A program made the position numbers and the translations under genes. The notes under the pieces were generated by a model that was given only the letters and a program-made list of their open reading frames with translations, was not told where the DNA came from and did no database searches. From positions 69,074 to 133,073 of the forward strand of contig JAXLRM010000008.1 of the NCBI GenBank assembly GCA_046331095.1: a DNA stretch of 64,000 nucleotides. Reading direction: 5' to 3'. Positions within the stretch are counted from its first letter, which is position 1. The number at the start of each line of letters is the position of its first letter. This document shows, piece after piece, positions 1 through 64,000 of the stretch. This DNA is from Acidimicrobiia bacterium (GTDB lineage: Bacteria; Actinomycetota; Acidimicrobiia; UBA2766).

Positions 1-612
1 ATCGCCCTCCAACGTGCGGGGGTTCAACGCGTCTGGCCCTACGTCCCCCTCGGTGTCTGGATCTGGTACACAACGTTGCTCGCCGGTGTGCACCCCGCGA
101 TCGCCGGCGTCGTCGTCGGGGTGCTCACCCCCGTGGGGCCGCTACGGGGCGGCGACGACGTCATGACCCGCATCGAGGAACGACTGCACCCTTTGACGAG
201 CTTCGTCGTCGTCCCCGTCTTCGCGCTCGCGAGCGCCGGAGTGGCGCTGTCCGCGACCGCCGTCGTCGAAGCGCTGCGGGCGCCGGTGTTCTGGGGCGTC
301 TTCTGCGGCCTCGTGGTCGGCAAACCCATCGGCGTCTCCCTCACCACCTGGATCACCGCCCGCACCGGTGCCGGCTCGCCCGGACCTGGCGCGTCGGTGG
401 CAGCGATCGCGTGGGCGTCGCCCCTCGCGGGTATCGGATTCACGGTCGCGATCTTCATCGCGACCCTTGCCCTGCCGGACGCCCAACTGCTCGGGCACGC
501 ACTCATCGCGATCCTGTCGGCGTCGGTGGTCGCCGCCGTGGTCGGCTCCGTCTCCCTCGGGGTCCGTGCGCGGAGCACGCTCGGACAGGGGCTCGGAAAA
601 GACTCGACCTAA
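1..612 (+). CDS. nhaA: Na+/H+ antiporter NhaA, C-terminal part (5' end truncated by window edge)
   Basis: Frame 1 is open from nt 1. The translation IALQRAGVQRVWPYVPLGVWIWYTTLLAGVHPAIAGVVVG...LAGIGFTVAIFIATLAL matches the conserved NhaA C-terminal helices. Stop at 610-612. Confidence 0.8.
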   Translation: MALQRAGVQRVWPYVPLGVWIWYTTLLAGVHPAIAGVVVGVLTPVGPLRGGDDVMTRIEERLHPLTSFVVVPVFALASAGVALSATAVVEALRAPVFWGVFCGLVVGKPIGVSLTTWITARTGAGSPGPGASVAAIAWASPLAGIGFTVAIFIATLALPDAQLLGHALIAILSASVVAAVVGSVSLGVRARSTLGQGLGKDST

Positions 613-650
613 AGCTCAGGTCGAGGTCTGGTCGTGCCGATCAGGACCAC

Positions 651-1550
651 ATGACCGAGGCAGAATTCCAGGAATGCACCGCGACCGCCCGGCCTGCCAG
701 ACCGCTGCGATCGGCGCGTGCGACGCCACGACTAGCCGTCGTCGACTGCCATGGGCGCACGCGCTTCGTCGCCCTCCCGGCGGGCGAGACCACGGTCGGC
801 CGTGATCGACGCTGCGGTGTGGTCCTCGACGACCGGTCCGTATCGCGGCGACACTGCGCCATCGGCGTGTCGCACGCGAGAGTGACGCTCGCCGACCTCG
901 GCTCGCGCAACGGCACCTACCTCGACGACCGCGCCTTGGACCCGCACGCTCCGGAGCCTCTCGAAGCGGGGGCCGTGATCGAGGCCGGGACCTTCTTCCT
1001 CAAGTACGTCCCCGACGGCGTCGCGGACTCCTACCTGCACTTGCGTGTCGCCGGGTTCTCCGTGCGAGACGGGCTCACCGGCCTCGCCAACCGAACCGGC
1101 TTCGACGCCGCACTCGACGCCGCGTGCGCTCGGGCCACCACGGGCGATCGTACGTTCGCGCTCGTGCTGTGCGACATCGACGGCTTCAAGGCCGCGAACG
1201 ACAGGCACGGCCATGCAGCGGGGGACGCGGTCCTGCGCGATGTGGCAGGCATCCTTCAGGCGCACACCCGCGACGACGACGCCGTGTGCCGCTACGGCGG
1301 CGACGAGTTCGCGATACTGCTCCCGCGATCCGACCTCGCGGGTGGACACCGCACCGCCGAACGTCTCCGCGCGGCCCTCGAAGCAGGGGCGTCCACGAGG
1401 GAGCCACGCGCAACGGCTTCGTTCGGCGTCGCTGCTTGGTCGCCGGGCACCGCGACACCCGACGCGTTGGTGAGGACCGCCGACGAGAGGCTCTACGCAG
1501 CGAAAGCCGCCGGACGCAACCGTGTGGTCAGCGGCCTCACGCGCCGGTGA
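651..1550 (+). CDS. FHA domain-containing diguanylate cyclase (FHA-GGDEF)
   Basis: ATG at 651 follows the nhaA stop. The N-terminal FHA region is TTVGRDRRCGVVLDDRSVSRRHCAI...GSRNGTYL. The C-terminal GGDEF domain has an intact YGGDEFAIL motif. Confidence 0.85.
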   Translation: MTEAEFQECTATARPARPLRSARATPRLAVVDCHGRTRFVALPAGETTVGRDRRCGVVLDDRSVSRRHCAIGVSHARVTLADLGSRNGTYLDDRALDPHAPEPLEAGAVIEAGTFFLKYVPDGVADSYLHLRVAGFSVRDGLTGLANRTGFDAALDAACARATTGDRTFALVLCDIDGFKAANDRHGHAAGDAVLRDVAGILQAHTRDDDAVCRYGGDEFAILLPRSDLAGGHRTAERLRAALEAGASTREPRATASFGVAAWSPGTATPDALVRTADERLYAAKAAGRNRVVSGLTRR

Positions 1551-2205
1551 AGAGCCGGCGCACCTCGTCCTCGGAGTCGGGTGTCACGAGCGCGAGGACC
1601 TCGTCGCCGGCCTCGAAGACGGTGTCGCCGTGGGGGACCACGACGTGATCGTCGCGGATTATGGCCACGAACGTCGAGTCCTTGGGGCGACCGACATCGC
1701 GTACGCTGCGCTCGACCACGGGCGCGTCGAGGGCGAGCTTGATCTCGACGAGCTGAGCCTGGCCACCTTCGAGTTGTAGGAGACGCACGAGCGTCCCGAC
1801 GGTCACGGCCTCTTCCACGAACGCGGTGATCAGATGCGGCGTCGACACGGCGACGTCGACACCCCAGGTCTCGTTGAAGAGCCACTCGTTCTTGGGGTGG
1901 TTCACGCGTGCGATCACGCGCTCGACGGCGAACTCCTGCTTCGCGAGAAGCGACACGACGAGGTTGTCCTCGTCGTCTCCGGTGGCAGCGACGAGGACGT
2001 CGACCGTTCCGAGCTGCGCCTCGCGCAACGACGACACCTCGCACACGTCGGCCTGGATCCACGTGACACTCGCATGCGTGCGTTCCTGCTGGCGTGCGAG
2101 CACCATCGGATCCTGCTCGAGGAGGAGGACGTCGTGGCCGTTCTCGGCAAGGTCGTTGGCGATGAAGAGGCCGACGTTGCCGGCACCGGCGATCGCGATG
2201 CGCAT
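1537..2205 (-). CDS. trkA: Trk system potassium uptake protein TrkA (NAD-binding, CeoC-like)
   Basis: MRIAIAGAGNVGLFIANDL Rossmann motif and a full TrkA-N/TrkA-C architecture (222 aa). Its start overlaps the stop of the upstream trkA paralog. Confidence 0.85.
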   Translation of the reverse strand: MRIAIAGAGNVGLFIANDLAENGHDVLLLEQDPMVLARQQERTHASVTWIQADVCEVSSLREAQLGTVDVLVAATGDDEDNLVVSLLAKQEFAVERVIARVNHPKNEWLFNETWGVDVAVSTPHLITAFVEEAVTVGTLVRLLQLEGGQAQLVEIKLALDAPVVERSVRDVGRPKDSTFVAIIRDDHVVVPHGDTVFEAGDEVLALVTPDSEDEVRRLFTGA

Positions 2206-2873
2206 CAGATGCCCCCACCCGCGGCGCCCGCGTCGAGCTGGGCGCGAAGATCGGCGATACTGTCGAGGTTCGCCATGAAGTGAAGCCTGTCGCCCTCCTG
2301 GCCCACGACCTTGTCGGCGGTGAGGTGCGCCTCTCCGAGGCGGGTGATCCCGACGAGCCAGTAGCGGCCTGGTACGTCGAACACCTCGAGTGGCTTGCCC
2401 GCCCACGCGTCGGGAAGCGCCATCTCGACCACGCCGATGCGTCCGGACGGATCGATCCAGTCGGCGTGGTGTTCGCCGGGCATGAGACGACGCAGCATCT
2501 GGTCGGTGGTCCACGCCACCGTCGCGACCGTCGTGATCCCGAGACGCTCGTAGATGACCGCGCGGCGCGGGTCGTAGATGCGGGCGGCGACATTGTCGAC
2601 CTGGAACGTCTCGCGGGCCACCCGCGCGGTGAGGATGTTCGAGTTGTCGCCGTTGGTGACCGCCGCGAGCGCACCGGCGTCCTCGACGCCGGCCTCGACG
2701 AGCGTGTCCCTGTCGAAGCCGTAGCCCACGATCGCGCGGCCCCCGTACTCGGAGGGGAGACGCCTGAACGCGTTGCGGTTCTTGTCGACGACGGCGACGC
2801 TGTGGCCCTCGCGTTCGAGGTGCCCGGCAAGCTCGCTGCCCACTCGGCCACACCCGACGATGACTATGTGCAC
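2205..2873 (-). CDS. trkA: Trk system potassium uptake protein TrkA (CeoB-like paralog)
   Basis: MHIVIVGCGRVGSELAGHL Rossmann motif, 222 aa. It lies in tandem with the second trkA, as ceoB/ceoC do in mycobacteria. Confidence 0.85.
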   Translation of the reverse strand: MHIVIVGCGRVGSELAGHLEREGHSVAVVDKNRNAFRRLPSEYGGRAIVGYGFDRDTLVEAGVEDAGALAAVTNGDNSNILTARVARETFQVDNVAARIYDPRRAVIYERLGITTVATVAWTTDQMLRRLMPGEHHADWIDPSGRIGVVEMALPDAWAGKPLEVFDVPGRYWLVGITRLGEAHLTADKVVGQEGDRLHFMANLDSIADLRAQLDAGAAGGGI

Positions 2874-2993
2874 GGCCCCCTCGGTTCCTGAATCGGGAGA
2901 GGCGTCAATCTACTCACCCATGCCGTCGACCTCCGCCACCGAGATCTACCCTGGGGACCCGGTTGCGCGGTCCCCCAGGCTGCGGGACGCATC

Positions 2994-5399
2994 GTGGAGG
3001 GTTCGTTGCAGACCACAGACGAGAGCTCCGGGGCGGTACAGGCACGCGTGCAGGCCTCCGGCTCCGCACCGCAGCTACCTCCCATGGTCGACGCACCCGA
3101 GTCGACGTCGTACCGGATCAAGCGACGTCTCCTCGGCAAACCCCTCCACACCGACCAGCTCAAGCACGAGCGCCTCGGCAAGCCGACGGCGCTCGCTGTC
3201 TTCGCGTCAGACTGCGTCTCGTCGGCGTCCTACGCGACCGAGGAGATCCTCCACGTCCTCGTCCCGGCGGTCGGTCTCCTCGCGTTCTCGATCGTGGTGC
3301 CGGTCACGGTCGCGATGCTCGTCGTCCTGTTCTTCCTGATCCTGAGCTACCGCCAGACGATCAAGGAGTATCCCAGCGCCGGCGGCGCCTACATCGTCAC
3401 CAAGGACAACTTCGGCCCCATCCCCGCCCAGGTCGCCGGTGTCGCCCTCCTGACCGACTACATCCTCACGGTCGCGGTGTCGGTGTCGGCAGGCGCCGCC
3501 GCGCTCGCGTCCGCCTTCCCCGTGCTCGAGGACTGGGTCGTGCCCCTCGCTCTGGTCTTCATCCTGTTGGTGGCCTTCGGGAACCTGCGCGGCGTCAAGG
3601 AGTCGGGCGTCGTCTTCGCGATCCCCACCTACTTCTTCATCGCCAACGTCCTCATCATGGTGGCGGTGGGCGTCTACAAGGACCTCGTCGTCGGCCTCCC
3701 GCTCCAATCGGACTCGGTCGTGGGCGGCCACAACGTCGTCGAGTTCGGCGCCGCCAACGCGCTCGCCGGCTTCGCACTCGCCTACGTGGTCCTGCACGCG
3801 TTCGCGTCCGGTGGCGCCGCCGTCACCGGTGTCGAGGCGATCAGCAACGGCGTGCCCGCCTTCAAGCCGCCCGAGTGGAAGAACGCCCGCACGACCCTGG
3901 TGATCATGGGCGTCAGCCTCGGCACGCTCTTCCTCGGCATCTCGTGGCTCGCCCACGTGATGCAGGTGGCGCCCTACGAGGACGGAACACCCACGGTCAT
4001 CTCCGAGATCGGGCGCCTCGTGTACGGGACGAGCGGGCTCGGTCAAGTGCTCTTCTACAGCCTCCAAGCGGGGACGATGCTGATCCTCGTGCTGGCCGCC
4101 AACACGAGCTTCGCCGACTTCCCGCGCCTCGCCGCATTCGCCGCCGGCGACTACTTCATGCCCAGGCAGCTCACCAAGCGGGGCCACCGCCTCGTGTTCA
4201 GCAACGGGATCGTCCTGCTTTCCACCCTCGGTGGCCTGCTCGTGATCGCCACGGGCGCCGAGGTGACGAAGCTGATCCCGCTCTACGCGATCGGGGTGTT
4301 CGCGAGCTTCACGCTGAGCCAGGCCGGCATGACACGCCACCACATCCGCAAGAAGGAACCGGGCTGGCGCCGCGGAGTCGCCGTCAACGGCTTCGGGGCG
4401 TTCCTCAGCTTCATCGTCTGCATCGTGATCGCGGTGACCAAGTTCCTAGACGGCGCCTACCTGATCCTGATCCTCGTACCGATCCTCGTTTTCGTGCTGT
4501 TGCGGTTGAACCGCCAGTACGAGGGCGAGGTCGAGGTCCTCGAAGAGGACGCGGCAGCGGCAGCCGAGGCGCCGATCCTGCCGCGTCACACGGTGCTCGT
4601 ACTCGTCGACAAGATCAGCAAGTCCACGGCGCGGGCGATCCAGTACGCACGCACGCTCACGCCCGACGAGCTGCGCGCCGTCCACGTCGCCGCCGACCCC
4701 GACTTCGCCGACCACCTTGCCCAGCAGTGGTCGGAGCTCGCCCTGAGCCGCATGCCGCTGGAGCTGCTCGCGTGTCCCGACCGGCGCATCGACCGCGCCG
4801 TCCTCGAACTGGTCCTCGAGGAGGTCGCCGACGGCGAGACCGAGGTCTCGCTCCTCGTGCCGCGGCGCGAGTACAGCCGGCTCTGGCACCGGCTCCTGCA
4901 CGACCGCACGTCCAACAACATCGCCCGTGCGATCGCACGCGTCCCGCACGCCAACGTGACGTTCGTGCCGTTCCACTTCGAGGACTTCGACCGCGACGGC
5001 CGCCCCGACCCGGTCCCGATCAAGGTGCAGGCGACACTGGCGACGCGCAGCCCCACCCGGCAGGCTCGGCGCGCGCGCAAGGACGGTGCCGGCGCCACCG
5101 GCACCGCCGCGACCGAGGCAGCGGGCGGGCTGACGCGGGTAGCCGACATCGTCTGGCGCGACCGCGTCAGGGTGGCCGGCGAGGTACAGGCGATGCGCGT
5201 GCGGCCCTGGCGCCAGAGCGCCTACCTGGAGCTGACCCTCGAGGACGGCACCGGGCGACTCCTCGTGGTCTTCTTCGGACGGCGCCGCATCCCCGGCATC
5301 CACGTCGGCACGTGCATGACCGTCGAGGGCACCGTCGGTGAGCACAGAGGCCATCTCGCGGTCGTCAACCCCGCGTACGAGATCACACTCGAGGACTGA
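2994..5399 (+). CDS. APC-superfamily permease with a C-terminal cytoplasmic extension (USP-like region plus OB-fold-like domain), copy 1
   Basis: About 12 TM helices with APC-like conserved blocks (KPTALAVFASDCVSSASYATEEIL, SYRQTIKEYPSAGGAYIVTKDNFG). A roughly 300-aa soluble tail ends in an OB-fold-like segment (VWRDRVRVAGEVQAMRVRPWRQSAYLELTLEDGTGRLLVVFFGRR...). The start is uncertain; an alternative Met lies about 3084. Confidence 0.75.
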   Translation: MEGSLQTTDESSGAVQARVQASGSAPQLPPMVDAPESTSYRIKRRLLGKPLHTDQLKHERLGKPTALAVFASDCVSSASYATEEILHVLVPAVGLLAFSIVVPVTVAMLVVLFFLILSYRQTIKEYPSAGGAYIVTKDNFGPIPAQVAGVALLTDYILTVAVSVSAGAAALASAFPVLEDWVVPLALVFILLVAFGNLRGVKESGVVFAIPTYFFIANVLIMVAVGVYKDLVVGLPLQSDSVVGGHNVVEFGAANALAGFALAYVVLHAFASGGAAVTGVEAISNGVPAFKPPEWKNARTTLVIMGVSLGTLFLGISWLAHVMQVAPYEDGTPTVISEIGRLVYGTSGLGQVLFYSLQAGTMLILVLAANTSFADFPRLAAFAAGDYFMPRQLTKRGHRLVFSNGIVLLSTLGGLLVIATGAEVTKLIPLYAIGVFASFTLSQAGMTRHHIRKKEPGWRRGVAVNGFGAFLSFIVCIVIAVTKFLDGAYLILILVPILVFVLLRLNRQYEGEVEVLEEDAAAAAEAPILPRHTVLVLVDKISKSTARAIQYARTLTPDELRAVHVAADPDFADHLAQQWSELALSRMPLELLACPDRRIDRAVLELVLEEVADGETEVSLLVPRREYSRLWHRLLHDRTSNNIARAIARVPHANVTFVPFHFEDFDRDGRPDPVPIKVQATLATRSPTRQARRARKDGAGATGTAATEAAGGLTRVADIVWRDRVRVAGEVQAMRVRPWRQSAYLELTLEDGTGRLLVVFFGRRRIPGIHVGTCMTVEGTVGEHRGHLAVVNPAYEITLED

Positions 5400-5535
5400 G
5401 GCGCAACCGGACACCTGCCTCGGCGTGCGTCGGCACCTACACGACCCGACCCGGAACGGGCGGCGCGGTTCGCAGCCGGGACCGGCTTGCGGGGGACAGA
5501 CCGCCGCGGCTTAGGCTCGGCCGACCAGAGCCGGC

Positions 5536-7926
5536 GTGGCTCCGAGGCCGCAGGGCCCGCCAGGGAGGATCCGCGTGCAGACAGCATCACGCGTCGAAGC
5601 CGACGCGGGCGAGGCCGGTGCCCCGCGGGCGAGGGCGATACCCGCCGTCCCCGAGCCGGCGACGTTCCGGCTGAAACGCAAGCTCCTCGGGCCGCCGCTG
5701 CACACCGACCAGCTCGTGCACGAGCGTCTCGGCAAGCCGACGGCGCTCGCCGTGTTCGCGTCGGACTGCATGTCGTCCTCCGCCTACGCGACCGAGGAGA
5801 TCCTGCGGGTGCTCGTGCCCGCCGTGGGACTGATGGCGTTCTCGCTCGTGGTGCCGGTCACGGTCGCGATGCTCGTCGTCCTGTTCTTCCTGATCCTGAG
5901 CTACCGCCAGACGATCAAGGAGTACCCCAGCGCCGGCGGCGCCTACATCGTCACCAAGGACAACTTCGGCATCCTGCCCGCACAGGTCGCCGGCGTGGCG
6001 CTGCTCACCGACTACATCCTCACCGTCGCCGTCTCGACCGCGGCCGGCACGGCTGCCCTCGTGTCGGCGTTTCCCGCCCTCGACGGCCTCCGGGTCCCGA
6101 TCTGTCTCGGCTTCATCCTCGTGATCGCGTTCGGGAACCTACGCGGCGTCAAGGAGTCGGGGGCGATCTTCGCCGTACCGACCTACTTCTTCCTCGCGGT
6201 GATGGCCTTGATGCTGGTGGCGGGAGCCGTCCGCTACTTCACCACCGGCCTGCCGAGCTTCGACGGCGGCGAGGGCGTGCTCACCTCGGGCGGATCCCTG
6301 CTAACGGGCTTCGCCCTCGTGTACGTCGTCCTCCACGCTTTCGCGTCCGGCGGCGCGGCGGTCACCGGCGTCGAGGCGATCAGCAATGGCGTACCCGCCT
6401 TCAAGCCGCCCGAGTGGAAGAACGCGCGCACGACGCTGATGATCATGGGTGCCTGCCTCGGGACGCTCTTCCTCGGCCTCTCGTGGCTCGCGTCGCAGAT
6501 GCACGTCGAGCCGTACGCGGAGGGGACGCCGACGGTGATCGCATCGGTCGGCAAGCTCGTCTTCGGGGAGTCGCCGCTCGGTCACGTGATGTTCTTCGCG
6601 TTGCAGGCCGGAACGATGCTGATCCTGGTCCTCGCCGCGAACACGAGCTACGCCGACTTCCCCCGCCTCGCGAGCTTCCACGCGGGCGACTACTTCATGC
6701 CGAAACAGCTCACCAAGCGCGGCCACCGCCTCGTCTACAGCAACGGGATCCTGTTCCTGTCGGTGACCGCCGGGATCCTCGTCCTCGTCACGGGCGCCGT
6801 CGTCGACCGGCTCATCCCGCTGTACGCGATCGGAGTGTTCACGAGCTTCACCCTGAGCCAGGCCGGCATGGCTCGCCACCACTGGCGCAAGCGCGAGAAG
6901 GGCTGGCGCGGCGGCATCGTCATCAACGGGATCGGGGCGGCACTGTGCTTCGTGGTGCTGATCATCATCGGCGTCACGAAGTTCCTCCACGGAGCATGGC
7001 TCGTCATCGTGCTAGTTCCGGCCCTCGTGCTCCTGCTGACGCGGCTCAACCGCCAGTACACCGGCGAGATCGACGTGCTCGAGGCCGACGCCAAGGCGGC
7101 CACCGAGGCGCCCATCCTCGCCAAGCACACGGTCCTGGTGCTCGTCGACGACATCAGCCGCTCCACCGCACGCGCGGTCCAGTTCGCACGGAGCATGACT
7201 CCCGACGAGATCCGCGGGCTCCACGTGGCCGTCGACGTGGACGATGCCCGCGAACTCGCCCGCGAGTGGTCCGAGCTGTCGCTGTCGCGCATGCCCCTCG
7301 AACTCGTCGACTGTCCCGACCGCCGCATCGATCGCGCCGTGCTCGAGGTCGTGCTCGAGGAGACCGCTGAGGGCGACACCGAGGTGTCGGTGCTCATCCC
7401 GCGCCGCGAGTACAGCCGGCTCTGGCACCGGCTCCTGCACGACCGTACGTCCGACAACATCGCCCGCGCGATCGCACGCGTGCCCCACGCAAACGCGACG
7501 TTCGTCCCCTTCCTCTTCGACGAGGCCACCGCCCCATCTGCGCCGGTATCCGAGCTCCCCGAGCTCGCCACGGCTTCGCCCGAGCGTGCCGCAAGGGGGG
7601 CCAAGGCGGCGGCCAGGGCAGCGGCGAGACTCTCCGAAGGGGAGTCACCCGATCCCGCGACCCCGATCCGCGACGTCACGTGGCGCAGCCGTGTGAGAGT
7701 CGAGGGTCGCGTGCAGTCGATGCGGGTGCGTCCGCTGCGCCAGACGCCGTACCTCGAGCTGACCGTCGAGGACGACACCGGGCGGCTACTCGTGGTGTTC
7801 TCCGGCCGGCGCAACATCTCCGGGGTCGACGTCGGGACACGCATGACCGTCGAGGGCACGGTCGGGGTGCACCGCGACCATCTCGCGATCCTCAACCCCG
7901 TGTACTCACTCCACGCGGCGCATTAG
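5536..7926 (+). CDS. APC-superfamily permease with a C-terminal USP-like/OB-fold extension, copy 2 (tandem paralog)
   Basis: About 80% identical to copy 1 over the membrane domain, including identical nucleotide tracts. It has the same C-terminal architecture. The start is uncertain. Confidence 0.75.
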   Translation: MAPRPQGPPGRIRVQTASRVEADAGEAGAPRARAIPAVPEPATFRLKRKLLGPPLHTDQLVHERLGKPTALAVFASDCMSSSAYATEEILRVLVPAVGLMAFSLVVPVTVAMLVVLFFLILSYRQTIKEYPSAGGAYIVTKDNFGILPAQVAGVALLTDYILTVAVSTAAGTAALVSAFPALDGLRVPICLGFILVIAFGNLRGVKESGAIFAVPTYFFLAVMALMLVAGAVRYFTTGLPSFDGGEGVLTSGGSLLTGFALVYVVLHAFASGGAAVTGVEAISNGVPAFKPPEWKNARTTLMIMGACLGTLFLGLSWLASQMHVEPYAEGTPTVIASVGKLVFGESPLGHVMFFALQAGTMLILVLAANTSYADFPRLASFHAGDYFMPKQLTKRGHRLVYSNGILFLSVTAGILVLVTGAVVDRLIPLYAIGVFTSFTLSQAGMARHHWRKREKGWRGGIVINGIGAALCFVVLIIIGVTKFLHGAWLVIVLVPALVLLLTRLNRQYTGEIDVLEADAKAATEAPILAKHTVLVLVDDISRSTARAVQFARSMTPDEIRGLHVAVDVDDARELAREWSELSLSRMPLELVDCPDRRIDRAVLEVVLEETAEGDTEVSVLIPRREYSRLWHRLLHDRTSDNIARAIARVPHANATFVPFLFDEATAPSAPVSELPELATASPERAARGAKAAARAAARLSEGESPDPATPIRDVTWRSRVRVEGRVQSMRVRPLRQTPYLELTVEDDTGRLLVVFSGRRNISGVDVGTRMTVEGTVGVHRDHLAILNPVYSLHAAH

Positions 7927-7929
7927 AGA

Positions 7930-8976
7930 GTGGACCTCGACGCGCTCGACGCGCTCCTGACGGCGGAGGTGGACACTCTGGAGGCGGCGGCGCCGTCCGA
8001 CCCTGCCTTCGCCGGGTTCTTCGGTGAACTTCGCGACTTCCTCACCGCGGGAGGCAAACGTCTGCGGCCGCAGTTCCTGTGGTGCGGCTTCCGCGCCGCA
8101 GGAGGCGACCCGGGCGCGAGCGATGCCGTCCTGCCGGCGGCTGCCGCTGTGGAGCTCGTGCACGCCTGCGCCCTGATCCACGACGACGTGATGGACTCCT
8201 CGCCCTTGCGGCGCAACCGGCCGACGGCTCACGAGACGTTCGCCGCGGCTCACCTCGAGTCGGGTTGGGCAGGCGACCCGCGCCACTTCGGGCTGTCCGC
8301 TGCGATCATGCTGGGCGACCTCGCGCTCGTCGTCGCCGACGACCTGTTCGTGCGCAGCGACGTCGGGGCGGAAGGGCTCGCCGCCGCGTTCGTGGAGTTC
8401 ACACGGATGCGGGTCGAGGTCGTGGAGGGCCAGTACCTCGATCTCGTCGACGGCAACCGCGCCCAGGGCGACACGACGACAGCCCTGCACGTGGCATCGC
8501 TCAAGACGGCCAAGTACACCGTCGAGCGACCATTGCGCGTGGGCGCCTGTCTCGCAGGTGCCGATGCCGCCGTGCTCGAGGGACTGTCGGACTTCGGCGA
8601 GCCACTCGGGATCGCTTTCCAGCTCCGTGACGACCTCCTCGGCGCCTTCGGTGACGAGGCCGCGACCGGCAAGCCGGCAGGCATCGACTTCCGCGAAGGC
8701 AAGCACACCTACCTCGTCGCACTCGCCCGCGAGGTCGCGACGCCCGAGCAGAAGACGATCCTGGACGCGTGCCTCGGCAAGGCCGACCTCGACCCGGCGG
8801 GAGTCGATGCGGTCCGCGGCGTCCTCGTCACGACCGGCGCCGTCGTCGCCGCGGAAGCCCGCATCGACGCCCTCGCCGCTCAGGCACTCGGCGTGCTGGC
8901 CCGCCTCGGGGCTCCGGCCGACGTAGAAGCGGCCCTCGCCGACCTCGCCCATCGCTGCGTCCACCGCGCGTTCTGA
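7930..8976 (+). CDS. idsA: Polyprenyl diphosphate synthase (geranylgeranyl/farnesyl diphosphate synthase family)
   Basis: Both aspartate-rich motifs of trans-prenyltransferases are present: LIHDDVMD (DDxxD, first motif) and FQLRDDLLG (second motif). GTG start at 7930. Confidence 0.85.
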   Translation: MDLDALDALLTAEVDTLEAAAPSDPAFAGFFGELRDFLTAGGKRLRPQFLWCGFRAAGGDPGASDAVLPAAAAVELVHACALIHDDVMDSSPLRRNRPTAHETFAAAHLESGWAGDPRHFGLSAAIMLGDLALVVADDLFVRSDVGAEGLAAAFVEFTRMRVEVVEGQYLDLVDGNRAQGDTTTALHVASLKTAKYTVERPLRVGACLAGADAAVLEGLSDFGEPLGIAFQLRDDLLGAFGDEAATGKPAGIDFREGKHTYLVALAREVATPEQKTILDACLGKADLDPAGVDAVRGVLVTTGAVVAAEARIDALAAQALGVLARLGAPADVEAALADLAHRCVHRAF

Positions 8977-9042
8977 AGGGCGCTCGGCGCTTCCTGCGAC
9001 GGGCCGGAGACGTTCGGGGGTTCGCAACGCCGCAGTCTTTGC

Positions 9043-9753
9043 TTGAATAGGTGTCTCATGAAGCGAAAACCGAACGGGAACGACTGGCTCGTCATGGGCG
9101 GAGCGCTCCTGTGGGTCGTCGCGTTCTTCCTGCCCTGGTATCACACGACCACCCCGACGCTGTCACAACAGATCGGAGGCGACGTCGCCGGCGGCCTTCG
9201 CTGGATCCTCTTCGTCCTCGCCTTGGCCGCTCTCGCTCTCGGCGTGATCGTCTCCTTCGACCTCGTCGAGGTGCACCTCGGGGTGTCCAACGGCCTGCTC
9301 CTGATGCTTGCAGGCGCGCTGTTGTCGATCGGCACACTCGTCTACGCGGTCTGGCCCCCAACGGGCTCGTCGTTCTCGTACGGGGTGTGGCTCAGCCTGC
9401 TCGGGGGCCTCGCCATCACCTACGGCGGGTTCGCTGCCCACAATGCCGAGGCGTCCAACCCGCACGCGGCCACGTCACGCCCGGATCTGCGCTGGACACC
9501 GCAGCCGCCTGCCCCGTCGACCGACGCCCACGACCGCGACACCACCTCGGTGGACACGAACCCGACCGCGTCCTCGCACCACAGGATCCCCTCGCGTCCA
9601 CCACACACCCCTGTGCCCACACGCTCCCCCGAGACGCCGACCGCCCCGCCGTCACAACCGACTACCTCGGAGACCCCCAAGCAGCCCGACCATCCCGGCT
9701 ACGGACACGGCCACGGCCGCGGCTACGGAGGCGGACGCGGCGAGGGCTGGTAG
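9043..9753 (+). CDS. Hypothetical membrane protein with a Pro/Thr-rich C-terminal tail
   Basis: Four predicted TM helices followed by a low-complexity P/T/S-rich tail ending GYGHGHGRGYGGGRGEGW. The start may be the Met at about 9058. Confidence 0.5.
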   Translation: MNRCLMKRKPNGNDWLVMGGALLWVVAFFLPWYHTTTPTLSQQIGGDVAGGLRWILFVLALAALALGVIVSFDLVEVHLGVSNGLLLMLAGALLSIGTLVYAVWPPTGSSFSYGVWLSLLGGLAITYGGFAAHNAEASNPHAATSRPDLRWTPQPPAPSTDAHDRDTTSVDTNPTASSHHRIPSRPPHTPVPTRSPETPTAPPSQPTTSETPKQPDHPGYGHGHGRGYGGGRGEGW

Positions 9754-9824
9754 CCACGAGAAGATCACAAGGATCGAGTCACTGCTGCCGTTGAGCCTTC
9801 GGCCCGTGACCCGGGCGCATGGCC

Positions 9825-10688
9825 CTACAGCGCGGCGACCCACTCTGCGACCTCGGTCGGGTTGCGGCCGACCTTGGCACCGGCTGACTCGAGCGCCTCG
9901 GCCTTTGCCTGCGCGGTCCCCTTGGAGCCCGAGATGATCGCCCCGGCATGGCCCATCTTCTTGCCGGGCGGCGCCTCGAAGCCCGCGACGTAGCCGACGA
10001 CCGGCTTGGACATCTCCGAGCGCACGAACTCCGCTGCGCGCTCCTCCTCGTCGCCGCCGATCTCGCCCACCATCACGACCACATCGGTCGCGGGGTCCGC
10101 TTCGAAGCGGCGCAGCACGTCGATGTGGAACTGCCCGATGAAGGGGTCGCCGCCGATGCCGACACACGTCGACTGGCCGATCCCACGCTGGGTCAGCTCG
10201 TGGACGATCTGGTAGGTGAGCGTGCCCGAGCGACTCACGAGACCGACACGGCCGGGAGTGGCGATCTCGGTCGGCATGATCCCCACGTTGGCCTTCCCGG
10301 GCGAGAGCACGCCCGGGCAGTTCGGCCCGATCATCGCGACATCACGGAGCTGGAGGTACTGGTACAGCTCGGCCTCGTCACGAGCCGGGATCCCCTCGGT
10401 GATGCACACGATCAGCCCGACACCGGAGTCGGCGGCCTCGAAGCACGCGTCGGCGGCGAACGGCGCCGGCACGAACACCATCGACGTGTTCGCGCCGGTC
10501 TCCTCGACCGCCTCTGCGATCGTGTCGAAGACCGGGATCCCCTCGACATCCTGGCCGCCCTTGCCGGGCGTGACCCCGGCGACGACCTGGGTGCCGTAGG
10601 CCCTGTTGCGCAGCGCGTGGAACTGGCCCTCACGCCCGGTGAGGCCCGAGACCACGACCTTGGTGGATTCGTCTACGTAGATGGCCAT
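9825..10688 (-). CDS. sucD: Succinyl-CoA synthetase alpha subunit
   Basis: Full-length match to SucD: [24 protein letters not shown] ... CoA-binding motif and the phospho-His region GHAGAII. Confidence 0.95.
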
Positions 10689-10722
10689 CGTCGAGATGCT
10701 CCTGGAACCTTGGCGGGACGGG

Positions 10723-11874
10723 TCAGCCGGCAGCGCCGGCGAGCTCGACGGCCTTGGCGGCCGCCTCGAGCATCGTGGGCGACGAGTGCAGGCCGTCTCG
10801 GGGGTTGTCGGCGAGGATCGCGCGGCCCTCCTCGGCGTTGGTGCCGTCGAGGCGGACCACGATCGGCTGGGAGATGTCGACGCGGTCGAGAGCGGCGACG
10901 ATGCCCTTGGCGACCTCCTCGCCGCGCGTGATGCCCCCGAAGATGTTGATGAAGATCGACTTCACCTGCGGGTCCCCGGCAACGACCTCGAGCGAGTCGG
11001 CGATGAGATCGGCGCTGGCACCACCGCCCACGTCGAGGAAGTTGGCGGCCTTGCCGCCTGCCTGCGCCACCACGTCGAGGGTCGACATGACGAGCCCGGC
11101 ACCGTTGCCGAGTACGCCCACCTCCCCCTCGAGCTTGATGTAGTTGAGGTTCTTCTCCTTGGCGAGCTTCTCCTGAGGGTCCACGGCGAAGACCTCGTGG
11201 AAGTCCTCGAAGACCTGCTTGTGGCGGAACTCGGCGTTGTCGTCGAGGGTGACCTTGGCGTCGAGCGCCACGATCTCCCCACGGGAGTTGGCGATCAGCG
11301 GGTTTACCTCGACGAGCTCGGCGTCGAGTTCGACGAAAGCGGCATAGAGCTTCTGCAGGACCGCGATCACCTGCTTGCGGTGCTCGGCGGGGATGCGTCC
11401 CCGGAATGCGAGCGCCCGTGCGGCGTTGTCCTTGAGGCCGACGAGGGGGTTGACGCCCACCTTGGCGATCGCGCCGGGGTCGCGCTCGGCGACCTCCTCG
11501 ATCTCGACCCCGCCCTCGGCGCTCACCATGCCGAGGTAGCGCTTGGCAGAGCGGTCGATCGTGAAGCTCGCGTAGAACTCGGCCGCGATGTCGGCCGCCT
11601 CCTCGACCCAGAGCCGCCGGACGACGTGACCCTTGATGTCCATGCCGAGGATCGCACGGGCATGCTCCTCGGCCTCGTCGGCGTCGTTGGCGACCTTGAT
11701 CCCGCCCGCCTTGCCGCGCCCACCCACCTGGACCTGCGCCTTGATCGCGACCGGGAAGCCGATGCGTTCGGCCGCGAGACGGGCTTCCTCGGGTGTCGCG
11801 GCCGCCTCACCCTCGGGCGTGGGCACCCCCACGCTACGCAGCAGTTGCTTGCCTTGGTACTCGAGCAGATCCAC
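10723..11874 (-). CDS. sucC: Succinyl-CoA synthetase beta subunit
   Basis: [12 protein letters not shown]... ATP-grasp domain. The GTG start at 11874 was chosen because the upstream in-frame extension is a translation of the 14-bp tandem repeat. Confidence 0.9.
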
Positions 11875-11960
11875 GCATGCTCCCGTGTGAAACCGGCGGT
11901 GTCGGCCTCCGCGGCCGCTGTTGACTCGTGGGAGCCACAGCCTACGGATCAGCCGTGTAC

Positions 11961-12030
11961 GGCCCCAACCCGGCGGCCCCAACCCGGCGGCCCCAACCCG
12001 GCGGCCCCAACCCGGCGGCCCCAACCCGGC
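11961..12030. repeat. Five perfect tandem copies of a 14-bp unit (GGCCCCAACCCGGC), a microsatellite in the sucC upstream region
   Basis: Direct reading: ggccccaacccggc repeated five times without mismatch, between the stop of the B12-binding gene (12034) and the sucC start (11874). Confidence 0.9.
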
Positions 12031-12033
12031 GAC

Positions 12034-12447
12034 TCAGAGACGAGTGGCCTCACGCGCATCGAGCACACCGGCGAGCCAATCGGTGATCTCCGCGAGCGCA
12101 GCTCCCGGCGTGAACACCCTTGCCACCCCTGCCGCCACGAGAACGGGGATGTCCTCGTCGGGAATGATCCCACCTGCGAAGGCGACCACATCGTCGAGCC
12201 CCTCGGCGCGCAGACCGTCGACGATCCTCGGGAACAGCGTGAGATGGGCGCCCGAGAGCAGCGACAGGCCGACCGCGTCGGCGTCCTCCTGGACGGCCGC
12301 CGCCACGATCTGCGCGGGTGACTGGTGAACGCCCGTGTAGATCACCTCGAAGCCCGCGTCGCGCAAGGCACGGGCGATGACCTTGGCCCCGCGGTCGTGG
12401 CCGTCGAGGCCCGGCTTGGCGATGACGACGCGGTAAGGCCGGATCAT
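12034..12447 (-). CDS. Methylmalonyl-CoA mutase-like cobalamin-binding subunit (stand-alone B12-binding domain)
   Basis: [35 protein letters not shown]... contains the DxHxxG B12-binding motif. The protein is about 137 aa. No large mutase subunit is adjacent. Confidence 0.8.
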
Positions 12448-12597
12448 GGAAGAATGCGAGGTTAGTGGTACGTACCACTCGTGCGGCAGACGGCAAGGCC
12501 GCACTGCCGAAGGAAGACCGGCCACGGAGGCCGAATTCATCGACAGGGAAGCGGCGGTCCCGAACGGAACGCTCACGCCTACGGCGAGACGGGAGCC

Positions 12598-13281
12598 ATG
12601 AGCGAGCCCTTAGTGCACTTCGAGAACGTGTCCAAGAGCTACCACCGCGGCACCGAGGAGATCCACGCTCTTCGCAACGTGACGTGCTCGATCTCCGACG
12701 GCGAGTTCGTCGTCGTCACAGGTCCGAGCGGCTCGGGCAAGTCGACGCTGCTCCACGTCGCCGCCGGCCTGGACAAACCCGACAGCGGCAAGGTCACCTT
12801 CCGCGGCACCGACGTCTTCGAGTTCGGCAGCCGTAAGCGCGCGCGGTTCAGGCGCCGCAACATCGGCTTCGTGTTCCAGTTCTTCAACCTCGTCCCGACC
12901 CTGAACGCGGTCCAGAACGTCTCGCTACCGATGCTTCTCGACGGAGTCGGCAAGGCCGAGGCCGACAAGCGTGCCGAAGAGCTCCTCGTGCAGCTCGGCA
13001 TGCAGTCGCGCCTGCACCACAAACCGAACGAGCTCTCGGGCGGTCAGATGCAACGCGTCGCTGTCGCACGAGCCCTCATCGCCGACCCCCCGGTGATCCT
13101 CGCCGACGAGCCGACCGGCAATCTCGACTCCGAAGCCGGCGCCGAGGTCCTCGCCGTACTCAAGGACGCTGCGACATCACAGGGCGCCGCCGTCGTGTTG
13201 GTCACACACGATCCCGAGGCCGCCCAAATCGGGGACCGGCGCATCGCAATCCACGACGGCAACATCCTCGCCGCGGTGTGA
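12598..13281 (+). CDS. ABC transporter ATP-binding protein (LolD/MacB-type ATPase)
   Basis: Walker [13 protein letters not shown] signature [15 protein letters not shown], Walker [15 protein letters not shown] at 12598. Confidence 0.85.
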
Positions 13282-14084
13282 GAGCGCACGTGAACCTCCG
13301 CCGGCCCCTACTCCGGGCGTTCACGGCTGCGGTGCTGGCGACGGCACTCCCCGTGGGGGCATGCGGGTCGGATACCGATGAACCCGCGGCGACCCTCGCG
13401 ACGACGACAACGGCAGCACCTCTCGCCGCTCCTCAGGTCTCCGCGGCCGGCACGATCTCGGTCACCGAACCTCCGGCGCCTGGGACCTACACGTACTCCC
13501 AGACCGGCACGACAGGTGTCCTGAACCAGGGCCAGGACCCCAAGCCCCGCGATCCCACGGGCACCCTCACGATCTCGGCACCTTCCCAGGTCACGGGCGG
13601 CACCGAGGTGAAGTACGAGCGGATCGAGGGTGGCGGAACCCGCAGCGAGCAGACCCTGCTCTTCAACGACAAGGGCGTGAGTCTCACATCGGTGAAGAAC
13701 ACGCTGCCGGTCGTGAGCCAGAGTCGCGAGTACGTGTGCAAGCCATCACGTCCCGTTCTGATCCTGCCGGTCGGGATCGGACCCGGGTCCTCGTGGGAGG
13801 ACCGGGTGAGTTGCGAGGCAGGCCAGATCTCCTACAAGGCGACGGTCGTCTCGATGGGAGACGTCACCCTCGGGGACGCCAAGACGGTCCAGGCGCTCGA
13901 GATCGACGTGACCAACACCGTCGACGGACCCGGCCTGAAGACCGAGAGCGAGCAGAAGTACTGGTTCGCGCCGGACAGCCGCCTCAACGTCAAGATGCAG
14001 GACTCCACGAAGGCACAGCTCTCCGTGTACGACGTCACCCACTCGGGCATCGACCTGCTCGAGAGCATCACTCCACGCAAGTGA
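13278..14084 (+). CDS. Putative secreted lipoprotein
   Basis: Signal peptide with a lipobox (ALPVGAC) followed by a Thr/Gly-rich beta-rich domain. Its start overlaps the ABC ATPase stop. Confidence 0.6.
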   Translation: MRAHVNLRRPLLRAFTAAVLATALPVGACGSDTDEPAATLATTTTAAPLAAPQVSAAGTISVTEPPAPGTYTYSQTGTTGVLNQGQDPKPRDPTGTLTISAPSQVTGGTEVKYERIEGGGTRSEQTLLFNDKGVSLTSVKNTLPVVSQSREYVCKPSRPVLILPVGIGPGSSWEDRVSCEAGQISYKATVVSMGDVTLGDAKTVQALEIDVTNTVDGPGLKTESEQKYWFAPDSRLNVKMQDSTKAQLSVYDVTHSGIDLLESITPRK

Positions 14085-14189
14085 CCCGCGCCGTTGCAGG
14101 ACTGGGGTTTCCCGGGCAGAATCTCCGATGGAGTGGGGAGTCCTCCGGCGTCACCGGGACCGGAGCCACGCGTGCGAGGCTGACTGCTC

Positions 14190-15089
14190 ATGGGTACGAA
14201 CCCACTGGGGGGTTTGGAGTCACTTGCCCGGGACACGACCGCGGCACTGCGCCGTGGGCGCACCTACGCGATCGCCGTGCGAGAGGCGGTCGGTATCGCA
14301 GTGAACGTGGTCACCTACCCCCTCGGCATCCTCGACGAGGCCCTCGACCACGCACCCGAACGCCGACACGCTGTCCACCCCGTCCGTGACTCGCGCTTTT
14401 TCGCCAGCCCAGCGGCGTTCGACGTGCCCGTCCTGCTGGTCCACGGCTACGCGCACAACCGCAGTGGCTACCTGCTGCTGCGAAACCGCCTCCGCAGGCA
14501 CGGCTTCGCCAACCTGTACACGCTGAACTACAACGCCCTCGTCCAGGACATCCCCGCGATCTCCCAGCGCCTCGCGGATCGAGTCGAGTGCATCTGCGCC
14601 GAGACGCATCAGCCGTTCGTGCACCTCGTCGGCCACAGCCTGGGCGGTATCGTCGCCCGCTACTACGTGCAGCGACTCGGGGGTGCCGAGCGTGTCTTGC
14701 GAGCGATAACCATCGGCAGCCCACACAACGGAACCCTGTCAGCGTCGCTGCTCGCGTTCTTGGGCCCAACAGCGAGACAACTCGCCTGGAACTCGGCGTT
14801 GATACGCTCACTGAACACCCGTATCGAGCCGACGCCGGTGCAGTGGACCTCGATCTGGTCGTCCTCGGACGAGCTCGTCGTTCCCGCCGAGTCGGCACGC
14901 CTCTGCCCGACGGCGTTCAGGGCCGAGAACCTGCCGATCGCGAACCAGGGACACATGAGCCTGCTCGTATCACCGCGGGTGATGGACATCGTCGTCGACC
15001 GACTCGGTGACATCGACGCCCATCCCCGCCTGCAATCCGAAAGGCGCTCGACGCTTCCTCCTACGGGCGACGCGAACCACGCACCCTGA
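14190..15089 (+). CDS. Alpha/beta hydrolase (lipase/PGAP1-like esterase)
   Basis: GHSLGG nucleophile elbow and LLVHGYAHN oxyanion region. The C-terminal approximately 15 codons run into the 93-bp tandem repeat, so the true stop may differ. Confidence 0.7.
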   Translation: MGTNPLGGLESLARDTTAALRRGRTYAIAVREAVGIAVNVVTYPLGILDEALDHAPERRHAVHPVRDSRFFASPAAFDVPVLLVHGYAHNRSGYLLLRNRLRRHGFANLYTLNYNALVQDIPAISQRLADRVECICAETHQPFVHLVGHSLGGIVARYYVQRLGGAERVLRAITIGSPHNGTLSASLLAFLGPTARQLAWNSALIRSLNTRIEPTPVQWTSIWSSSDELVVPAESARLCPTAFRAENLPIANQGHMSLLVSPRVMDIVVDRLGDIDAHPRLQSERRSTLPPTGDANHAP

Positions 15090-15310
15090 CCCGAGGACGT
15101 CGAAGGAGGAAGCCCCTCGGCCTGCTACACCGAAAGGCGCTCGACGCTTCCTCCTACGGGCGACGCGAACCACGCACCCTGACCCGAGGACGTCGAAAGA
15201 GGAAGCCCCTCGGCCTGCTACACCGCAAGGCGCTCGACGCTTCCTCCTACGGGCGACGCGAACCACGCACCCTGACCCGAGGACGTCGAAAGAGGAAGCC
15301 CCGCACGAGG
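15037..15310. repeat. Three tandem copies of a 93-bp unit, each containing a 10-bp-stem inverted repeat (GCTTCCTCCT ... AGGAGGAAGC)
   Basis: Copies start at 15037, 15130 and 15223 with 2-3 mismatches. They lie in the convergent intergenic space between the hydrolase and pcrA. Confidence 0.9.
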
Positions 15311-15320
15311 CTCGGTCAGA

Positions 15321-17771
15321 TCAGACGTGTTCGAGGCGTGCCCACGCGAGGACGAGTTGCTTCTGTCCGGCGGACTCGAACGCGACCGTGGCGGTGGCCT
15401 TGTCGCCTGCTCCCTCGACACGCAGCACCACACCCGAGCCGAACTTCGGGTGGCGCACCTTGTCGCCCGGCTCGACGGCAGCGACGGGAACCGCGTCGGC
15501 GCCGTCGTCGGCGGTGCCGCGCCCGATCGTCGCTAGCGACGAATCCCGTGGCGCGTCGTAGTCGATCTCGTCGTGTGAGCTCTCAGTTGCGGCTCCACCT
15601 GCCGGCATCCGGTCACGACGGAACCTCGCGTATCCGCGCTCCTCGCGGAAGCGGTCGCGATCGCGTCGCCACGACCGTACCTCGGCCGCCCCACCGGTCC
15701 TGTCGACGAGCTCGGCCGGCAGCTCTGCCAGGAAGCGCGACGGGGAGTTGTAGCTCGTCCCGCCGAAGAGGGACCGATTGAGAGCATGGCACAGGTAGAG
15801 GCGGTCCATGGCCCGTGTGATGCCCACGTAGGCGAGGCGGCGCTCCTCCTCGAGCTGGTCCGGCTCGGTGAGGCTGCGCATGTGCGGGAACACGCCCTCT
15901 TCCATCCCGGTGACGAACACGACCGGGAACTCGAGTCCCTTGGCGTTGTGCAGCGTCATCAGCGTGACCGACGAAGACCCCGTCTCGACCTCGTCGGCGT
16001 CGGAGACCAACGAGACGTCCTCGAGGAACTCGCGTAGCTGCTCCTCGGGGGCGGGAGCACCCGCGTCGCCGTCGACGGAAGCACGGGCCTCCGCGGCGAA
16101 CTCCGCTGCGACCGTGAGGAGCTCGGCCAGGTTCTCCAGCCGTCCCTGGGACTCGAGCGATGCCTCGGCACGCAACTCGGCCGCGTACCCGGTCGACTCC
16201 CAAGTCGCCTCGATGGCGGCAGCAAGGCCCCCAGTGGCGAGCTCGGTGCCGAGCTCTTCGATGATGCCGACGAAACCGGCGACAGCAGCGCGGGCACGCG
16301 GTTTGAGGTCGGGGACCTCGTCCACGCGGGCGAGCATCTCGCCCAGAGGCACACCCGCGGCCGCGGCGGCCGCCGCGAGACGGCTCAGGGTCTGGTCGCC
16401 GATCCCGCGCCTGGGCACGTTCACGATGCGCCGCAAAGAGACCTCGTCGGCGGGATTGACGAGCAGTCGCAGGTACGCGAGAGCGTCCTTGATCTCGCGC
16501 CTGTCGTAGAACCGCGTGCCACCGACGACCTTGTACGGCACGCCCGCGCGGACCAGTACCTCCTCGAGTACCCGCGCCTGGGCGTTGGTGCGGTAGAACA
16601 CCGCGACATCACCCATCCGCACGCCTTCGTCGTCCACGAGGCGATCGATCTCGGTCGCCACGAACGCCGCCTCGTCGTGCTCGTTCTCGGCCTCGTACAC
16701 CTGGATCCGGTGGCCCCCGCGCCGCTCCGTGAAGAGCCGCTTGTCGCGCCTTTGCAGGTTGTGAGCGATGACGGAGTTGGCGGCTTCGAGGATTTCCTGT
16801 GTCGAGCGGTAGTTCTGCTCGAGGTTCACCACCACCGCGTCCGGGTAGTCACGCTCGAACTCGAGGATGTTACGGACGTCCGCGCCACGGAACGCGTAGA
16901 TCGACTGGTCGCCGTCGCCGACCACGCACAGGTTGCGCGCCGCCGCCGACCACAGTCTCGAGAGCTGGTACTGGGCCTGGTTGGTGTCCTGGTACTCGTC
17001 GACGAGGACGTAACGGAACCTTTCCGCGTACTCCCTGCGGACGTCCTCGTGGTCGCGGAGCAGCTCTACGGTGCGCACGAGGAGGTCGTCGAAATCCATG
17101 GCGTTCGCCTCGCGCAGGCGGCGGTCGTAGAGGCCGAACACCTGCGCGACGGCCCGGTCCACGTACCCGCTGGCGAGCTCGGCGAAACGATCGGGTGTGA
17201 CGAGCTCGTTCTTGGCAGCCGATATCGCAGAGTGCACGCGACGTGGGCCGAACTTCTTGGGGTCGAGATTGAGGTCGCGCACGCAGAGGGCGGTCAGGCG
17301 CTGGGCGTCGGACTGGTCGTAGATGCTGAATCCGGTCGCGAAGCCGAGGAGAGGTGCGTGCTTGCGAAGGATCCGCACACACGCCGAGTGGAACGTGCAG
17401 ACCCACATGGTCTGGCCGAGCCTGTCGCCGACGAGGGCGCCGACGCGTTCGCGCATCTCCGTCGCGGCCTTGTTCGTGAACGTGATCGCGAGCACCGCCC
17501 ACGGCGAGACGCCGAGATCACGGATCAGGTGGGCGATACGGTGGGTGAGGACCCGGGTCTTGCCCGAGCCTGCTCCTGCGACGATCAGGAGCGGGCCCTC
17601 GGTGTGGAGCACCGCCTCGCGCTGGCGGTCGTTGAGCCCGACGAGGAGCGGGTTCGCGCCCGCATCGGCCTCGTCGGGTGCCTCGACGGCGTCGAGGCCG
17701 GCGTCTTCGGCCGGGCCGGGGGGGAGGGGTTCGACTGGTCGGGTCACCGATGTCATCGTCGCGCGCGTCAC
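15321..17771 (-). CDS. pcrA: ATP-dependent DNA helicase PcrA/UvrD
   Basis: UvrD helicase motifs (AGAGSGKTRVLTHRIAHLI, DEYQDTN, VGDGDQSIYAFRGA, C-terminal Tudor-like domain), 816 aa. Confidence 0.9.
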   Translation of the reverse strand: MTRATMTSVTRPVEPLPPGPAEDAGLDAVEAPDEADAGANPLLVGLNDRQREAVLHTEGPLLIVAGAGSGKTRVLTHRIAHLIRDLGVSPWAVLAITFTNKAATEMRERVGALVGDRLGQTMWVCTFHSACVRILRKHAPLLGFATGFSIYDQSDAQRLTALCVRDLNLDPKKFGPRRVHSAISAAKNELVTPDRFAELASGYVDRAVAQVFGLYDRRLREANAMDFDDLLVRTVELLRDHEDVRREYAERFRYVLVDEYQDTNQAQYQLSRLWSAAARNLCVVGDGDQSIYAFRGADVRNILEFERDYPDAVVVNLEQNYRSTQEILEAANSVIAHNLQRRDKRLFTERRGGHRIQVYEAENEHDEAAFVATEIDRLVDDEGVRMGDVAVFYRTNAQARVLEEVLVRAGVPYKVVGGTRFYDRREIKDALAYLRLLVNPADEVSLRRIVNVPRRGIGDQTLSRLAAAAAAAGVPLGEMLARVDEVPDLKPRARAAVAGFVGIIEELGTELATGGLAAAIEATWESTGYAAELRAEASLESQGRLENLAELLTVAAEFAAEARASVDGDAGAPAPEEQLREFLEDVSLVSDADEVETGSSSVTLMTLHNAKGLEFPVVFVTGMEEGVFPHMRSLTEPDQLEEERRLAYVGITRAMDRLYLCHALNRSLFGGTSYNSPSRFLAELPAELVDRTGGAAEVRSWRRDRDRFREERGYARFRRDRMPAGGAATESSHDEIDYDAPRDSSLATIGRGTADDGADAVPVAAVEPGDKVRHPKFGSGVVLRVEGAGDKATATVAFESAGQKQLVLAWARLEHV

Positions 17772-17858
17772 CTTGGCTCGCGGGGACTTGCGGGGAAGGG
17801 AGGTCGCTGTCGAGCCTACGTCGGGGCAGCCCTCGACGTGGGGACGTGGGCCTACGGA

Positions 17859-19067
17859 TCACCCGATCAAGTCGCCGGTGGAGTCCGTCGCCGCGAATTC
17901 GGCCCGAACCGCTGCCAGGAGGGCATCGTCGGTAGCGAGGTCGATGACGGTGGCTGCCATCGAGAGGGCCGCGTCGTGGACCGCACGGTCTGCTGCAGGA
18001 GCCGCTGCTGCATCTGCGAAGCCGCGCTGGTGGTTGAGGTACGGCCCCGACTCGATACCGATCATCGGATGTATCGCGGGCACGACCTGGCTCACGTTGC
18101 CCATGTCGGTCGACGATGCCGACTCGGGCCCGATCAACACCTGCGGCACGAACTCACGTCCGAGTCTCTCGGCGTTCGCCTGGTAGGCGCCCGAGAGGGC
18201 ATGGTTGTGCTTCATCTCCCGGTACGCGGCCATCGCAGCGGAGAACTCGACGCTGCAACCAGCTTCCACCACGGTCGACTCGACCTCGGCGCGCAGTCGG
18301 GCGGCCAGGTCCTCGACGTCCAGGTCGGTGCGAGCACGCACGAACCAGTGGCCGGTCGCCTCTTCGGGAACGACGTTCGGGACGTCGCCGCCATGGGTGA
18401 TCACGCCGTGACAGCGCTCCCAGTCACCCATCGGGTGCGCGGCGAGGACCCGGTAGACGTCGACGAGACCGTCGAGAGCGTTGCCGAGACGCGTGCGCGT
18501 CAGAGACGCGTGCGCCGCACGTCCGTGTACGGTCACGACGAGGTCGTTGACAGCGAGTGCAGGCGCTTCGCGGATGTCGAGTGGCGCCGGATGGACCATC
18601 AAGGCCGCGTCGACACCCTCGAAGGCGCCCCGCTCGACCAGGATCGCCTTGCCGCCCACCGCCTCTTCCGCCGGTGTGCCGAGCACGCAGAGGCGCATAC
18701 CGAGCTCCTCGACGAGACCGGCAAGGACGAGCCCCGCCCCCGCCGCGCTCGCTCCGATCACGTTGTGGCCGCACGCGTGGCCTATCCGCGGCAGCGCGTC
18801 GTACTCCGCGCAGATCACGACGTGGGGACCGCTGCCGGAGCCGAGCTCCGCCCGGAACGCCGTCTCGACGTCGTAGGCGTGACGCGTGACGTCGAAGCCT
18901 GCACGTTCGAGGGTGTCGGCGAGGAGGTCGTGCGCGTGGATCTCCTCCATCGCGAGCTCGGGATGGGCATGCAGGTCGTGGCTCAGAGCCACCATCGTCT
19001 CCCCCGCCGCGGCGGCGGCCAGACGTGCACGGTCCTCGAGATCGGATGTGTCGTCGCTCGTGCTCAC
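17859..19067 (-). CDS. M20-family metallopeptidase / amidohydrolase (hippurate hydrolase-like)
   Basis: Peptidase M20D signature (HACGHNV, metal ligands, dimerisation domain), 402 aa. Confidence 0.8.
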   Translation of the reverse strand: MSTSDDTSDLEDRARLAAAAAGETMVALSHDLHAHPELAMEEIHAHDLLADTLERAGFDVTRHAYDVETAFRAELGSGSGPHVVICAEYDALPRIGHACGHNVIGASAAGAGLVLAGLVEELGMRLCVLGTPAEEAVGGKAILVERGAFEGVDAALMVHPAPLDIREAPALAVNDLVVTVHGRAAHASLTRTRLGNALDGLVDVYRVLAAHPMGDWERCHGVITHGGDVPNVVPEEATGHWFVRARTDLDVEDLAARLRAEVESTVVEAGCSVEFSAAMAAYREMKHNHALSGAYQANAERLGREFVPQVLIGPESASSTDMGNVSQVVPAIHPMIGIESGPYLNHQRGFADAAAAPAADRAVHDAALSMAATVIDLATDDALLAAVRAEFAATDSTGDLIG

Positions 19068-20549
19068 GTCGGCGACGCAGTCGTGCGCCGGGTCGCCTCC
19101 TGGCGCAACACCCGGCGTAGCACCTTGCCAGAGCCCGTGTACGGGAGGGCGTCTATGAACCAGACGGCCTTGGGGACCTTGTAGTTGGCGAGATGCTCGC
19201 GGCAGAACGCCTTGAGCCCCTCCGCCGTGGGGACGTGCGGCACGACAGCATCGGTGACGGCGAACGCGACGAGGATATGGCCGTACTCCTCGTCGGGCAC
19301 TCCTACCACCGCCACGTCCACGACCCCGGGGGCCTGCTCGAGGACGCGCTCGACCTCGGCCGGATAGACGTTCTCGCCTCCCGTGACGACCATGTCGTCC
19401 TTGCGATCGGCCACGTAGAGGTATCCATCCGCGTCCATGCGGCCGAGGTCGCCCATCTCGTAGAGGTGCGCGGGTGCGGCAACGGAGCCGAGCGTGGCGT
19501 CCTCGGTGTAACCCGAGAACATCGTTCCGCTCTCGACGACGATCTCCCCGTCCTCACCGGCACCCGCGATTCCCCCGTCCTCACGCGTGATCCGGACACC
19601 GACACCGGGAAGTGGACGCCCCACCGTGCCGGGGTGCGCTGCCATGTCGGCATCGGTGGCGATGCTCACCCATCCTGCCTCGGTGGAGCCGTAGAGGTTC
19701 AGCAGCGTGGGACCGAAGACCTGACGCGCCCGGTCCACGAGCGCGGGCGGCAGCGCCGAGCCCGACACCACGACGTAACGCAGGCAGCCGAGGTCATGGC
19801 GTGCGAGGACCGCGGGATCGAGGTCGAGGATCCGCTTGAGCATCACGGGGACGAGCGCCGCACCGGCCGCGGCATGCGCCGACGCCAGTGACACGAAATC
19901 CTGGGGATCGAAGCGCTCCATCAGCACCTGTGTCCCGCCGACCGCGAGCGCCACTCCCGTCCCGAAGAACCCGAGCGCGTGGTACAGCGGAGCAGGGACG
20001 ACGATGCAGTCCCCCGGCGCGATCGGAACTCGCGCGCAGAAGCCCACCACCGACGACGGATCCGAGGTCTCCAACCGGCGTTCGGCGCCCTTGGGGTGGC
20101 CCGTCGTGCCCGACGTGTGGATCACGAGCGGCGCGTCCTCGTCGCCGCGTGGCGGCTCCGAATCCGGCATAGGAGCCAGAGCCGACTCGTAGTCCTCACC
20201 TCTGACGAGGACCGTGCCGGGGAAGTCGAAGACCCTGTCCACGAAAGCCGGATCGACGATGACGGCCTTCACGTGCTGCTTTGCGAGTAGGCGCTCGACC
20301 TCTTCGGCGTGGAAAACGTGTTGACAGGGATCGGCGACACGCCCGGCGGCGGCGCCAGCCCTCCGACAGCTCGCGGCAGTTCGGGAGGAGGAGGCGCGAG
20401 CCTCCCGCCGGATATCCCTCGGCGTGCAGGACGTGAGCGAGTTGGTTGACCCTTGCGTTGAGCTGCGCATAGCTCAACGAGCCCTGGCTGTCGACGACGG
20501 CCACCCTGTTCGGGTGCGTCGCCGCGCGCAGGCGGAACACGGAGCCCAT
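19064..20549 (-). pseudogene. AMP-dependent acyl-CoA synthetase/ligase with an apparent internal frameshift
   Basis: The N-terminal AMP-binding region (MGSVFRLRAATHPNRVAVVDSQGSLSYAQLNARVNQLAHVL...LLLPNCRELSEGW) is in one frame (ORF 20196..21023). The rest (HVFHAEEVERLL...IHTSGTTGHPKGA...YGSTE...) is in the frame of ORF 19064..20470. The switch lies in a G/C homopolymer-rich stretch around 20300-20365. Confidence 0.55.
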
Positions 20550-20892
20550 CAAGGGACCGCGCTGCGCGAGTGCCCACGCTGTCGCCGGGGTCCGCCACGG
20601 CGGTGGCGCGGACCCGACGGCGACGCACGCCAGGCGCAGCGAGCCGCGCAGCAACTCGTCGGCCGCACGGGCAAGGGAGCGGAACTGATCGGGGAGGATG
20701 CGAGTCGGGTCCACGTCGCGGATGCTAATCCGGAGGCGTCCTGGGGCACCCGGGCACGTGCGGTTCCTGCGTGGCGACGGGCCGCGCGGTCCGTCTCCCG
20801 GACCCGAACGGGCGGCACAGCTACAGCGCGAAGGGGGTACTGCCGATTGGGTGCTGAGGAATCGTTCCCGCTGGGGAGCAACAGGAGCACGC

Positions 20893-21417
20893 TTGCAGCC
20901 GGTCAAGGTGGTGATCGTCGGGCCCTTCGGCGCGGGGAAGACCACGTTCATCCGCACGATCTCGGAGGTCACCGGGGTCTCGACCGATCGCGAGATCACC
21001 GACGCCTCTGGCTTCGGCTCCAAGACCGAGACGACCGTCGCCCTCGACTACGGGCGCATCACCATCGACGACGAGATCGTCCTCTACCTGTTCGGGACGC
21101 CGGGACAGGAGCGCTTCGAGTTCATGTGGGAGGTGGCGAGCCAGGGGATGCTCGGGTTCATCCTCCTGGTGGACTCGTCCCGGCCCGAGACCTTCGGCGA
21201 GGCACGCGGGATCCTCGACTGGTTCCGTAGCGCCGCCGACGGTCCGTACCTGGTCGCCGCCAACAAGACCTCCGATCCCGCTGCCGACGCCGATCGGGTC
21301 CGCACCGGTCTCGGACTCGACGAGCGCGACCACGTCATCCCGACCGACGCGCTCGACCGCGAACAGGTGAAGGCGGCGCTCGTCGAGTTCCTGGAACGGC
21401 GCCTCGTTCACACCTGA
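20893..21417 (+). CDS. Small Ras-like GTPase of the conservon CvnD / MglA-like family
   Basis: VKVVIVGPFGAGKTTFIRTISE (P-loop), LYLFGTPGQERF (switch II), ANKTSD (NKxD). TTG start at 20893 preceded by AGGAGCA. No cvnA/B/C partners are adjacent. Confidence 0.75.
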   Translation: MQPVKVVIVGPFGAGKTTFIRTISEVTGVSTDREITDASGFGSKTETTVALDYGRITIDDEIVLYLFGTPGQERFEFMWEVASQGMLGFILLVDSSRPETFGEARGILDWFRSAADGPYLVAANKTSDPAADADRVRTGLGLDERDHVIPTDALDREQVKAALVEFLERRLVHT

Positions 21418-21432
21418 AGCCCGGCGCCCCAC

Positions 21433-22842
21433 CTACGGACCTGGGAACCACCGGCCAGGTAGCGCCGGCGTCGCGGGAGGAGGCCCTTCGGACTCGTGCC
21501 GTTGCGGGCCGGCCCACTGGTCCACCGCGCAGGTTCCGTCGACGTGAAGCGCTCGGGCACGGCGGCGGCAGGCGTCGGCGAGGAGATCCACCGACATCGC
21601 CTCGAGGTACGGCTCGTAGCGTGACGGCGCCGCGGCGAGACCCCGCGCTGCGACCTGGTACTCCGCGGCCGCACGACGACTGTGGCCTCCACGCTCCAAC
21701 AACGTGGCATTGCAGGCACGCGCGAGCGCGAAGTCGGGGTCGAGGTACAGGACACGCCTGTACGCGTCGACGGCGTCGTCCGCCCCTCCACGATCGGCCA
21801 CGCTGGCCAACACGAAATGGGCCTCGACATGGAACTCGTCGTGGTCGAGCACTGTCCGCGCCGCACGTGCAGCACCGTCGAGCTCGCCGCGCACGAGCGC
21901 CGCCTGCGCCGACGCGAGGGCCTCGCGTGCTTCGACCCTCGTGGTGATCCGGCTCCACACCCGCGCGGCCGCATCCTGCGTGCGCACGACCGATGTGGGT
22001 TCCGGGCCCCCACGACGGTTCCGGCTGTCGGCGGACGGGCGCCTGTAGGCGAACACGTCGCCGAGCTCCACGAGCTCGAGCTCGTGGTCCAGACCCCAGA
22101 GCGACTCGGCGGAACCGAGGAAGAGATGCCCGCCCGGGCGCAGCACGGACGTCAAGTTGGCCACCACCTCCTCGGTGACGGCCTTGTCGAAGTAGATGCC
22201 CACGTTGCAGAACAGGATCACGTCGGCAGGGTCGAAGCTCGGGCAAGGGCGCCGGAGGTTCGCCCGCACGAAGCGCACGCGCTCACGCAGCATCGGTCGC
22301 GCCACGACCCCGTGCCCCCCACCGTGGTCACACGACTCGAACCAGCGCCGGTAGCTCGGCGGAAGGCCGGCCACGGCGGTCGCGGGGTATCGCCCGGCGC
22401 GTGCAACCTCGAGCGCTTCCCGACACCAGTCGACGGCGGTGACCCGCGACTTGGAGTCGCCGAGACGCGACGCCGCGCAGGCCGCCAGCGTCCACGCCTC
22501 CTCGCCCGTGGAGCATCCGGCGCTCACGATGTGCACCGCACCGGTGCGCGCTGCGCACTCGGGAAGGACCGTCGCCTCCAATGCCTCGAACAGCTCCGGA
22601 TGGCGCAGGAACGCCGTCTGGCCGACGGAGACGAGATCGAACAGGGAGTCGACTTCGTGGGGATCGGAGTCCAGCAAGGAGACGTAGCGGTCGAGATCGC
22701 CCCCGCGGGTCAGCGACGCACGGGTGGCAAGTGAGTCCTGCAGGCGCATCCGGCTTCCCACCGGTAGCCGCAGCCCTGTTCGCCGTTCGAGGCTCGCGGC
22801 CGCCTCCGCGACGGGGTCAGACGCCACGGACGGCACCGTCAC
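21433..22842 (-). CDS. cheR: Chemotaxis protein methyltransferase CheR fused to C-terminal TPR repeats (FrzF/WspC-like)
   Basis: CheR N-terminal domain (LERRTGLRLPVGSRMRLQDSL...DSDPHEVDSLF) and SAM-MTase domain (VHIVSAGCSTGEEAWTLA, ILFCNVGIYFD), followed by about 180 aa of TPR-like sequence. The start overlaps the stop of the upstream REC-GAF gene. Confidence 0.8.
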   Translation of the reverse strand: MTVPSVASDPVAEAAASLERRTGLRLPVGSRMRLQDSLATRASLTRGGDLDRYVSLLDSDPHEVDSLFDLVSVGQTAFLRHPELFEALEATVLPECAARTGAVHIVSAGCSTGEEAWTLAACAASRLGDSKSRVTAVDWCREALEVARAGRYPATAVAGLPPSYRRWFESCDHGGGHGVVARPMLRERVRFVRANLRRPCPSFDPADVILFCNVGIYFDKAVTEEVVANLTSVLRPGGHLFLGSAESLWGLDHELELVELGDVFAYRRPSADSRNRRGGPEPTSVVRTQDAAARVWSRITTRVEAREALASAQAALVRGELDGAARAARTVLDHDEFHVEAHFVLASVADRGGADDAVDAYRRVLYLDPDFALARACNATLLERGGHSRRAAAEYQVAARGLAAAPSRYEPYLEAMSVDLLADACRRRARALHVDGTCAVDQWAGPQRHESEGPPPATPALPGRWFPGP

Positions 22843-23842
22843 GCGCCATCTGCTCGTGGAGGCGGGCACTGTCGACCACGGCAGCGAGTGTGTTCTCGAT
22901 GAGCCGCAGCGCACCGAGGTCCTGATCGCCGAAAGCGCCCGGAACGAACGACGCGAGCCCGAGCATCGCGAACGGACGTCCAGCCGACCACAACGGCATG
23001 GACACGAACGTCTGCAATGGTGGGCTTGCGTCCTCGACGACCATCCCGGCGGATTCGAACGTGACCAGACGTGCTTCGGGCACCGGGGCCGGGCGCATCT
23101 CGCTGGGCATCTCGGCAGCCATCTGCGACACGACATCGAGGAGGCGATCCCGGCTCACCGGTCCGACCGGCCGCAGCGCGAACAGGCCCTCCTCGGCGAG
23201 GGCCACGCAACCGACGTCGTAGTGGAGGACGTTGCCCACGATCGAGAGAACCGCGTCCACCGTGTCACCCAGGTCGGTCATGCGGGCACCGACCTCCCCG
23301 ATCTGCTTCACGAGCGTGGACTCGAACAGCTTGCGATCAAGGGTCTCGCAGACCCGCGAGAGGACGTCGGACTCGCTCAGCGACACGGGTCCCACGTCGG
23401 GGCTCAGGTAGTCCGGCTCGCGTCCGGCGACGAGGCGCGTGACGATCTCGAGTAGCTCGTCGGGGCCGAAGTCCTTGGTCACGAACGCCTCTGCGCCCGA
23501 TTCGAGCGCCCAGAACCGATCGGCACTGGCATCACGCCCCGTGAGCATGAGAACCGGGACGTTCGCCGCGGTCCAGTCGTCCTTGAGGAGCCGGCACACG
23601 AGGTAACCCGAGAGCTTGGGCATGGAGATGTCGGTGATGAGCAGATCCGGCCGCGACGAGTAGAAGGTCTGGACGCAGTTGACGCCGTCGGTGGCGGTCA
23701 TGACGCGGAAGCCGCCCGACTCCAGCACACCCCCGACGACGTGCAGGAGCGTCGGCGAATCGTCCGCGACCAGGACCAGCGGTCCACTGCGGCCCTGCGC
23801 ACCCCAGTTCTGCTCTTCCGGGTTCTGCACGTCTCCTGGCAC
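22817..23842 (-). CDS. Response regulator with an N-terminal receiver domain and a C-terminal GAF-like domain
   Basis: REC: LVLVADDSPTLLHVVGGVLESGGF...DLLITDISMPKLSG...KDFGPDEL. The C-terminal 170 aa are GAF-like. Confidence 0.75.
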   Translation of the reverse strand: MPGDVQNPEEQNWGAQGRSGPLVLVADDSPTLLHVVGGVLESGGFRVMTATDGVNCVQTFYSSRPDLLITDISMPKLSGYLVCRLLKDDWTAANVPVLMLTGRDASADRFWALESGAEAFVTKDFGPDELLEIVTRLVAGREPDYLSPDVGPVSLSESDVLSRVCETLDRKLFESTLVKQIGEVGARMTDLGDTVDAVLSIVGNVLHYDVGCVALAEEGLFALRPVGPVSRDRLLDVVSQMAAEMPSEMRPAPVPEARLVTFESAGMVVEDASPPLQTFVSMPLWSAGRPFAMLGLASFVPGAFGDQDLGALRLIENTLAAVVDSARLHEQMARDGAVRGV

Positions 23843-23955
23843 CTCTCTCAGTTGGTCGGCTCAGACCTCGCTCCGGTTGAGCCCCGAATGGGCGAACCCG
23901 GCGACCCCCACCCGGCACACGCCCCGAGGTGGCGCAGCGAACGTTCGGTGGGACA

Positions 23956-26214
23956 TCAAGCGGGGACCATCGATCTCAGCAGCTCCACGAGCTCCACCTG
24001 GTCGAAGTCGGCCTTGGTCACGTAGGCGTCGGCACCGGCGTCCAGACCGCGTCGCCTGTCCTCCTCGCTCGCGAGGCTGGTGAGCATCACGAACGGCACT
24101 GCCTGGCCCCTCCCGCGTAGCGAGCTGCAGAGCTCCACACCGTCCATCCTTGGCATCTGCACATCCGAGACCACGGCATCGAAGCCGGCTTCTGCCTCGT
24201 AGGTCGCGATCGCCTCGGCACCGTCGGCAGCGGTGGTCACGTCGAAACCGGCTGCCTCGAGTATCGATCGGACCATCTCCCGGATAGGTGCGGCGTCGTC
24301 GACGACGAGCACACGTGGCCGTTCGTGGTGCCGCTCGGGCAACGAGGGGCGCGAGGTGGCACCGAGTCGACCCGCAGCGAGCAACGAGGAGGGGTCGAGC
24401 ACCAGGATCACGTCGCCGTTGCCGAGGATGGACGCACCCCCGACGTGACGCACACCGCGTACGAAGGTGCCGAGGTTCTTCACGACGATCTCACGCTGGC
24501 CCACGAGGTCCTCGACCCGCATGGCGAGGCTGCGGCCCGCGCTCGAAAGCACGATCACAGGACCGGAGCCGTCGTCGGGCGCGCCGCTGATCAGGTCGCA
24601 GAGGTCCACGAGCGGCAGCACCTCGCCCCTGAGGTCCACGACACGCTGTCCTGCGACGGTGCGCACGTCGTCCTCGTGCACTTGCACCACCTCGGTGACC
24701 GCGGAGACCGGCAGCGCATAGGTCCGACCGCCGCTCACGACGGTGACACCGACCACGATCGACAGTGTCGTGGGAACAGTCAGCACGAAAGTGGTGCCAC
24801 GACCGGGTTCGGTGTGGACCTCGATGCCGCCCTTGAGGGCGTCGACCGCGTCGCGCACGATGTCGAGGCCGACTCCGCGGCCCGACGTCGTCGTGGACCT
24901 CGGCGCGGTCGAGAACCCAGGACGGAAGAGCAGGCTCCCGAGGTCGGCGGCCGAGATCTCCTCCTCGGCGCTCAACCAGCCTGCGGTGACGCCCCGACGA
25001 CGTACCGCGTCCACGTCGACGCCGCGACCGTCGTCGGCGACCTCGATCACGACCTGCCCCCCACGCTGACGCGCGGTGATGGTCACGGACCCTGCGGGCG
25101 GCTTCCCGGCCGCCTCACGTTCGGCCGGCCCTTCGACACCGTGATCCAGTGCGTTGATCACGAGCGCGCGCAAGGGCTCGGCGATTCGCTCGAGTACCTG
25201 TTTGTCGAGCTCCACGTCGCCGTCGTCGACGACGAGATCGACCTGCTTGGACAGCTCCCGGCAGAGGTCGCGGGCGAGTCGGGGAAGTGGTGCCATCACC
25301 GACGCCGCCGGAAACGTGGCGAGGGCCATAGCCCGCTCCTGCAGCGCCTCGACCTGCTTGCGGCTCGCGTCAGCGATGTCGTCGATGTCGAACGAGAGGA
25401 CCGCGAGCTCGTCGCGCACGTGCCCCAGGAGTTCGACCGCCTGGGCCGCGCGGACGGGATCGGCGCCGTGGTCGAGGCGTCGCATACGCGAGTCGACGCG
25501 ACGGAAGAGATCGCCGAGACGGTCCGCGTGCTCCTTGACCGTCACTTGCCCGATCGTCGACTCGCCGACGGCGTCGATGAGGTCGTACACCTTCGATGTC
25601 TCGAGGCGGACGGTCGCCGACCGGACCGGCCGGACCGGCTGGACCGGATCCGTCGACGGGTCCGGTGCCGGCACCGGCGCCTGGTGCGGCGCTGCAAGGG
25701 GGACCTCGGCGACCGGATCGCGCGTGCCCGGCACGGTCGCCGCACGTTCCGCGGTGGTCTCCGCCGCGTCTGCGCCCGCCTCGGTCGCAGCCCTCGCCGG
25801 AGCGGCCGCCGCGGCCACCTCCCCGAAAGCCTTGCCTGCACGATCCAGATGCGCGCAGATCGCGGTCGACGCCGCGGTGTGGTCGACGCTGCCGTCCTCC
25901 ACGAGCCGGGCAAGGACGTCGCAGGCGTCGAGAAGGACGTCGCAGACTCCCGCAGTGAGAGAGAGGGCACCGTCGCGGAGAGCGACGAGCACCTCCTCCA
26001 TCGCGTGCGCCACATCACAGACGGCGGTGAAGCCGAGCAGCTTGGCCGATCCCTTGATCGAGTGTGCGTCGCGGGAGATGCGCTCGAGTACCGGCGTCGA
26101 GATACCGTCGGTCTCGATCGCGAGGAGCCCCTCGCCCAACGACCCGAGCCGATCGGAGACCTCGCCGCGGAACACCTCGAACAACTCCGGCCTGTCGCCC
26201 CACCGTTGGGTCAC
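23956..26214 (-). CDS. cheA: Chemotaxis histidine kinase CheA with a C-terminal receiver domain (CheA-CheY hybrid, FrzE/WspE-like)
   Basis: HPt (DAHSIKGSAKLLGF), HATPase (GQVVIEVADDGRGVD...GRGVGLDIV), CheW-like domain, then REC (PRVLVVDDAAPIREM...VVSDVQMPRMDGVEL...YVTKADF). GTG start forms a GTGA overlap with the cheW stop at 26211-26214. Confidence 0.85.
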   Translation of the reverse strand: MTQRWGDRPELFEVFRGEVSDRLGSLGEGLLAIETDGISTPVLERISRDAHSIKGSAKLLGFTAVCDVAHAMEEVLVALRDGALSLTAGVCDVLLDACDVLARLVEDGSVDHTAASTAICAHLDRAGKAFGEVAAAAAPARAATEAGADAAETTAERAATVPGTRDPVAEVPLAAPHQAPVPAPDPSTDPVQPVRPVRSATVRLETSKVYDLIDAVGESTIGQVTVKEHADRLGDLFRRVDSRMRRLDHGADPVRAAQAVELLGHVRDELAVLSFDIDDIADASRKQVEALQERAMALATFPAASVMAPLPRLARDLCRELSKQVDLVVDDGDVELDKQVLERIAEPLRALVINALDHGVEGPAEREAAGKPPAGSVTITARQRGGQVVIEVADDGRGVDVDAVRRRGVTAGWLSAEEEISAADLGSLLFRPGFSTAPRSTTTSGRGVGLDIVRDAVDALKGGIEVHTEPGRGTTFVLTVPTTLSIVVGVTVVSGGRTYALPVSAVTEVVQVHEDDVRTVAGQRVVDLRGEVLPLVDLCDLISGAPDDGSGPVIVLSSAGRSLAMRVEDLVGQREIVVKNLGTFVRGVRHVGGASILGNGDVILVLDPSSLLAAGRLGATSRPSLPERHHERPRVLVVDDAAPIREMVRSILEAAGFDVTTAADGAEAIATYEAEAGFDAVVSDVQMPRMDGVELCSSLRGRGQAVPFVMLTSLASEEDRRRGLDAGADAYVTKADFDQVELVELLRSMVPA

Positions 26215-26660
26215 TTCGCCATCCCGAGCCGCTCCTGCAGACCGCTGAGGAACTCCGGTGAGAGCATCACGACCAGGCCCGCTTCGAGTGCGGCGATTCC
26301 CTCGCACCAACGACGCAACAGCTCGGGCAGCGTGTCGGGAGGAGTCATGAGGTCGGCTTCGTCGACGGTCACGACACCATCGACGGCGTCGACGCAGAAC
26401 CCGGCGTCGCAATCGACGTCGCGCATCACCACCAGGCGGCACTTGCGTCCCTTCGGTTCCGAGACCTCGGTCCTTGCTCCGAGGCCGACCGCGATGTCGA
26501 TGACTGCGAGGATCACCCCCCGCAAGTTGGTCACGCCACGCAGCCACACAGGTGACTCGGGCAGCGGCGTAACGCGTGGTGGACGCCTGATCTCACGGAC
26601 TGCGTCGAGCGCTATGGCGAAGCGCTCGGGGCCGATGCTGAACACGAGGTACTCCTGCAA
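26211..26660 (-). CDS. cheW: Chemotaxis coupling protein CheW
   Basis: CheW domain LQEYLVFSIGPERFAIALDAVREI...WLRGVTNLRGVILAVIDI. TTG start at 26660 sits 5 nt downstream of the MCP stop. Confidence 0.75.
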   Translation of the reverse strand: MQEYLVFSIGPERFAIALDAVREIRRPPRVTPLPESPVWLRGVTNLRGVILAVIDIAVGLGARTEVSEPKGRKCRLVVMRDVDCDAGFCVDAVDGVVTVDEADLMTPPDTLPELLRRWCEGIAALEAGLVVMLSPEFLSGLQERLGMAK

Positions 26661-26664
26661 GGCT

Positions 26665-28230
26665 CTACCCCACCCGGAAGCGTCCGAGTGTGCGGCGCAG
26701 TTCCACTGCGAAGCGTCGTACACCGGCAGCCGACTCGGTCGTCGCGCGGCCGGATTCGGCGTGTCGGCGCGTGACGCGCGCAACCTGGGCCACCGCTTCG
26801 ACGACCTGCTCGGACGCAAGCCGCTGCTGTTCGGTCGCGACCTGGATCTCCCGCGAAGCCTTCTGGGTCTCCGCCGCGAACTGATTGATCTCGTCGAGGG
26901 CGTTCCCGGCCTCCACGGCAAGCGAGACATCGGCGTCGACTTCGTTGGCGCCCTCTTCGGTGGCGATGATCGATGCGTTGGTCTCCTCGCGGATGTCTCC
27001 GATCAGGGCCTGCACATCACGAGTCGCGCCAGCAGAGCGTTCGGCGAGCTTGCGGACCTCTTCGGCGACGACGGCGAAGCCACGCCCGTCCTCGCCTGCC
27101 CGCGCGGCCTCGATGGCGGCGTTGAGCGCGAGGAGGTTCGTCTGGTCGGAGAGCTCCCGGCTGAGCTCGAGGATCGTTCCGATCTCCTGGCTGAGCTCGC
27201 CGAGGCGCAGGGTTCGGTCGGCGATGGCGCGGACCCTGTCGGAGATGCGCTGGATGCCTGCTTGGAGCTCGTCGACGGCATGGCTGCCCCGCAGTGTCGC
27301 GGCGGTGGTCTGGTCGGCAAGCTGCGCGACCGACTCCGCCGTCCCCGCGATGGACGCCGCAGTCGCAGCGAGCTCCTCGATGGTGGCGGTCACCTCACCG
27401 ATCGCCGTCGACTGCTGGGTGGACGAGCTCGCCTCCTCCTCGGCCAGTGATGCGAGGCGTTCACCCGCCTCGGCGAGGCGCTCGCCGCCCGCCTGCACCT
27501 GCCCCACGAGCTCGCGCAGGCTCCCCACCATCAAGTCGAAGCCCCCACCGAGCTCGGTGCCGACCGGGTCGGAGAGCGTCGTCGCCGCGGTCTCGTACAC
27601 GACCTCGCGGCGAAGGTCGCCGGCACCGACCGCCGTGAACGCGGCACCGACGGCGGCAGCTCGCTCCTCGGCGGCGATGACGGCATCGCGTGCGACGGCC
27701 GCGGCGGCCTCGGATTCGGCTGCCAGACACGCGACGACGGCGCAAACCGAGAGTACGGCGGCCGCCGCGGCGAGCGCAGGGACGAGAACGGCGGTGAAGC
27801 CATCCGGGCTCGCGCCCGCCGCTCCCACGAGGGTGCCTGCCACGACCACGGCCGTAGCCCCCGAGATCGTCGCCCTCGCCCTCGCGGCGACCACCCCGAC
27901 GGGTACGAGGGCCATCACCCAGGCGCTCGATGCGGGTCCGCCGACGGCCCAAACCGCGGTCGCGGTCCCCAACGCCGCGACACACGCGACGACCGACAGC
28001 ATCACCGTCTCCGCGTCACGGACAGCGAGGGGAGGCACCCAGGGTGACACGGCGATCACCAGCCCTGCCGCTCCGGCGAGCACGCAACCGGTCAGCAGCG
28101 CCGTCACGTGGGTGGCACCGGCACCGGAGAGGAGCGCGGCGACGGCCACGACCGCGACCGTGCCCACCTGGACGGCGCCCCACACGACCGACGACCTTCG
28201 TCTCTGCGCCTCGGCCTCGTGATCCACGTT
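26665..28230 (-). CDS. Methyl-accepting chemotaxis protein with a polytopic (about 6 TM) N-terminal membrane module and no periplasmic sensor domain
   Basis: HAMP plus MA domain ([34 protein letters not shown]). The track ORF extends to 28374, but that extension is a translation of the REP array, so the start was placed near 28230. Confidence 0.8.
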
Positions 28231-28313
28231 CACTCCTCGGGCTCCCAGTACACCTCGACCTTCATCGGCACCCTCCGACGCCGATTTGAGCGCTGACCAG
28301 ACAACCGCACAAC

Positions 28314-28426
28314 CGACGTGGGGACGTGAAACGGGCTGTGAACCCACCTCACGTCCCCACGTCGAACCGGACAACCCACGTGGGGACGTGAAACGGGCTG
28401 TGAACCCACCTCACGTCCCCACGTCG
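28314..28426. repeat. REP-like palindromic element array, locus 1: two 49-bp hairpin units separated by a 13-bp spacer (period 62 bp)
   Basis: Each unit is GACGTGGGGACGTGA-N19-TCACGTCCCCACGTC (15-bp perfect stem). The spacer is aaccggacaaccc. It lies in the divergent region between the MCP gene and the phosphatase gene. Confidence 0.9.
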
Positions 28427-28454
28427 AGAGCGGGCTTGGCTACGGTCTGCTCCG

Positions 28455-29108
28455 ATGCACCTGATCGCTGTCCGCCACGGGGAGTCGACCTGGAACGCGG
28501 TAGGCCGGTGGCAGGGCCAAGCCGACCCGGGGCTGTCGGCGCTCGGCCGGCTCCAAGCGTCTGCCCTCGGCGCCCGACTCGCCGTGACGACAGTCGACGC
28601 GGTGGTGTCGAGCGATCTCACCAGAGCGGCCGAGACCGCTCGTGCGGTTGCCGAGCCGCACGGACTCGACGTGGTCCTGCGGCCCGACCTACGCGAGCGT
28701 GACGTGGGTGAGTGGACCGGGCTCACAAGGTCCGAGATCGTCGAGCGCCACCCGGATCAGTGGGCCGCGTACTGCCGCCATCTCGACCCCCCCCTGGGTG
28801 GCGGCGAGACCACTCGCGACCTGCACGCGAGGATCGGTGCCGCGCTCGACGCGATTCTCGACGAGGACCCCGGTGCCGGGAGTGACGCGGTCGTGGTCGT
28901 CGTCGGACACGGCGGCACCGTACGGGCGATCGCCTACTCCGCCCTCGGCCTCAGGCCCGAACCCGGACGGCCGATGGCCCTGTTGGCGCCGGGCAACACC
29001 GCCATCGCCGAGATCGGTTACGACAGCCGCGGCTTGCGTCTGCGCAGCTACAACGACACGGCGCACCTCTACGGCGTCGGCATGGAGGAAACGGCGCTGG
29101 ACGCCTGA
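28455..29108 (+). CDS. Histidine phosphatase family protein (phosphoglycerate mutase-like)
   Basis: LIAVRHGESTWN catalytic motif, 217 aa. Confidence 0.8.
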   Translation: MHLIAVRHGESTWNAVGRWQGQADPGLSALGRLQASALGARLAVTTVDAVVSSDLTRAAETARAVAEPHGLDVVLRPDLRERDVGEWTGLTRSEIVERHPDQWAAYCRHLDPPLGGGETTRDLHARIGAALDAILDEDPGAGSDAVVVVVGHGGTVRAIAYSALGLRPEPGRPMALLAPGNTAIAEIGYDSRGLRLRSYNDTAHLYGVGMEETALDA

Positions 29109-29265
29109 TCGTCGTGAGCCCTGCCCTTGGGCAGCAGTCACCGTGAGATGCAAGGGAACCGTCCCGGGAGGGTTGCCGATCACGGTGGACTGCGCTATGT
29201 TCCGATCCCGACAAAAGGGATATTCGGTCAGGTTGGACCGATCGTAGGCCGGACTGGGATGGGAC

Positions 29266-29496
29266 ATGAGCTTCTACCCCGTCCCCTGCGCCAACGGGAC
29301 CGCAGACATCGTGGTCGGCAAGTTCGGGACCACGGCCTCGGGCATCCTGAAGGTCGGCACCCTGACGTTCACCGCTGCGAACGCCGGCAAGGCCAACGTG
29401 AAGTTCTCGTCGCAATCTGCAGCCGTCAACCCGGGCACCAGCACCGACATCATCGGGTCCACAGCCGGGGGTGTCTATACGGTCGTCCTTGCCTGA
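29266..29496 (+). CDS. Small hypothetical protein (76 aa), possibly a remnant of a beta-rich secreted domain
   Basis: Codon usage is genome-like (high GC3) and an RBS-like GGATGGGA lies upstream. It sits in a locally lower-GC intergenic island (29110-29500). Confidence 0.4.
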   Translation: MSFYPVPCANGTADIVVGKFGTTASGILKVGTLTFTAANAGKANVKFSSQSAAVNPGTSTDIIGSTAGGVYTVVLA

Positions 29497-29542
29497 TCTT
29501 CGGGCGAAGGGCGGGCGGTAGCCGTTGCGGGTGCCTGGACGA

Positions 29543-31096
<1,554 letters not shown>

Positions 31097-31103
31097 GGCC
31101 GCG

Positions 31104-32261
31104 TCAACCCATCCCGACGCCCTGGGCGCGCTGGAGCGACTTGCCTTCGGTCTGCAGCGACGGTGCGATCATGACCTCGGCCTTCTGGAACTCCTTGACG
31201 TTCTGATAGCCGCACGTGGCCATCGACGTGCGCAGGCCCCCGAAGAGGTTGAGGCGGCCGTCGTTCTCGTGCGCCGGTCCGACGAGGATCTCCTGGAGAG
31301 TGCCTTGGGGTCCGACCTGCACGCGGGTGCCACGTGGCAGGTCGGGATGGAAGGTCGCCATACCCCAGTGGTAGCCGAGCCCGGGTGCCTTGACCGACCC
31401 GGCCAGGGGCGATCCGATCATGACGGCGTCGGCTCCGCACGCGATCGCCTTGGCGATGTCGCCGCCGCTGCGCATCCCACCGTCGGCGATGACGTGGACG
31501 TAACGGCCGGTCTCGTCGAGGTGGCGCATGCGGGCGCCTGCCGCGTCCGCGAGGGCGGTCGCCTGCGGTACCCCGATACCGAGCACCCCACGGGTCGTGC
31601 AGGCCTGTCCGGGACCGACGCCGACCAGGACCCCGACAGCGCCCGTGCGCATCAGGTGAAGTGCCGTCGAGTACGAGGCGCATCCTCCCACGATGACGGG
31701 CAGATCGTAGGTCCTGATGAACTCCTTGAGGTTGAGCGGGTCGGTGCGCGTGCTCACGTGCTCCGCCGAGACGACAGTGCCCTGGATCACGAGGATGTCG
31801 AGACCGGCGGCGAGCACGTCGGCGGCATACCGTTGCGTGCGCTGTGGCGTGAGCGAAGCGGCAGCGACGACGCCGGCTTCCTTGATCTCGCCGATGCGAC
31901 GCGCGACGAGCTCGTCTTTCATCGGCTCCTCGTAGATCTCCTGCATGCGCCGCGTGGCCTTCTCGGCGGGCAGTTCGGCGATCTCGGCGTAGACCGAGTT
32001 GGGATCCTCGTAACGGGTCCAGAGGCCCTCGAGGTTGAGGACGCCGAGGCCACCGAGGCGGCCGATCTCGATCGCGGCCTCCGGTGACATGGCGCCGTCC
32101 ATGGCAGCGCCGAGCATGGGGAGACCGAACGTGAAGGCGTCGATCTGCCACGAGATGTCGACATCCTCGGGATCGCGCGTGCGCCTGCTCGGGACTATCG
32201 CGATGTCGTCGAGCCCGTACGCCCGGCGTGCGCTCTTGCCGATGCCGATCTCGATGTCCAC
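31104..32261 (-). CDS. guaB3: IMP dehydrogenase-family protein lacking the CBS subdomain (GuaB3-like)
   Basis: IMPDH/GMP reductase TIM barrel ([34 protein letters not shown]), 385 aa with no CBS pair. It lies immediately upstream of guaA, as in mycobacteria. Confidence 0.85.
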
Positions 32262-32388
32262 TCGGCCACTCCTCCGCTCGCCCGCTTTCGGTTCACTGTA
32301 CCGAAGACCGCGGCCGTCCCCGAAGGCACCCCCGAGTCCTCCAGGTCAGCGCGGCAGTCGGCCCCGACGGAGGGTTCCCGGCACAGGC

Positions 32389-33039
32389 TCAGCCGGGAGG
32401 CACACCCTGGCCGGCATTCTGCAGCAACGTGGCGAGATCGCCGTCGACGATCATGACCATCATCTGGGACCTGTTGTCGGTCGCCTGGGTCGGGAACGCC
32501 ATCAGCGTCTTGCCGTCCTTCTGCATGATGATCCCTCCGTCGGGCAGGGACGCGCCCGACATGCCGAGGAGAGGCGACTCGGTCCAGCCCTGTGCGAGTA
32601 GATCGCTCTTGTACTTGGCGCTCGCGTCGGCGGGGTTGCCGGAAACCTCCATCACGAGGGCCTTGCCGTTCTGGCCGTCGAAGCCGGGCACCCCCTGCGC
32701 CGCGGAGAACACGTTCGTCGCCCCGTCGGGCACGGGCACGTCGGAGGGCCAGTCCGCGGGAACACCCTGGGTGAATCCCGGGATGTCGGCAACGTCACCG
32801 GGCACGTCGCCGGCACTCGCCTGGTCGTCCTGTGAATCGGTGACCTGGGGGTCGTGACCGTCAGGCGGCACCGGCGCCGTCGGGTCGGTCTCGGTCGGAT
32901 CCGACGCCTCCTGGCGCGACCTGTCCTTGTCCGCCTTGAGGCCGAGGTCGCTCGAGCACGCGGCAAGACCGAGCACGGCGGCGACCACGAGCGCGAGTAG
33001 CGCGAGCAGGCGGGGTGTTGTCGATCGACTCTGCTTCAA
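32389..33039 (-). CDS. Putative lipoprotein
   Basis: Signal peptide with lipobox LAACSS and an acidic/Pro-rich linker. Confidence 0.6.
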   Translation of the reverse strand: MKQSRSTTPRLLALLALVVAAVLGLAACSSDLGLKADKDRSRQEASDPTETDPTAPVPPDGHDPQVTDSQDDQASAGDVPGDVADIPGFTQGVPADWPSDVPVPDGATNVFSAAQGVPGFDGQNGKALVMEVSGNPADASAKYKSDLLAQGWTESPLLGMSGASLPDGGIIMQKDGKTLMAFPTQATDNRSQMMVMIVDGDLATLLQNAGQGVPPG

Positions 33040-33265
33040 CGGTATGGGCCTCGCGGTCGAGTACGAAACGCCCGGTACCCGAATCGGGTTCCGGAGGTAC
33101 TTCTGGGGTGGTTGGGAACCCCAGCCTAGGTATGCCCCACGCGGTCAGGACCGTACGGATGCCGGGTGAGAACTCGCTGAGAACCCTCTGGCGCTCGCCA
33201 CCGACTCGGTGACACCACGGCGGACCGCACGCCCGTCCACGTCCCGCGGCCGCCCCGCCACGGCA

Positions 33266-33879
33266 TCAGGGCTCGAACAGGCGGCGGAGAAGACCGTTCA
33301 GGATGCGCGCGGTCAGACCCCAGATGGTCTCGTCCTCGATCTCGAAGAAGTGCACTTCCCACTCGGGACGAACCCAGGTCTCGGAGTGGTACGCGCGGGG
33401 GTCCACCAGATCTGCGACGGGCACGCGCAGGACCGACTCGATCTCCTCGGGTTGGGCCACCCACTCGCGGCCCGTGGCTACCCAGCCGACCACGGGCGTG
33501 ACCGCGAAGGCCGTCGCGACCGTCGACACGCGCTCGAGTTCGCCGAGGACGGTGACGTCCTCGCGGGCCAGACCGACCTCCTCTTCTGCCTCCCGTAGCG
33601 CTGTCGCCACGGGATCGGGGTCGCCGGTGTCGCAGATCCCGCCGGGGAACGCGATCTCGCCGGCGTGCGACGGTGCGGTCATACCGCGCTTCACGAGGAT
33701 CAACTCCACGCCGGTGGGGCCGTCGAGGAAGGGCACCAGGACCGCGGCTTCGCGCAGGTTCGGCACCTGGATCACCTGGTCGGGACGCCCAAGCGCAACT
33801 GCATCTGCCACCGCTGTTCGCGTGACGGCGCGCGCGGGGTCAGCGAGGCCCGCCCAGGCTGCCGGCGGCCCTGCACCCA
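33266..33879 (-). CDS. Nudix hydrolase, CoA pyrophosphatase-like (NudL family)
   Basis: Nudix box GEIAFPGGICDTGDPDPVATALREAEEEVGL. The start is ambiguous (GTG at 33879 or 33810) because the track ORF overlaps the IMPase gene. Confidence 0.65.
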
Positions 33880-33926
33880 CCGACGCCGGCCTTGGGACGT
33901 GTTGGCGGCCACCGCGTGCCACCGCC

Positions 33927-34769
33927 TCAGTCCTCGGCGCCGGTCTGCAGCCGGTCCAGCAGGTCCTCGTGCAGCTCGGCCGTGGCCGCGGCGACCAAGG
34001 GGACGCGCAAGCCGAGATCGGCGCGCAGGGGCACAGGATCGCCGTTGACATCGGTGACGACTCCACCTCCGGCCTCCACCATGATGGCCCCTGCCGCGTA
34101 GTCGACGACGCGTTCGCCGAAGGGCAGCTCCGGATCCGTGTTCACGTTGACGTACGCGTCGAGGCCGCCGGTGGCGACGAGAGCGAGGTCGAGCGCGGCG
34201 GAACCGAGGACGCGGGGCAGGCGGCACGCCGCGAAGACCTGCCGGGCCCGCTCGAGCGCACACGGATCGGCGGGACGCTGGAGGGCGACGGCGGCGTCTC
34301 CGATCCGTGACACATCGCTCGTACCGGCCCTGAGCCCCCCACGGCTCACACCGAGACCGGCCCAGCCGAACATGTCCTCACCGGTGGCGGCGTTGCGGAC
34401 CAGGCCCCCCACGGCGGTGCCGTCGATGAGGACCCCGATCGACACGGCCCAGTACGGGATGCCTGCGAGGACGTTGTTCGTCCCGTCGACCGGGTCCACG
34501 ACGAGGAGGATCCCCGCTCCGGGTCCGTCACCCCGGCCCTCGACGACACCCGCTTCTTCGGAGCACAGCGTCGCCGAGGGCAGCTCTTCGGCGAGGTACT
34601 CCAGCAGGGCGGCCTCGGCCGCCGCGTCGGCCAGTGCGGTCGTGGTGCCGTCCGCTCCCAAGCCCACTTCGTCGGCCCAGCGTGAGCGGTCCGTCGACTC
34701 GAGCGCGTCGAGAGCGCGGTCCGCGGCTGTGGAGAGCGTGACCGGCCAGTCGACACCGGCGACGACCAT
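33927..34769 (-). CDS. Inositol monophosphatase family protein (SuhB/CysQ-like)
   Basis: IMPase motifs (VVDPVDGTNN, WDxAAG-like region), 280 aa. ATG at 34769. Confidence 0.8.
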   Translation of the reverse strand: MVVAGVDWPVTLSTAADRALDALESTDRSRWADEVGLGADGTTTALADAAAEAALLEYLAEELPSATLCSEEAGVVEGRGDGPGAGILLVVDPVDGTNNVLAGIPYWAVSIGVLIDGTAVGGLVRNAATGEDMFGWAGLGVSRGGLRAGTSDVSRIGDAAVALQRPADPCALERARQVFAACRLPRVLGSAALDLALVATGGLDAYVNVNTDPELPFGERVVDYAAGAIMVEAGGGVVTDVNGDPVPLRADLGLRVPLVAAATAELHEDLLDRLQTGAED

Positions 34770-34786
34770 CGACTCCACGGGCGCGC

Positions 34787-35188
34787 TCAGGCCGAGAAGG
34801 TGACGATGGTGATGGTGCCCAGGAGGAAGAGCCCGCCTACGACGGTGAACAACAAGGCCTTGACCCCGACCCGCAACCGCCGGTTGCGGATGTAGTCCTC
34901 CGAGATGGCCCGCACGCCGATGGCGCCGTGGCTCAACGCCAGCGTGAGCAAGGCCCAGTCGAAGAAGCGCCACAGCGGGTTCGACCATCTCGTCTGCACG
35001 AACAGGTAGTCGGTCTCGACGACGTCGTTGACGATGTGGGTGATCGCGAAGTGCGCCAGGGCCAAGAAGACGAGGATCAGACCCGAGATGCGCATGTAGT
35101 ACCACATGCGCACCTCGGAGCGGTTCGCGACCCGCGTCTGGGCCCCGCCTTCGGTTCCGGTCTCGGTGCTGTCCAGTGTCTGTGCCAC
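34787..35188 (-). CDS. sdhD: Succinate dehydrogenase hydrophobic membrane anchor subunit (SdhD-like)
   Basis: MRISGLILVFLALAHFAITHIV... resembles actinobacterial SdhD, with three TM helices. GTG start at 35188. Confidence 0.7.
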   Translation of the reverse strand: MAQTLDSTETGTEGGAQTRVANRSEVRMWYYMRISGLILVFLALAHFAITHIVNDVVETDYLFVQTRWSNPLWRFFDWALLTLALSHGAIGVRAISEDYIRNRRLRVGVKALLFTVVGGLFLLGTITIVTFSA

Positions 35189-35208
35189 TGATTCCCTCGG
35201 ATCAGGCG

Positions 35209-35592
35209 TCAGAAGACCGGCTTGTGCGTGAAGAACGGCAGCACGATCACGATGCCGCCCGCGACGGTGACGACCGCGGTGATCGCGGCCACGACCCAGG
35301 CAAGCTGCTTCTGGCGCTCCACTGCGGCGTCGAAGAAGTCGACTGCGATGATCCTGAGCCCGTTGAGCGCGTGGAAGACGAGCGCGCCCAGGAGCCCCAC
35401 CTCGAACAGGCGCAGGAGGATGTTGCCGTAGACGGCGTGCACGGTGTCGTAGAGGTGTTCGCTGATCCCCGCGAGCGTGACGTCGACGACGTGGAGGAGC
35501 AGGAACATGAGTACGAGGAAGCCGGTCACCCGGTGCGCCGTGAAGGCCCACATGCCCGTCTTGCCCTTGTAGATCGTGCCTCTGCTCAGCAC
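35209..35592 (-). CDS. sdhC: Succinate dehydrogenase cytochrome b subunit (SdhC-like)
   Basis: MWAFTAHRVTGFLVLMFLLLHV (heme-ligand His region), 127 aa. Confidence 0.75.
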   Translation of the reverse strand: MLSRGTIYKGKTGMWAFTAHRVTGFLVLMFLLLHVVDVTLAGISEHLYDTVHAVYGNILLRLFEVGLLGALVFHALNGLRIIAVDFFDAAVERQKQLAWVVAAITAVVTVAGGIVIVLPFFTHKPVF

Positions 35593-35617
35593 CGTGGCCT
35601 CCGCTGCCCGGAGATGG

Positions 35618-35772
35618 TCAATACCGGCGGGGACGCTTGCGCGCCTGCCAGCGCTCTGTGACGCCCCACATGGACGTGGAGAAGACGAATGCAGCCACCG
35701 CGAAGATGACCAGCGCGACGATGGCCAGCACGATCAGGAACAGCACCTGGGACGTGGTGATCGTCTGCATGC
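35618..35772 (-). CDS. Possible small single-TM membrane protein (51 aa), below the ORF-track length cutoff
   Basis: Hand translation of the minus strand gives MQTITTSQVLFLIVLAIVALVIFAVAAFVFSTSMWGVTERWQARKRPRRY. A GGAGG lies 11 nt upstream. It sits directly upstream of sdhC. Confidence 0.3.
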
Positions 35773-35833
35773 CGGCACGGACCTCCGCTCGGGCGTCCTC
35801 CCGGTTGCATCCTCCGGAAGCGCGGTCGCAATC

Positions 35834-38562
35834 CTAGAAGTCGCCGCGCGGGCACGCGGAATCGGCGTGCTCGTCCTCGGACGGCCGAGCGACCCACTCA
35901 ATCAAGCACTTGAAGAGCTGCTCCGCCGTGTAGGGCTTCGTGAGGACGCCGTCCATGCCGGCTTCGATGCACTGCGCGTGCACGTCGGACGTGGCGGATG
36001 CCGTCAGGGCGACGATCGGCAGGTCGTCGCCCGCAGGCCCGGCGCGCAGGGCACGAGAGGCCTCGAAGCCGTCCATGACAGGCATGTGGCAGTCCATGAA
36101 CACGAGGTCGAACTCGGCGGCGGCGACCGCCGTGACTGCGGCGGCGCCATCGGGGACGAGCACCGCTTCGCAGCCGAGCCGCTCGAGCATGCCTGCGGCA
36201 ACCCGCCGGTTCACGGGATTGTCCTCGGCGACCAGGATCCGCATCCCCGCCAAGCTGCCCGCTTGGTCGGCCACCAGCGCGGGCTCGCGCGGCGCCAACC
36301 CGGGTGCCTCCTCCATGACGTGGCGGGTGAAGAACACCCCACCGGGAAGGGGCCCCACGACGGAGGCGACGAGGTCGTCGGTCGCCCCGGTCAGGTACGC
36401 GTCGAAACCGGCATTGCGAGCCGCGGCGGCGTCACCCCGATAGCCCGCCGGCGGCCCTACGAGGACCAACCGGACGTCGGGACAACGATCGCGGACGCGA
36501 CGAGCGAGAGCGCGCGCCTCTTCGGCGATGTCCGCGTCGACGACGGCGACGAGCAATGCGTCGGCGCCGTCGGGCCCGAGGAGGGGCTCTGCGGCGACGA
36601 GGCTCTCGGCGTGTTCGACGAGGACGTGGCCTTCCTCGAGGATCCGACGGCAGCGCGCGATGGTCGCGGTGTCGTTGCCGCAGAGGACTGCGCGCACGGG
36701 AACCCGCCGCGAAGAAGCATCCTCTGGGGTTGCCGCGACCTCGAACGGCACCTCGGCCCAGAACGTCGATCCGGCACCGACCTCGCTCTCGGCACCGACA
36801 CGTCCCCCCATGAGCTCGACGAGCTGACGCGAGATCGCAAGTCCCAGCCCGGTCCCCCCGAAGCGTCGCGTCGTCGACGCGTCCGCCTGGGTGAACTCCT
36901 CGAAGAGGTGGGCGACTCGTTCACTCGCGATCCCGATCCCGCTGTCGACGACCTCGAATCGGATCAGGACCGTGTCCGCCCCGGCGCGAGTCGCCGTTGC
37001 GCGGAGCTCGAGTTGACCCTCCTCGGTGAACTTGAGAGCGTTGGCGCAGAAGTTGTTGAGGACCTGGCGCACCCGACTCGGATCGCCCAGCACGCGTAGC
37101 CCGGCCACGGCTTCGACGTCGAGGACGAAGCCGAGCCCCTTGGACACCGCCTGCACCTCGATGATCCGCGCCGTGTCGCCGAGCAACCTGTGCGGGTCGA
37201 ACGCGATCCGTTCGAGCTCGATCTTGCCGGCCTCGATCTTCGAGACGTCGAGCACGTCGTTGATGACCGACAGCAGCGCCGAGGACGCGTCCCGGGCTGT
37301 CGCGGCGCACTCGCGGGCACTGGCATCGAGACTCTCGTCCAACAAGAGCTCGAGCATCCCGATGACACCGTTGAGGGGGGTCCTGATCTCGTGGCTCATG
37401 TTGGCTAGGAACGTGGACTTCGCGCTGCTCGCGGCTTCGGCGTCGTCGCGCGCCTCCTCGAGAGCGGCGCGGTCGTGCTCCCTCGAGATCTCCGTGCCAA
37501 CCCACTCGGCCATCAGGCGCAACACGTCCTTGTCCGCCGGCCCGAAGGGCGCCGCGAGGGCCGACGTGCTCTGGAAGCTGAGGGTCCCGAAGACCTCGCC
37601 GTTGACCACGACCCTGACGCCCAGGTACGCCTCGGGACCACCGTCACGGTGGGCCGCGTGCGCTGCCCATTGGGAGGCGGATGCGTCGTGGAACGCGAGC
37701 GGCGCCGACGAAGCGATCGTGGTCCGGTCGAACGTCTCGGCCAGCGGCCGCGTCGACCCCTGGAGCGGACCACGGTTGCCGGTGACCACCTCGACGATCT
37801 CGAGGTCGCTGCCCCGTAGGCGAGCCAGGATCCCCGTCTCGGTCCCGAACCGGCGACATCCCATCGCCAGCAGCTCCGACAACCGTCCCCCGAGGTCACC
37901 TTCCGACGTCGACAGGGAATACAGACCCCTGACGGTGCTCTCGTTGCGGCGGAGCTGACGCTCGATGGCCTTGGTCTCGCTGACGTCGCGGAACACGATC
38001 GCGGCGCCGGTCGGGACACCGTCCTCCACGATCGGGCTCATCTGGAAACTGACCTCGACGATGGAGCCGTCCTCGTGGACGAAACGTGCGTCGTCGGCAC
38101 GTGCGACCTGCGAGCCGCGCAGGACCTCGGCGAGCATCTCGTAGGCGGCATCCTGCTCGGTCGGCCCGAGGACGCCGAAACCGAGCAGCTCGAGAGCAGG
38201 GCGTCCGAGTGCCTCGCTCTGGAGCCTCCCCAACAGCCGCGCCCCTTCGGGATTCATCGAGACGACGGTGCCCTCGGCGTCGAGCACCAACAGTCCCTCG
38301 GCCAGGGACGTGATGATCGTCCGCAGCTTGTCGCGCTCTGCCGCCAAGCGGCTGGCCGACGAACGGCGCAGATCCTCGTACAGCGAGGTCATCTCCTCGG
38401 AGGAGATCTGCATGGACCGCTCCATCGTGTAGCGGTCCTGATCGAACTGGGTGTACGCACGGTCGAGCCGCCCGAGCAGAGCGCGCCACGCCTCGATCGA
38501 GGGCGCTTCGTCCGGACCGAGTCCGTGCTTCCGGAGCTGCCTCCTGAGCAGCGGGTGTGTCA
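35834..38562 (-). CDS. Hybrid sensor histidine kinase (PAS-GAF-HisKA-HATPase-REC-REC)
   Basis: HisKA ([22 protein letters not shown]), HATPase ([18 protein letters not shown]), and two receiver domains (the last one [15 protein letters not shown]...[13 protein letters not shown]). ATG at about 38562. The upstream part of the track ORF overlaps the FIST gene and was rejected. Confidence 0.85.
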
Positions 38563-38616
38563 TGCGCCGGCCGTCCTCCGAACGGGGTGGGCCACGATGG
38601 ACGGTCCGGGGCGCCG

Positions 38617-39759
38617 TCAGCCCTCGGTGATCGCCGTGATCGTCATCGTCTGGTTGTGGAGGTCGCACGTGCCGTCGGTCAGCGGCGACAGCTCGCCATA
38701 GGAGTAGAAGCCGATCTGGTCGGCCGCAGGCCCGGCCACTTCGAGCGTCGCCTCGATCTCGTCCTCGGTCCGCTCGCCGAGAACGAGGCGACGACCGACG
38801 CAACTGATGGCGATGACGAGGGCGCCGCCCGACTCCAGTGCCGGTGTGCCCGACACCCCGCGCTCGGCAGCACACCCGGCGCCGTCCACGAGGCGGTCGA
38901 AGTTGGCGCGCATGAGTTGGGCGCGGTAGCCGGTCGGGATGTCGCCGGCGAAGGTCATGGACCGCTGCCCCTCGTCGACCGCGAGGATCGTGCGCACGAA
39001 GGAGTTCCGATCGGATTCGCCGGCCCGCAACGACAGCGGGAACAACAACGCGGACCCGGGGAGCTCCTCCGCCCTCTCGCCGAGGTACTTCTTGTAGAGA
39101 TCGAGGGCGGGCATCCCGTCGAGCTCGTAGAGGACGTTGTCCTCGGACCGAGTGACGGTGCGTTCCGGACCGAAGATGTCCCAGCCCCCGCGCGAGCCGT
39201 GCCCGAAGTGGACTCGGTTGCCGTAGAAGCCCACCGCGGTCGCCCACCCCGTCATCGGTTTGCCGTCGTGGACGACCCAGGTCCTCTCGAACCGGTCGCC
39301 GTCACCGGCGAGGCCGCCGGTCACGACCACGTCCTGATCGAGAACGGAGTTCACGCCGGCCGCCAGGGCACTGCCGTTGACGTTGAGCCCGTCCGACAGG
39401 ACGAAGACGGCGCGCAGGTCGTCGGAGTCGAGCTGCCGGGCGATCGACTCTCCAGTCGCGAAGGAGGCGTGCGCGTCGGCGACCGGAGATGCCGCGAGGT
39501 TCAGATCCGAATGCTCGAACAGCGCCACGGCGACGACGAGGGAATCGTCGTGGAGTTGGTCCCCGCATATCTCGCCTGCGGTAGAGCAGCCGATGATCCG
39601 CGACTGCGGGTAGGCGTCGCAGAGCTGCGCCACCGGCCCCGGCTCGTCCATGTACCCCGCGCCGCCGAAGACGACCACGAGGGTCCGCGGCGAGTCGAGC
39701 TCGGGAAACGTCGCGGACCAACCCGACGACGGGTGGTACTGAACCGTCTGAACCTGCAC
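38617..39759 (-). CDS. FIST-domain sensory protein
   Basis: FIST N and C domains ([14 protein letters not shown]..., FYSYGELSP). GTG start at 39759 with GGAGG 10 nt upstream. Same strand and adjacent to the hybrid kinase. Confidence 0.8.
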
Positions 39760-39869
39760 GTCAGCATGCCTCCGCACACAGGGCCCCGTAACGGCACGCG
39801 GGACCGTCTTGTGTGTATCGACACGTACGGCGCCTGGTTGAGAACGCCTTGGAGCGGCCCTGATGCGAG

Positions 39870-40172
39870 TCAGCCGAGGTCGACGACCTCGAACGCGAGG
39901 ACCTCCGAGCCGGTGCCGACCGGGCCCCCTCCGGCCGACTGGCCATGACCGCGCCCGAACGCGCTGCTCGACATCCACCCCTCGAAGGACTCCCTGGAAT
40001 CCCAGTGCGTCACGACGAAGTAGGCATCCCTGCCGTCCGCCGGACGAAGCAGCTCGAAACCCTCGAATCCCGGCTGCTCGTCGACCTCGCCGGCGCGGGC
40101 TGCGAAGCGCTTCTCGAGTTCCGGTCCGGCCTCGCCTGGCACGGTGATCGCGTTGACGACTACGTAGCTCAT
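39870..40172 (-). CDS. Antibiotic-biosynthesis-monooxygenase (ABM) domain protein
   Basis: MSYVVVNAITVPGEAGPELEKRFAAR...FVVTHWDSRESFEGWMSSSAF is a typical about 100-aa ferredoxin-like ABM fold. Confidence 0.7.
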   Translation of the reverse strand: MSYVVVNAITVPGEAGPELEKRFAARAGEVDEQPGFEGFELLRPADGRDAYFVVTHWDSRESFEGWMSSSAFGRGHGQSAGGGPVGTGSEVLAFEVVDLG

Positions 40173-40197
40173 GTGCGCTCTCCGTGTCGGGTGAGGC

Positions 40198-40758
40198 CTA
40201 CCAATGGCCGAGCTGGTCCACGATCTCGGCAAGGGTCGGTGCCGTGGAATCACGATCCGAGGTCGAAGGGTCGGCGACGGGCCAGTCGACCGCGACTTCG
40301 GGGTCGTCCCAACGGATGCCGCGCTCGGTGTCGTCCTGGTAGTAGGTCGGGCCGACCTTGTAGGTGACGTCGGCGGTGTCGCCGAGGACGACGAAACCGT
40401 GAGCGAAGCCGGCAGGGACGTAGAGCTGGTGCATGTTCTCGTCGGAGAGCTCGGCACTCACCCACCGGCGGAACGTCGACGACGACGGCCGCACGTCCAC
40501 GGCGACGTCGAAGATCCGCCCGAGCGAGGCCCTCACCAGCTTCGCCTGGCCCGTGAGCTGGAAGTGCAGGCCCCTCAGGATCTTCGCGCCCGAGCGAGAT
40601 TGGTTGTCCTGGACGAAGTCCTCCGTGATGCCCGCCGCCTCGAAGTCGCTCTTGCGATACGTCTCGCAGAAGAAGCCGCGAGCGTCGCCGAAGACCCTGG
40701 GCTTCACGAGTATCACATCTGGGATCGCGAGGCGTTCGAACTCGAACCGGTCTGACAA
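40198..40758 (-). CDS. rmlC: dTDP-4-dehydrorhamnose 3,5-epimerase
   Basis: Full-length RmlC (cupin) with catalytic His/Lys/Tyr region (GLHFQ...KLVRASLGRIFDVAVD...YVPAGFAHGF). Confidence 0.9.
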   Translation of the reverse strand: MSDRFEFERLAIPDVILVKPRVFGDARGFFCETYRKSDFEAAGITEDFVQDNQSRSGAKILRGLHFQLTGQAKLVRASLGRIFDVAVDVRPSSSTFRRWVSAELSDENMHQLYVPAGFAHGFVVLGDTADVTYKVGPTYYQDDTERGIRWDDPEVAVDWPVADPSTSDRDSTAPTLAEIVDQLGHW

Positions 40759-40901
40759 GTCGGCCTCCGCATCTGGGCAAACGGCGGCGCCCAGTCTCCC
40801 AGCCGGGGGTGGGTCGCGCCAACGTCGCCGTGTACACGCGGAGGAGGGGCCGGGTAAGAGACCCGGCCCCTCCTCTCAGGTGATCAGCCGTGAGGCTCAG
40901 C

Positions 40902-42545
<1,644 letters not shown>

Positions 42546-42556
42546 TCAGGCTGTCG

Positions 42557-42847
42557 TCACTTCTTGCCCACGACGGCGAGGAGGTCGCGGGCGCTCAGGA
42601 TGAGGACGTCTTCGCCGTCGACGGTGATCTCGGTGCCGCCGTACTTGGAGTAGATGACCGTGTCGCCGGCCTCGACCTCGAGCGGGACGAGCTCGTCGTC
42701 GTGCCACTCGCCGCGGCCGACGGCGAGAACCTCGCCCTCCTGGGGCTTTTCCTTGGCCGTGTCGGGCAGGACGATCCCCGACGGGAGGGTCTCCTCGGCC
42801 TCGTTGGGACGGACGATGACGCGGTCACCGAGCGGCTTGAGCTTCAT
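42557..42847 (-). CDS. groS: Co-chaperonin GroES
   Basis: [44 protein letters not shown]... ATG at 42847. Confidence 0.95.
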
Positions 42848-42957
42848 GCGCGCCTCCAGGGCGTGTCTGTGGTTCACGTGTTCGGCGGTACCACCCAGGG
42901 TCCGGGGCAACGGTCCGCCGTCTTCGACCGCCGGATAGTAGCAGCCTGAGCCCTGGT

Positions 42958-42984
42958 TTAGCACTCGAACCCCGTGAGTGCCAA
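42958..42984. promoter_or_regulatory. CIRCE (HrcA operator) inverted repeat upstream of groES
   Basis: TTAGCACTC-gaaccccgt-GAGTGCCAA matches TTAGCACTC-N9-GAGTGCTAA with one mismatch. It lies about 110 nt upstream of the groES start. Confidence 0.8.
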
Positions 42985-42999
42985 CCAGTCTCGAAGCCT

Positions 43000-44052
43000 T
43001 CAGCGTGAGACGCTCATGTTTGCTGCGTCAGGCACACCCATCCCGAGGGACGGGTACGCGCCCACTCCGAGTGGGCTGAAGAGTCCCAGGGACGCCGGGC
43101 GGTCGGCGCAGGCCGCGACCATCACCGCGTTGTCCTGGCACAGCGCCACCGACGGCATCGTCCATCCGAGTCCGGCGGCGTCGCATGCCTGGGTCATCCG
43201 GGCGCGGAGATGGGAGTTGGCGGCGACCCCGCCCGCGAGCGCGACGGTGTCCCGTCCTCGTTGCTCCGCTGCCTTCACGGCCTTCTCGACGAGGACGTCC
43301 ACCACCGCGGCCTGGAATCCCGCCGCCACATCCGCCGCTTCCAGGGTCCGGCCGGAGGCGTCGGCCCTCCGCACGGCTTGCACGACCGCTGTCTTGAGCC
43401 CGCTGAAGGAGAAGTCGAACCCCTGGTGGCGCATCGCCCGGGGCAACGGCACGGCGTCCGGATCGCCGGTCCGCGCCAGAGCGTCGATCTCGGGACCTCC
43501 CGGGTACCCGAGGCCGATGAAGCGGGCGACCTTGTCGTAGGCCTCCCCGGCGGCGTCGTCGACGCTGCGGCCCAGCACCTCGAACCGCCACAGCCCCTCG
43601 TCTCCGGCTGTGACGTCGAGCAGCATCGTGTGCCCGCCCGAGACCAGCAGCGCGATCGCCGGGGGCGCGAAGTCGTCGTGGTCGACCGCGTTGGCGTGCA
43701 CGTGGGCCTCGAGATGGTTCACCGCCACGAGCGGCACGCCCACGGCCACCGCGACCGCCTTGGCCGCCGCCACACCCACGAGCAGGGCGCCCGCGAGGCC
43801 GGGGCCGACGGTCACCGCCACCGCGTCGAGATCCCCCACGGTGACGTCGGCTACGACGAGCGCGTCGGTCATCACCGAGTCGATCCTGTCGACGTGTGCG
43901 CGCGCGGCGAGTTCTGGGACCACACCTCCGTAGGGTGCATGCGTCTCGTGCTGGGACCACACGATCGACGAGCGCACCCGGCGGCCGTCCTCGACGACCG
44001 CTGCGGCGGTCTCGTCGCACGAGGTCTCGATCCCGAGGATCAGCGGCATCAT
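43000..44052 (-). CDS. tsaD: tRNA N6-adenosine threonylcarbamoyltransferase TsaD
   Basis: [19 protein letters not shown]... Kae1/TsaD family, full-length. Confidence 0.9.
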
Positions 44053-44083
44053 CCAAACCTAGGGTCGAGCGCTGCGCGGAACC

Positions 44084-44220
44084 GACGTGGGGACGCAAAA
44101 CGGGTCGTGAACCCCTCTCACGTCCCCACGTCCGAACCACCCCCCGACGTGGGGACGCAAAACGGGTCGTGAACCCCTCTCACGTCCCCACGTCGTTCCG
44201 ACCCCTCGACGTGGGGACGC
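44084..44220. repeat. REP-like palindromic element array, locus 2: two full units plus a third half-site, 62-bp period
   Basis: GACGTGGGGACGC-aaaacgggtcgtgaacccctctca-CGTCCCCACGTC occurs twice at 44084 and 44146. A truncated left half-site lies at 44208. The 13-bp spacers are constant. Confidence 0.9.
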
Positions 44221-44305
44221 GATCGGCGGGACCCCCCGGGCTCACAAGACCCGGCCCCGGAGGGGAACCGTCCGCTCCTCCGCGGGGCGAGCACCGAGCA
44301 CCTCG

Positions 44306-45433
44306 TCAGAAGGGGATCGTGAAACCGACCTGGGCGCCGCCCGTGCGCGCGTTGTCGGCCCACACCGACCCCCCGTGGGCCTCGACCAGCCGGCGGGCAA
44401 TCGCGAGCCCGAGACCCGCGCCGCCGGTCGCCCGGCTCCGGGCGGGATCGCCGCGGTGGAACGCCTCGAACACCCTCGTCAGATCCGCGTCGGCGAAGCC
44501 CGGTCCGGTGTCGTCGACCTCGACGCGGATCTCACCCGCGTCTGCCGCGGCGCGGATCGCGATGGCGCCGCCGTCAGGTGTGTGACGCAGTGCATTGTCC
44601 ACGAGGTTCGCGAGGACGCGCTGCACTTCACGCGGCCCCACGGTCGCGACGAGGGGTCCCACGACGACCGCGTCGATCAAGACGCCACGTGCGTCGGCGG
44701 CGGAGCTGAACTGGCCCACTGTGTCGGACACGAGATCGCCGACGTCCACCGACTCCCGCACGAGCTCGAGATCGCCTGCCTCGAGACGCGAGTACTGGAA
44801 GAGGTCGTCCACGAGTGCCCCGAGGTCCTCGACCTGGTTCAGCATCAACGCTACGTACCGGCGCCGGGTCGCCGGGTCGTCGACGACACCGTCGCGGAGC
44901 GCCTCCACCATCGCGCGCAGCGACGCCAACGGCGTCCGTAGGTCGTGGCTGATCGATGCGACGAGGGTCCGGTGTGCCAGGTCGCGACGCTCCTTCTCCC
45001 GCCAAGACCGCTCGACCGACCCGGCCATCGAGTCGAAGGCGGCGCCGAGGCGACCCGCCTCGTCGGGACCGCTCACGCCCGACCGCGCCTCGAGGTCACC
45101 CTCCGCAAACCGGTCGGCCGCCTGCGACACGCGCTCGAGGGGCCGCGCGACGCTGCGCATGGTCACGAACGAGCCCGCCGCTCCGACGAGGGCCGCGAAC
45201 GCCACGACCCCGACCACGAGCCACATCTCACGGGGTGACAGGAGCATCTCGGACACCGCCATCACCGCTCCGACCGCCACCGCACCCACCGCGGCGACGA
45301 TCACGAGGAGCAACTTGGTACGCAACCGACGCATGCGGGGCGACAGGACGACCACGAGGCCGACCGCCACCACTGCGTAGGCCACGACCCAGGCCAACAC
45401 GGTCCCCAGGTGGACGGCGTCCTCGCCGCTCAT
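44306..45433 (-). CDS. Two-component sensor histidine kinase (HAMP-HisKA-HATPase)
   Basis: Two TM helices, HAMP, HisKA (ASISHDLRTPLASLRAMVEAL) and HATPase (GGAGLGLAIARRLVEAHGG). Its ATG overlaps the stop of the upstream response regulator (ATGA). Confidence 0.85.
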   Translation of the reverse strand: MSGEDAVHLGTVLAWVVAYAVVAVGLVVVLSPRMRRLRTKLLLVIVAAVGAVAVGAVMAVSEMLLSPREMWLVVGVVAFAALVGAAGSFVTMRSVARPLERVSQAADRFAEGDLEARSGVSGPDEAGRLGAAFDSMAGSVERSWREKERRDLAHRTLVASISHDLRTPLASLRAMVEALRDGVVDDPATRRRYVALMLNQVEDLGALVDDLFQYSRLEAGDLELVRESVDVGDLVSDTVGQFSSAADARGVLIDAVVVGPLVATVGPREVQRVLANLVDNALRHTPDGGAIAIRAAADAGEIRVEVDDTGPGFADADLTRVFEAFHRGDPARSRATGGAGLGLAIARRLVEAHGGSVWADNARTGGAQVGFTIPF

Positions 45434-46119
45434 GGCGCCACGAACTTGTACCCGACCCCCCAGACCGTCTGGATCCAGCGAGGCTGCGACGGGTCGTCCT
45501 CGATCTTCTCCCGGACCCTCCGCACGTGGACCGTCACCGTGGCCGACTCCCCGAGTGGCACGTCCGCCCACACGTTCTCGAAGAGCTGGTCACGTGTGAA
45601 GACCCTGCCGGGGCGGCGGGCGAGGAAGGCGAGCAGGTCGAACTCCTTGGCGGTGAAGGAGACCTCGGCGGTTCCGACCTCGACGGTGCGGCTCGCTGGG
45701 TCGATCCTCAGTCCGGGGTAGCCAAGCGCTGCTGGCGGCGTCGTGTCGGCCGGCTGGTGCACGCGGCGCAGGACCGACTTGACCCGGGCGACGAGCTCGC
45801 GGGGGCTGAACGGCTTGGTGACGTAGTCGTCGGCGCCGAGCTCGAGGCCGAGCACCCGGTCGGCCTCGTCGCCCTTGGCGGTCAGCATGATGACGGGCAC
45901 GCTCCCGCCGCTGCGCCGGAAGAACTCCATGCCGTCGACCTCGGGCAGCATCAGGTCCAGCACCACCAGATCCGGCCGCCACGTCGCGAGCTTGTCGAGG
46001 GCGGTGGCACCGTCGGCGGCGGACTCGACCTGGAACCCCTCGCGGTCGAGGTATCGGCGCACCACGTCGACGACGATCGCCTCGTCGTCGACGACCAGGA
46101 TGCGTGCTGACATGGCCAC
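45430..46119 (-). CDS. OmpR-family response regulator
   Basis: REC (ARILVVDDEAIVVDVVRRYL...LMLPEVDGME) plus a winged-helix C-terminal region (WIQTVWGVGYKF). Confidence 0.9.
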   Translation of the reverse strand: MAMSARILVVDDEAIVVDVVRRYLDREGFQVESAADGATALDKLATWRPDLVVLDLMLPEVDGMEFFRRSGGSVPVIMLTAKGDEADRVLGLELGADDYVTKPFSPRELVARVKSVLRRVHQPADTTPPAALGYPGLRIDPASRTVEVGTAEVSFTAKEFDLLAFLARRPGRVFTRDQLFENVWADVPLGESATVTVHVRRVREKIEDDPSQPRWIQTVWGVGYKFVAP

Positions 46120-46122
46120 AGG

Positions 46123-46698
46123 CTATCCCCACGGTCCGCTCGGGCCTCGCCCGAGCCAGGCAAAACAGCGCCCACCGAGCCACTCCGACGTGATGACCGC
46201 GAACCCGGCCTGTCGGGCCAATCCGCCGATGTGGTCGGCGTCGACACACGCCCACGGAGCGCCGTCACGCAGGACGCGCCGGACCAGACCCGAACCGGGC
46301 GGCTCGACCTCCACGAGGACGACCCCGTCGGGGCGCAACAGCTCGTGGACCCGCGCCAGCAGCGAGTGTGGGTCGCCGCCGATGCCGATCGAGCCGTCGA
46401 GCACCACTGCCGACGCCCAGTCCCCCTCCCCGGGGAGGGGATCGAAGACGCATCGGTTGAGGACCGGCACGCCCCTGCGGAAGGCCGCACGCACGGCGAT
46501 GGGAGCGACGTCGATGCCCAGCGCCATCGTCCCCTCCCGGATGAGTGCCTCGACGAGACGCCCCGGCCCGCATCCGACCTCGAGGACTGGCCCGGCGAGT
46601 CTCGCGAGGAGGGCGAGCTCGACACGGTCCGCCGTGCCGAACCAGCGGCTCGACGCGACCGGACCGAACTCCGACACCAGTGCCTGCAGGGGCGCCAT
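46123..46698 (-). CDS. SAM-dependent methyltransferase (class I)
   Basis: Motif I VLEVGCGPGRL and a downstream acidic loop. ATG at 46698, about 192 aa. Confidence 0.7.
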   Translation of the reverse strand: MAPLQALVSEFGPVASSRWFGTADRVELALLARLAGPVLEVGCGPGRLVEALIREGTMALGIDVAPIAVRAAFRRGVPVLNRCVFDPLPGEGDWASAVVLDGSIGIGGDPHSLLARVHELLRPDGVVLVEVEPPGSGLVRRVLRDGAPWACVDADHIGGLARQAGFAVITSEWLGGRCFAWLGRGPSGPWG

Positions 46699-46706
46699 GG
46701 CGGGGC

Positions 46707-47150
46707 TCACCGCTTCACCCGTCCACCGCGCAGCGCTCGGCGCGCGGCCCCGTAGCGGACCGCCACCACCGCAGCCACCGCGGCGGTCACGAGCAACAGG
46801 TTCCTCCCGTACGGCCGCGGCAGGATCGAAGGGTTGTCGGGATGTGCACCGGCGCCCACGACCGACGGCCACCAGACGAGCGCCACGAGCGCCACGACCC
46901 ACAGGCCCCAGCACAAGGCGTCCCGAGTGCGGCTGTCACCCACGACGCGCGCGAGCAGTGCCCCGGTGAGGAGGACGAGGGGCACGGCGATTGCGTCGTG
47001 GAGCAGGAGCCCGGCTCCGAACCACCGGACGAAGGCGGCGAGGTCCACCTGGGTCACGAGACCCCACACCGCGACGCACATCAGGAGCCAGCCCACGGCG
47101 CAGGCCAGCCACCACGACCACCGGCGCCGCTCGCGGCGCGACGCGCTCAC
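46707..47150 (-). CDS. Hypothetical small membrane protein (about 147 aa)
   Basis: Four hydrophobic helices. GTG start at 47150 overlaps the molybdoenzyme stop (GTGA). The longer track ORF (to 48149) overlaps that gene and was rejected. Confidence 0.45.
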   Translation of the reverse strand: MSASRRERRRWSWWLACAVGWLLMCVAVWGLVTQVDLAAFVRWFGAGLLLHDAIAVPLVLLTGALLARVVGDSRTRDALCWGLWVVALVALVWWPSVVGAGAHPDNPSILPRPYGRNLLLVTAAVAAVVAVRYGAARRALRGGRVKR

Positions 47151-48358
47151 GCGACCTCGATCCGCGAGAGCCACTTGGTCTGGCGGACGCCGGGCTGGTC
47201 CGGAATCACCAGGCGGGCCGGGTAGCCGTGGTCGACGTCGAGCGCCTCGCCTTCGACCTCGAGGGCCACGAGGGCATCCGGAGCGAGCACGAAGGCGCGC
47301 AGGTGCTCCGAGCGCGAGTACAACCCGTCGCCCTCCAAGGAGTGGAACGTCACCGACTTCACCGACGCAAGGTCGACGCCCGAGGCCTCGAGCAGGTCCG
47401 CGACCCGGACTCCGCTCCAGCGCCGTGACGCGCTCCATCCCTCCACGCAGGCGATCGGAAGCACGGCCTCGGTAGGTGGCATCGCCAAGAGGTCCGCGCG
47501 GGAGTACGCCGCCGGTACGGGACCTCCGGCGACCTGCAGTCGCCATCCCGCACCGGTGCTCGCCGAATCGACGCCTGCGGACGCCGCGGTCTTGTTGACC
47601 GGGAACCCCTGCGGCCCGACGTCGGGATCGCGGGATGCGAGCAGCGCGAGAGACCTCAGCGGGCGGACGCTGGCGCCCGCGACGAGCAGCGCGAACAGGC
47701 CGGAAGCGCCCGCCACACCGCGGATGAACCTGCGCCGCTCGACGGTGAGCGCGCTCGTGTCGGTCGTGTCGTCCGGAGCGAGCCGCCGACTCCGGTTGGC
47801 GCGGCCGAGCGTGCGCCTCGCCACGTGCAGTTGCGACGCGACGTGAACCGCGAGGGCGCCCGCGACGAGCACCGCCGCCCAGAAGTGCGCTCGCGGGAAG
47901 AAGAACCCGAACGGGTACCAGTACTGGATGTTCACCACGCCGGTGGCGAGCAGGAAGATCGATCCCGCGACGAGGGGGACCAAGGAGATCCGTTCCACCG
48001 TGTGCGCCAGGGACCGCAGCGGCGGCCACCTGAACAGGCGCGGGTAGACCGTCCAGAGCTTGGCCGCGAGCAGCGGTATCGAGGCGACTCCGCACACGAC
48101 GTGCAGGCCCTGGCTGACTCGGTACAGGCCCGCGATCCGCGCAGGCCACGGCAGCCAGGCGGCGGGCTGTTGCAGGTAGTGCGAGGCGACACCGGTCAGG
48201 AGGCAGACCGAGAAGGTCGCGCCGAGGGCCACACCGAGGACCGAAGCGACCCTCTCCGATCGCTTGGTCGACCGGAAGGCTCCGTCGCGGAATGGACCAC
48301 CAGGCCGCCTGTCCTCCGAGAAGATGCGCGCTCCGATCCGGTCCGCCGGCTCATCCAT
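47147..48358 (-). CDS. Membrane-anchored sulfite-oxidase-family molybdopterin oxidoreductase (an MsrQ-like heme membrane domain fused to an MsrP/YedY-like Mo domain)
   Basis: The N-terminal about 190 aa are polytopic with conserved His residues. An internal twin-arginine motif (RRRFIRGVAGASGLFALLVAGA) follows, then the oxidoreductase molybdopterin-binding fold (CVEGWS...HGYPARLVIPDQPGVRQTKWL). Confidence 0.8.
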   Translation of the reverse strand: MDEPADRIGARIFSEDRRPGGPFRDGAFRSTKRSERVASVLGVALGATFSVCLLTGVASHYLQQPAAWLPWPARIAGLYRVSQGLHVVCGVASIPLLAAKLWTVYPRLFRWPPLRSLAHTVERISLVPLVAGSIFLLATGVVNIQYWYPFGFFFPRAHFWAAVLVAGALAVHVASQLHVARRTLGRANRSRRLAPDDTTDTSALTVERRRFIRGVAGASGLFALLVAGASVRPLRSLALLASRDPDVGPQGFPVNKTAASAGVDSASTGAGWRLQVAGGPVPAAYSRADLLAMPPTEAVLPIACVEGWSASRRWSGVRVADLLEASGVDLASVKSVTFHSLEGDGLYSRSEHLRAFVLAPDALVALEVEGEALDVDHGYPARLVIPDQPGVRQTKWLSRIEVA

Positions 48359-49004
48359 TGACTGGAGTCCCTTCCATGACCTCGGCGCAGCGGGCGGTGG
48401 AGCTCGCGGTGGGGCACTCCCGGACGACAGCGGCGAACGAGGCCAGGTCGTCCACGTCGCGCAGGGTCGGGAGGGTGACCTCGGCGAGGTCCAGCGATCG
48501 CAGGCGCAGACGGGTGCGTGCGAGTGTGAGGTCGCTCGACATCGGGACCCCCACGAAGCAGCGGCGCTCCGGTCGCGCCAGTCCCATGCCCCAGTACCCC
48601 CCGTCCACCGCGGGGCCCACGCAAGCGCGCCCGGGCGCGACCGACGCGAGGCCGGCGTCCACGAGCTGGGGGGTCAGCTGCGGCGTGTCGGAGCCGACGA
48701 GGAAGGCGGGCGCGTCCACGTCCTCGAAGGCAGCGGCGAGCCGCTCCGCCAGGCCCGCTCCCCGCTGCGGCACGACCTCGAAGCCGGGTGGCACCCAAGT
48801 CGAGTCGTCCCCGTCCAGGGCGACGACGCGTCGTCGTGCGGACGACGCGGCGAGGTTCGCGAGCGTGTCCGCCAGCATCGCCGCGGCGACGGCTGCGGCG
48901 GCATCGTGTCCGATCGAGACGGCAAGCCGCGTCTTGACGGGACGGGTACGCGGGTCCTTGGCGACGAGGATGACGGTCGACGCCCTCACCGTCAGTAGCT
49001 CCAT
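48351..49004 (-). CDS. DUF2064 family transferase (TIGR04282-like, rSAM/selenodomain-associated transferase 1)
   Basis: ILVAKDPRTRPVKTRLA...AAAMLADTL...LVGSDTPQLTP...DGGYW matches the DUF2064 consensus. ATG at 49004. Confidence 0.8.
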   Translation of the reverse strand: MELLTVRASTVILVAKDPRTRPVKTRLAVSIGHDAAAAVAAAMLADTLANLAASSARRRVVALDGDDSTWVPPGFEVVPQRGAGLAERLAAAFEDVDAPAFLVGSDTPQLTPQLVDAGLASVAPGRACVGPAVDGGYWGMGLARPERRCFVGVPMSSDLTLARTRLRLRSLDLAEVTLPTLRDVDDLASFAAVVRECPTASSTARCAEVMEGTPVNG

Positions 49005-50008
49005 CGCTCGCCGCACCCCTCGCAGAAGGGCAGCGGTGTTCCACCGCGCAGGCCGCGCCGCAGGGCCCCGTACCGCGGGCCTGACCACACCGAGCCGAGG
49101 CTGCTCTCGAACACGTTGCCCATCACGAGCTCGTCGTGGGCCACCCCGGTGAACGGGGCGATGCAGCACGCGTACACGTTCCCGTGCGCCGTCACGTACG
49201 CGGTCGTCCAGGGGCGCATGCAGCCGCTGCGGTCGGGGCCGTTCTCGAGCGATTCGAGCGGCGCGAGGCCGGCGGTCCCCCGGATCTCGAGGCCGACGCT
49301 CGCGGCCCGCGCCTCGGCTTCCGCGATGGCAGCCCGCTCCCGGGCAGCCACGTGCCCGAAGAGGCTCTGGTCGACGGTAGCCATGCCCTCACCCCAGTAG
49401 GTGAGCCGCTGCACCACGAGCGCGTCGGCGCCGGCGTCCGACGCCAAGGCCACGACCCCGGGGAGCTCGTCGACGTTGTCGTGCATGGCCGTGAAGTAGA
49501 CGGTCACCACGGGGGCCGCCAGGCCGCGATCCCTGCGCATCGCGACGAGGCGGGCGAGGTTGCCGACCACGACCGCGTGCCCGCGCACCCCTCGGACCCG
49601 GCGGTAGGTGTCCGCATCGGCCGCGTCCAGGGAGACGCGCAGCTCGGTGAGACCGGCATCGAGGAGCGCGGTGGTCCGCCGACGGTTGAGGAGGAGGCCG
49701 TTGGTGTTGAAGCACGTCTGCACCCCGCGTGCCGAGAAGTCCCCGACGATCGCACCGAGCTCCGGGTTGAGGAGCGGCTCGCCGAGACCGTGGAGCACGA
49801 CCCGCTCGAGGTCGGGCGCCTGCGCCGCGACGGCCGCTGCCTCGGCGCGGCCGAGCATCGCCGGGGTCTCGCAGTGCCCGAAGGTGAGGGGGCACGTGGT
49901 ACAGCGGCTGTTGCACGTGTTCGCGACCTCGAGGTACAGCACGCGAACCCCGCGGGCGTCGCTCGCGGCCGCCGGACGTCGCTCACCGAGGTCGACTGGC
50001 ACGGCCAT
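48992..50008 (-). CDS. Radical SAM protein with a C-terminal Cys-rich domain (TIGR04167-like)
   Basis: CxxxCxxC as NTCNSRCTTC. The C-terminal segment is Cys-rich: GCMRPW...YACCIAPF...CEGCGERW. The start overlaps the upstream GT2 stop. Confidence 0.85.
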   Translation of the reverse strand: MAVPVDLGERRPAAASDARGVRVLYLEVANTCNSRCTTCPLTFGHCETPAMLGRAEAAAVAAQAPDLERVVLHGLGEPLLNPELGAIVGDFSARGVQTCFNTNGLLLNRRRTTALLDAGLTELRVSLDAADADTYRRVRGVRGHAVVVGNLARLVAMRRDRGLAAPVVTVYFTAMHDNVDELPGVVALASDAGADALVVQRLTYWGEGMATVDQSLFGHVAARERAAIAEAEARAASVGLEIRGTAGLAPLESLENGPDRSGCMRPWTTAYVTAHGNVYACCIAPFTGVAHDELVMGNVFESSLGSVWSGPRYGALRRGLRGGTPLPFCEGCGERWSY

Positions 50009-50703
50009 CACAGCGACTCCCGAGCCGTGACGTGCGCGGTGGCGAGGACCCCTCGCATGTCCCGCACGGCGCGCAGGGTTCCACCCAGCGTGCCGGTCAC
50101 CTTGGATCGCCCGGCGACGCGGCGGCGGTAGGCGACGTCGACTTCGTGCACGCGCCAACCGGCGGCGCCGGCGCGCGTGAGCATCTCGAGAGGCCACCCG
50201 AAGCGGGTGTCGCCGATACCGAGATCCATGAGCGCGTCGCGCCGCGATGCCCGCATGGGTCCGATGTCGTGCACGGGCAACCCGTACCTCGCCCGCAGCC
50301 TGCGCGCGAGATAGGCGTTGGCGGCGCGGGCGTGCACCTTGATCGCCCCGCGCTCCGCCGGCCGGCGCCGGCCGACGACCAAGTCCGCTCCCCCCGAGAG
50401 CACAGGCCCCGTGACGTCGGGCAGATCGCCGGGGTCGAGGCTGCCGTCTGCGTCCATGAACGCCACGACCTCGTAGCCGGACGCGGCCCGCAGGCCGGCC
50501 TGGCACGCGGCTCCGAACCCACGCCGGGGTTCACTCACGACGACAGCGCCGTGCGTCCGCGCGACCTCGGCGGTCGGGTCGGTCGAGCCGTTGTCGACCA
50601 CGAGCGCGGCGTGGCCGGACGGCATCCGAGGCAGGAGCGCGTCGAGCGCCTCGGCCTCGTCGAGTGCGGGCAGGATGACGGCTACTGGTCGGATCGACGC
50701 CAT
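50008..50703 (-). CDS. Family-2 glycosyltransferase (TIGR04283-like, rSAM/selenodomain-associated transferase 2)
   Basis: VAVILPALDEAEAL...VVDNGSTDPTAEVAR...FMDADGS (DxD). Confidence 0.85.
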   Translation of the reverse strand: MASIRPVAVILPALDEAEALDALLPRMPSGHAALVVDNGSTDPTAEVARTHGAVVVSEPRRGFGAACQAGLRAASGYEVVAFMDADGSLDPGDLPDVTGPVLSGGADLVVGRRRPAERGAIKVHARAANAYLARRLRARYGLPVHDIGPMRASRRDALMDLGIGDTRFGWPLEMLTRAGAAGWRVHEVDVAYRRRVAGRSKVTGTLGGTLRAVRDMRGVLATAHVTARESL

Positions 50704-50818
50704 GGCAGCCATCCTGCGCGCCATTCGCGACACGGACCTTTCCCAGTCCTTTCGATTCTCGAAACTGTCGGGCCGGACCTGCGTAGGTTGCGGGCCCCTT
50801 CCCTACCGTGTCCTCCGG

Positions 50819-52147
50819 ATGACCACCGCCACCTCTCCGAGCGCACGTCGCGGACGAGCGGCGACGCCCGACCTCGGCGGTCGGGACCGCGTCGACGCGG
50901 TCGCCCTCGCCCTTTGGGCGGTCGTGGTCGCCGCCGCTGTCGTCTGGGGCCGGAGTCTGGGCGCCGAGCGGGTCCTGGTCGACTGGCCTCCCTTGCACGC
51001 GCTCTGGGAGCCGGGCATCGGGCTGCCCGTCCTGCTCCCGGTGGGTGTCGCGACCCTGGTGGTAGGAACTCGGCGGCTCCAGGACCGGGTCGCCTGGCGA
51101 TGGCTGCTGGCGCTCGCGCTGGTCGCCGCGTTCGCCTGGCTGGTCGCCGCGAACATGTGGCGCGGCGGTGGGCTCGATCGCCTGGCCGCCCCGCTCGGGA
51201 GCCCGCAGGACTACCAGGGCGACTTGGCGTCTTTCAGCGGTCCGCTGGACACCCTCGCCCACTACACCGAGCGGCTCCCCCTCCTCGGGACGCACAACCG
51301 CGGCCACCCGCCGGGGCCGCTGATCGCCTTCGAGGTGCTGCGCGCGCTGGGGATCGTAGACCTACGCGCGGTCGCGATCCTGGTGTGCCTCGCGGGCGCG
51401 TCCGTCGTCGTCCCCGTTGCCGCCGTACTGCGCCGCGTCGGGGGCGAGGACCGTGCCAGACGCCTGCTCCCGTTGCTGGTCCTCGCACCGTACGTTCTGT
51501 GGCTCGGGGTCAGCTTCGACTCGGTCTTCTGCGCCGCTGCCGCGTGGACCGCCTTCCTCTGGCTGCACGCGAGTCGGAGCCGCCGGCTGCTCCAGGCCGC
51601 CACGGGCGTGTGCTTCGGCGTGATGCTCATGCTCAGCTACGGGCTCGCCCCGTTCGCGCTCGTGCTGCTGTCGCTACGCCGGGACCGGCGTTCGGTGTGC
51701 TTGGCCGCCGGCGGGGTGGCTGCCGTCCTCGTGGCCGCCTGGGCGGCAGGCTTCGCGTGGCCGGCAGGCTTGGCCGCCACCAATGTGGAGTACCAGGCGA
51801 CGTACCACCTCCAGGGTGGCCGCCCGGGCTGGTACTGGTGGCTCGGCGACCTGGGTGCGCTCGCCATCGCCACCGGGCCCGCGGTGGCCCTGTCGGCCGG
51901 GAGGGCGATCCGCGGCTTGCGCCTGCGGGATCCCGGTATCACCCCCTGGGCGCCCACCCTCGCGGCGGCCGTTGCCGTGGCGTTCATGGTCGTGTCGGGC
52001 CTGACAAAGGCCGAGGTCGAGCGGATCTGGCTCCCGTACATGCCGTGGCTGCTACTTGCGGCGCCGGCAGACCGGCGCGGCATCCTGAGCTCCGTCCAGG
52101 CCTCGTGGACCCTCACGATCAGCGCGCTGGTGCTTCCCTGGTGGTGA
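50819..52147 (+). CDS. Polytopic membrane protein, possibly a GT-C-type glycosyltransferase (DUF2029/mannosyltransferase-like)
   Basis: About 11 TM helices (442 aa). It is divergent from the GT2-rSAM operon, with a 115-bp shared upstream region. The assignment rests on architecture only. Confidence 0.6.
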   Translation: MTTATSPSARRGRAATPDLGGRDRVDAVALALWAVVVAAAVVWGRSLGAERVLVDWPPLHALWEPGIGLPVLLPVGVATLVVGTRRLQDRVAWRWLLALALVAAFAWLVAANMWRGGGLDRLAAPLGSPQDYQGDLASFSGPLDTLAHYTERLPLLGTHNRGHPPGPLIAFEVLRALGIVDLRAVAILVCLAGASVVVPVAAVLRRVGGEDRARRLLPLLVLAPYVLWLGVSFDSVFCAAAAWTAFLWLHASRSRRLLQAATGVCFGVMLMLSYGLAPFALVLLSLRRDRRSVCLAAGGVAAVLVAAWAAGFAWPAGLAATNVEYQATYHLQGGRPGWYWWLGDLGALAIATGPAVALSAGRAIRGLRLRDPGITPWAPTLAAAVAVAFMVVSGLTKAEVERIWLPYMPWLLLAAPADRRGILSSVQASWTLTISALVLPWW

Positions 52148-52176
52148 CCGCGGAGCTGCACCCCCCCGACCCCCCG

Positions 52177-52287
52177 ACGTGGGGACGCAAACCGGGCTGT
52201 GAACCCCTCTCACGTCCCCACGTCGTTCCGACCCCCCGACGTGGGGACGCAAAACGGGTCGTGAACCCCTCTCACGTCCCCACGTCG
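52177..52287. repeat. REP-like palindromic element array, locus 3: two units, 62-bp period
   Basis: GACGTGGGGACGC...CGTCCCCACGTC at 52177 and 52239. It lies in convergent intergenic space (membrane protein versus rimI). Confidence 0.9.
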
Positions 52288-52289
52288 GT

Positions 52290-52862
52290 TCAGGGGGGCG
52301 GGATGTCGGGCTCGACACGGGTGGTTCCCCCGAGCGTGTCGACGATCCTCAGGAGACGCGCTCTGTACTCGGGCGTGTCGATCCCGTCGGCGGTCATGAT
52401 CACGGCGTCGATGCGCTCGCCGTCCACCGTGTAATAGCCCTTGCGCACCCCGACCGGCATGTAGCCGAACCCGGCGTACAGACGCTGCGCGGCGCGGTTG
52501 TCGGCACGTACCTCGAGGGTCGCGAGCGTGGCCCCGCGTTCGAGTGCGGCCGCCGTCAACTGCAACAGCAGACGCTTGGCGAGACCACGGCGCTGCCATG
52601 CCGGGTCGACGGCGACGGTGGCCACGTGGGCCTGGTCGCCCGCCATGAGCACACCCCCGTAGCCGCGTACGGTGCCGCCCACCGACGCCACGTAGTAGGC
52701 ACGCGTCGACAGCTTCGAGAGCTCGGACTCGAACAGCGACCTGCTCCACGGCGCCGGGTAGGCGGCCTGTTCGATCGCCAGCACGGCGTCGAGATGAGCC
52801 GCCCGCATGGGCGAGATCACCACGTCGAGGCGGTCGTGGTTCGCGTTGTCGGCGTCAGGCAC
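52290..52862 (-). CDS. rimI: Ribosomal-protein-alanine N-acetyltransferase
   Basis: GNAT fold (VAVDPAWQRRGLAKRLL) in the tsaB-rimI-tsaD context. Confidence 0.8.
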   Translation of the reverse strand: MPDADNANHDRLDVVISPMRAAHLDAVLAIEQAAYPAPWSRSLFESELSKLSTRAYYVASVGGTVRGYGGVLMAGDQAHVATVAVDPAWQRRGLAKRLLLQLTAAALERGATLATLEVRADNRAAQRLYAGFGYMPVGVRKGYYTVDGERIDAVIMTADGIDTPEYRARLLRIVDTLGGTTRVEPDIPPP

Positions 52863-53559
52863 TGCTGCGACGCGCCTCCCACTTGATCTCGGCGTCGGAT
52901 CGGCGCAAGTAGAGAGGTGCGACGTCGTGAGCCCTCACGAAGTCCTCGCGGTCGAAGCGCCCCGTCGCGACCGCGACCGCAGCCGCCGCCGTCGGGTGCG
53001 CGGTCAGCACGTCGCCCACCTCGACGTGGTCGACCTTGGCGAGCACGTCTCTGTACTCGACGGCGCCGGTCCCGACCACGAGGGTCTCACCGCCCTCGGC
53101 GACGATGTCGGCGGCGAGCGCCTCGGGCGTGCAGACCGCGTAGTCCCCGATGCGCTCGACCCCGCCGGGGACAGGCACGTAGCGTGCCCAGAACACCTCG
53201 CCGCGCCTCGCGTCGACGGCGGCGACCACGGACCGGCCCGAGTGCCGAACGGCCATCGCCACGAGGTCGAGTCCGCTGAGGGCGACAACGGGCAGGTCGA
53301 GCGACACGGCCACCGCCTTGGCGGTCGCGATTCCGACACGCAAGCCGCTGAAGAGCCCCGGCCCGTGATCGACCACGACACCCGTGATCTCCGACGCCGT
53401 GCAGCCCGCCGATCTCAGGCAGAACTCGATCGCGGGCGCCACGAACTCGGCGTGGGCATGCGGTCGCGCCAGCCGAGCCTCGGCGAGGACGCCCGCTCGT
53501 GTCCCCAGCCCGACCGAGCTCCGAGACGTCGCGGTGCAGATCGCGAGCACCAAGGTCAC
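52855..53559 (-). CDS. tsaB: tRNA threonylcarbamoyladenosine biosynthesis protein TsaB
   Basis: VTLVLAICTATSRSSVGL... YeaZ family. GTG start forms a GTGA overlap with the tsaE stop. Confidence 0.85.
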   Translation of the reverse strand: MTLVLAICTATSRSSVGLGTRAGVLAEARLARPHAHAEFVAPAIEFCLRSAGCTASEITGVVVDHGPGLFSGLRVGIATAKAVAVSLDLPVVALSGLDLVAMAVRHSGRSVVAAVDARRGEVFWARYVPVPGGVERIGDYAVCTPEALAADIVAEGGETLVVGTGAVEYRDVLAKVDHVEVGDVLTAHPTAAAAVAVATGRFDREDFVRAHDVAPLYLRRSDAEIKWEARRSSA

Positions 53560-54062
53560 CTGGTCGCCTCCAGTCCTGCGAGCCGACCGGCCCAGCGCGT
53601 GCCCACGGGCCGCAGCACGAAACGACGCTCGTCCGCCACGTCCGGCGGACCGTAGTCGATGACGATCTCGAGGCGGTCGGGCCCGAAGACCGCTGCCACG
53701 GCAGCACCCCACTCGACGAGGAGCACGCGGTCGGGGCCGCCGAGGTCGTCGAGCCCGAGGTCCTCGACCTCGGCGACGCGTTCGAGCCGGTACAGGTCGA
53801 CGTGGGTCACGCCGAGGCCGCCCGCGCCCTCGTACTCGTGGACCAGGGTGTAGGTGGGGCTCGTGACCTCGGTGGTGACCCCCAACGCCCACGCCAGCTC
53901 GCGCACGAACGTGGTCTTGCCGGCGCCGAGCGGACCGTCGAGGAGGACGACGTCGCCGGGGCCCAGCAGCGCCGCCACCCTCCGTGCGAGTTCGGCCGTC
54001 TCCGCGACGGTGCGGACCTCGACGCTCAGCGCCGGCTCAGAAGAGGCCGAGTTGTCCGGCAT
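53556..54062 (-). CDS. tsaE: tRNA threonylcarbamoyladenosine biosynthesis ATPase TsaE
   Basis: P-loop LLDGPLGAGKTTFVR, YjeE family. Confidence 0.8.
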   Translation of the reverse strand: MPDNSASSEPALSVEVRTVAETAELARRVAALLGPGDVVLLDGPLGAGKTTFVRELAWALGVTTEVTSPTYTLVHEYEGAGGLGVTHVDLYRLERVAEVEDLGLDDLGGPDRVLLVEWGAAVAAVFGPDRLEIVIDYGPPDVADERRFVLRPVGTRWAGRLAGLEATR

Positions 54063-54747
54063 CGTCCGCAGCCGTGTCCGAGGTGGCGACCACCGTTTCG
54101 CGCAGGTCGATCTCCGCGTCGACACGCTCGGGTGCATCCACACCCGTGGCGGCTCCCGCGGAGGCGGCCCTGTTCTTCGCCCTGTACGTGCGCGCCTTGT
54201 CGATCGTCGCCCGGATCACCGCGAAGTCCTCGCGGGCGTCCTGGAGCTTGGACGCGCCACCGCGCAGCACCGCGGCCGGATGCAGCGTGGGGATCAGAGT
54301 GGCGTCGTTGCGCCACCGGAACCGCCGGCCGCGCACACGTGTCACCCCCACCTGACGGTCGAGCAGGTACCGCGTCGCGAATGCGCCCAGGCTCACGACC
54401 ACGAGCGGGTCGAGGAGCTCGAGTTGGCGGTCCAGGTACGGCGTGCACGACGCGATCTCGCCCGGTTCGGGGTCGCGGTTGCCCGGCGGGCGGCACTTGA
54501 GGATGTTGCAGATGTAGACCTGCTCACGCTCGATGCCCACGTCGGCGCAGAGGCGGTTCAACAGGTTGCCCGCCGCGCCCACGAAGGGGACCCCCTGCTC
54601 GTCCTCGTTGCGGCCGGGTGCCTCGCCGACGAAGACGAGGTCGGCTGTCTCGCTCCCCGTGCCGAACACGACCGTGTTGCGCGTCTCGCACAGGACGCAC
54701 GCGGTGCACGCCTCTGCCTCGGCGCCGAGCTCCTCGAGTGCGGTCAC
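54037..54747 (-). CDS. udg: Family-4 uracil-DNA glycosylase (Fe-S cluster type)
   Basis: CTACVLCETR...GEAPGRNEDEQGVPFVGAAG...ICNILKCRPPGNRDP are family-4 UDG motifs. Confidence 0.85.
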   Translation of the reverse strand: MTALEELGAEAEACTACVLCETRNTVVFGTGSETADLVFVGEAPGRNEDEQGVPFVGAAGNLLNRLCADVGIEREQVYICNILKCRPPGNRDPEPGEIASCTPYLDRQLELLDPLVVVSLGAFATRYLLDRQVGVTRVRGRRFRWRNDATLIPTLHPAAVLRGGASKLQDAREDFAVIRATIDKARTYRAKNRAASAGAATGVDAPERVDAEIDLRETVVATSDTAADDAGQLGLF

Positions 54748-55664
54748 GGCTGCCCCTCCTCCGCCGACTCCGCCCCGGTTCTAGTAGCGGTCACCGCGTG
54801 GCGGGTGGCAGCGGCGACGATGCCGGCGACCGCGGCCACGGCCGCATCCACGATCCCGGGATCCGCCGGCGCGGGCCCGGTCCCGGTCGCGAGCACGAAG
54901 ACGGTGTCGCCGTCGTATCGGGTGTGGGAAGGGCGCAGGCACCGGGCGAAGCCGTCGTGGGCGGCCTGAGCGAGGACGTACGCCTCCGCCGGGGCGAACA
55001 CGGCGTCGACGGTCACGACCGCGACCGTCGTGTTCGTGCGCGTGATCGGGGCCACCGGCTCGGTCCCCGTGGCGGCACGGCTCCCGGCGACGACCTCACC
55101 GGATTCGCCGACGACGTCGCCGAGGGCATTGGCGACCACGATCGCGCCCAGCGCGACCCCGGCAACCTCCTCGCACTCGGCACCGACGCCGCCGGGTACC
55201 GCCCATTCCGCTCCGTGGACCTTGCCCACGGTCGCGCCCGCCCCGGCGCCGACACGACCCCACGGCGGTTCCGCGGTCGCCACGTCGAGGGCCAGCGCTC
55301 CCGCCTCCGCCGGCGGCCACGTGCCCCCCGATGCGACGAGGTCGAACACGCAAGCGGCGGGCACGATCGGGACCGGACCCCCGGGGGTCGGCACGCCGCG
55401 GCCGCGCCGGACCATCGCCTCGGCGACCGTGTTCGCCGACCCGAGGCCGAGCGCTGACCCGCCCGAGAGCACGACCGCGTCGACTCGTTCGACGAGCCGC
55501 CACGGAGCGAGGGCGTCCGTCTCACGTGTCGCCGGGGCGTTGCCACGCACGTCGACGCCCGCGATCGCGGGCGCGTCGGGCACGACCACGGTCGTGCCGG
55601 TCGTCCCCCCCGGAGCCGTCCAGTGCCCGACACGCACGCCGGGCCCGAGCCGGCCAGCGGTCAA
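54744..55664 (-). CDS. P1/S58-family peptidase (DmpA/L-aminopeptidase-like)
   Basis: GVRVGHWTAPGGTTGTTVVVPD...TTVAVVTVDA...DGDTVFVLATG. Proposed TTG start overlaps the alr stop. The long upstream extension of the track ORF is an alternative frame of alr and was rejected. Confidence 0.6.
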   Translation of the reverse strand: MTAGRLGPGVRVGHWTAPGGTTGTTVVVPDAPAIAGVDVRGNAPATRETDALAPWRLVERVDAVVLSGGSALGLGSANTVAEAMVRRGRGVPTPGGPVPIVPAACVFDLVASGGTWPPAEAGALALDVATAEPPWGRVGAGAGATVGKVHGAEWAVPGGVGAECEEVAGVALGAIVVANALGDVVGESGEVVAGSRAATGTEPVAPITRTNTTVAVVTVDAVFAPAEAYVLAQAAHDGFARCLRPSHTRYDGDTVFVLATGTGPAPADPGIVDAAVAAVAGIVAAATRHAVTATRTGAESAEEGQP

Positions 55665-56809
55665 CGTCCGCTCCGCACGTGGACCCGGGGGACGCGGGCG
55701 CCGATGCCGCAGGTGACCTCGTATCCGATCGTCCCGAGCTTGGCGGCCCACTCCTCGGCGCGGATCTCGGCTTCGCCCTGGCGCCCGATGAGGACGACCT
55801 CCGTGCCGACCGGCATCTCGTCGTCGCCGAGGTCGACCATGAACTGGTCCATGGTGATCGTGCCCGCTATCGGGCGGCGGTGCCCGCCGACGAGGACCTC
55901 GGCCCTGCCCGAGAGCCCGCGGCGCACGCCGTCGTGGTAGCCGAGAGGAACGGTCCCGACCCACGACGGCCGGTCGAGCTCGTAGCGGTGGCCGTAGCTG
56001 ATCCGCTCGCCCGGATCGAGCCTGCGCACGTGCGCCAGCTCCGAGACCAGCGTCAGCGCCGGTACGAGCCTCCCGGTTCCTGCCAAGCCGGGTGCGGGGG
56101 CGATTCCGTAGAGGGCGATGCCGCAGCGCACCATGTCGTATCGGTACCGCTCCGCGTCGACGAGGGTGGCAGCCGAGTTGGCCGCGTGGAGGACTCCCGG
56201 ATCGACGCCGGCCGCCGCGATGTCCGCGACGACCGCGTCGAACAGCTTCGCCTGCGTCTCGGTGCAGTCGAGGTCGGGTTCGTCGGCGACCGCGAAGTGG
56301 GTCCACGTCCCTCCGAGGCGCAGCCCGGCCGCGGCCTCGATGCGGCGTGCGAGGCCGGGGGCGGCATCGGGTTGGCAACCCACGCGGTTCATCCCGGTGT
56401 TGACCTTCAGGTGGACTGCGACGTCGCGCCCGGCTGCGGAAGCTGCCCGCGCCAGCGCGTCGACGCCGGCCTCGGTGTACACGGTGGCCGTCGCCCCGGC
56501 GTCGACGAGAGCGGCCTCCGCTCCGGGGGGTGCCTGCGACAGGAGCAGCACCGGAGCGCCGATGCCGGCACCACGCAGGTCGAGGACCTCCTCGACGAGG
56601 GCGACTCCGAGCATCGCGGCGCCCGCCTCCAACGCCGCGGACGCGACCGGCACGGCACCGTGGCCGTAGCCGTCGGCCTTCACGACGGCGCAGAGGGCGG
56701 CCGGCGCCGCGATACGGCACAGGTAGCCGGTGTTGGCGGCGATGGCATCGAGGTCGACGAGCGCGCGGGACGGTCGGAACGACACCGGCGGGAGGGGTCC
56801 GGCGGTCAC
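55661..56809 (-). CDS. alr: Alanine racemase
   Basis: PLP-binding AVVKADGYGHG and the C-terminal catalytic Tyr region. GTG start overlaps the nnr stop. Confidence 0.9.
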   Translation of the reverse strand: MTAGPLPPVSFRPSRALVDLDAIAANTGYLCRIAAPAALCAVVKADGYGHGAVPVASAALEAGAAMLGVALVEEVLDLRGAGIGAPVLLLSQAPPGAEAALVDAGATATVYTEAGVDALARAASAAGRDVAVHLKVNTGMNRVGCQPDAAPGLARRIEAAAGLRLGGTWTHFAVADEPDLDCTETQAKLFDAVVADIAAAGVDPGVLHAANSAATLVDAERYRYDMVRCGIALYGIAPAPGLAGTGRLVPALTLVSELAHVRRLDPGERISYGHRYELDRPSWVGTVPLGYHDGVRRGLSGRAEVLVGGHRRPIAGTITMDQFMVDLGDDEMPVGTEVVLIGRQGEAEIRAEEWAAKLGTIGYEVTCGIGARVPRVHVRSGR

Positions 56810-58302
56810 GTGCGCGCCTCGGCCTCGGCCGCAGGGATCTGCGCGGCGATGTCGCCCGCCACCGGGTGGCGATCCTCGGAGCCGGCCAGGGCTCCCGCGC
56901 GGCCGTGTACGCACGCGGCTGCGACGGCGGCTTCGTGGGGATCGGCACCGCGGGCGATGTAGGCGGCGACGATCCCGGTGAGCACGTCGCCGCTGCCCGC
57001 CGTGGCGAGCTCGGGACCTCCGCTTCGGCACACGACCGGCACACGACCCGGCGTCGCCACGACGGTTGCCGGACCCTTGAGCAGCACGGTGCAGCCCCAA
57101 TCCGTGGCGGCGTCGACCACAGCGGTGACCCGATGCGATCCTGCGTCGAGGTCGCCGCCGAGGCGGGTGAACTCGCCCTCGTGTGGCGTCAGGACCGTCG
57201 GTGCCTGCCGTGCCCTCAGAAGCGCCGGTTTGGCGTTGTTGAGGCCGTCGGCATCGAGCACGAGCGGCCCGGGGACGGTGGCGAGCGCGTCGGCCACGAA
57301 AGCACCCGTCCCGGGTCCGCGGCCGAGTCCGGGGCCGACGGCCACCGCTCCGAAGCGTCCGAGCGCGAAGCGCCTCGCCACAAGGTCCATGGCGGATGCC
57401 GCGACGGCGCCGTCGGCCTCGGGGAGTGGTGCCGTCATCAACTCCCGTGCGGAGGCCGCGACTGTGGGCTGCACGCACGCGGGCACACCTGCGACGACGA
57501 GGCCGGCACCGGCGCCGAACGCCGCCGCCGCCACGAGCGCCGGCGCGCCGGCCATGCCGTCCGATCCGCCGAGGACGAGGACCGCGCCCGCGGCCCACTT
57601 GTGGGCGTCGACGGCGCGCACGGGCACGGACCCGATCGCCGTCGCGGGGTCGGCGAGGGCGGCCGCCTCCTCGCCCAGGGTGATGCCGACATGGGCGACC
57701 TCCACGGTCCCGCACAGGCGCGCACCCGGGCCGAGGACATGGCCGAACTTGAGCGCCTCGATCGCGACGGTGAGGTCGGCCGCGAACGCATCGCCGACGA
57801 CGGCGCCGGTCGCCCCGTCGACGCCCGAGGGGATGTCGACGGCGAGAACACGGGCACCCGAGGCGTTGACGGCTGCTGCCGCGGCGGCGGGATCCCCACC
57901 GAGGCCGCCCCGGAACCCGGTCCCGAAGACCGCGTCGATGACGACGTCGGCGGGTCCGAGCCGGCCACCCCAGGCGTCGACGGGCACGGGTCTGGTCCTG
58001 AGCCGGTCGAGGTTCGTGCGTGCGTCGCCGGAGACTCCGTCCAAGTCGCCGACGAGGACACATCGCACGGCGGCACCGGCGTCGTACAGGCGCCGGGCGA
58101 CCACCCAGCCGTCGCCGCCGTTGTTGCCGGGCCCGGCGAGGACGACGAAGCGGCGTCCGCCCACCCCGCCGGCGAGGCGCACCGCTGCTCGGGTGCACGC
58201 GCTCCCGGCGCGCTCCATCAGCTCGAGCCCGGGCGTCCCCGCCGAGATCGTGGCGCGGTCGGCCGCCGCCATCTGCGCTGGGGTCACTACGGGCAGGTGC
58301 AC
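56806..58302 (-). CDS. nnr: Bifunctional NAD(P)H-hydrate repair enzyme Nnr (epimerase/dehydratase)
   Basis: YjeF-N (VLAGPGNNGGDGWVVAR) plus a YjeF-C carbohydrate-kinase-like domain, 498 aa. Confidence 0.9.
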   Translation of the reverse strand: MHLPVVTPAQMAAADRATISAGTPGLELMERAGSACTRAAVRLAGGVGGRRFVVLAGPGNNGGDGWVVARRLYDAGAAVRCVLVGDLDGVSGDARTNLDRLRTRPVPVDAWGGRLGPADVVIDAVFGTGFRGGLGGDPAAAAAAVNASGARVLAVDIPSGVDGATGAVVGDAFAADLTVAIEALKFGHVLGPGARLCGTVEVAHVGITLGEEAAALADPATAIGSVPVRAVDAHKWAAGAVLVLGGSDGMAGAPALVAAAAFGAGAGLVVAGVPACVQPTVAASARELMTAPLPEADGAVAASAMDLVARRFALGRFGAVAVGPGLGRGPGTGAFVADALATVPGPLVLDADGLNNAKPALLRARQAPTVLTPHEGEFTRLGGDLDAGSHRVTAVVDAATDWGCTVLLKGPATVVATPGRVPVVCRSGGPELATAGSGDVLTGIVAAYIARGADPHEAAVAAACVHGRAGALAGSEDRHPVAGDIAAQIPAAEAEART

Positions 58303-58346
58303 GCCGCGATCGTATTCCTTCCGACGAGGCGCTCGGCGCTACCGGC

Positions 58347-58497
58347 TCCCCACGTCGACGCGACCAACCCACGTGGCGACCAACCCACGTGGGGACGCAA
58401 AGCGGGTCCACAACCCCTCTCACGTCCCCACGTCGATGCGACCAACCCACGTGGGGACGCAAAGCGGGTCCACAACCCCTCTCACGTCCCCACGTCG
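58347..58497. repeat. REP-like palindromic element array, locus 4: a degenerate partial unit followed by two full units, 62-bp period
   Basis: Full units lie at 58387-58435 and 58449-58497 (ACGTGGGGACGC-aaagcgggtccacaacccctctca-CGTCCCCACGTCG). Upstream half-sites are ccccacgtcg and acgtggcgac. Spacers atgcgaccaaccc/acgcgaccaaccc are constant. Confidence 0.9.
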
Positions 58498-58793
58498 GGG
58501 GTGGAAGGCGACGCCGCCTGGTCGCGGCGACCACGAACGAATTCACGCAGGACGGCGCCCAGCACGCCGACGGCGAGGACGCCGAGCACGAACTGCACCG
58601 CGAAGGCGAGCCCCAGGGTGAGCGCCGGGCGTGTGTTCGTGCGGTACCAGCGCTCCCCGTTGAGGACGACGAGGGCGCTCGCGACTCCCCCGGCGAGCGC
58701 GGCCCACAGCAGCCAGTCCCGCCACAGGGGAACGTCGAAGAGCCAGAAGCGGCGCCTCTCGGTGACCGGCGGTTCAACCGCGTCGTCATTCAT
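58482..58793 (-). CDS. Hypothetical small membrane protein (about 103 aa)
   Basis: MNDDAVEPPVTERRRFWLFDVPLWRDWLLWAALAGG... has two TM helices. The ATG overlaps the glmS stop (ATGA). The last approximately 6 codons and the stop lie inside REP unit 2. Confidence 0.5.
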   Translation of the reverse strand: MNDDAVEPPVTERRRFWLFDVPLWRDWLLWAALAGGVASALVVLNGERWYRTNTRPALTLGLAFAVQFVLGVLAVGVLGAVLREFVRGRRDQAASPSTPDVGT

Positions 58794-60631
58794 TCCACCG
58801 TTACGGTCTTGGCGAGGTTGCGGGGCTTGTCGACGTTGCACCCCCGTGCTGTCGCCACTTGATAGGCCAGGACCTGCAACGCGACGGAGTCGACGATCGG
58901 CGCGAAGAGCTCGTGGGTCTCGGGCACCTCGAAGACGCGAGCGGGATCGATCCCGCCGAAGTCGGTGCCGGGGTTGGCGAGCAGGACGATACGACCTCCG
59001 CGCGCGGCGACCTCGGCCACGTTGGAGAGTGTCTTGGCGTGGACCTTCGAAGCGGTCACGACCGAGACCACGGGTACGTCCTCGTCGATGAGGGCGAGTG
59101 GCCCGTGCTTGAGCTCGCCTGCCGGGTACGCCTCGGCGTGCAGGTACGAGATCTCCTTCATCTTGAGGGCGCCTTCCAGCGCGGTCGGGAAGGCAGCTCC
59201 GCGCCCGAGGTAGAAGGCGTCGGTGGCGTCCTTCCACACGGCGGCCTCGGCCTCGACCTCACCGAGGTCGGCGAGGACCTCGGCAACCTGGGCGGGTAAC
59301 CGCAGCATCTGCTCCAAGAGGGTGCCGACCTCGCTGGCGTAGAGGGATCCGCGCAGCTGCGCGAGCCACAACGCCAGTAGGTCGAGGGCTGCGATCTGGC
59401 ACGTGAACGTCTTCGTGGCGGCCACGCCGATCTCGGGCCCCGCGTGGGTGTAGACGACGGCATCGGCTTCGCGTGCCATCGTGGAGTCGACGACGTTGGT
59501 AACGGCGAAGACTTTCGCCTCGAGCTCCTGTGCGTACCTGCATGCGGCGATGGTGTCCGCCGTCTCGCCGGACTGGCTCACGCCGATTACGAGCGTCTGC
59601 GCGTCGAGGACCGGATCGCGGTAGCGGAACTCGCTCGCCACGTCGATCTCGACGGGGATGCGGGCCCAGTGCTCGATGGCGTACTTGGCCACCAGGCCTG
59701 CGTGGTAGCTCGTCCCACAGGCGACCACGAACACCTTGTCGACCGTCCTGAGCGCGTGCTCGTCGGTGCGCAGCTCGTCGAGCACGAGCCGTCCCGACTC
59801 GGCGTCGAGACGGCCGCCGAGGGTGTCGGCGAGCGCTCGCGGCTGCTCGTGGATCTCCTTGAGCATGAACGTGTCGTAGCCGCCCTTCTCGGCTGCTTCG
59901 AGATCCCAGGTCACGTGGGTACGGTGAGGCTGGACGACACCGCCGTCGAGATCGGTGACCACCAGGTCGGTGCCTCGCATCTCGACCAACTGGTCGTCCT
60001 CGAGGACGACCACATCGCGTGTCTCGGCGAGGATCGCCGGTATGTCCGACGCCAAGAGACCGGCCGCGCCCGACGTACCGGCGACCAGTGGTGCGGCGCG
60101 GCGGGCACCGACGACGAGCTCGGGGTCGTCGGCTGATATGACCGCCAGTGCGAACGCGCCGTCGAGACGCCTGGCCGCGGCCCTGACCGCGTCGGCGAGT
60201 CCGAAAGCGGGGTCTTCGTCCAGGCTCCGGCCCACCAGTTGGGCGACGACCTCGGTGTCGGTGTCGGAAGCGAACTCGATGCCGGCCGCTTCGAGCTCGG
60301 TGCGCAGCTCGTGGTGGTTCTCGATGATGCCGTTGTGCACGAGCGCGATGCGCCCCTTGGCGTCCACCTGTGGGTGGGCGTTCGCCTCGCACGGCCGTCC
60401 GTGTGTCGCCCAGCGTGTGTGGCCGATGCCGGTCGTCCCGTCGAGGGTGGCCAACTCGGGAGCGGCCTTCAGTTCGGCAAGCTTGCCGGTGCGTCTCACT
60501 ACGTCGATGCCGGCGCCGGAATGCACCGCGACCCCAGCGGAGTCGTAGCCGCGGTACTCGAGTCTGGTGAGCCCGTCGATCAGGAACGGGACCGCACGTC
60601 CGTTTCCCGTATAGGCCACGATCCCGCACAT
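58790..60631 (-). CDS. glmS: Glutamine--fructose-6-phosphate aminotransferase
   Basis: MCGIVAYTG... (N-terminal nucleophile Cys), two SIS domains, C-terminal ...VTVE. 613 aa. Confidence 0.95.
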   Translation of the reverse strand: MCGIVAYTGNGRAVPFLIDGLTRLEYRGYDSAGVAVHSGAGIDVVRRTGKLAELKAAPELATLDGTTGIGHTRWATHGRPCEANAHPQVDAKGRIALVHNGIIENHHELRTELEAAGIEFASDTDTEVVAQLVGRSLDEDPAFGLADAVRAAARRLDGAFALAVISADDPELVVGARRAAPLVAGTSGAAGLLASDIPAILAETRDVVVLEDDQLVEMRGTDLVVTDLDGGVVQPHRTHVTWDLEAAEKGGYDTFMLKEIHEQPRALADTLGGRLDAESGRLVLDELRTDEHALRTVDKVFVVACGTSYHAGLVAKYAIEHWARIPVEIDVASEFRYRDPVLDAQTLVIGVSQSGETADTIAACRYAQELEAKVFAVTNVVDSTMAREADAVVYTHAGPEIGVAATKTFTCQIAALDLLALWLAQLRGSLYASEVGTLLEQMLRLPAQVAEVLADLGEVEAEAAVWKDATDAFYLGRGAAFPTALEGALKMKEISYLHAEAYPAGELKHGPLALIDEDVPVVSVVTASKVHAKTLSNVAEVAARGGRIVLLANPGTDFGGIDPARVFEVPETHELFAPIVDSVALQVLAYQVATARGCNVDKPRNLAKTVTVE

Positions 60632-60694
60632 GTGCACCTCCTCGCGCGCCTTCACGCGCGCGTCACGGTGCAACAGGACGGGCGGCAGCGCAGT

Positions 60695-60855
60695 GGCTAC
60701 GCCCCCACGACCCGGTGGCGCTTTGTCCCGGGGCTCACGCCCCGCATTTGACGCCGTCGGTCACGACCCGTGGCGGCCGAGCGGGTATCCGCCGAAGTCT
60801 CGATGAACCCGCTTCCTCGTCACCTCGCACGCGAGGCCTGGCGCTCGCTCCGCGG
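60695..60855 (-). ncRNA. glmS: glmS ribozyme (GlcN6P-responsive self-cleaving riboswitch) in the glmS 5' leader
   Basis: The minus strand reads AGCGCCAGgccucgcgugcgagGUGACGAGGAAGCGGGUUCAUCGAGACUUCGGCGGAUACCCGCUCGGCCGCC ... UCAAAugcGGGGcGUGAgCCCCgGgACAAAG. It aligns block by block with the Bacillus glmS ribozyme core (AGCGCCAG..., GACGAGGAuGGaGGUUAUCGAauUUUCGGCGGAUgCC, and the P3/P4 pseudoknot AAGGGGGUGACUCCUUGAACAAAG). Confidence 0.8.
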
Positions 60856-60944
60856 GTCTCCCCACGGATGGTCCCATTGCACCGACGAGACTACACATCG
60901 TCACCGCGGATACCTCCATGAGTCACCGGGGGCACCGGGCGGCG

Positions 60945-62150
60945 TCAGGCGGCGTCGAACATCCCCAGGCCGCCCAGGAATCTCCCGAGCTGGCGCAGGT
61001 AGGTGCCCCGGTGGACGTGGATCGCGTGCGAACCTGCGTACCAGTGGACCTGGGGTCCCCCCCAGTGCTCCCAGAGAAGGCGCGACTGGTGCGGAGGTGT
61101 GACGTTGTCGTGGTCGGCAGCGATGATCATGAGGCGTTCGAGCGGGAGGTGCACCGGGTGTTGCAACGGGGTGTGGACCGCGGTGTGTACCCGCATGTCG
61201 TCGAGTGTCCAGCCGAGCCGCGCGAACATCAGTCCGAGGAGCTGACGCGCGGGCACCCAGCCGACGGCGCAATCGCCAAGGCTGGTCGCGGGGATCATCG
61301 GCACCGCGAACGCGAGGTCCTCCTCGAGCGCAGCGACCAGCGACGTCATGTATCCCCCGAGGCTGACGCCCATCACACCGACCTCGGGAGCCCCCTGCGC
61401 GTAGAGCCAGTCCAAGAAGATGCGGAAGTCGTGGACGGCGTTGGCCCAGTTCTCCGCGAGCTGGGCGACGTCGAGGCTCGGGAAGCCGAGTCCGTGCACG
61501 GGCCCGCTGCGGAACCCGTGGTGGGGTAGGTCGAACAGTGCCACGTCCATCCCGCGCTCGTAGAGCCAGCGCACGTTGAAGAGCTCGGTGTTGAGGGTCT
61601 TGTGACCGGCCATCATCCCGTGGAAGCACACCGACACCGGCCGCGGCCGGTCACCGTGGCGCCACAGGCGCAGGTGGGCGTGGCGGTTGCGGCTCCTCTG
61701 GAGGAACCCCGAGTGCATGCGCGGGTTGACGGGCTCGAATGGGCTCGCGAACCAGTAGTCCTCGACCCGTCCCCCGCGAGGGCGGAAGGTCGTGTGGCCG
61801 ACGCGCCCGCGAGCAGGAACCAGGCCCTCCGGCGGTCGGACGAAGAACGTGTCCGGGTCCGTGAGGAACTCGGGCTGCACGTAGAAGGACCACTCGTCGA
61901 GAAGGCGACTCGGGTCTGCGAGGCCCCGAACCAGCGTGGGCCCGGCGGAGGCCAGGACCGTGCCCGTGAGGGGGAGCTGCAGGAGGCGATCGAACCTGTC
62001 GGCGAATCCACCGAGCTGGCGATCGCTCGAACGGGGGACGCTGACCACGGGACGGTAATGGCGGTGTGCTTCGACGTCGATGCGGTCGAACCAGTAGTCG
62101 GAGCGGGGCGGCTCGGTGGCCTCGGGCCGCAGTGGTCGCACGATTTCCAT
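60945..62150 (-). CDS. Alpha/beta-fold hydrolase (function unknown)
   Basis: GVSLGG nucleophile elbow, about 400 aa. The Met at 62150 (MEIVRPL) is the preferred start. Confidence 0.7.
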   Translation of the reverse strand: MEIVRPLRPEATEPPRSDYWFDRIDVEAHRHYRPVVSVPRSSDRQLGGFADRFDRLLQLPLTGTVLASAGPTLVRGLADPSRLLDEWSFYVQPEFLTDPDTFFVRPPEGLVPARGRVGHTTFRPRGGRVEDYWFASPFEPVNPRMHSGFLQRSRNRHAHLRLWRHGDRPRPVSVCFHGMMAGHKTLNTELFNVRWLYERGMDVALFDLPHHGFRSGPVHGLGFPSLDVAQLAENWANAVHDFRIFLDWLYAQGAPEVGVMGVSLGGYMTSLVAALEEDLAFAVPMIPATSLGDCAVGWVPARQLLGLMFARLGWTLDDMRVHTAVHTPLQHPVHLPLERLMIIAADHDNVTPPHQSRLLWEHWGGPQVHWYAGSHAIHVHRGTYLRQLGRFLGGLGMFDAA

Positions 62151-62342
62151 GGTTCCCCCCGGCTTCGGTGGCCGTCGGGCCACCGAGGCATGGGCACTCG
62201 GCCCGTCCGGTGTGGCAGATCACAGTTGACGCTGGTGTCAACCAACCTGTGACACCAGATTCCCGCCCGAGGTTGCCGAGTCCTTGCCCCCACGGCAGCA
62301 ATTACGACGATTGCACGACCTGGATCCCACGTTGCGTGGTCG

Positions 62343-63701
62343 TCAGATCACGGAAGCGGCTGTCTTGATGCGCTCGACTGCCCCGGTCGCCTCGATCTCC
62401 GTCGGTGCCTGAACCATCACCCTGAGAACCGGCTCGGTGCCCGAGGGCCGCACGACCACACGTCCCGTGTTGCCGAGTTGATCCCGAGTTGCGGAGACCA
62501 CGTCCCAGAAGCCGGCCGCAGTATCGAGCTTCTCGCGATCGTGGAGTGGGAGCGCGACCGCGACCTGAGGGTACGACCGCATCCGTCCTGCCAGGTCCGC
62601 CAGTGACATCCCCGTTCGGCCCAACACCTGGACGAGTTGGAGCGCTGTCAGGAGGCCACAGCCCGTGGGACTCAGGTGGCGGAAGATGACGTGACCCGAC
62701 TGCTCCCCGCCGAGGGCGAGGTCACGGTCCTCCAGCGCCTTGAGCACGTTGCGGTCGCCCACCGGGCACTCGACAACCTCGATCCCGCTCTCACGTAGGA
62801 GAACCTCGAGGCCGACATTGCTCATCACCGTGGCCACGATGGCATCGCCGGGGAGTTCGCCGCGGGAGTGCATGTCGAGCCCGCACACGGCAAGGATGTG
62901 ATCGCCGTCCACGACATTGCCGGTCGCGTCGACGGCGATGAGCCGATCGGCGTCACCGTCGAACGCGAGGCCGACGTCGGCACCGGTGGCAACCACGGCA
63001 GCGGCGAGGGCATCGGGTGCGGTTGCGCCGCAACCGGCGTTGATGTTCGTACCGTCGGGCTCGGCGAAACGCACGTCGACGTCGGCGCCGACACGGCGCA
63101 AAACCTCGGGTCCGAGGACCGACGCAGCCCCGTTGGCGGCGTCGACCACCACCTTGAGGCCGTCGAAAGGCACCGAGACCGTGGCGAGAAGGATCTCCAG
63201 GTAGCGCTCCGCCAGCTCCGGCCTTGTCCTGATACGGCCGACGGCTCCCCCAGTCGGGCGCGGAAGACGACCGGCATCCTCGAGGTGGCGACCCTCCTCG
63301 CCCTCGAGCAGCTCCTCGATCTCCTCCTCGTCGGCGGGCGTGAGCTTGGTGCCACCGCGAGCGAAGAACTTGACGCCGTTGTCGGCAGCGGGGTTGTGCG
63401 ACGCGGACACGACTGCACCGGCGTCAGCGCCGATGTCGCGGCTCAACAGAGCCACAGCGGCGGTGGGTACGACGCCGAGATCGACCACGTCGACCCCGCA
63501 GGACGCGAGGCCGGCTGCAAGCGCCTGTGCCAACAAGCCGCTACTGGCGCGGGTGTCGCGGCCCACGAGGAACACAGGACGGTCCGCGCTGTCACGCCCG
63601 AGGACGTGTCCGGCAGCACGACCGAGACCGAGGACCAGCTCGGGCGACAGCTCACTGTTGGCGGCACCGCGGATCCCGTCGGTGCCGAAGCGGGGTGTCA
63701 C
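62343..63701 (-). CDS. glmM: Phosphoglucosamine mutase
   Basis: [15 protein letters not shown]..., phosphoserine loop [14 protein letters not shown], full-length 452 aa. Confidence 0.95.
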
Positions 63702-64000
63702 CGCTTCGAGTACTGCGGTGCCTTCCGGGCCTTCTTGAGCCCGTACTTCTTGCGCTCCTTCTTGCGGGCGTCCCGGGTCAGGAACCCGCCGCTCTTGAGC
63801 TTGGCCCGGTTCTCGGGGTCGACCTCGACGAGCGCGCGGGAGATGCCGAGCACGACTGCGCCGGCCTGGCCCGTGGCACCACCGCCCGCGAGGGTGACGT
63901 CGACGTCGTAGGCGCCCTCGGCACCGGCGACCTTGAACGGCTCGGCGATGAGCATCTGATGCGTCTTGGAGGGGAAGTACTTCGCGAGTTCCCGGCCGTT
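63698..64000 (-). CDS. rpsI: 30S ribosomal protein S9 (5' end beyond the window edge)
   Basis: ...[24 protein letters not shown]...[20 protein letters not shown]...YSKR is the canonical S9 C-terminus. Confidence 0.9.

Follow-up and report, generated by a model that had tools for sequence, protein, structure and literature searches.

Most of what is known about non-flagellar chemosensory pathways comes from a handful of proteobacterial and cyanobacterial models, and it is the output that sets each of them apart. The Frz system of Myxococcus xanthus (FrzCD, FrzA/B, FrzE, FrzF, FrzG and FrzZ) shares several features with the locus described here, which lies in a stretch of 64 kb (the window, meaning the whole of the DNA analysed): a CheA::REC hybrid kinase like FrzE, a CheR with TPRs like FrzF, one receptor dedicated to the pathway, CheW and an output other than CheY. 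FrzCD is cytoplasmic without transmembrane (TM) segments, whereas the window receptor is polytopic with about six; Frz contains CheB (FrzG) and the dual-receiver protein FrzZ, whereas the window has no CheB and a REC::GAF output. No gliding or pilus genes are found in the window, and the data do not support a connection with an MglA-type GTPase.

The Wsp system of Pseudomonas (WspA-F and WspR) also combines a membrane receptor with a CheA::REC (WspE) and a CheR bearing TPRs (WspC), its output is likewise a dedicated response regulator of several domains, and one annotation pipeline labels a homologue of the window CheA as WspE. However, the output WspR is a GGDEF diguanylate cyclase, in place of which the window has a GAF protein, and Wsp includes CheB (WspF) and two CheW proteins, against one CheW and no CheB in the window. 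The cyanobacterial Tax/Pix systems, with PATAN-REC outputs, are likewise chemosensory, and there receiver proteins other than CheY act on the machinery of polarity or pili; PATAN is also the domain usually encoded next to the GTPases in the sister clade of the window's own. In contrast to Tax/Pix, the window has neither PATAN nor pilus genes, and its receptor carries no GAF or photosensor domain.

Groups 2-5 of the MglA family of small GTPases are marked by a GTPGQ sequence in G3 without the canonical Asp and by Thr-Thr, not Arg-Thr, in G2 (Wuichet and Sogaard-Andersen 2014, PMC4316618), features shared by the GTPase encoded next to the operon. Group 2 corresponds to CvnD of the Streptomyces conservons, with NxFD as its G4 motif, and orphan family members have also been recorded (PMC4316618). 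Conservons are operons that also encode CvnA (kinase), CvnB (Roadblock) and CvnC (DUF742); none of the three genes is found in the window.

The five-gene operon

The five-gene chemosensory operon, from an uncultured member of the Acidimicrobiia, is real, with a REC-GAF output and no demethylase encoded at the locus. It consists of five minus-strand genes (21433-28233). Genes were called by GC3 in this DNA of about 70% GC, and all six genes of the preliminary description were recovered, the GTPase gene included (Table 1).

Table 1. Features of the operon and of the adjacent GTPase gene (positions in the window)
Feature	Position	Strand	Basis
Methyl-accepting receptor (MCP), ~522 aa	26665..28233	-	Pfam MCPsignal, hydropathy
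CheW coupling protein, 149 aa, TTG start	26211..26660	-	Pfam CheW, start-site analysis
CheA::REC hybrid kinase, 752 aa	23956..26214	-	Pfam Hpt, HATPase_c, CheW, Response_reg
Spacer between cheA and the REC-GAF gene	23831..23955	-	Sole non-abutting junction
REC::GAF response regulator, 337 aa	22817..23830	-	Pfam, family alignment, AlphaFold, Foldseek
CheR with C-terminal TPR extension, 464 aa	21433..22827	-	Pfam CheR, TPR_16; NCBIfam CheR and TPR model
MglA-family small GTPase, 174 aa, TTG start	20893..21417	+	Pfam ATP_bind_1, Ras

The preliminary description had all five genes overlapping or abutting, which holds for three of the four junctions: the cheW start lies 4 nt past the MCP stop, the cheA start overlaps the cheW stop as GTGA, and the REC-GAF gene and cheR share 11 nt at their junction. 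It does not hold between cheA and the REC-GAF gene, where the spacer measures 113-125 nt (18-113 nt in relatives) and shows no conserved element, no Rfam match and no promoter or terminator pattern. The GTPase gene is convergent with the 3' end of the operon as described, at a distance of 15 nt from stop to stop rather than 16 bp.

The receptor (Pfam MCPsignal, 1.4e-39), whose start is uncertain (28233 or 28227, GTG), has about six hydrophobic segments between residues 14 and 172 and no periplasmic domain by hydropathy. The earlier view of a polytopic receptor without a sensor domain is amended in that a HAMP-like linker, unscored by Pfam, is present. From the tip Glu of the hairpin to the C-terminus there are 141 residues (20.1 heptads), matched by the N-arm, and these roughly 20 heptads per arm are compatible, judged by length only, with the 40H receptor class. 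The receptor has no C-terminal pentapeptide; among its orthologs, the EE/QQ methylation-type motifs are conserved and the C-terminal ends are identical. CheW matches its Pfam family at 2.2e-26 and has orthologs of 144-163 aa. In CheR (Pfam CheR, 9.3e-36), the TPR_16 match is sub-threshold (5.9e-5; 23.9 bits against a cut-off of 32.7), the C-terminal sequence shows about three TPR-like repeats and an NCBIfam TPR model matches; TPR matches occur also in several CheR orthologs (L081-L083, L087, L088 and L090).

CheA is composed of Hpt (1.4e-14), an Ala/Pro-rich linker, a divergent dimerisation hairpin, HATPase (HATPase_c, 1.6e-20), a single CheW-like P5 domain (2.6e-24) and one C-terminal receiver (4.9e-26). 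All five che ORFs are full length with intact catalytic and phospho-acceptor motifs, the receiver and kinase motifs being invariant. In the REC::GAF protein, the receiver (Pfam REC, 2.5e-24) has the residues DD, D, T and K, with D23, D24, D67, T97 and K119 invariant in the family alignment; a conserved linker helix (RVC..LDRKLFE) joins it to a divergent GAF domain. The GAF part is sub-threshold in Pfam (GAF_2, 26.7 bits against 28.6; GAF, 21.4 against 22.4). This weak call is backed by the homologues, which have precomputed GAF-family matches (PF13185, PF01590 and PF13492), and by the AlphaFold model (pLDDT 90.5), since its top PDB match in Foldseek is 6ob8, a REC-GAF tandem (E 5e-14, TM-score only about 0.34). 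Homologues of the protein form 435 clusters at E <= 1e-10, the best matches being nearly all metagenomic, and a literature search found no experimental work on this regulator.

Pfam was run on about 50 ORFs of the window, outside the intervals 612-2205, 34141-35209, 46122-47147 and 54969-56806, and tblastn was seeded with CheB, Roadblock, PATAN, PilB and PilC from relatives. No CheB, stand-alone CheY, CheZ, flagellar, pilus, Roadblock, PATAN or DUF742 gene was found in the 64 kb, which confirms the earlier statement that the window holds no methylesterase, CheY, CheZ or flagellar genes; a GGDEF domain was likewise found in none of the ORFs scanned with Pfam. CheB, CheY or flagellar genes may lie elsewhere in the genome, outside the 64 kb, flagella being common among Acidimicrobiia (PMC10746217).

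Distribution of the gene set in relatives

Gene set and gene order are conserved. The MCP-CheW-CheA::REC-REC::GAF-CheR set occurs in eight further distinct loci with CheA identities of about 42-75%, and the database also holds a 100%-identical CheA of 752 aa, whose 90% cluster includes MFN8106096.1 from an Acidimicrobiia MAG. In all related loci REC::GAF is encoded downstream of cheA, mostly as the next gene and, in L088, a more distant Acidimicrobiia relative, after cheB. An Acidothermaceae genome (B102) keeps the pair of CheA::REC and REC::GAF, with a CheA identity of 36% and no CheR. The GAF part is missing from all 80 loci that the CheA query retrieved from other lineages; a full-length CheA is present in about 28 of them. 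REC::GAF is the conserved partner of CheA::REC in the Acidimicrobiia loci and one Acidothermaceae genome, and the locus defines an Actinomycetota-specific subtype in which the two are always paired.

One Acidimicrobiia branch of this subtype keeps CheR and has dropped CheB. The set without CheB comprises nine distinct locus types (CheA identity about 42-100%) free of frameshifts, and CheB is found in none of these nine window-type loci. It is present in L088, whose che cluster has CheB and a second CheW, both missing in the window, and in 26 CheA loci of other phyla, mostly of the CheA::REC kind. The branch with CheR and without CheB offers a natural case for studying how a receptor array would work with methylation and no dedicated demethylation.

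The neighbouring GTPase

The GTPase (Pfam ATP_bind_1, 5.1e-17; Ras, 4.9e-6) contains GPFGAGKTT, a Thr-Thr pair (ETTVALDYG) and GTPGQ (LFGTPGQERF), the last two invariant in the alignment of its clade. Its G4 is ANKTSD; NK is retained, but the Acidimicrobiia clade does not conserve the Asp of NKxD. The preliminary description assigned it to a CvnD/MglA family, and of this the MglA family holds by GTPGQ and Thr-Thr while CvnD does not. The protein shares with CvnD the superfamily, these two motifs and the NCBI label 'ATP/GTP-binding protein'. The idea of a conservon CvnD without its former CvnA/B/C partners was rejected: the protein has no NxFD in G4 and no insertion, and is 44% identical to a conservon member (L098) that has VNRFD in G4, an insertion between G1 and G2, and kinase-like, Roadblock and DUF742 genes preceding it.

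In a neighbour-joining tree, the sister clade is formed by PATAN-coupled GTPases from Anaerolineae and Coriobacteriia (51-62% identity), and a PATAN gene (PF14332) lies directly upstream in 72 of the 80 sister-clade loci. Unlike these members, the window GTPase has no PATAN gene upstream, as is the case throughout the Acidimicrobiia clade. For a Roadblock/MglB partner coupled within four genes, no Robl_LC7 Pfam match was found in the neighbours and no tblastn match in the window. Upstream of the GTPase gene lie a divergent spacer of 178 nt and then an AMP-binding gene, which carries a frameshift.

Pathway class, rival readings and proposed mechanism

The operon had been described as a Frz/Wsp-like non-canonical chemosensory system. 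This stands, given the CheA::REC, the CheR with TPRs, the 40H-compatible receptor without pentapeptide and the non-CheY output. The architecture fits the "alternative cellular function" (ACF) type, as read from domain content and receptor length rather than F-class HMMs; in Actinobacteria, ACF systems have been recorded but are rare, and the receptor class that goes with them is 40H (PMC10746217). The system belongs to a known kind of chemosensory pathway, in a form specific to its lineage. It is likely that the five genes form one non-flagellar, ACF-like pathway and that the GTPase is a separate MglA-family switch of the conserved neighbourhood, not obligately tied to it.

A functional juxtaposition of the che genes and the GTPase, as first suggested, is not supported. 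In L180-L182, an intact ortholog occupies the same position in a CtaA / GTPase / His_Phos / guaA neighbourhood from which che genes and their remnants are absent, an outcome that the preliminary description had itself named as refuting; because a che-less relative has the GTPase at the same spot, a link of the Frz-to-MglA type is not supported either. L088 keeps the che cluster and has a degenerate GTPase that has lost GTPGQ, TT and NK. A window-type GTPase was found within 10 kb in none of the 80 other-lineage loci fetched with CheA, nor within 10 kb of the CheA::REC and REC::GAF pair of Acidothermaceae B102, and none of 80 GTPase loci contains MCP, CheW or CheR. The wider guaA...uvrD neighbourhood is common to all che-bearing loci, so that inherited gene order is the most likely reason for the adjacency, and the GTPase is judged a resident of the locus rather than a demonstrated che component. 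A facultative link is still conceivable, because in all che-bearing Acidimicrobiia loci the GTPase stays 15 nt to about 3 kb from cheR, also in those with different immediate flanks (L091, L093). The same proximity speaks for the reading that the che pathway signals to the GTPase in the manner of Frz/RomR/MglA, with phosphorylated REC::GAF as a GAP, GEF or effector replacing PATAN or Roadblock; this reading also draws on the upstream PATAN gene that the Acidimicrobiia clade lacks, on the PATAN-REC regulators that are outputs of cyanobacterial chemotaxis-like systems, and on Frz acting on MglA via a response regulator (PMC3441718). Against the che-less orthologs, the degenerate copy in L088, the B102 genome, the inherited synteny and the convergent orientation, which means that the GTPase is not co-transcribed with the che genes, such signalling is unlikely. 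Slightly less probable still is that, in this Acidimicrobiia lineage, the GTPase exchanged its usual PATAN/Roadblock regulators for che input, phosphorylated REC::GAF binding it and setting its nucleotide state, in which case L180 and L088 would be secondary losses of a facultative connection. In the SCOP fold classification, GAF stands in the same broad fold group as the Roadblock and longin GTPase platforms. If this is true, a Gram-positive phylum would have evolved on its own a physically compact counterpart of Frz/RomR/MglA; the negative GTPase result keeps a Frz-MglA analogy resting on adjacency alone from spreading.

The operon could also serve ordinary flagellar chemotaxis, with CheY, CheB and the flagellar genes located outside the 64-kb window. 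The visible part of the genome is these 64 kb, Acidimicrobiia belong to those basal actinobacterial classes where flagellar gene clusters occur in 41-91% of the species, and the lineage containing them is reported with the F5 che class (PMC10746217). In F5, however, the gene order is AW...BR, CheA carries an additional CheW domain and the receptors are 38H (PMC10746217), whereas the window has a single-receptor operon with one CheW domain plus REC in its CheA, a TPR-bearing CheR and REC::GAF replacing CheY. Pipelines name related Frankiales proteins FrzE-like or WspE-like, and no motility gene is found within 10 kb in any of 12 related loci, so that a flagellar role is very unlikely. That the operon is a decaying remnant, non-functional since the loss of CheB, is hardly credible: CheB and the second CheW of L088 are indeed missing and the frameshifted AMP-binding gene points to defects in the assembly or genome, but the five ORFs with their motifs are intact, the CheB-less set is maintained without frameshifts across such a range of CheA identity, and the receptor methylation motifs are conserved.

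In the non-flagellar, ACF-like pathway, the six-TM receptor without a periplasmic domain would sense a membrane or cytoplasmic cue and pass the signal through its HAMP-like linker to a signalling hairpin of roughly 40 heptads, which CheW would link to CheA::REC. From gene adjacency alone, we infer that CheA, autophosphorylated at the Hpt histidine, donates phosphate to the separate REC::GAF protein, the presumed output of the pathway; as in FrzE, the fused receiver of CheA probably serves as a sink or regulator within the kinase. CheR with its TPRs would methylate the conserved Glu/Gln pairs of the receptor. With the cluster-encoded CheB apparently lost in the sublineage, adaptation would be one-way and slow, or would draw on a methylesterase whose gene lies elsewhere. 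REC::GAF lacks enzymatic and DNA-binding domains and most likely acts by phosphorylation-controlled protein-protein contacts or by ligand binding to GAF, and the locus raises the question of how a GAF domain works as a che output. In annotation pipelines, Frankiales homologues of the window CheA carry the name 'Gliding motility regulatory protein'.

The che cluster and its signalling components

GC content is about 70% across the whole window, and because of this the raw lists of open reading frames were crowded with spurious frames. One coherent gene set was chosen by third-position GC, followed by inspection of start sites; its members are listed in the table. All domains named in the preliminary description for the five che genes and the adjoining small GTPase were borne out by Pfam, with NCBIfam concordant at the family level. 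The gene junctions abut or overlap in three cases, as had been described, but the cheA / REC-GAF junction contains a spacer of 113-125 nt. Between the stop codons of cheR and the GTPase gene there are 15 nt. Promoter, terminator and Rfam scans of the che cluster detected nothing within or between its genes. An origin as a horizontal-transfer island was ruled out; GC is flat at about 0.70 over the cluster, and the neighbourhood is shared with relatives down to 43% CheA identity.

Coordinates of features in the window and in comparison loci
Feature	Sequence	Coordinates	Strand	Length
AA_permease_2 paralog 1	window	2892-5399	+	~800-835 aa, stop to stop
AA_permease_2 paralog 2	window	5515-7926	+	~800-835 aa, stop to stop
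AMP-binding gene	window	19064-20714	-	
Small GTPase	window	20893-21417	+	174 aa
CheR	window	22827-21433	-	464 aa
REC::GAF	window	23830-22817	-	337 aa
CheA::REC	window	26214-23956	-	752 aa
CheW	window	26660-26211	-	149 aa
MCP	window	28233-26665	-	~522 aa
ORF between His_Phos and guaA	window	29248-29496		82 aa
FIST gene and hybrid kinase	window	35834-40197	-	kinase ~1150 aa
High-GC stretch	window	46000-58000		
Radical SAM/SPASM gene	window	48992-50530		
GT2 glycosyltransferase	window	50008-50802		
ORF without Pfam match	window	50477-52147	+	556 aa
glmS	window	58790-60760		
glmS ribozyme	window	60703-60845	-	
Second MCP	L087	5759-7270		
Second MCP	L090	14168-15703		
che cluster	L088	9520-16619		
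GTPase ortholog	L088	18709-19299	-	

The receptor is polytopic and has no periplasmic domain, as previously stated: about six hydrophobic segments within the first 172 residues leave no space for one, and a HAMP-like stretch (AVGAGDL ...) comes next. From the tip Glu of the signalling hairpin to the C-terminus there are exactly 141 residues, or about 20 heptads. Judged on length alone, this hairpin appears to fit the 40H class; according to a recent survey, this class partners alternative cellular function (ACF) systems (PMC10746217). The MCP orthologs share EE and QQ motifs like those of methylation sites, and all of them end in RF(R/K)V, without tail or pentapeptide. In CheA, the Hpt motif is HxxKG; a linker rich in Ala and Pro comes next, then a dimerisation hairpin that is divergent. 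Its N, G1, F and G2 boxes are all intact, and a single CheW-like domain and a receiver domain are present. CheR carries about three TPR-like repeats C-terminal to the methyltransferase domain.

The receiver quintet of the REC::GAF protein is complete (DD, D67, T97, K119) and invariant in 36 family members. In the family alignment a strikingly conserved linker helix precedes a divergent GAF domain. For the AlphaFold model (pLDDT 90.5) the best PDB match was the REC-GAF tandem in 6ob8, a dual-sensor kinase (E 5e-14). The TM-score, however, was only about 0.34, presumably owing to a different relative orientation of the two domains. A PDB sequence search with the GAF part alone gave nothing significant. 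A bilin-binding cyanobacteriochrome GAF, as in the best PDB match, was ruled out, for the family alignment has no conserved Cys in this part. Catalytic and DNA-binding domains are both absent from the protein; it most likely acts either through a protein contact that depends on phosphorylation or through a step gated by a ligand. Full-text literature searches for REC-GAF or CheY-GAF regulators returned no title or abstract on a chemosensory REC-GAF output.

The genes with their domains and motifs, their order and their conservation are established here, and from them a signalling route may be outlined. The receptor would sense a membrane or cytoplasmic cue, CheW would link it to CheA, and phosphorylated CheA would pass its phosphate to REC::GAF, while the receiver fused to CheA may act as a sink or regulator. 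CheR would methylate the receptor; demethylation would be either absent or provided from elsewhere. The preliminary likening of this operon to Frz of Myxococcus and Wsp of Pseudomonas is correct for the kinase and methyltransferase architecture, but not for the defining features of either system: the cytoplasmic FrzCD with FrzZ and FrzG in the former, and WspR-GGDEF with WspF in the latter, are not matched. The most fitting description of the system is that of an ACF-like variant whose output is REC::GAF. One survey found ACF systems in only six of about 500 actinobacterial genomes (PMC10746217).

Relatives of the cluster and the loss of CheB

The window GTPase is 100% identical to MFN8106093.1 from an Acidimicrobiia MAG, and a protein 100% identical to CheA shares a 90% cluster with MFN8106096.1 of the same MAG contig, which is about 146.8 kb long. 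A scan of GTDB species representatives with CheA found no close relative, the top matches being from other phyla at 30-41% identity; metagenome contigs were therefore used for orthologous context. Eight more distinct loci were found there (L081-83, L084, L085/86, L087, L090, L091/92, L093), with CheA identities of about 42-75%. All eight contain MCP-CheW-CheA::REC-REC::GAF-CheR, and none has CheB. The more distant Acidimicrobiia locus L088 (CheA 43%) reads CheW-CheA::REC-CheB-REC::GAF-CheR::TPR-CheW, that is, with CheB and two CheW genes and without an adjacent MCP. In Acidothermaceae strain B102, a cultured organism, CheW, MCP, CheA::REC and REC::GAF are present and CheR is absent.

The GAF part was encoded in none of the 80 other-lineage loci fetched with the CheA query. 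From these comparisons, REC::GAF is the conserved, lineage-specific partner of this CheA. In other phyla a CheB gene adjoins cheA in 26 of about 28 loci with full-length CheA (L001-L028; most of them CheA::REC), so that the CheB-less, CheR-retaining state is specific to the window's Acidimicrobiia branch, where the loss of CheB is a derived trait.

A second, divergent MCP paralog lies right past His_Phos in L087 and L090, adjoining a protein of 430-465 aa without Pfam match. The window has neither; its His_Phos / guaA interval holds only an 82-aa ORF.

The adjoining GTPase

The motifs of the window GTPase are GPFGAGKTT (G1), TT (G2) and GTPGQ (G3). GTPGQ together with Thr-Thr is the hallmark of MglA-family groups 2-5, and CvnD belongs to group 2, with the G4 motif NxFD (Wuichet and Sogaard-Andersen, PMC4316618). 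The earlier designation "CvnD/MglA-like" is thus right as to the MglA family; the CvnD part does not stand. The conservon member L098, in which kinase-like, Roadblock and DUF742 genes precede the GTPase, has NRFD and an insertion, both of which the window protein lacks, and the two are 44% identical. In the Acidimicrobiia clade the NK of NKxD is invariant and the Asp is not conserved. A PDB sequence search gave only weak Arf/Rab matches, and MglA was absent among the best 60 of 98 matches (E 0.01).

The nearest outside relatives are found in Anaerolineae and Coriobacteriia (51-62% identity), where the GTPase gene lies directly 3' of a PATAN gene; one relative is accompanied by Roadblock and type IV pilus genes, and another is followed by REC-GGDEF and a giant multi-GAF kinase. 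In a neighbor-joining tree the Acidimicrobiia GTPases form one clade, sister to this PATAN-type clade, with conservon and Thermus proteins outside; M. xanthus MglA, a rooting aid only, served as outgroup in alignment and tree. All matches listed in a metagenome scan with the GTPase alignment (at least 600) belong to the sister clade. A PATAN gene was present in 72 of 80 sister-clade metagenome loci, and in most of the other eight the upstream sequence is too short to tell.

The PATAN-GTPase pair is very widespread, occurring in Anaerolineae, Coriobacteriia and Thermus (L094-L097, L099, L100-L179). In Coriobacteriia it is accompanied by Roadblock and a cluster of type IV pilus genes; in Anaerolineales it is followed by REC-GGDEF and by a multi-GAF kinase of 1956 aa, and the order in Thermus is DUF4388 (PATAN), GTPase, Roadblock and a protoglobin gene.

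The juxtaposition of che cluster and GTPase had been proposed to be functional, and this did not survive comparison with the che-less relatives L180-L182, an outcome that the preliminary description itself had set as refuting. Their order is CtaA / GTPase / His_Phos / 432-aa gene / guaA / IMPDH-like ... NUDIX ... dTDP-sugar isomerase; the GTPase is intact, in the same position, 54% identical and inside the window GTPase's clade, and che genes are missing. The window cluster lies exactly between the two genes that adjoin there, and no che remnants were found in the 450-nt GTPase / His_Phos spacer of L180. A facultative link joining the che pathway to the GTPase would accord with the short distance between GTPase and cheR, which is 15 nt to about 3 kb wherever an Acidimicrobiia locus bears che genes. 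This includes L093 as well as L091/92, the latter having different flanks and four unrelated genes in between. However, all che-bearing loci share one wider guaA...uvrD neighbourhood, and the two genes are convergent and therefore not co-transcribed. L088, moreover, keeps its che cluster with a GTPase that has GMRAQ for GTPGQ and lacks TT and NK, which suggests a pseudo-GTPase. Such a link is accordingly rated very improbable.

The identities of guaA to that of the window are 76% in L087, 73% in L180 and 64% in L088, and the lineage without che genes thus stands no farther away than one that has them. For this one lineage, seen in three samples, the simplest reading from the single marker guaA would be that the che cluster was lost and the GTPase kept. 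The adjacency of GTPase and che genes is most likely inherited gene order.

Other features of the window

All statements on the window cover its 64 kb, and Pfam scans covered about 50 of its ORFs. The neighbourhood is of the housekeeping type (rpsI, glmS, tsaD/E, groES/EL, an IMPDH-family gene, guaA, sucCD, uvrD/pcrA), with two ordinary two-component systems. Among these ORFs Pfam detected no CheB, CheY, CheZ or flagellar gene, in agreement with the preliminary description, and no pilus, Roadblock, PATAN or DUF742 gene; tblastn of the window with CheB, Roadblock, PATAN, PilB and PilC seeds from relatives gave no match.

The AMP-binding (acyl-CoA ligase-like) gene is broken by a frameshift at about 20330-20360: the first 118 or so residues are read from 20714, and the remainder in another frame to 19064. 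Its orthologs are unbroken at 540-560 aa; the break points to either a fault in the assembly or a pseudogene. Both tandem AA_permease_2 paralogs end in a tRNA_anti-codon-type OB-fold (PF01336), which is unusual in a membrane permease. A FIST-domain gene lies directly upstream of a PAS-GAF-HisKA-HATPase-REC hybrid kinase gene, and the two are apparently coupled; L180 also has a FIST gene. GC reaches 0.72-0.75 in the high-GC stretch, where the frames of the radical SAM/SPASM gene, the GT2 glycosyltransferase and the 556-aa ORF overlap. Ahead of glmS, Rfam identifies a glmS ribozyme (RF00234, 68.6 bits).

Follow-up and report, generated by a model that had tools for sequence, protein, structure and literature searches.

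A REP-like family of tandem palindromic modules in the intergenic regions of an uncultured Acidimicrobiia lineage

Results

Four loci in the window (the whole 64-kb stretch of Acidimicrobiia DNA that was analysed) carry arrays of a hairpin unit with the structure ACGTGGGGACG-N25-CGTCCCCACGT. Two complete units with a spacing of exactly 62 bp are present at each locus, and all four arrays were assigned to the minus strand, which is the better-folding strand of array 1. Array 1 (28303..28427) comprises two 62-nt modules with palindromes at 28314-28364 and 28376-28426 and is located between the 5′ ends of the divergent MCP (minus strand) and His_Phos_1 (plus strand) genes. Array 2 (44082..44220; palindromes at 44083-44133 and 44145-44195) additionally contains a truncated third unit, which consists of the left arm only (44207-44220). 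It lies in a co-directional gap, separated by 85 nt from the histidine-kinase stop codon on its upstream side (44306) and by 32 nt from the downstream start of tsaD (44052). The two modules of array 3 (52166..52287; palindromes at 52175-52225 and 52237-52287) fill a convergent gap between the stop codons of a gene for a 442-aa protein (52147) and a rimI-like GNAT gene (52290). Array 4 (58345..58497) opens with partial arms and a 16-bp sub-repeat (58345-58384), after which come the palindromes at 58385-58435 and 58447-58497. Its last arm contains the stop codon (minus strand, 58482-58484) of a gene downstream of glmS, which encodes a small protein of 103 aa, and nnr/yjeF starts at 58302. The 11-nt arms begin at 28316/28378, 44085/44147, 52177/52239 and 58387/58449.

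The initial annotation of this DNA had assigned the arrays to a divergent, a co-directional and a convergent context and to a gene 3′ end, and these contexts were correct at all four loci. A start codon is located 29 to 45 nt downstream of three of the four arrays. The annotation also proposed 2 or 3 hairpin copies per locus with a periodicity of 62 bp; the exact period was recovered four times, but each locus holds only two full units and the extra copies are partial. TRF reported a period of 62 at 4/4 loci, with 2.0 to 2.2 copies and 93 to 100% identity. Peptides of the PTWGR..RPHV type, which had been regarded as artefacts of ORFs crossing the arrays, are indeed carried by the ORFs that run through them.

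The 12-mer GACGTGGGGACG (≤1 mismatch) was found 20 times in the window, compared to 2.4 ± 1.5 times in dinucleotide shuffles, and none of 100 shuffles reached 20. The matches with one mismatch at positions 18819 and 19224 lie inside coding sequence, look like chance occurrences and were not accepted as family members. The solo half-site that had been reported at 17835-17848 upstream of pcrA does exist: CGACGTGGGGACGTG (17834..17848, no strand assigned) is intergenic, 64 nt upstream of the UvrD/PcrA helicase gene, and is probably a remnant. In an Rfam scan of the window, the glmS ribozyme alone passed its gathering threshold, while the arrays produced only sub-threshold matches to generic hairpins.

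The invariant 11-mers are without exception 25 nt apart, which leaves 15 nt for the remainder of the period. The 62-nt module is made up of a 49- to 51-bp palindrome (CG-ACGTGGGGACG, the 25-nt centre and CGTCCCCACGT-CG) together with a leader of ~11 to 13 nt, which is asymmetric, being C-rich on one strand and G-rich on the opposite strand. A 13-bp spacer, as annotated before, is obtained if the two extra paired CG are counted with the hairpin; between the 11-mers there are 15 nt. The proposed loop of 19 to 25 nt needs a small correction: its length does not vary, and on the minus strand it is paired almost throughout by means of G·U pairs. While the arms are nearly invariant (only 4 substitutions in 127 units, with adjacent units not forced to match), the centre is variable in sequence and fixed in length. 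Units inside one array are near-identical; centre and leader differ from array to array, and the arms stay constant. The arrays are strictly head-to-tail, with the same polarity of centre and leader in every unit of an array. The flanking consensus reads CCCCCG/CC and does not contain GTAG.

Read in the better-folding orientation, a linker of ~11 nt always follows 3′ of the final hairpin, and on this strand the linker is G-rich in 26/31 arrays. We considered that the spacers could be duplicated target DNA and rejected this explanation: the similarity between flank and spacer is one-sided, extending over ~11 nt on the 3′ side in that orientation. This pattern agrees with a leader that is part of the module and not with a ruler-like target duplication.

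One strand is predicted to form an almost perfect hairpin of 22 to 23 bp through G·U pairs. Single units had mean predicted folding energies of -31 kcal/mol (C strand) and -34 kcal/mol (G strand). For a two-unit array, the predicted fold reached -103.7 kcal/mol (z = -7.4) on the minus strand and -80.1 kcal/mol (z = -5.0) on the plus strand; arrays folded as DNA gave z values from -4.5 to -7.2. Covariation across the copies, which had been suggested as a check, was no better than in shuffled controls for either the inner stem or the full hairpin, and the register of the inner stem differs among copies. A consensus scan reported, on the minus strand, only the inner hairpin with an internal GUUUUG; after the full hairpin there is no U-tract such as a canonical intrinsic terminator has.

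The genome-wide search that had been proposed for further copies was successful, as the same element occurs on >45 contigs of the related MAG Acidimicrobiia SSF4; the copies are thus not local duplications. This MAG contains at least 48 arrays and at least 120 units. Among the matches listed, 7 arrays have a single unit, 21 have two, 9 have three and 11 have four, and the 76 listed intervals between units measure 62 bp (66 intervals), 61 bp (2), 63 bp (2) and 72 bp (6). A diverged version is present in a third actinobacterial MAG, and SOY_34 relatives display irregular periods of 72 to 84 bp. Neither JGI metagenome contigs, which yielded only Firmicute-type hairpins, nor viral contigs contained N25 members.

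At the site in SSF4 that is orthologous to array 3 (L037), three units were found. This site follows a gene with 76% identity between the two genomes, and the arrays there have window-type centres in one genome and SSF4-type centres in the other, which speaks for concerted evolution. At locus L025, an array has split a single unit of a 93-bp tandem repeat, the other units of which are intact; the boundaries coincide with the palindrome. No target-site duplication was seen at this insertion, and no direct repeats flank single units.

All arrays listed are intergenic or situated at ORF termini. For ~38 of 52 arrays among the matches listed, a gene 3′ end lies within 45 nt, typically at 2 to 20 nt, and the median distance from array to stop codon is ~11 nt. 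Both neighbours were called for 33 of the listed arrays, of which 13 are in convergent, 16 in unidirectional and 4 in divergent gaps. Arrays are over-represented in convergent gaps and under-represented in divergent gaps. The better-folding strand is sense to the adjacent gene in 12 cases and antisense in 11, and this lack of bias argues against a strictly strand-specific RNA function. With regard to replication, an apparent link between the better-folding strand and local GC skew (33 versus 13) proved to be an artefact, as it changed to 18 versus 17 once the arrays were masked. No gene family recurs beside the arrays; the sole large cluster was made up of array-spanning ORF translations and of ordinary paralogues.

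A cognate RAYT had been hoped for, and all ORFs of the window and of all loci were searched with the E. coli RayT sequence (phmmer) and with an HMM built from 60 RayT homologues. No RAYT/Y1 transposase matched in the window, in extra sequence of the contig or in ~0.4 Mb around 59 arrays. The sole RayT match came from a Virgibacillus locus (L033), beside an unrelated Firmicute REP. Kinship with the Firmicute REPs, which have the 11-mer in common with the element and in one case neighbour a RayT gene, was rejected. Two further RayT loci define the conserved core of the Firmicute REP as GGGACGGTTCT; its overlap with the Acidimicrobiia element amounts to ACGT+GGGGACG, which was imposed by the search pattern and hence is no evidence of relatedness.

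Discussion

REP-type elements are well studied in proteobacteria and essentially undescribed in Actinomycetota. Published REPs are extragenic and occur at a distance of up to ~20 bp from gene 3′ ends, in convergent and unidirectional contexts, with few copies between divergent genes; some have been taken into the ends of ORFs, and some are tandemly reiterated together with flanking DNA (PMC3733652). The Acidimicrobiia element matches this behavior, being intergenic near gene 3′ ends and forming very stable hairpins (PMC3733652). It is a dispersed, high-copy extragenic palindrome with convergent and unidirectional enrichment, and it shares the gene-3′-end location, ORF-terminus absorption and tandem reiteration of the REPs and BIMEs of Enterobacteria and Pseudomonas. 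To this extent, the resemblance to REP/BIME elements noted in the initial annotation was justified. However, known REPs are stem-loops of 20 to 40 bp with 8- to 9-bp stems, 4- to 5-nt loops and an unpaired GTAG tag, whereas here a 49- to 51-bp palindrome with up to 22 to 23 pairs is accompanied by a C-run leader, with neither a GTAG nor a CGTC tag. GTAG REPs are mobilized by a RAYT whose gene is REP-flanked; here, no RAYT was found in the DNA searched. BIMEs alternate in orientation, in contrast to the head-to-tail units at 62 bp. The element therefore resembles a REP in its behavior, yet it cannot be assigned to the REP-RAYT families. The REP survey lists no actinobacterial family (PMC3733652). 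As anticipated, the family was not recognizable: no Rfam family corresponds to it, and the literature, including a full-text search for the motif, contained no match. Our verdict is that this is a new, REP-like family with a sequence and layout different from those of proteobacterial REPs.

Other repeat classes resemble the element in part. CGTC-tagged REPs (alpha-proteobacteria, dRS3, RPE-4/6) likewise have no dedicated known transposase, and the right arm of our element starts with CGTC. These REPs have 8- to 9-bp stems starting with AT pairs, 4- to 5-nt loops, a CCA tail and mostly head-head dimers with negligible head-tail dimers, and none of these features fits. As in REPINs (Pseudomonas fluorescens and others), the long hairpin of our element could be read as two inverted half-elements, and genome-specific sequence populations, persistence at orthologous sites and tandem clusters are common to both. 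REPINs are defined together with a RAYT in single copy, and no RAYT was found in the DNA searched here; the halves of the Acidimicrobiia element are not REP hairpins themselves. MIRUs of Mycobacterium tuberculosis are actinobacterial, intergenic, head-to-tail repeats of ~50 to 100 bp, the number of which varies at each locus; they are not long perfect palindromes, are operon-oriented and carry short in-phase ORFs. Compared with MIRUs, our element has a period (62) that is not a multiple of 3 and a random orientation.

We favor, with a probability of roughly 0.55, the interpretation that the arrays are a lineage-specific, non-coding REP-like repeat family with an RNA-level role at 3′ ends, growth by tandem duplication and a spread that depends on recognition of the arms. 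Most likely, transcripts end in hairpins formed by the element, and arrays grow locally as units are duplicated in tandem. In transcripts that reach the arrays from either neighbouring gene, the predicted hairpins would act as RNA 3′-end structures, possibly as U-tract-independent, bidirectional terminators or attenuators and as barriers against 3′→5′ exonucleases. By analogy to known REPs, they could shield convergent genes from one another and adjust how stable the upstream cistrons are. The position of three window arrays shortly upstream of a start codon indicates that they are no absolute terminators, unless read-through occurs or the downstream genes are leaderless. The copy number at a locus may shift when the 62-nt module is duplicated in tandem as one piece, in a slipped-strand or unequal manner, and the period would thereby be inherited and stay constant. 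Spread to new sites and genome-specific homogenization of the centres would require a trans-acting activity or gene conversion that recognizes the invariant arms. A RAYT-like single-strand transposase would be the obvious candidate for the spread; the DNA searched did not contain one.

The same arms could instead mark phased double-stranded DNA sites bound by a protein particular to the lineage, perhaps a nucleoid-associated or topology-related factor, which would recognize CGT-N4-ACG and for which periods of 62 and 72 bp would keep one helical face; E. coli BIMEs, which are bound by IHF or gyrase, provide a model. The arms are invariant in all three genomes and the paired part of the centre is free to change, which would mean selection on sequence and not on pairing alone. 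Centre and spacer are fixed in length and variable in sequence, the alternative period is 10 bp away, and array orientation is irrelevant to transcription. We nevertheless consider this explanation unlikely: the G·U pairs of the centre keep the same polarity throughout, as expected of a single-stranded form, the stop-codon association and the depletion at divergent promoters fit an RNA 3′-end role better, the SOY_34 periods are irregular and no candidate protein is at hand. That the arms are recognized by a lineage-specific non-RAYT factor (a nuclease, a recombinase or a dsRNA/DNA binder), which maintains and spreads the 62-nt module, with orientation-dependent effects, seems decidedly improbable. 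If it were so, the strand asymmetry would make the two insertion orientations affect the upstream mRNA in opposite ways, with a perfect ~22-bp duplex of RNase III-like substrate size on one strand and, as an exonuclease block, a 12-bp stem with an internal loop on the other; this would constitute a new orientation-dependent, transposase-independent regulatory repeat system in Actinomycetota.

Ordinary factor-independent terminators homogenized by gene conversion, i.e., an immobile host feature, would explain GC-rich hairpins directly after stop codons, their enrichment between convergent genes and the orthologous site occupied in two species. This is quite doubtful, however, given that more than 48 sites share the same 11-nt arms and a centre of exactly 25 nt, whereas ordinary terminators have, to our knowledge, no sequence relation to one another. 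Moreover, one array has inserted into a unit of a different repeat, some arrays lie in divergent and 5′ regions, and termination does not need multiple tandem copies. The element could also be a MITE, an internally deleted IS whose back-to-back terminal inverted repeats are the arms and which is mobilized by a DDE transposase. The perfect inverted arms, the many dispersed copies and the one insertion observed agree with this notion, but it is very improbable, as target-site duplications are missing at single units and at the insertion, no arm-flanked transposase gene was found in the sampled DNA and fixed-period head-to-tail arrays are atypical of MITEs. Palindromic, regularly spaced repeats also recall CRISPR or processed small-RNA arrays, such as type III antitoxin-like repeats. 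The initial annotation had rightly dismissed CRISPR, and the anatomy of the arrays already contradicts this hardly credible explanation: spacers within an array are identical and only 13 to 15 nt long (unique and 21 to 72 nt in CRISPR, which usually has cas genes), each of dozens of loci has 1 to 4 units, no cas or toxin genes recur nearby and Rfam returned nothing beyond the generic hairpins.

The family shows that, in an uncultured Acidimicrobiia lineage, a single hairpin module can take up much of the short intergenic space. The invariant arms, the centres, which evolve freely but have an exact length and are homogenized within each genome, and the lack of a detectable RAYT in the DNA searched raise a testable question, namely, what recognizes the arms. 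The arrays may be compact bidirectional terminator or stabilizer parts for high-GC hosts. For annotation, they matter because gene callers extend ORFs across them, which leads to artefactual PTWGR...RPHV ends and wrong starts and stops. They are likely hazards for assembly and binning and could serve as VNTR-like strain markers. In a pair of near-identical assemblies that we compared, arrays 2 and 3 showed no difference, and array 4 displayed one SNP in an arm.

Four phased hairpin arrays in the window

The palindromic loci were found with the sequences that the initial annotation had described. The window contains 20 matches to the 12-mer GACGTGGGGACG at up to one mismatch, compared to 2.4 ± 1.5 in dinucleotide shuffles, and none of 100 shuffles contained 20 or more matches. 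Two complete units of the form ACGTGGGGACG-N25-CGTCCCCACGT are present at each of four loci (28303 to 28427, 44082 to 44220, 52166 to 52287, and 58345 to 58497; loci 1 to 4), and Tandem Repeats Finder returned a period of 62 for all four (2.0 to 2.2 copies, 93 to 100% identity). Locus 2 carries an additional truncated third unit, and locus 4 carries partial arms besides its two units. The solo half-site reported previously is present at position 17835; no decayed paired copies were detected elsewhere in the 64 kb, even at two mismatches per arm. The GC content is 68 to 75%.

Gene calls and Pfam matches of the ENA contig, together with our own scans, placed locus 1 between divergent MCP and histidine-phosphatase genes and locus 2 between the stop codon of a histidine-kinase gene and the tsaD-groES-groEL genes. 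Locus 3 separates the gene for a 442-amino-acid protein from the convergent rimI-like gene ending glmS-nnr-alr-...-tsaE-tsaB-rimI, and the array at locus 4 extends over the stop codon of a 103-amino-acid protein just downstream of glmS. The PTWGR/RPHV peptides, previously interpreted as ORF-calling artifacts, are indeed the translation of ORFs running through the arrays. A glmS ribozyme (Rfam RF00234, 68.6 bits) was located upstream of glmS, as expected, at 60703 to 60845 on the minus strand; the longest glmS ORF begins 14 codons upstream of the recorded protein start, MCGIVAY (60631).

The ENA metagenome contig ERZ27258557:k141_1640636 encodes GroEL and GlmS proteins identical to those of the window and shows 99.94% identity to it across 20.8 kb. 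Between these two assemblies of one population, arrays 2 and 3 do not differ, and one arm of array 4 shows a single-base difference (ACGTGGGGACG at window position 58449 versus CCGTGGGGACG at 12173 to 12183 of L086, the outside stretch compared).

The family is narrowly distributed

A genome-wide search, which the initial annotation had proposed for counting copies, was performed by scanning 185,579 species genomes once for the exact pattern and yielded at least 65 matching stretches. The related metagenome-assembled genome Acidimicrobiia bacterium SSF4 supplied 45 of the 65 matches listed, and Actinomycetes bacterium SOY_34_metabat_58 (SOY_34) supplied six. SSF4 contains at least 48 arrays with at least 120 units. 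Among the matches listed, its arrays comprised one (7 arrays), two (21), three (9), or four units (11), with periods of 62 (66 intervals), 61 (2), 63 (2), and 72 (6). The SOY_34 elements have a diverged center and irregular periods of 62 to 84. The window is distinct from SSF4, as a single gene region matched (88% nucleotide identity) and orthologous proteins share 62 to 96% identity. No family members were found in the JGI metagenome contig collection or in IMG/VR; therefore, the family is narrowly distributed. The remaining matches listed (Firmicutes, Amycolatopsis, and others) were dismissed as unrelated hairpins with differing gap lengths. Among them, a conserved Amycolatopsis hairpin, GCACGTGGGGACG-N15/16-CGTCCCCACGTGC, occurs in three species, one genome containing two of the loci (L005, L017, L018, and L040), and differs from our element in its gap length.

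The repeated entity is a 62-nt module with polarity

The 11-nt arms are nearly invariant, with 4 substitutions in 127 units, even though the search pattern was required of just one unit at each locus. The center is always exactly 25 nt long and occurs in more than 100 different sequences. Because the arm sequence is invariant while the paired inner stem changes freely, this pattern argues for recognition of the arms by a putative sequence-specific factor. The other 15 nt of the period are conserved at their ends, reading CC...(A)CCCCCG in one orientation. Units are nearly identical inside an array; center and linker differ from array to array.

On one strand, G·U (G·T) pairs close the center and create a near-perfect hairpin of 22 to 23 pairs with a triloop, while the opposite strand has A·C mismatches at these positions, which gives the element a polarity. 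The predicted folding energies of a window unit as RNA are −41.6 versus −31.2 kcal/mol for the two strands, and those of a two-unit array are −103.7 (z = −7.4) versus −80.1 (z = −5.0) kcal/mol; as DNA, the strands differ by 1 to 3 kcal/mol. The minus strand folds better in all four window arrays. The linker is G-rich on the better-folding strand in 26 of 31 arrays, and in this orientation about 11 nt of linker always follow the last hairpin. Therefore, the repeated entity is a 62-nt module consisting of a hairpin and a one-sided leader, which accounts for the constant period with no need for a ruler mechanism. In the variant arrays of period 72, the leader is 10 nt longer. There is good support for arrays growing through tandem duplication of the 62-nt module.

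Covariation analysis revealed nothing significant beyond palindromy, no U-tract was found after the hairpin, and no Rfam family matches the element. Degenerate single-arm repeats trail several SSF4 and SOY_34 arrays, e.g., CGTCCGCACGT every 20 nt (L008, 1407 to 1450; L002, 649 to 680; L060, 5959 to 6000), and may be products of slippage or decay.

Most arrays are located near gene 3′ ends

Genes around the arrays were called by a crude GC3-based method. In about 38 of 52 arrays, a stop codon is found no more than 45 nt from an outermost arm, usually at a distance of 2 to 20 nt and in some cases inside the arm. The 33 arrays with both neighbors called comprised 13 convergent, 16 unidirectional, and 4 divergent contexts, compared to a naive expectation of 25, 50, and 25%. 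This distribution is the pattern published for REPs, where those between convergent genes are mostly no more than 20 bp away from either 3′ end (PMC3733652). Orientation was random relative to the neighboring gene (12 sense, 11 antisense) and, once arrays were masked, to local GC skew (18 versus 17). No gene family recurred beside the arrays.

The element can be considered to work like a REP, being a dispersed, extragenic, very stable hairpin at transcript 3′ ends. It would probably be transcribed from whichever gene runs into the array, and its plausible roles, acting in both directions, are termination or attenuation and a block to exonucleases. In three cases in the window, only 29 to 45 nt separate the array from a downstream start codon; thus, the hairpins cannot act as absolute terminators everywhere.

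Relation to REP-RAYT systems

The REPs defined in a survey that included no actinobacterial family are 20 to 40 bp long and have 8- to 9-bp stems and GTAG or CGTC tags (PMC3733652). Our element differs in length and stem size and lacks these tags, and testing for the REP-RAYT features of tag, size, and BIME organization revealed none of them. A Y1/RAYT transposase was found neither in the window nor in the sequence around arrays in related genomes, and a literature search retrieved no publication containing the motif. The element is REP-like in behavior and not a demonstrated member of a REP-RAYT family.

In Bacillota, RayT (Y1_Tnp) genes of Virgibacillus profundi and Desulfotomaculum are flanked by members of a REP family whose core is GGGACGGTTCT (L033, L010, and L068); in the Virgibacillus stretch L033, hairpins that share the outer 11-mer of our element, at 259 to 310 and 2958 to 3007, surround a RayT gene (2153 to 2935, minus strand). 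Its outer arm equals ACGTGGGGACG in some species. Kinship via this outer 11-mer was rejected: other RayT loci of the clade conserve the core GGGACGGTTCT, and the 11-mer is common to both because the search pattern imposed it.

Evolution and neighboring repeats

The 442-amino-acid protein gene (76% identity between window and SSF4) is directly followed by an array in both genomes, with two units in the window and three in SSF4. The arms are identical; the centers are of the GGGU...ACCC type in the window versus the CGCGC...GCGCG type in SSF4. Similarity is higher among the four window arrays than between any of them and an SSF4 array, and centers are thus homogenized within genomes. This homogenization points to turnover or gene conversion rather than passive inheritance.

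In the SSF4 stretch L025, a two-unit array interrupts a single unit of a tandem repeat with a 93-bp period, and the intact adjacent units constitute an internal empty-site control. Both boundaries of the inserted DNA fall at the palindrome (plus leader), and no target duplication was present at this insertion.

This second intergenic family is present in the window at 15037 to 15302, where its 2.9 copies (98% identity) lie in the convergent gap that precedes a pcrA-like gene. It is conserved in SSF4 (L025, 1 to 480; L024, 800 to 890), where 62-bp arrays adjoin or interrupt it. In each unit, CUUCCUCCU pairs with AGGAGGAAG around approximately 45 nt, the two being anti-SD-like and SD-like; the stability of the fold was not significantly above that of shuffles. 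A fragment of the repeat start, GAGGCGCTCGGCGCT, lies directly beside array 4 (58318 to 58342), and in L025 this motif comes after the array. The two families seem to co-occur. Elsewhere in the window, a perfect 14-bp tandem repeat (CGGCCCCAACCCGG, 5.1 copies, 11960 to 12031) occupies the 5′ end of the minus-strand ORF at 10723 to 12033.
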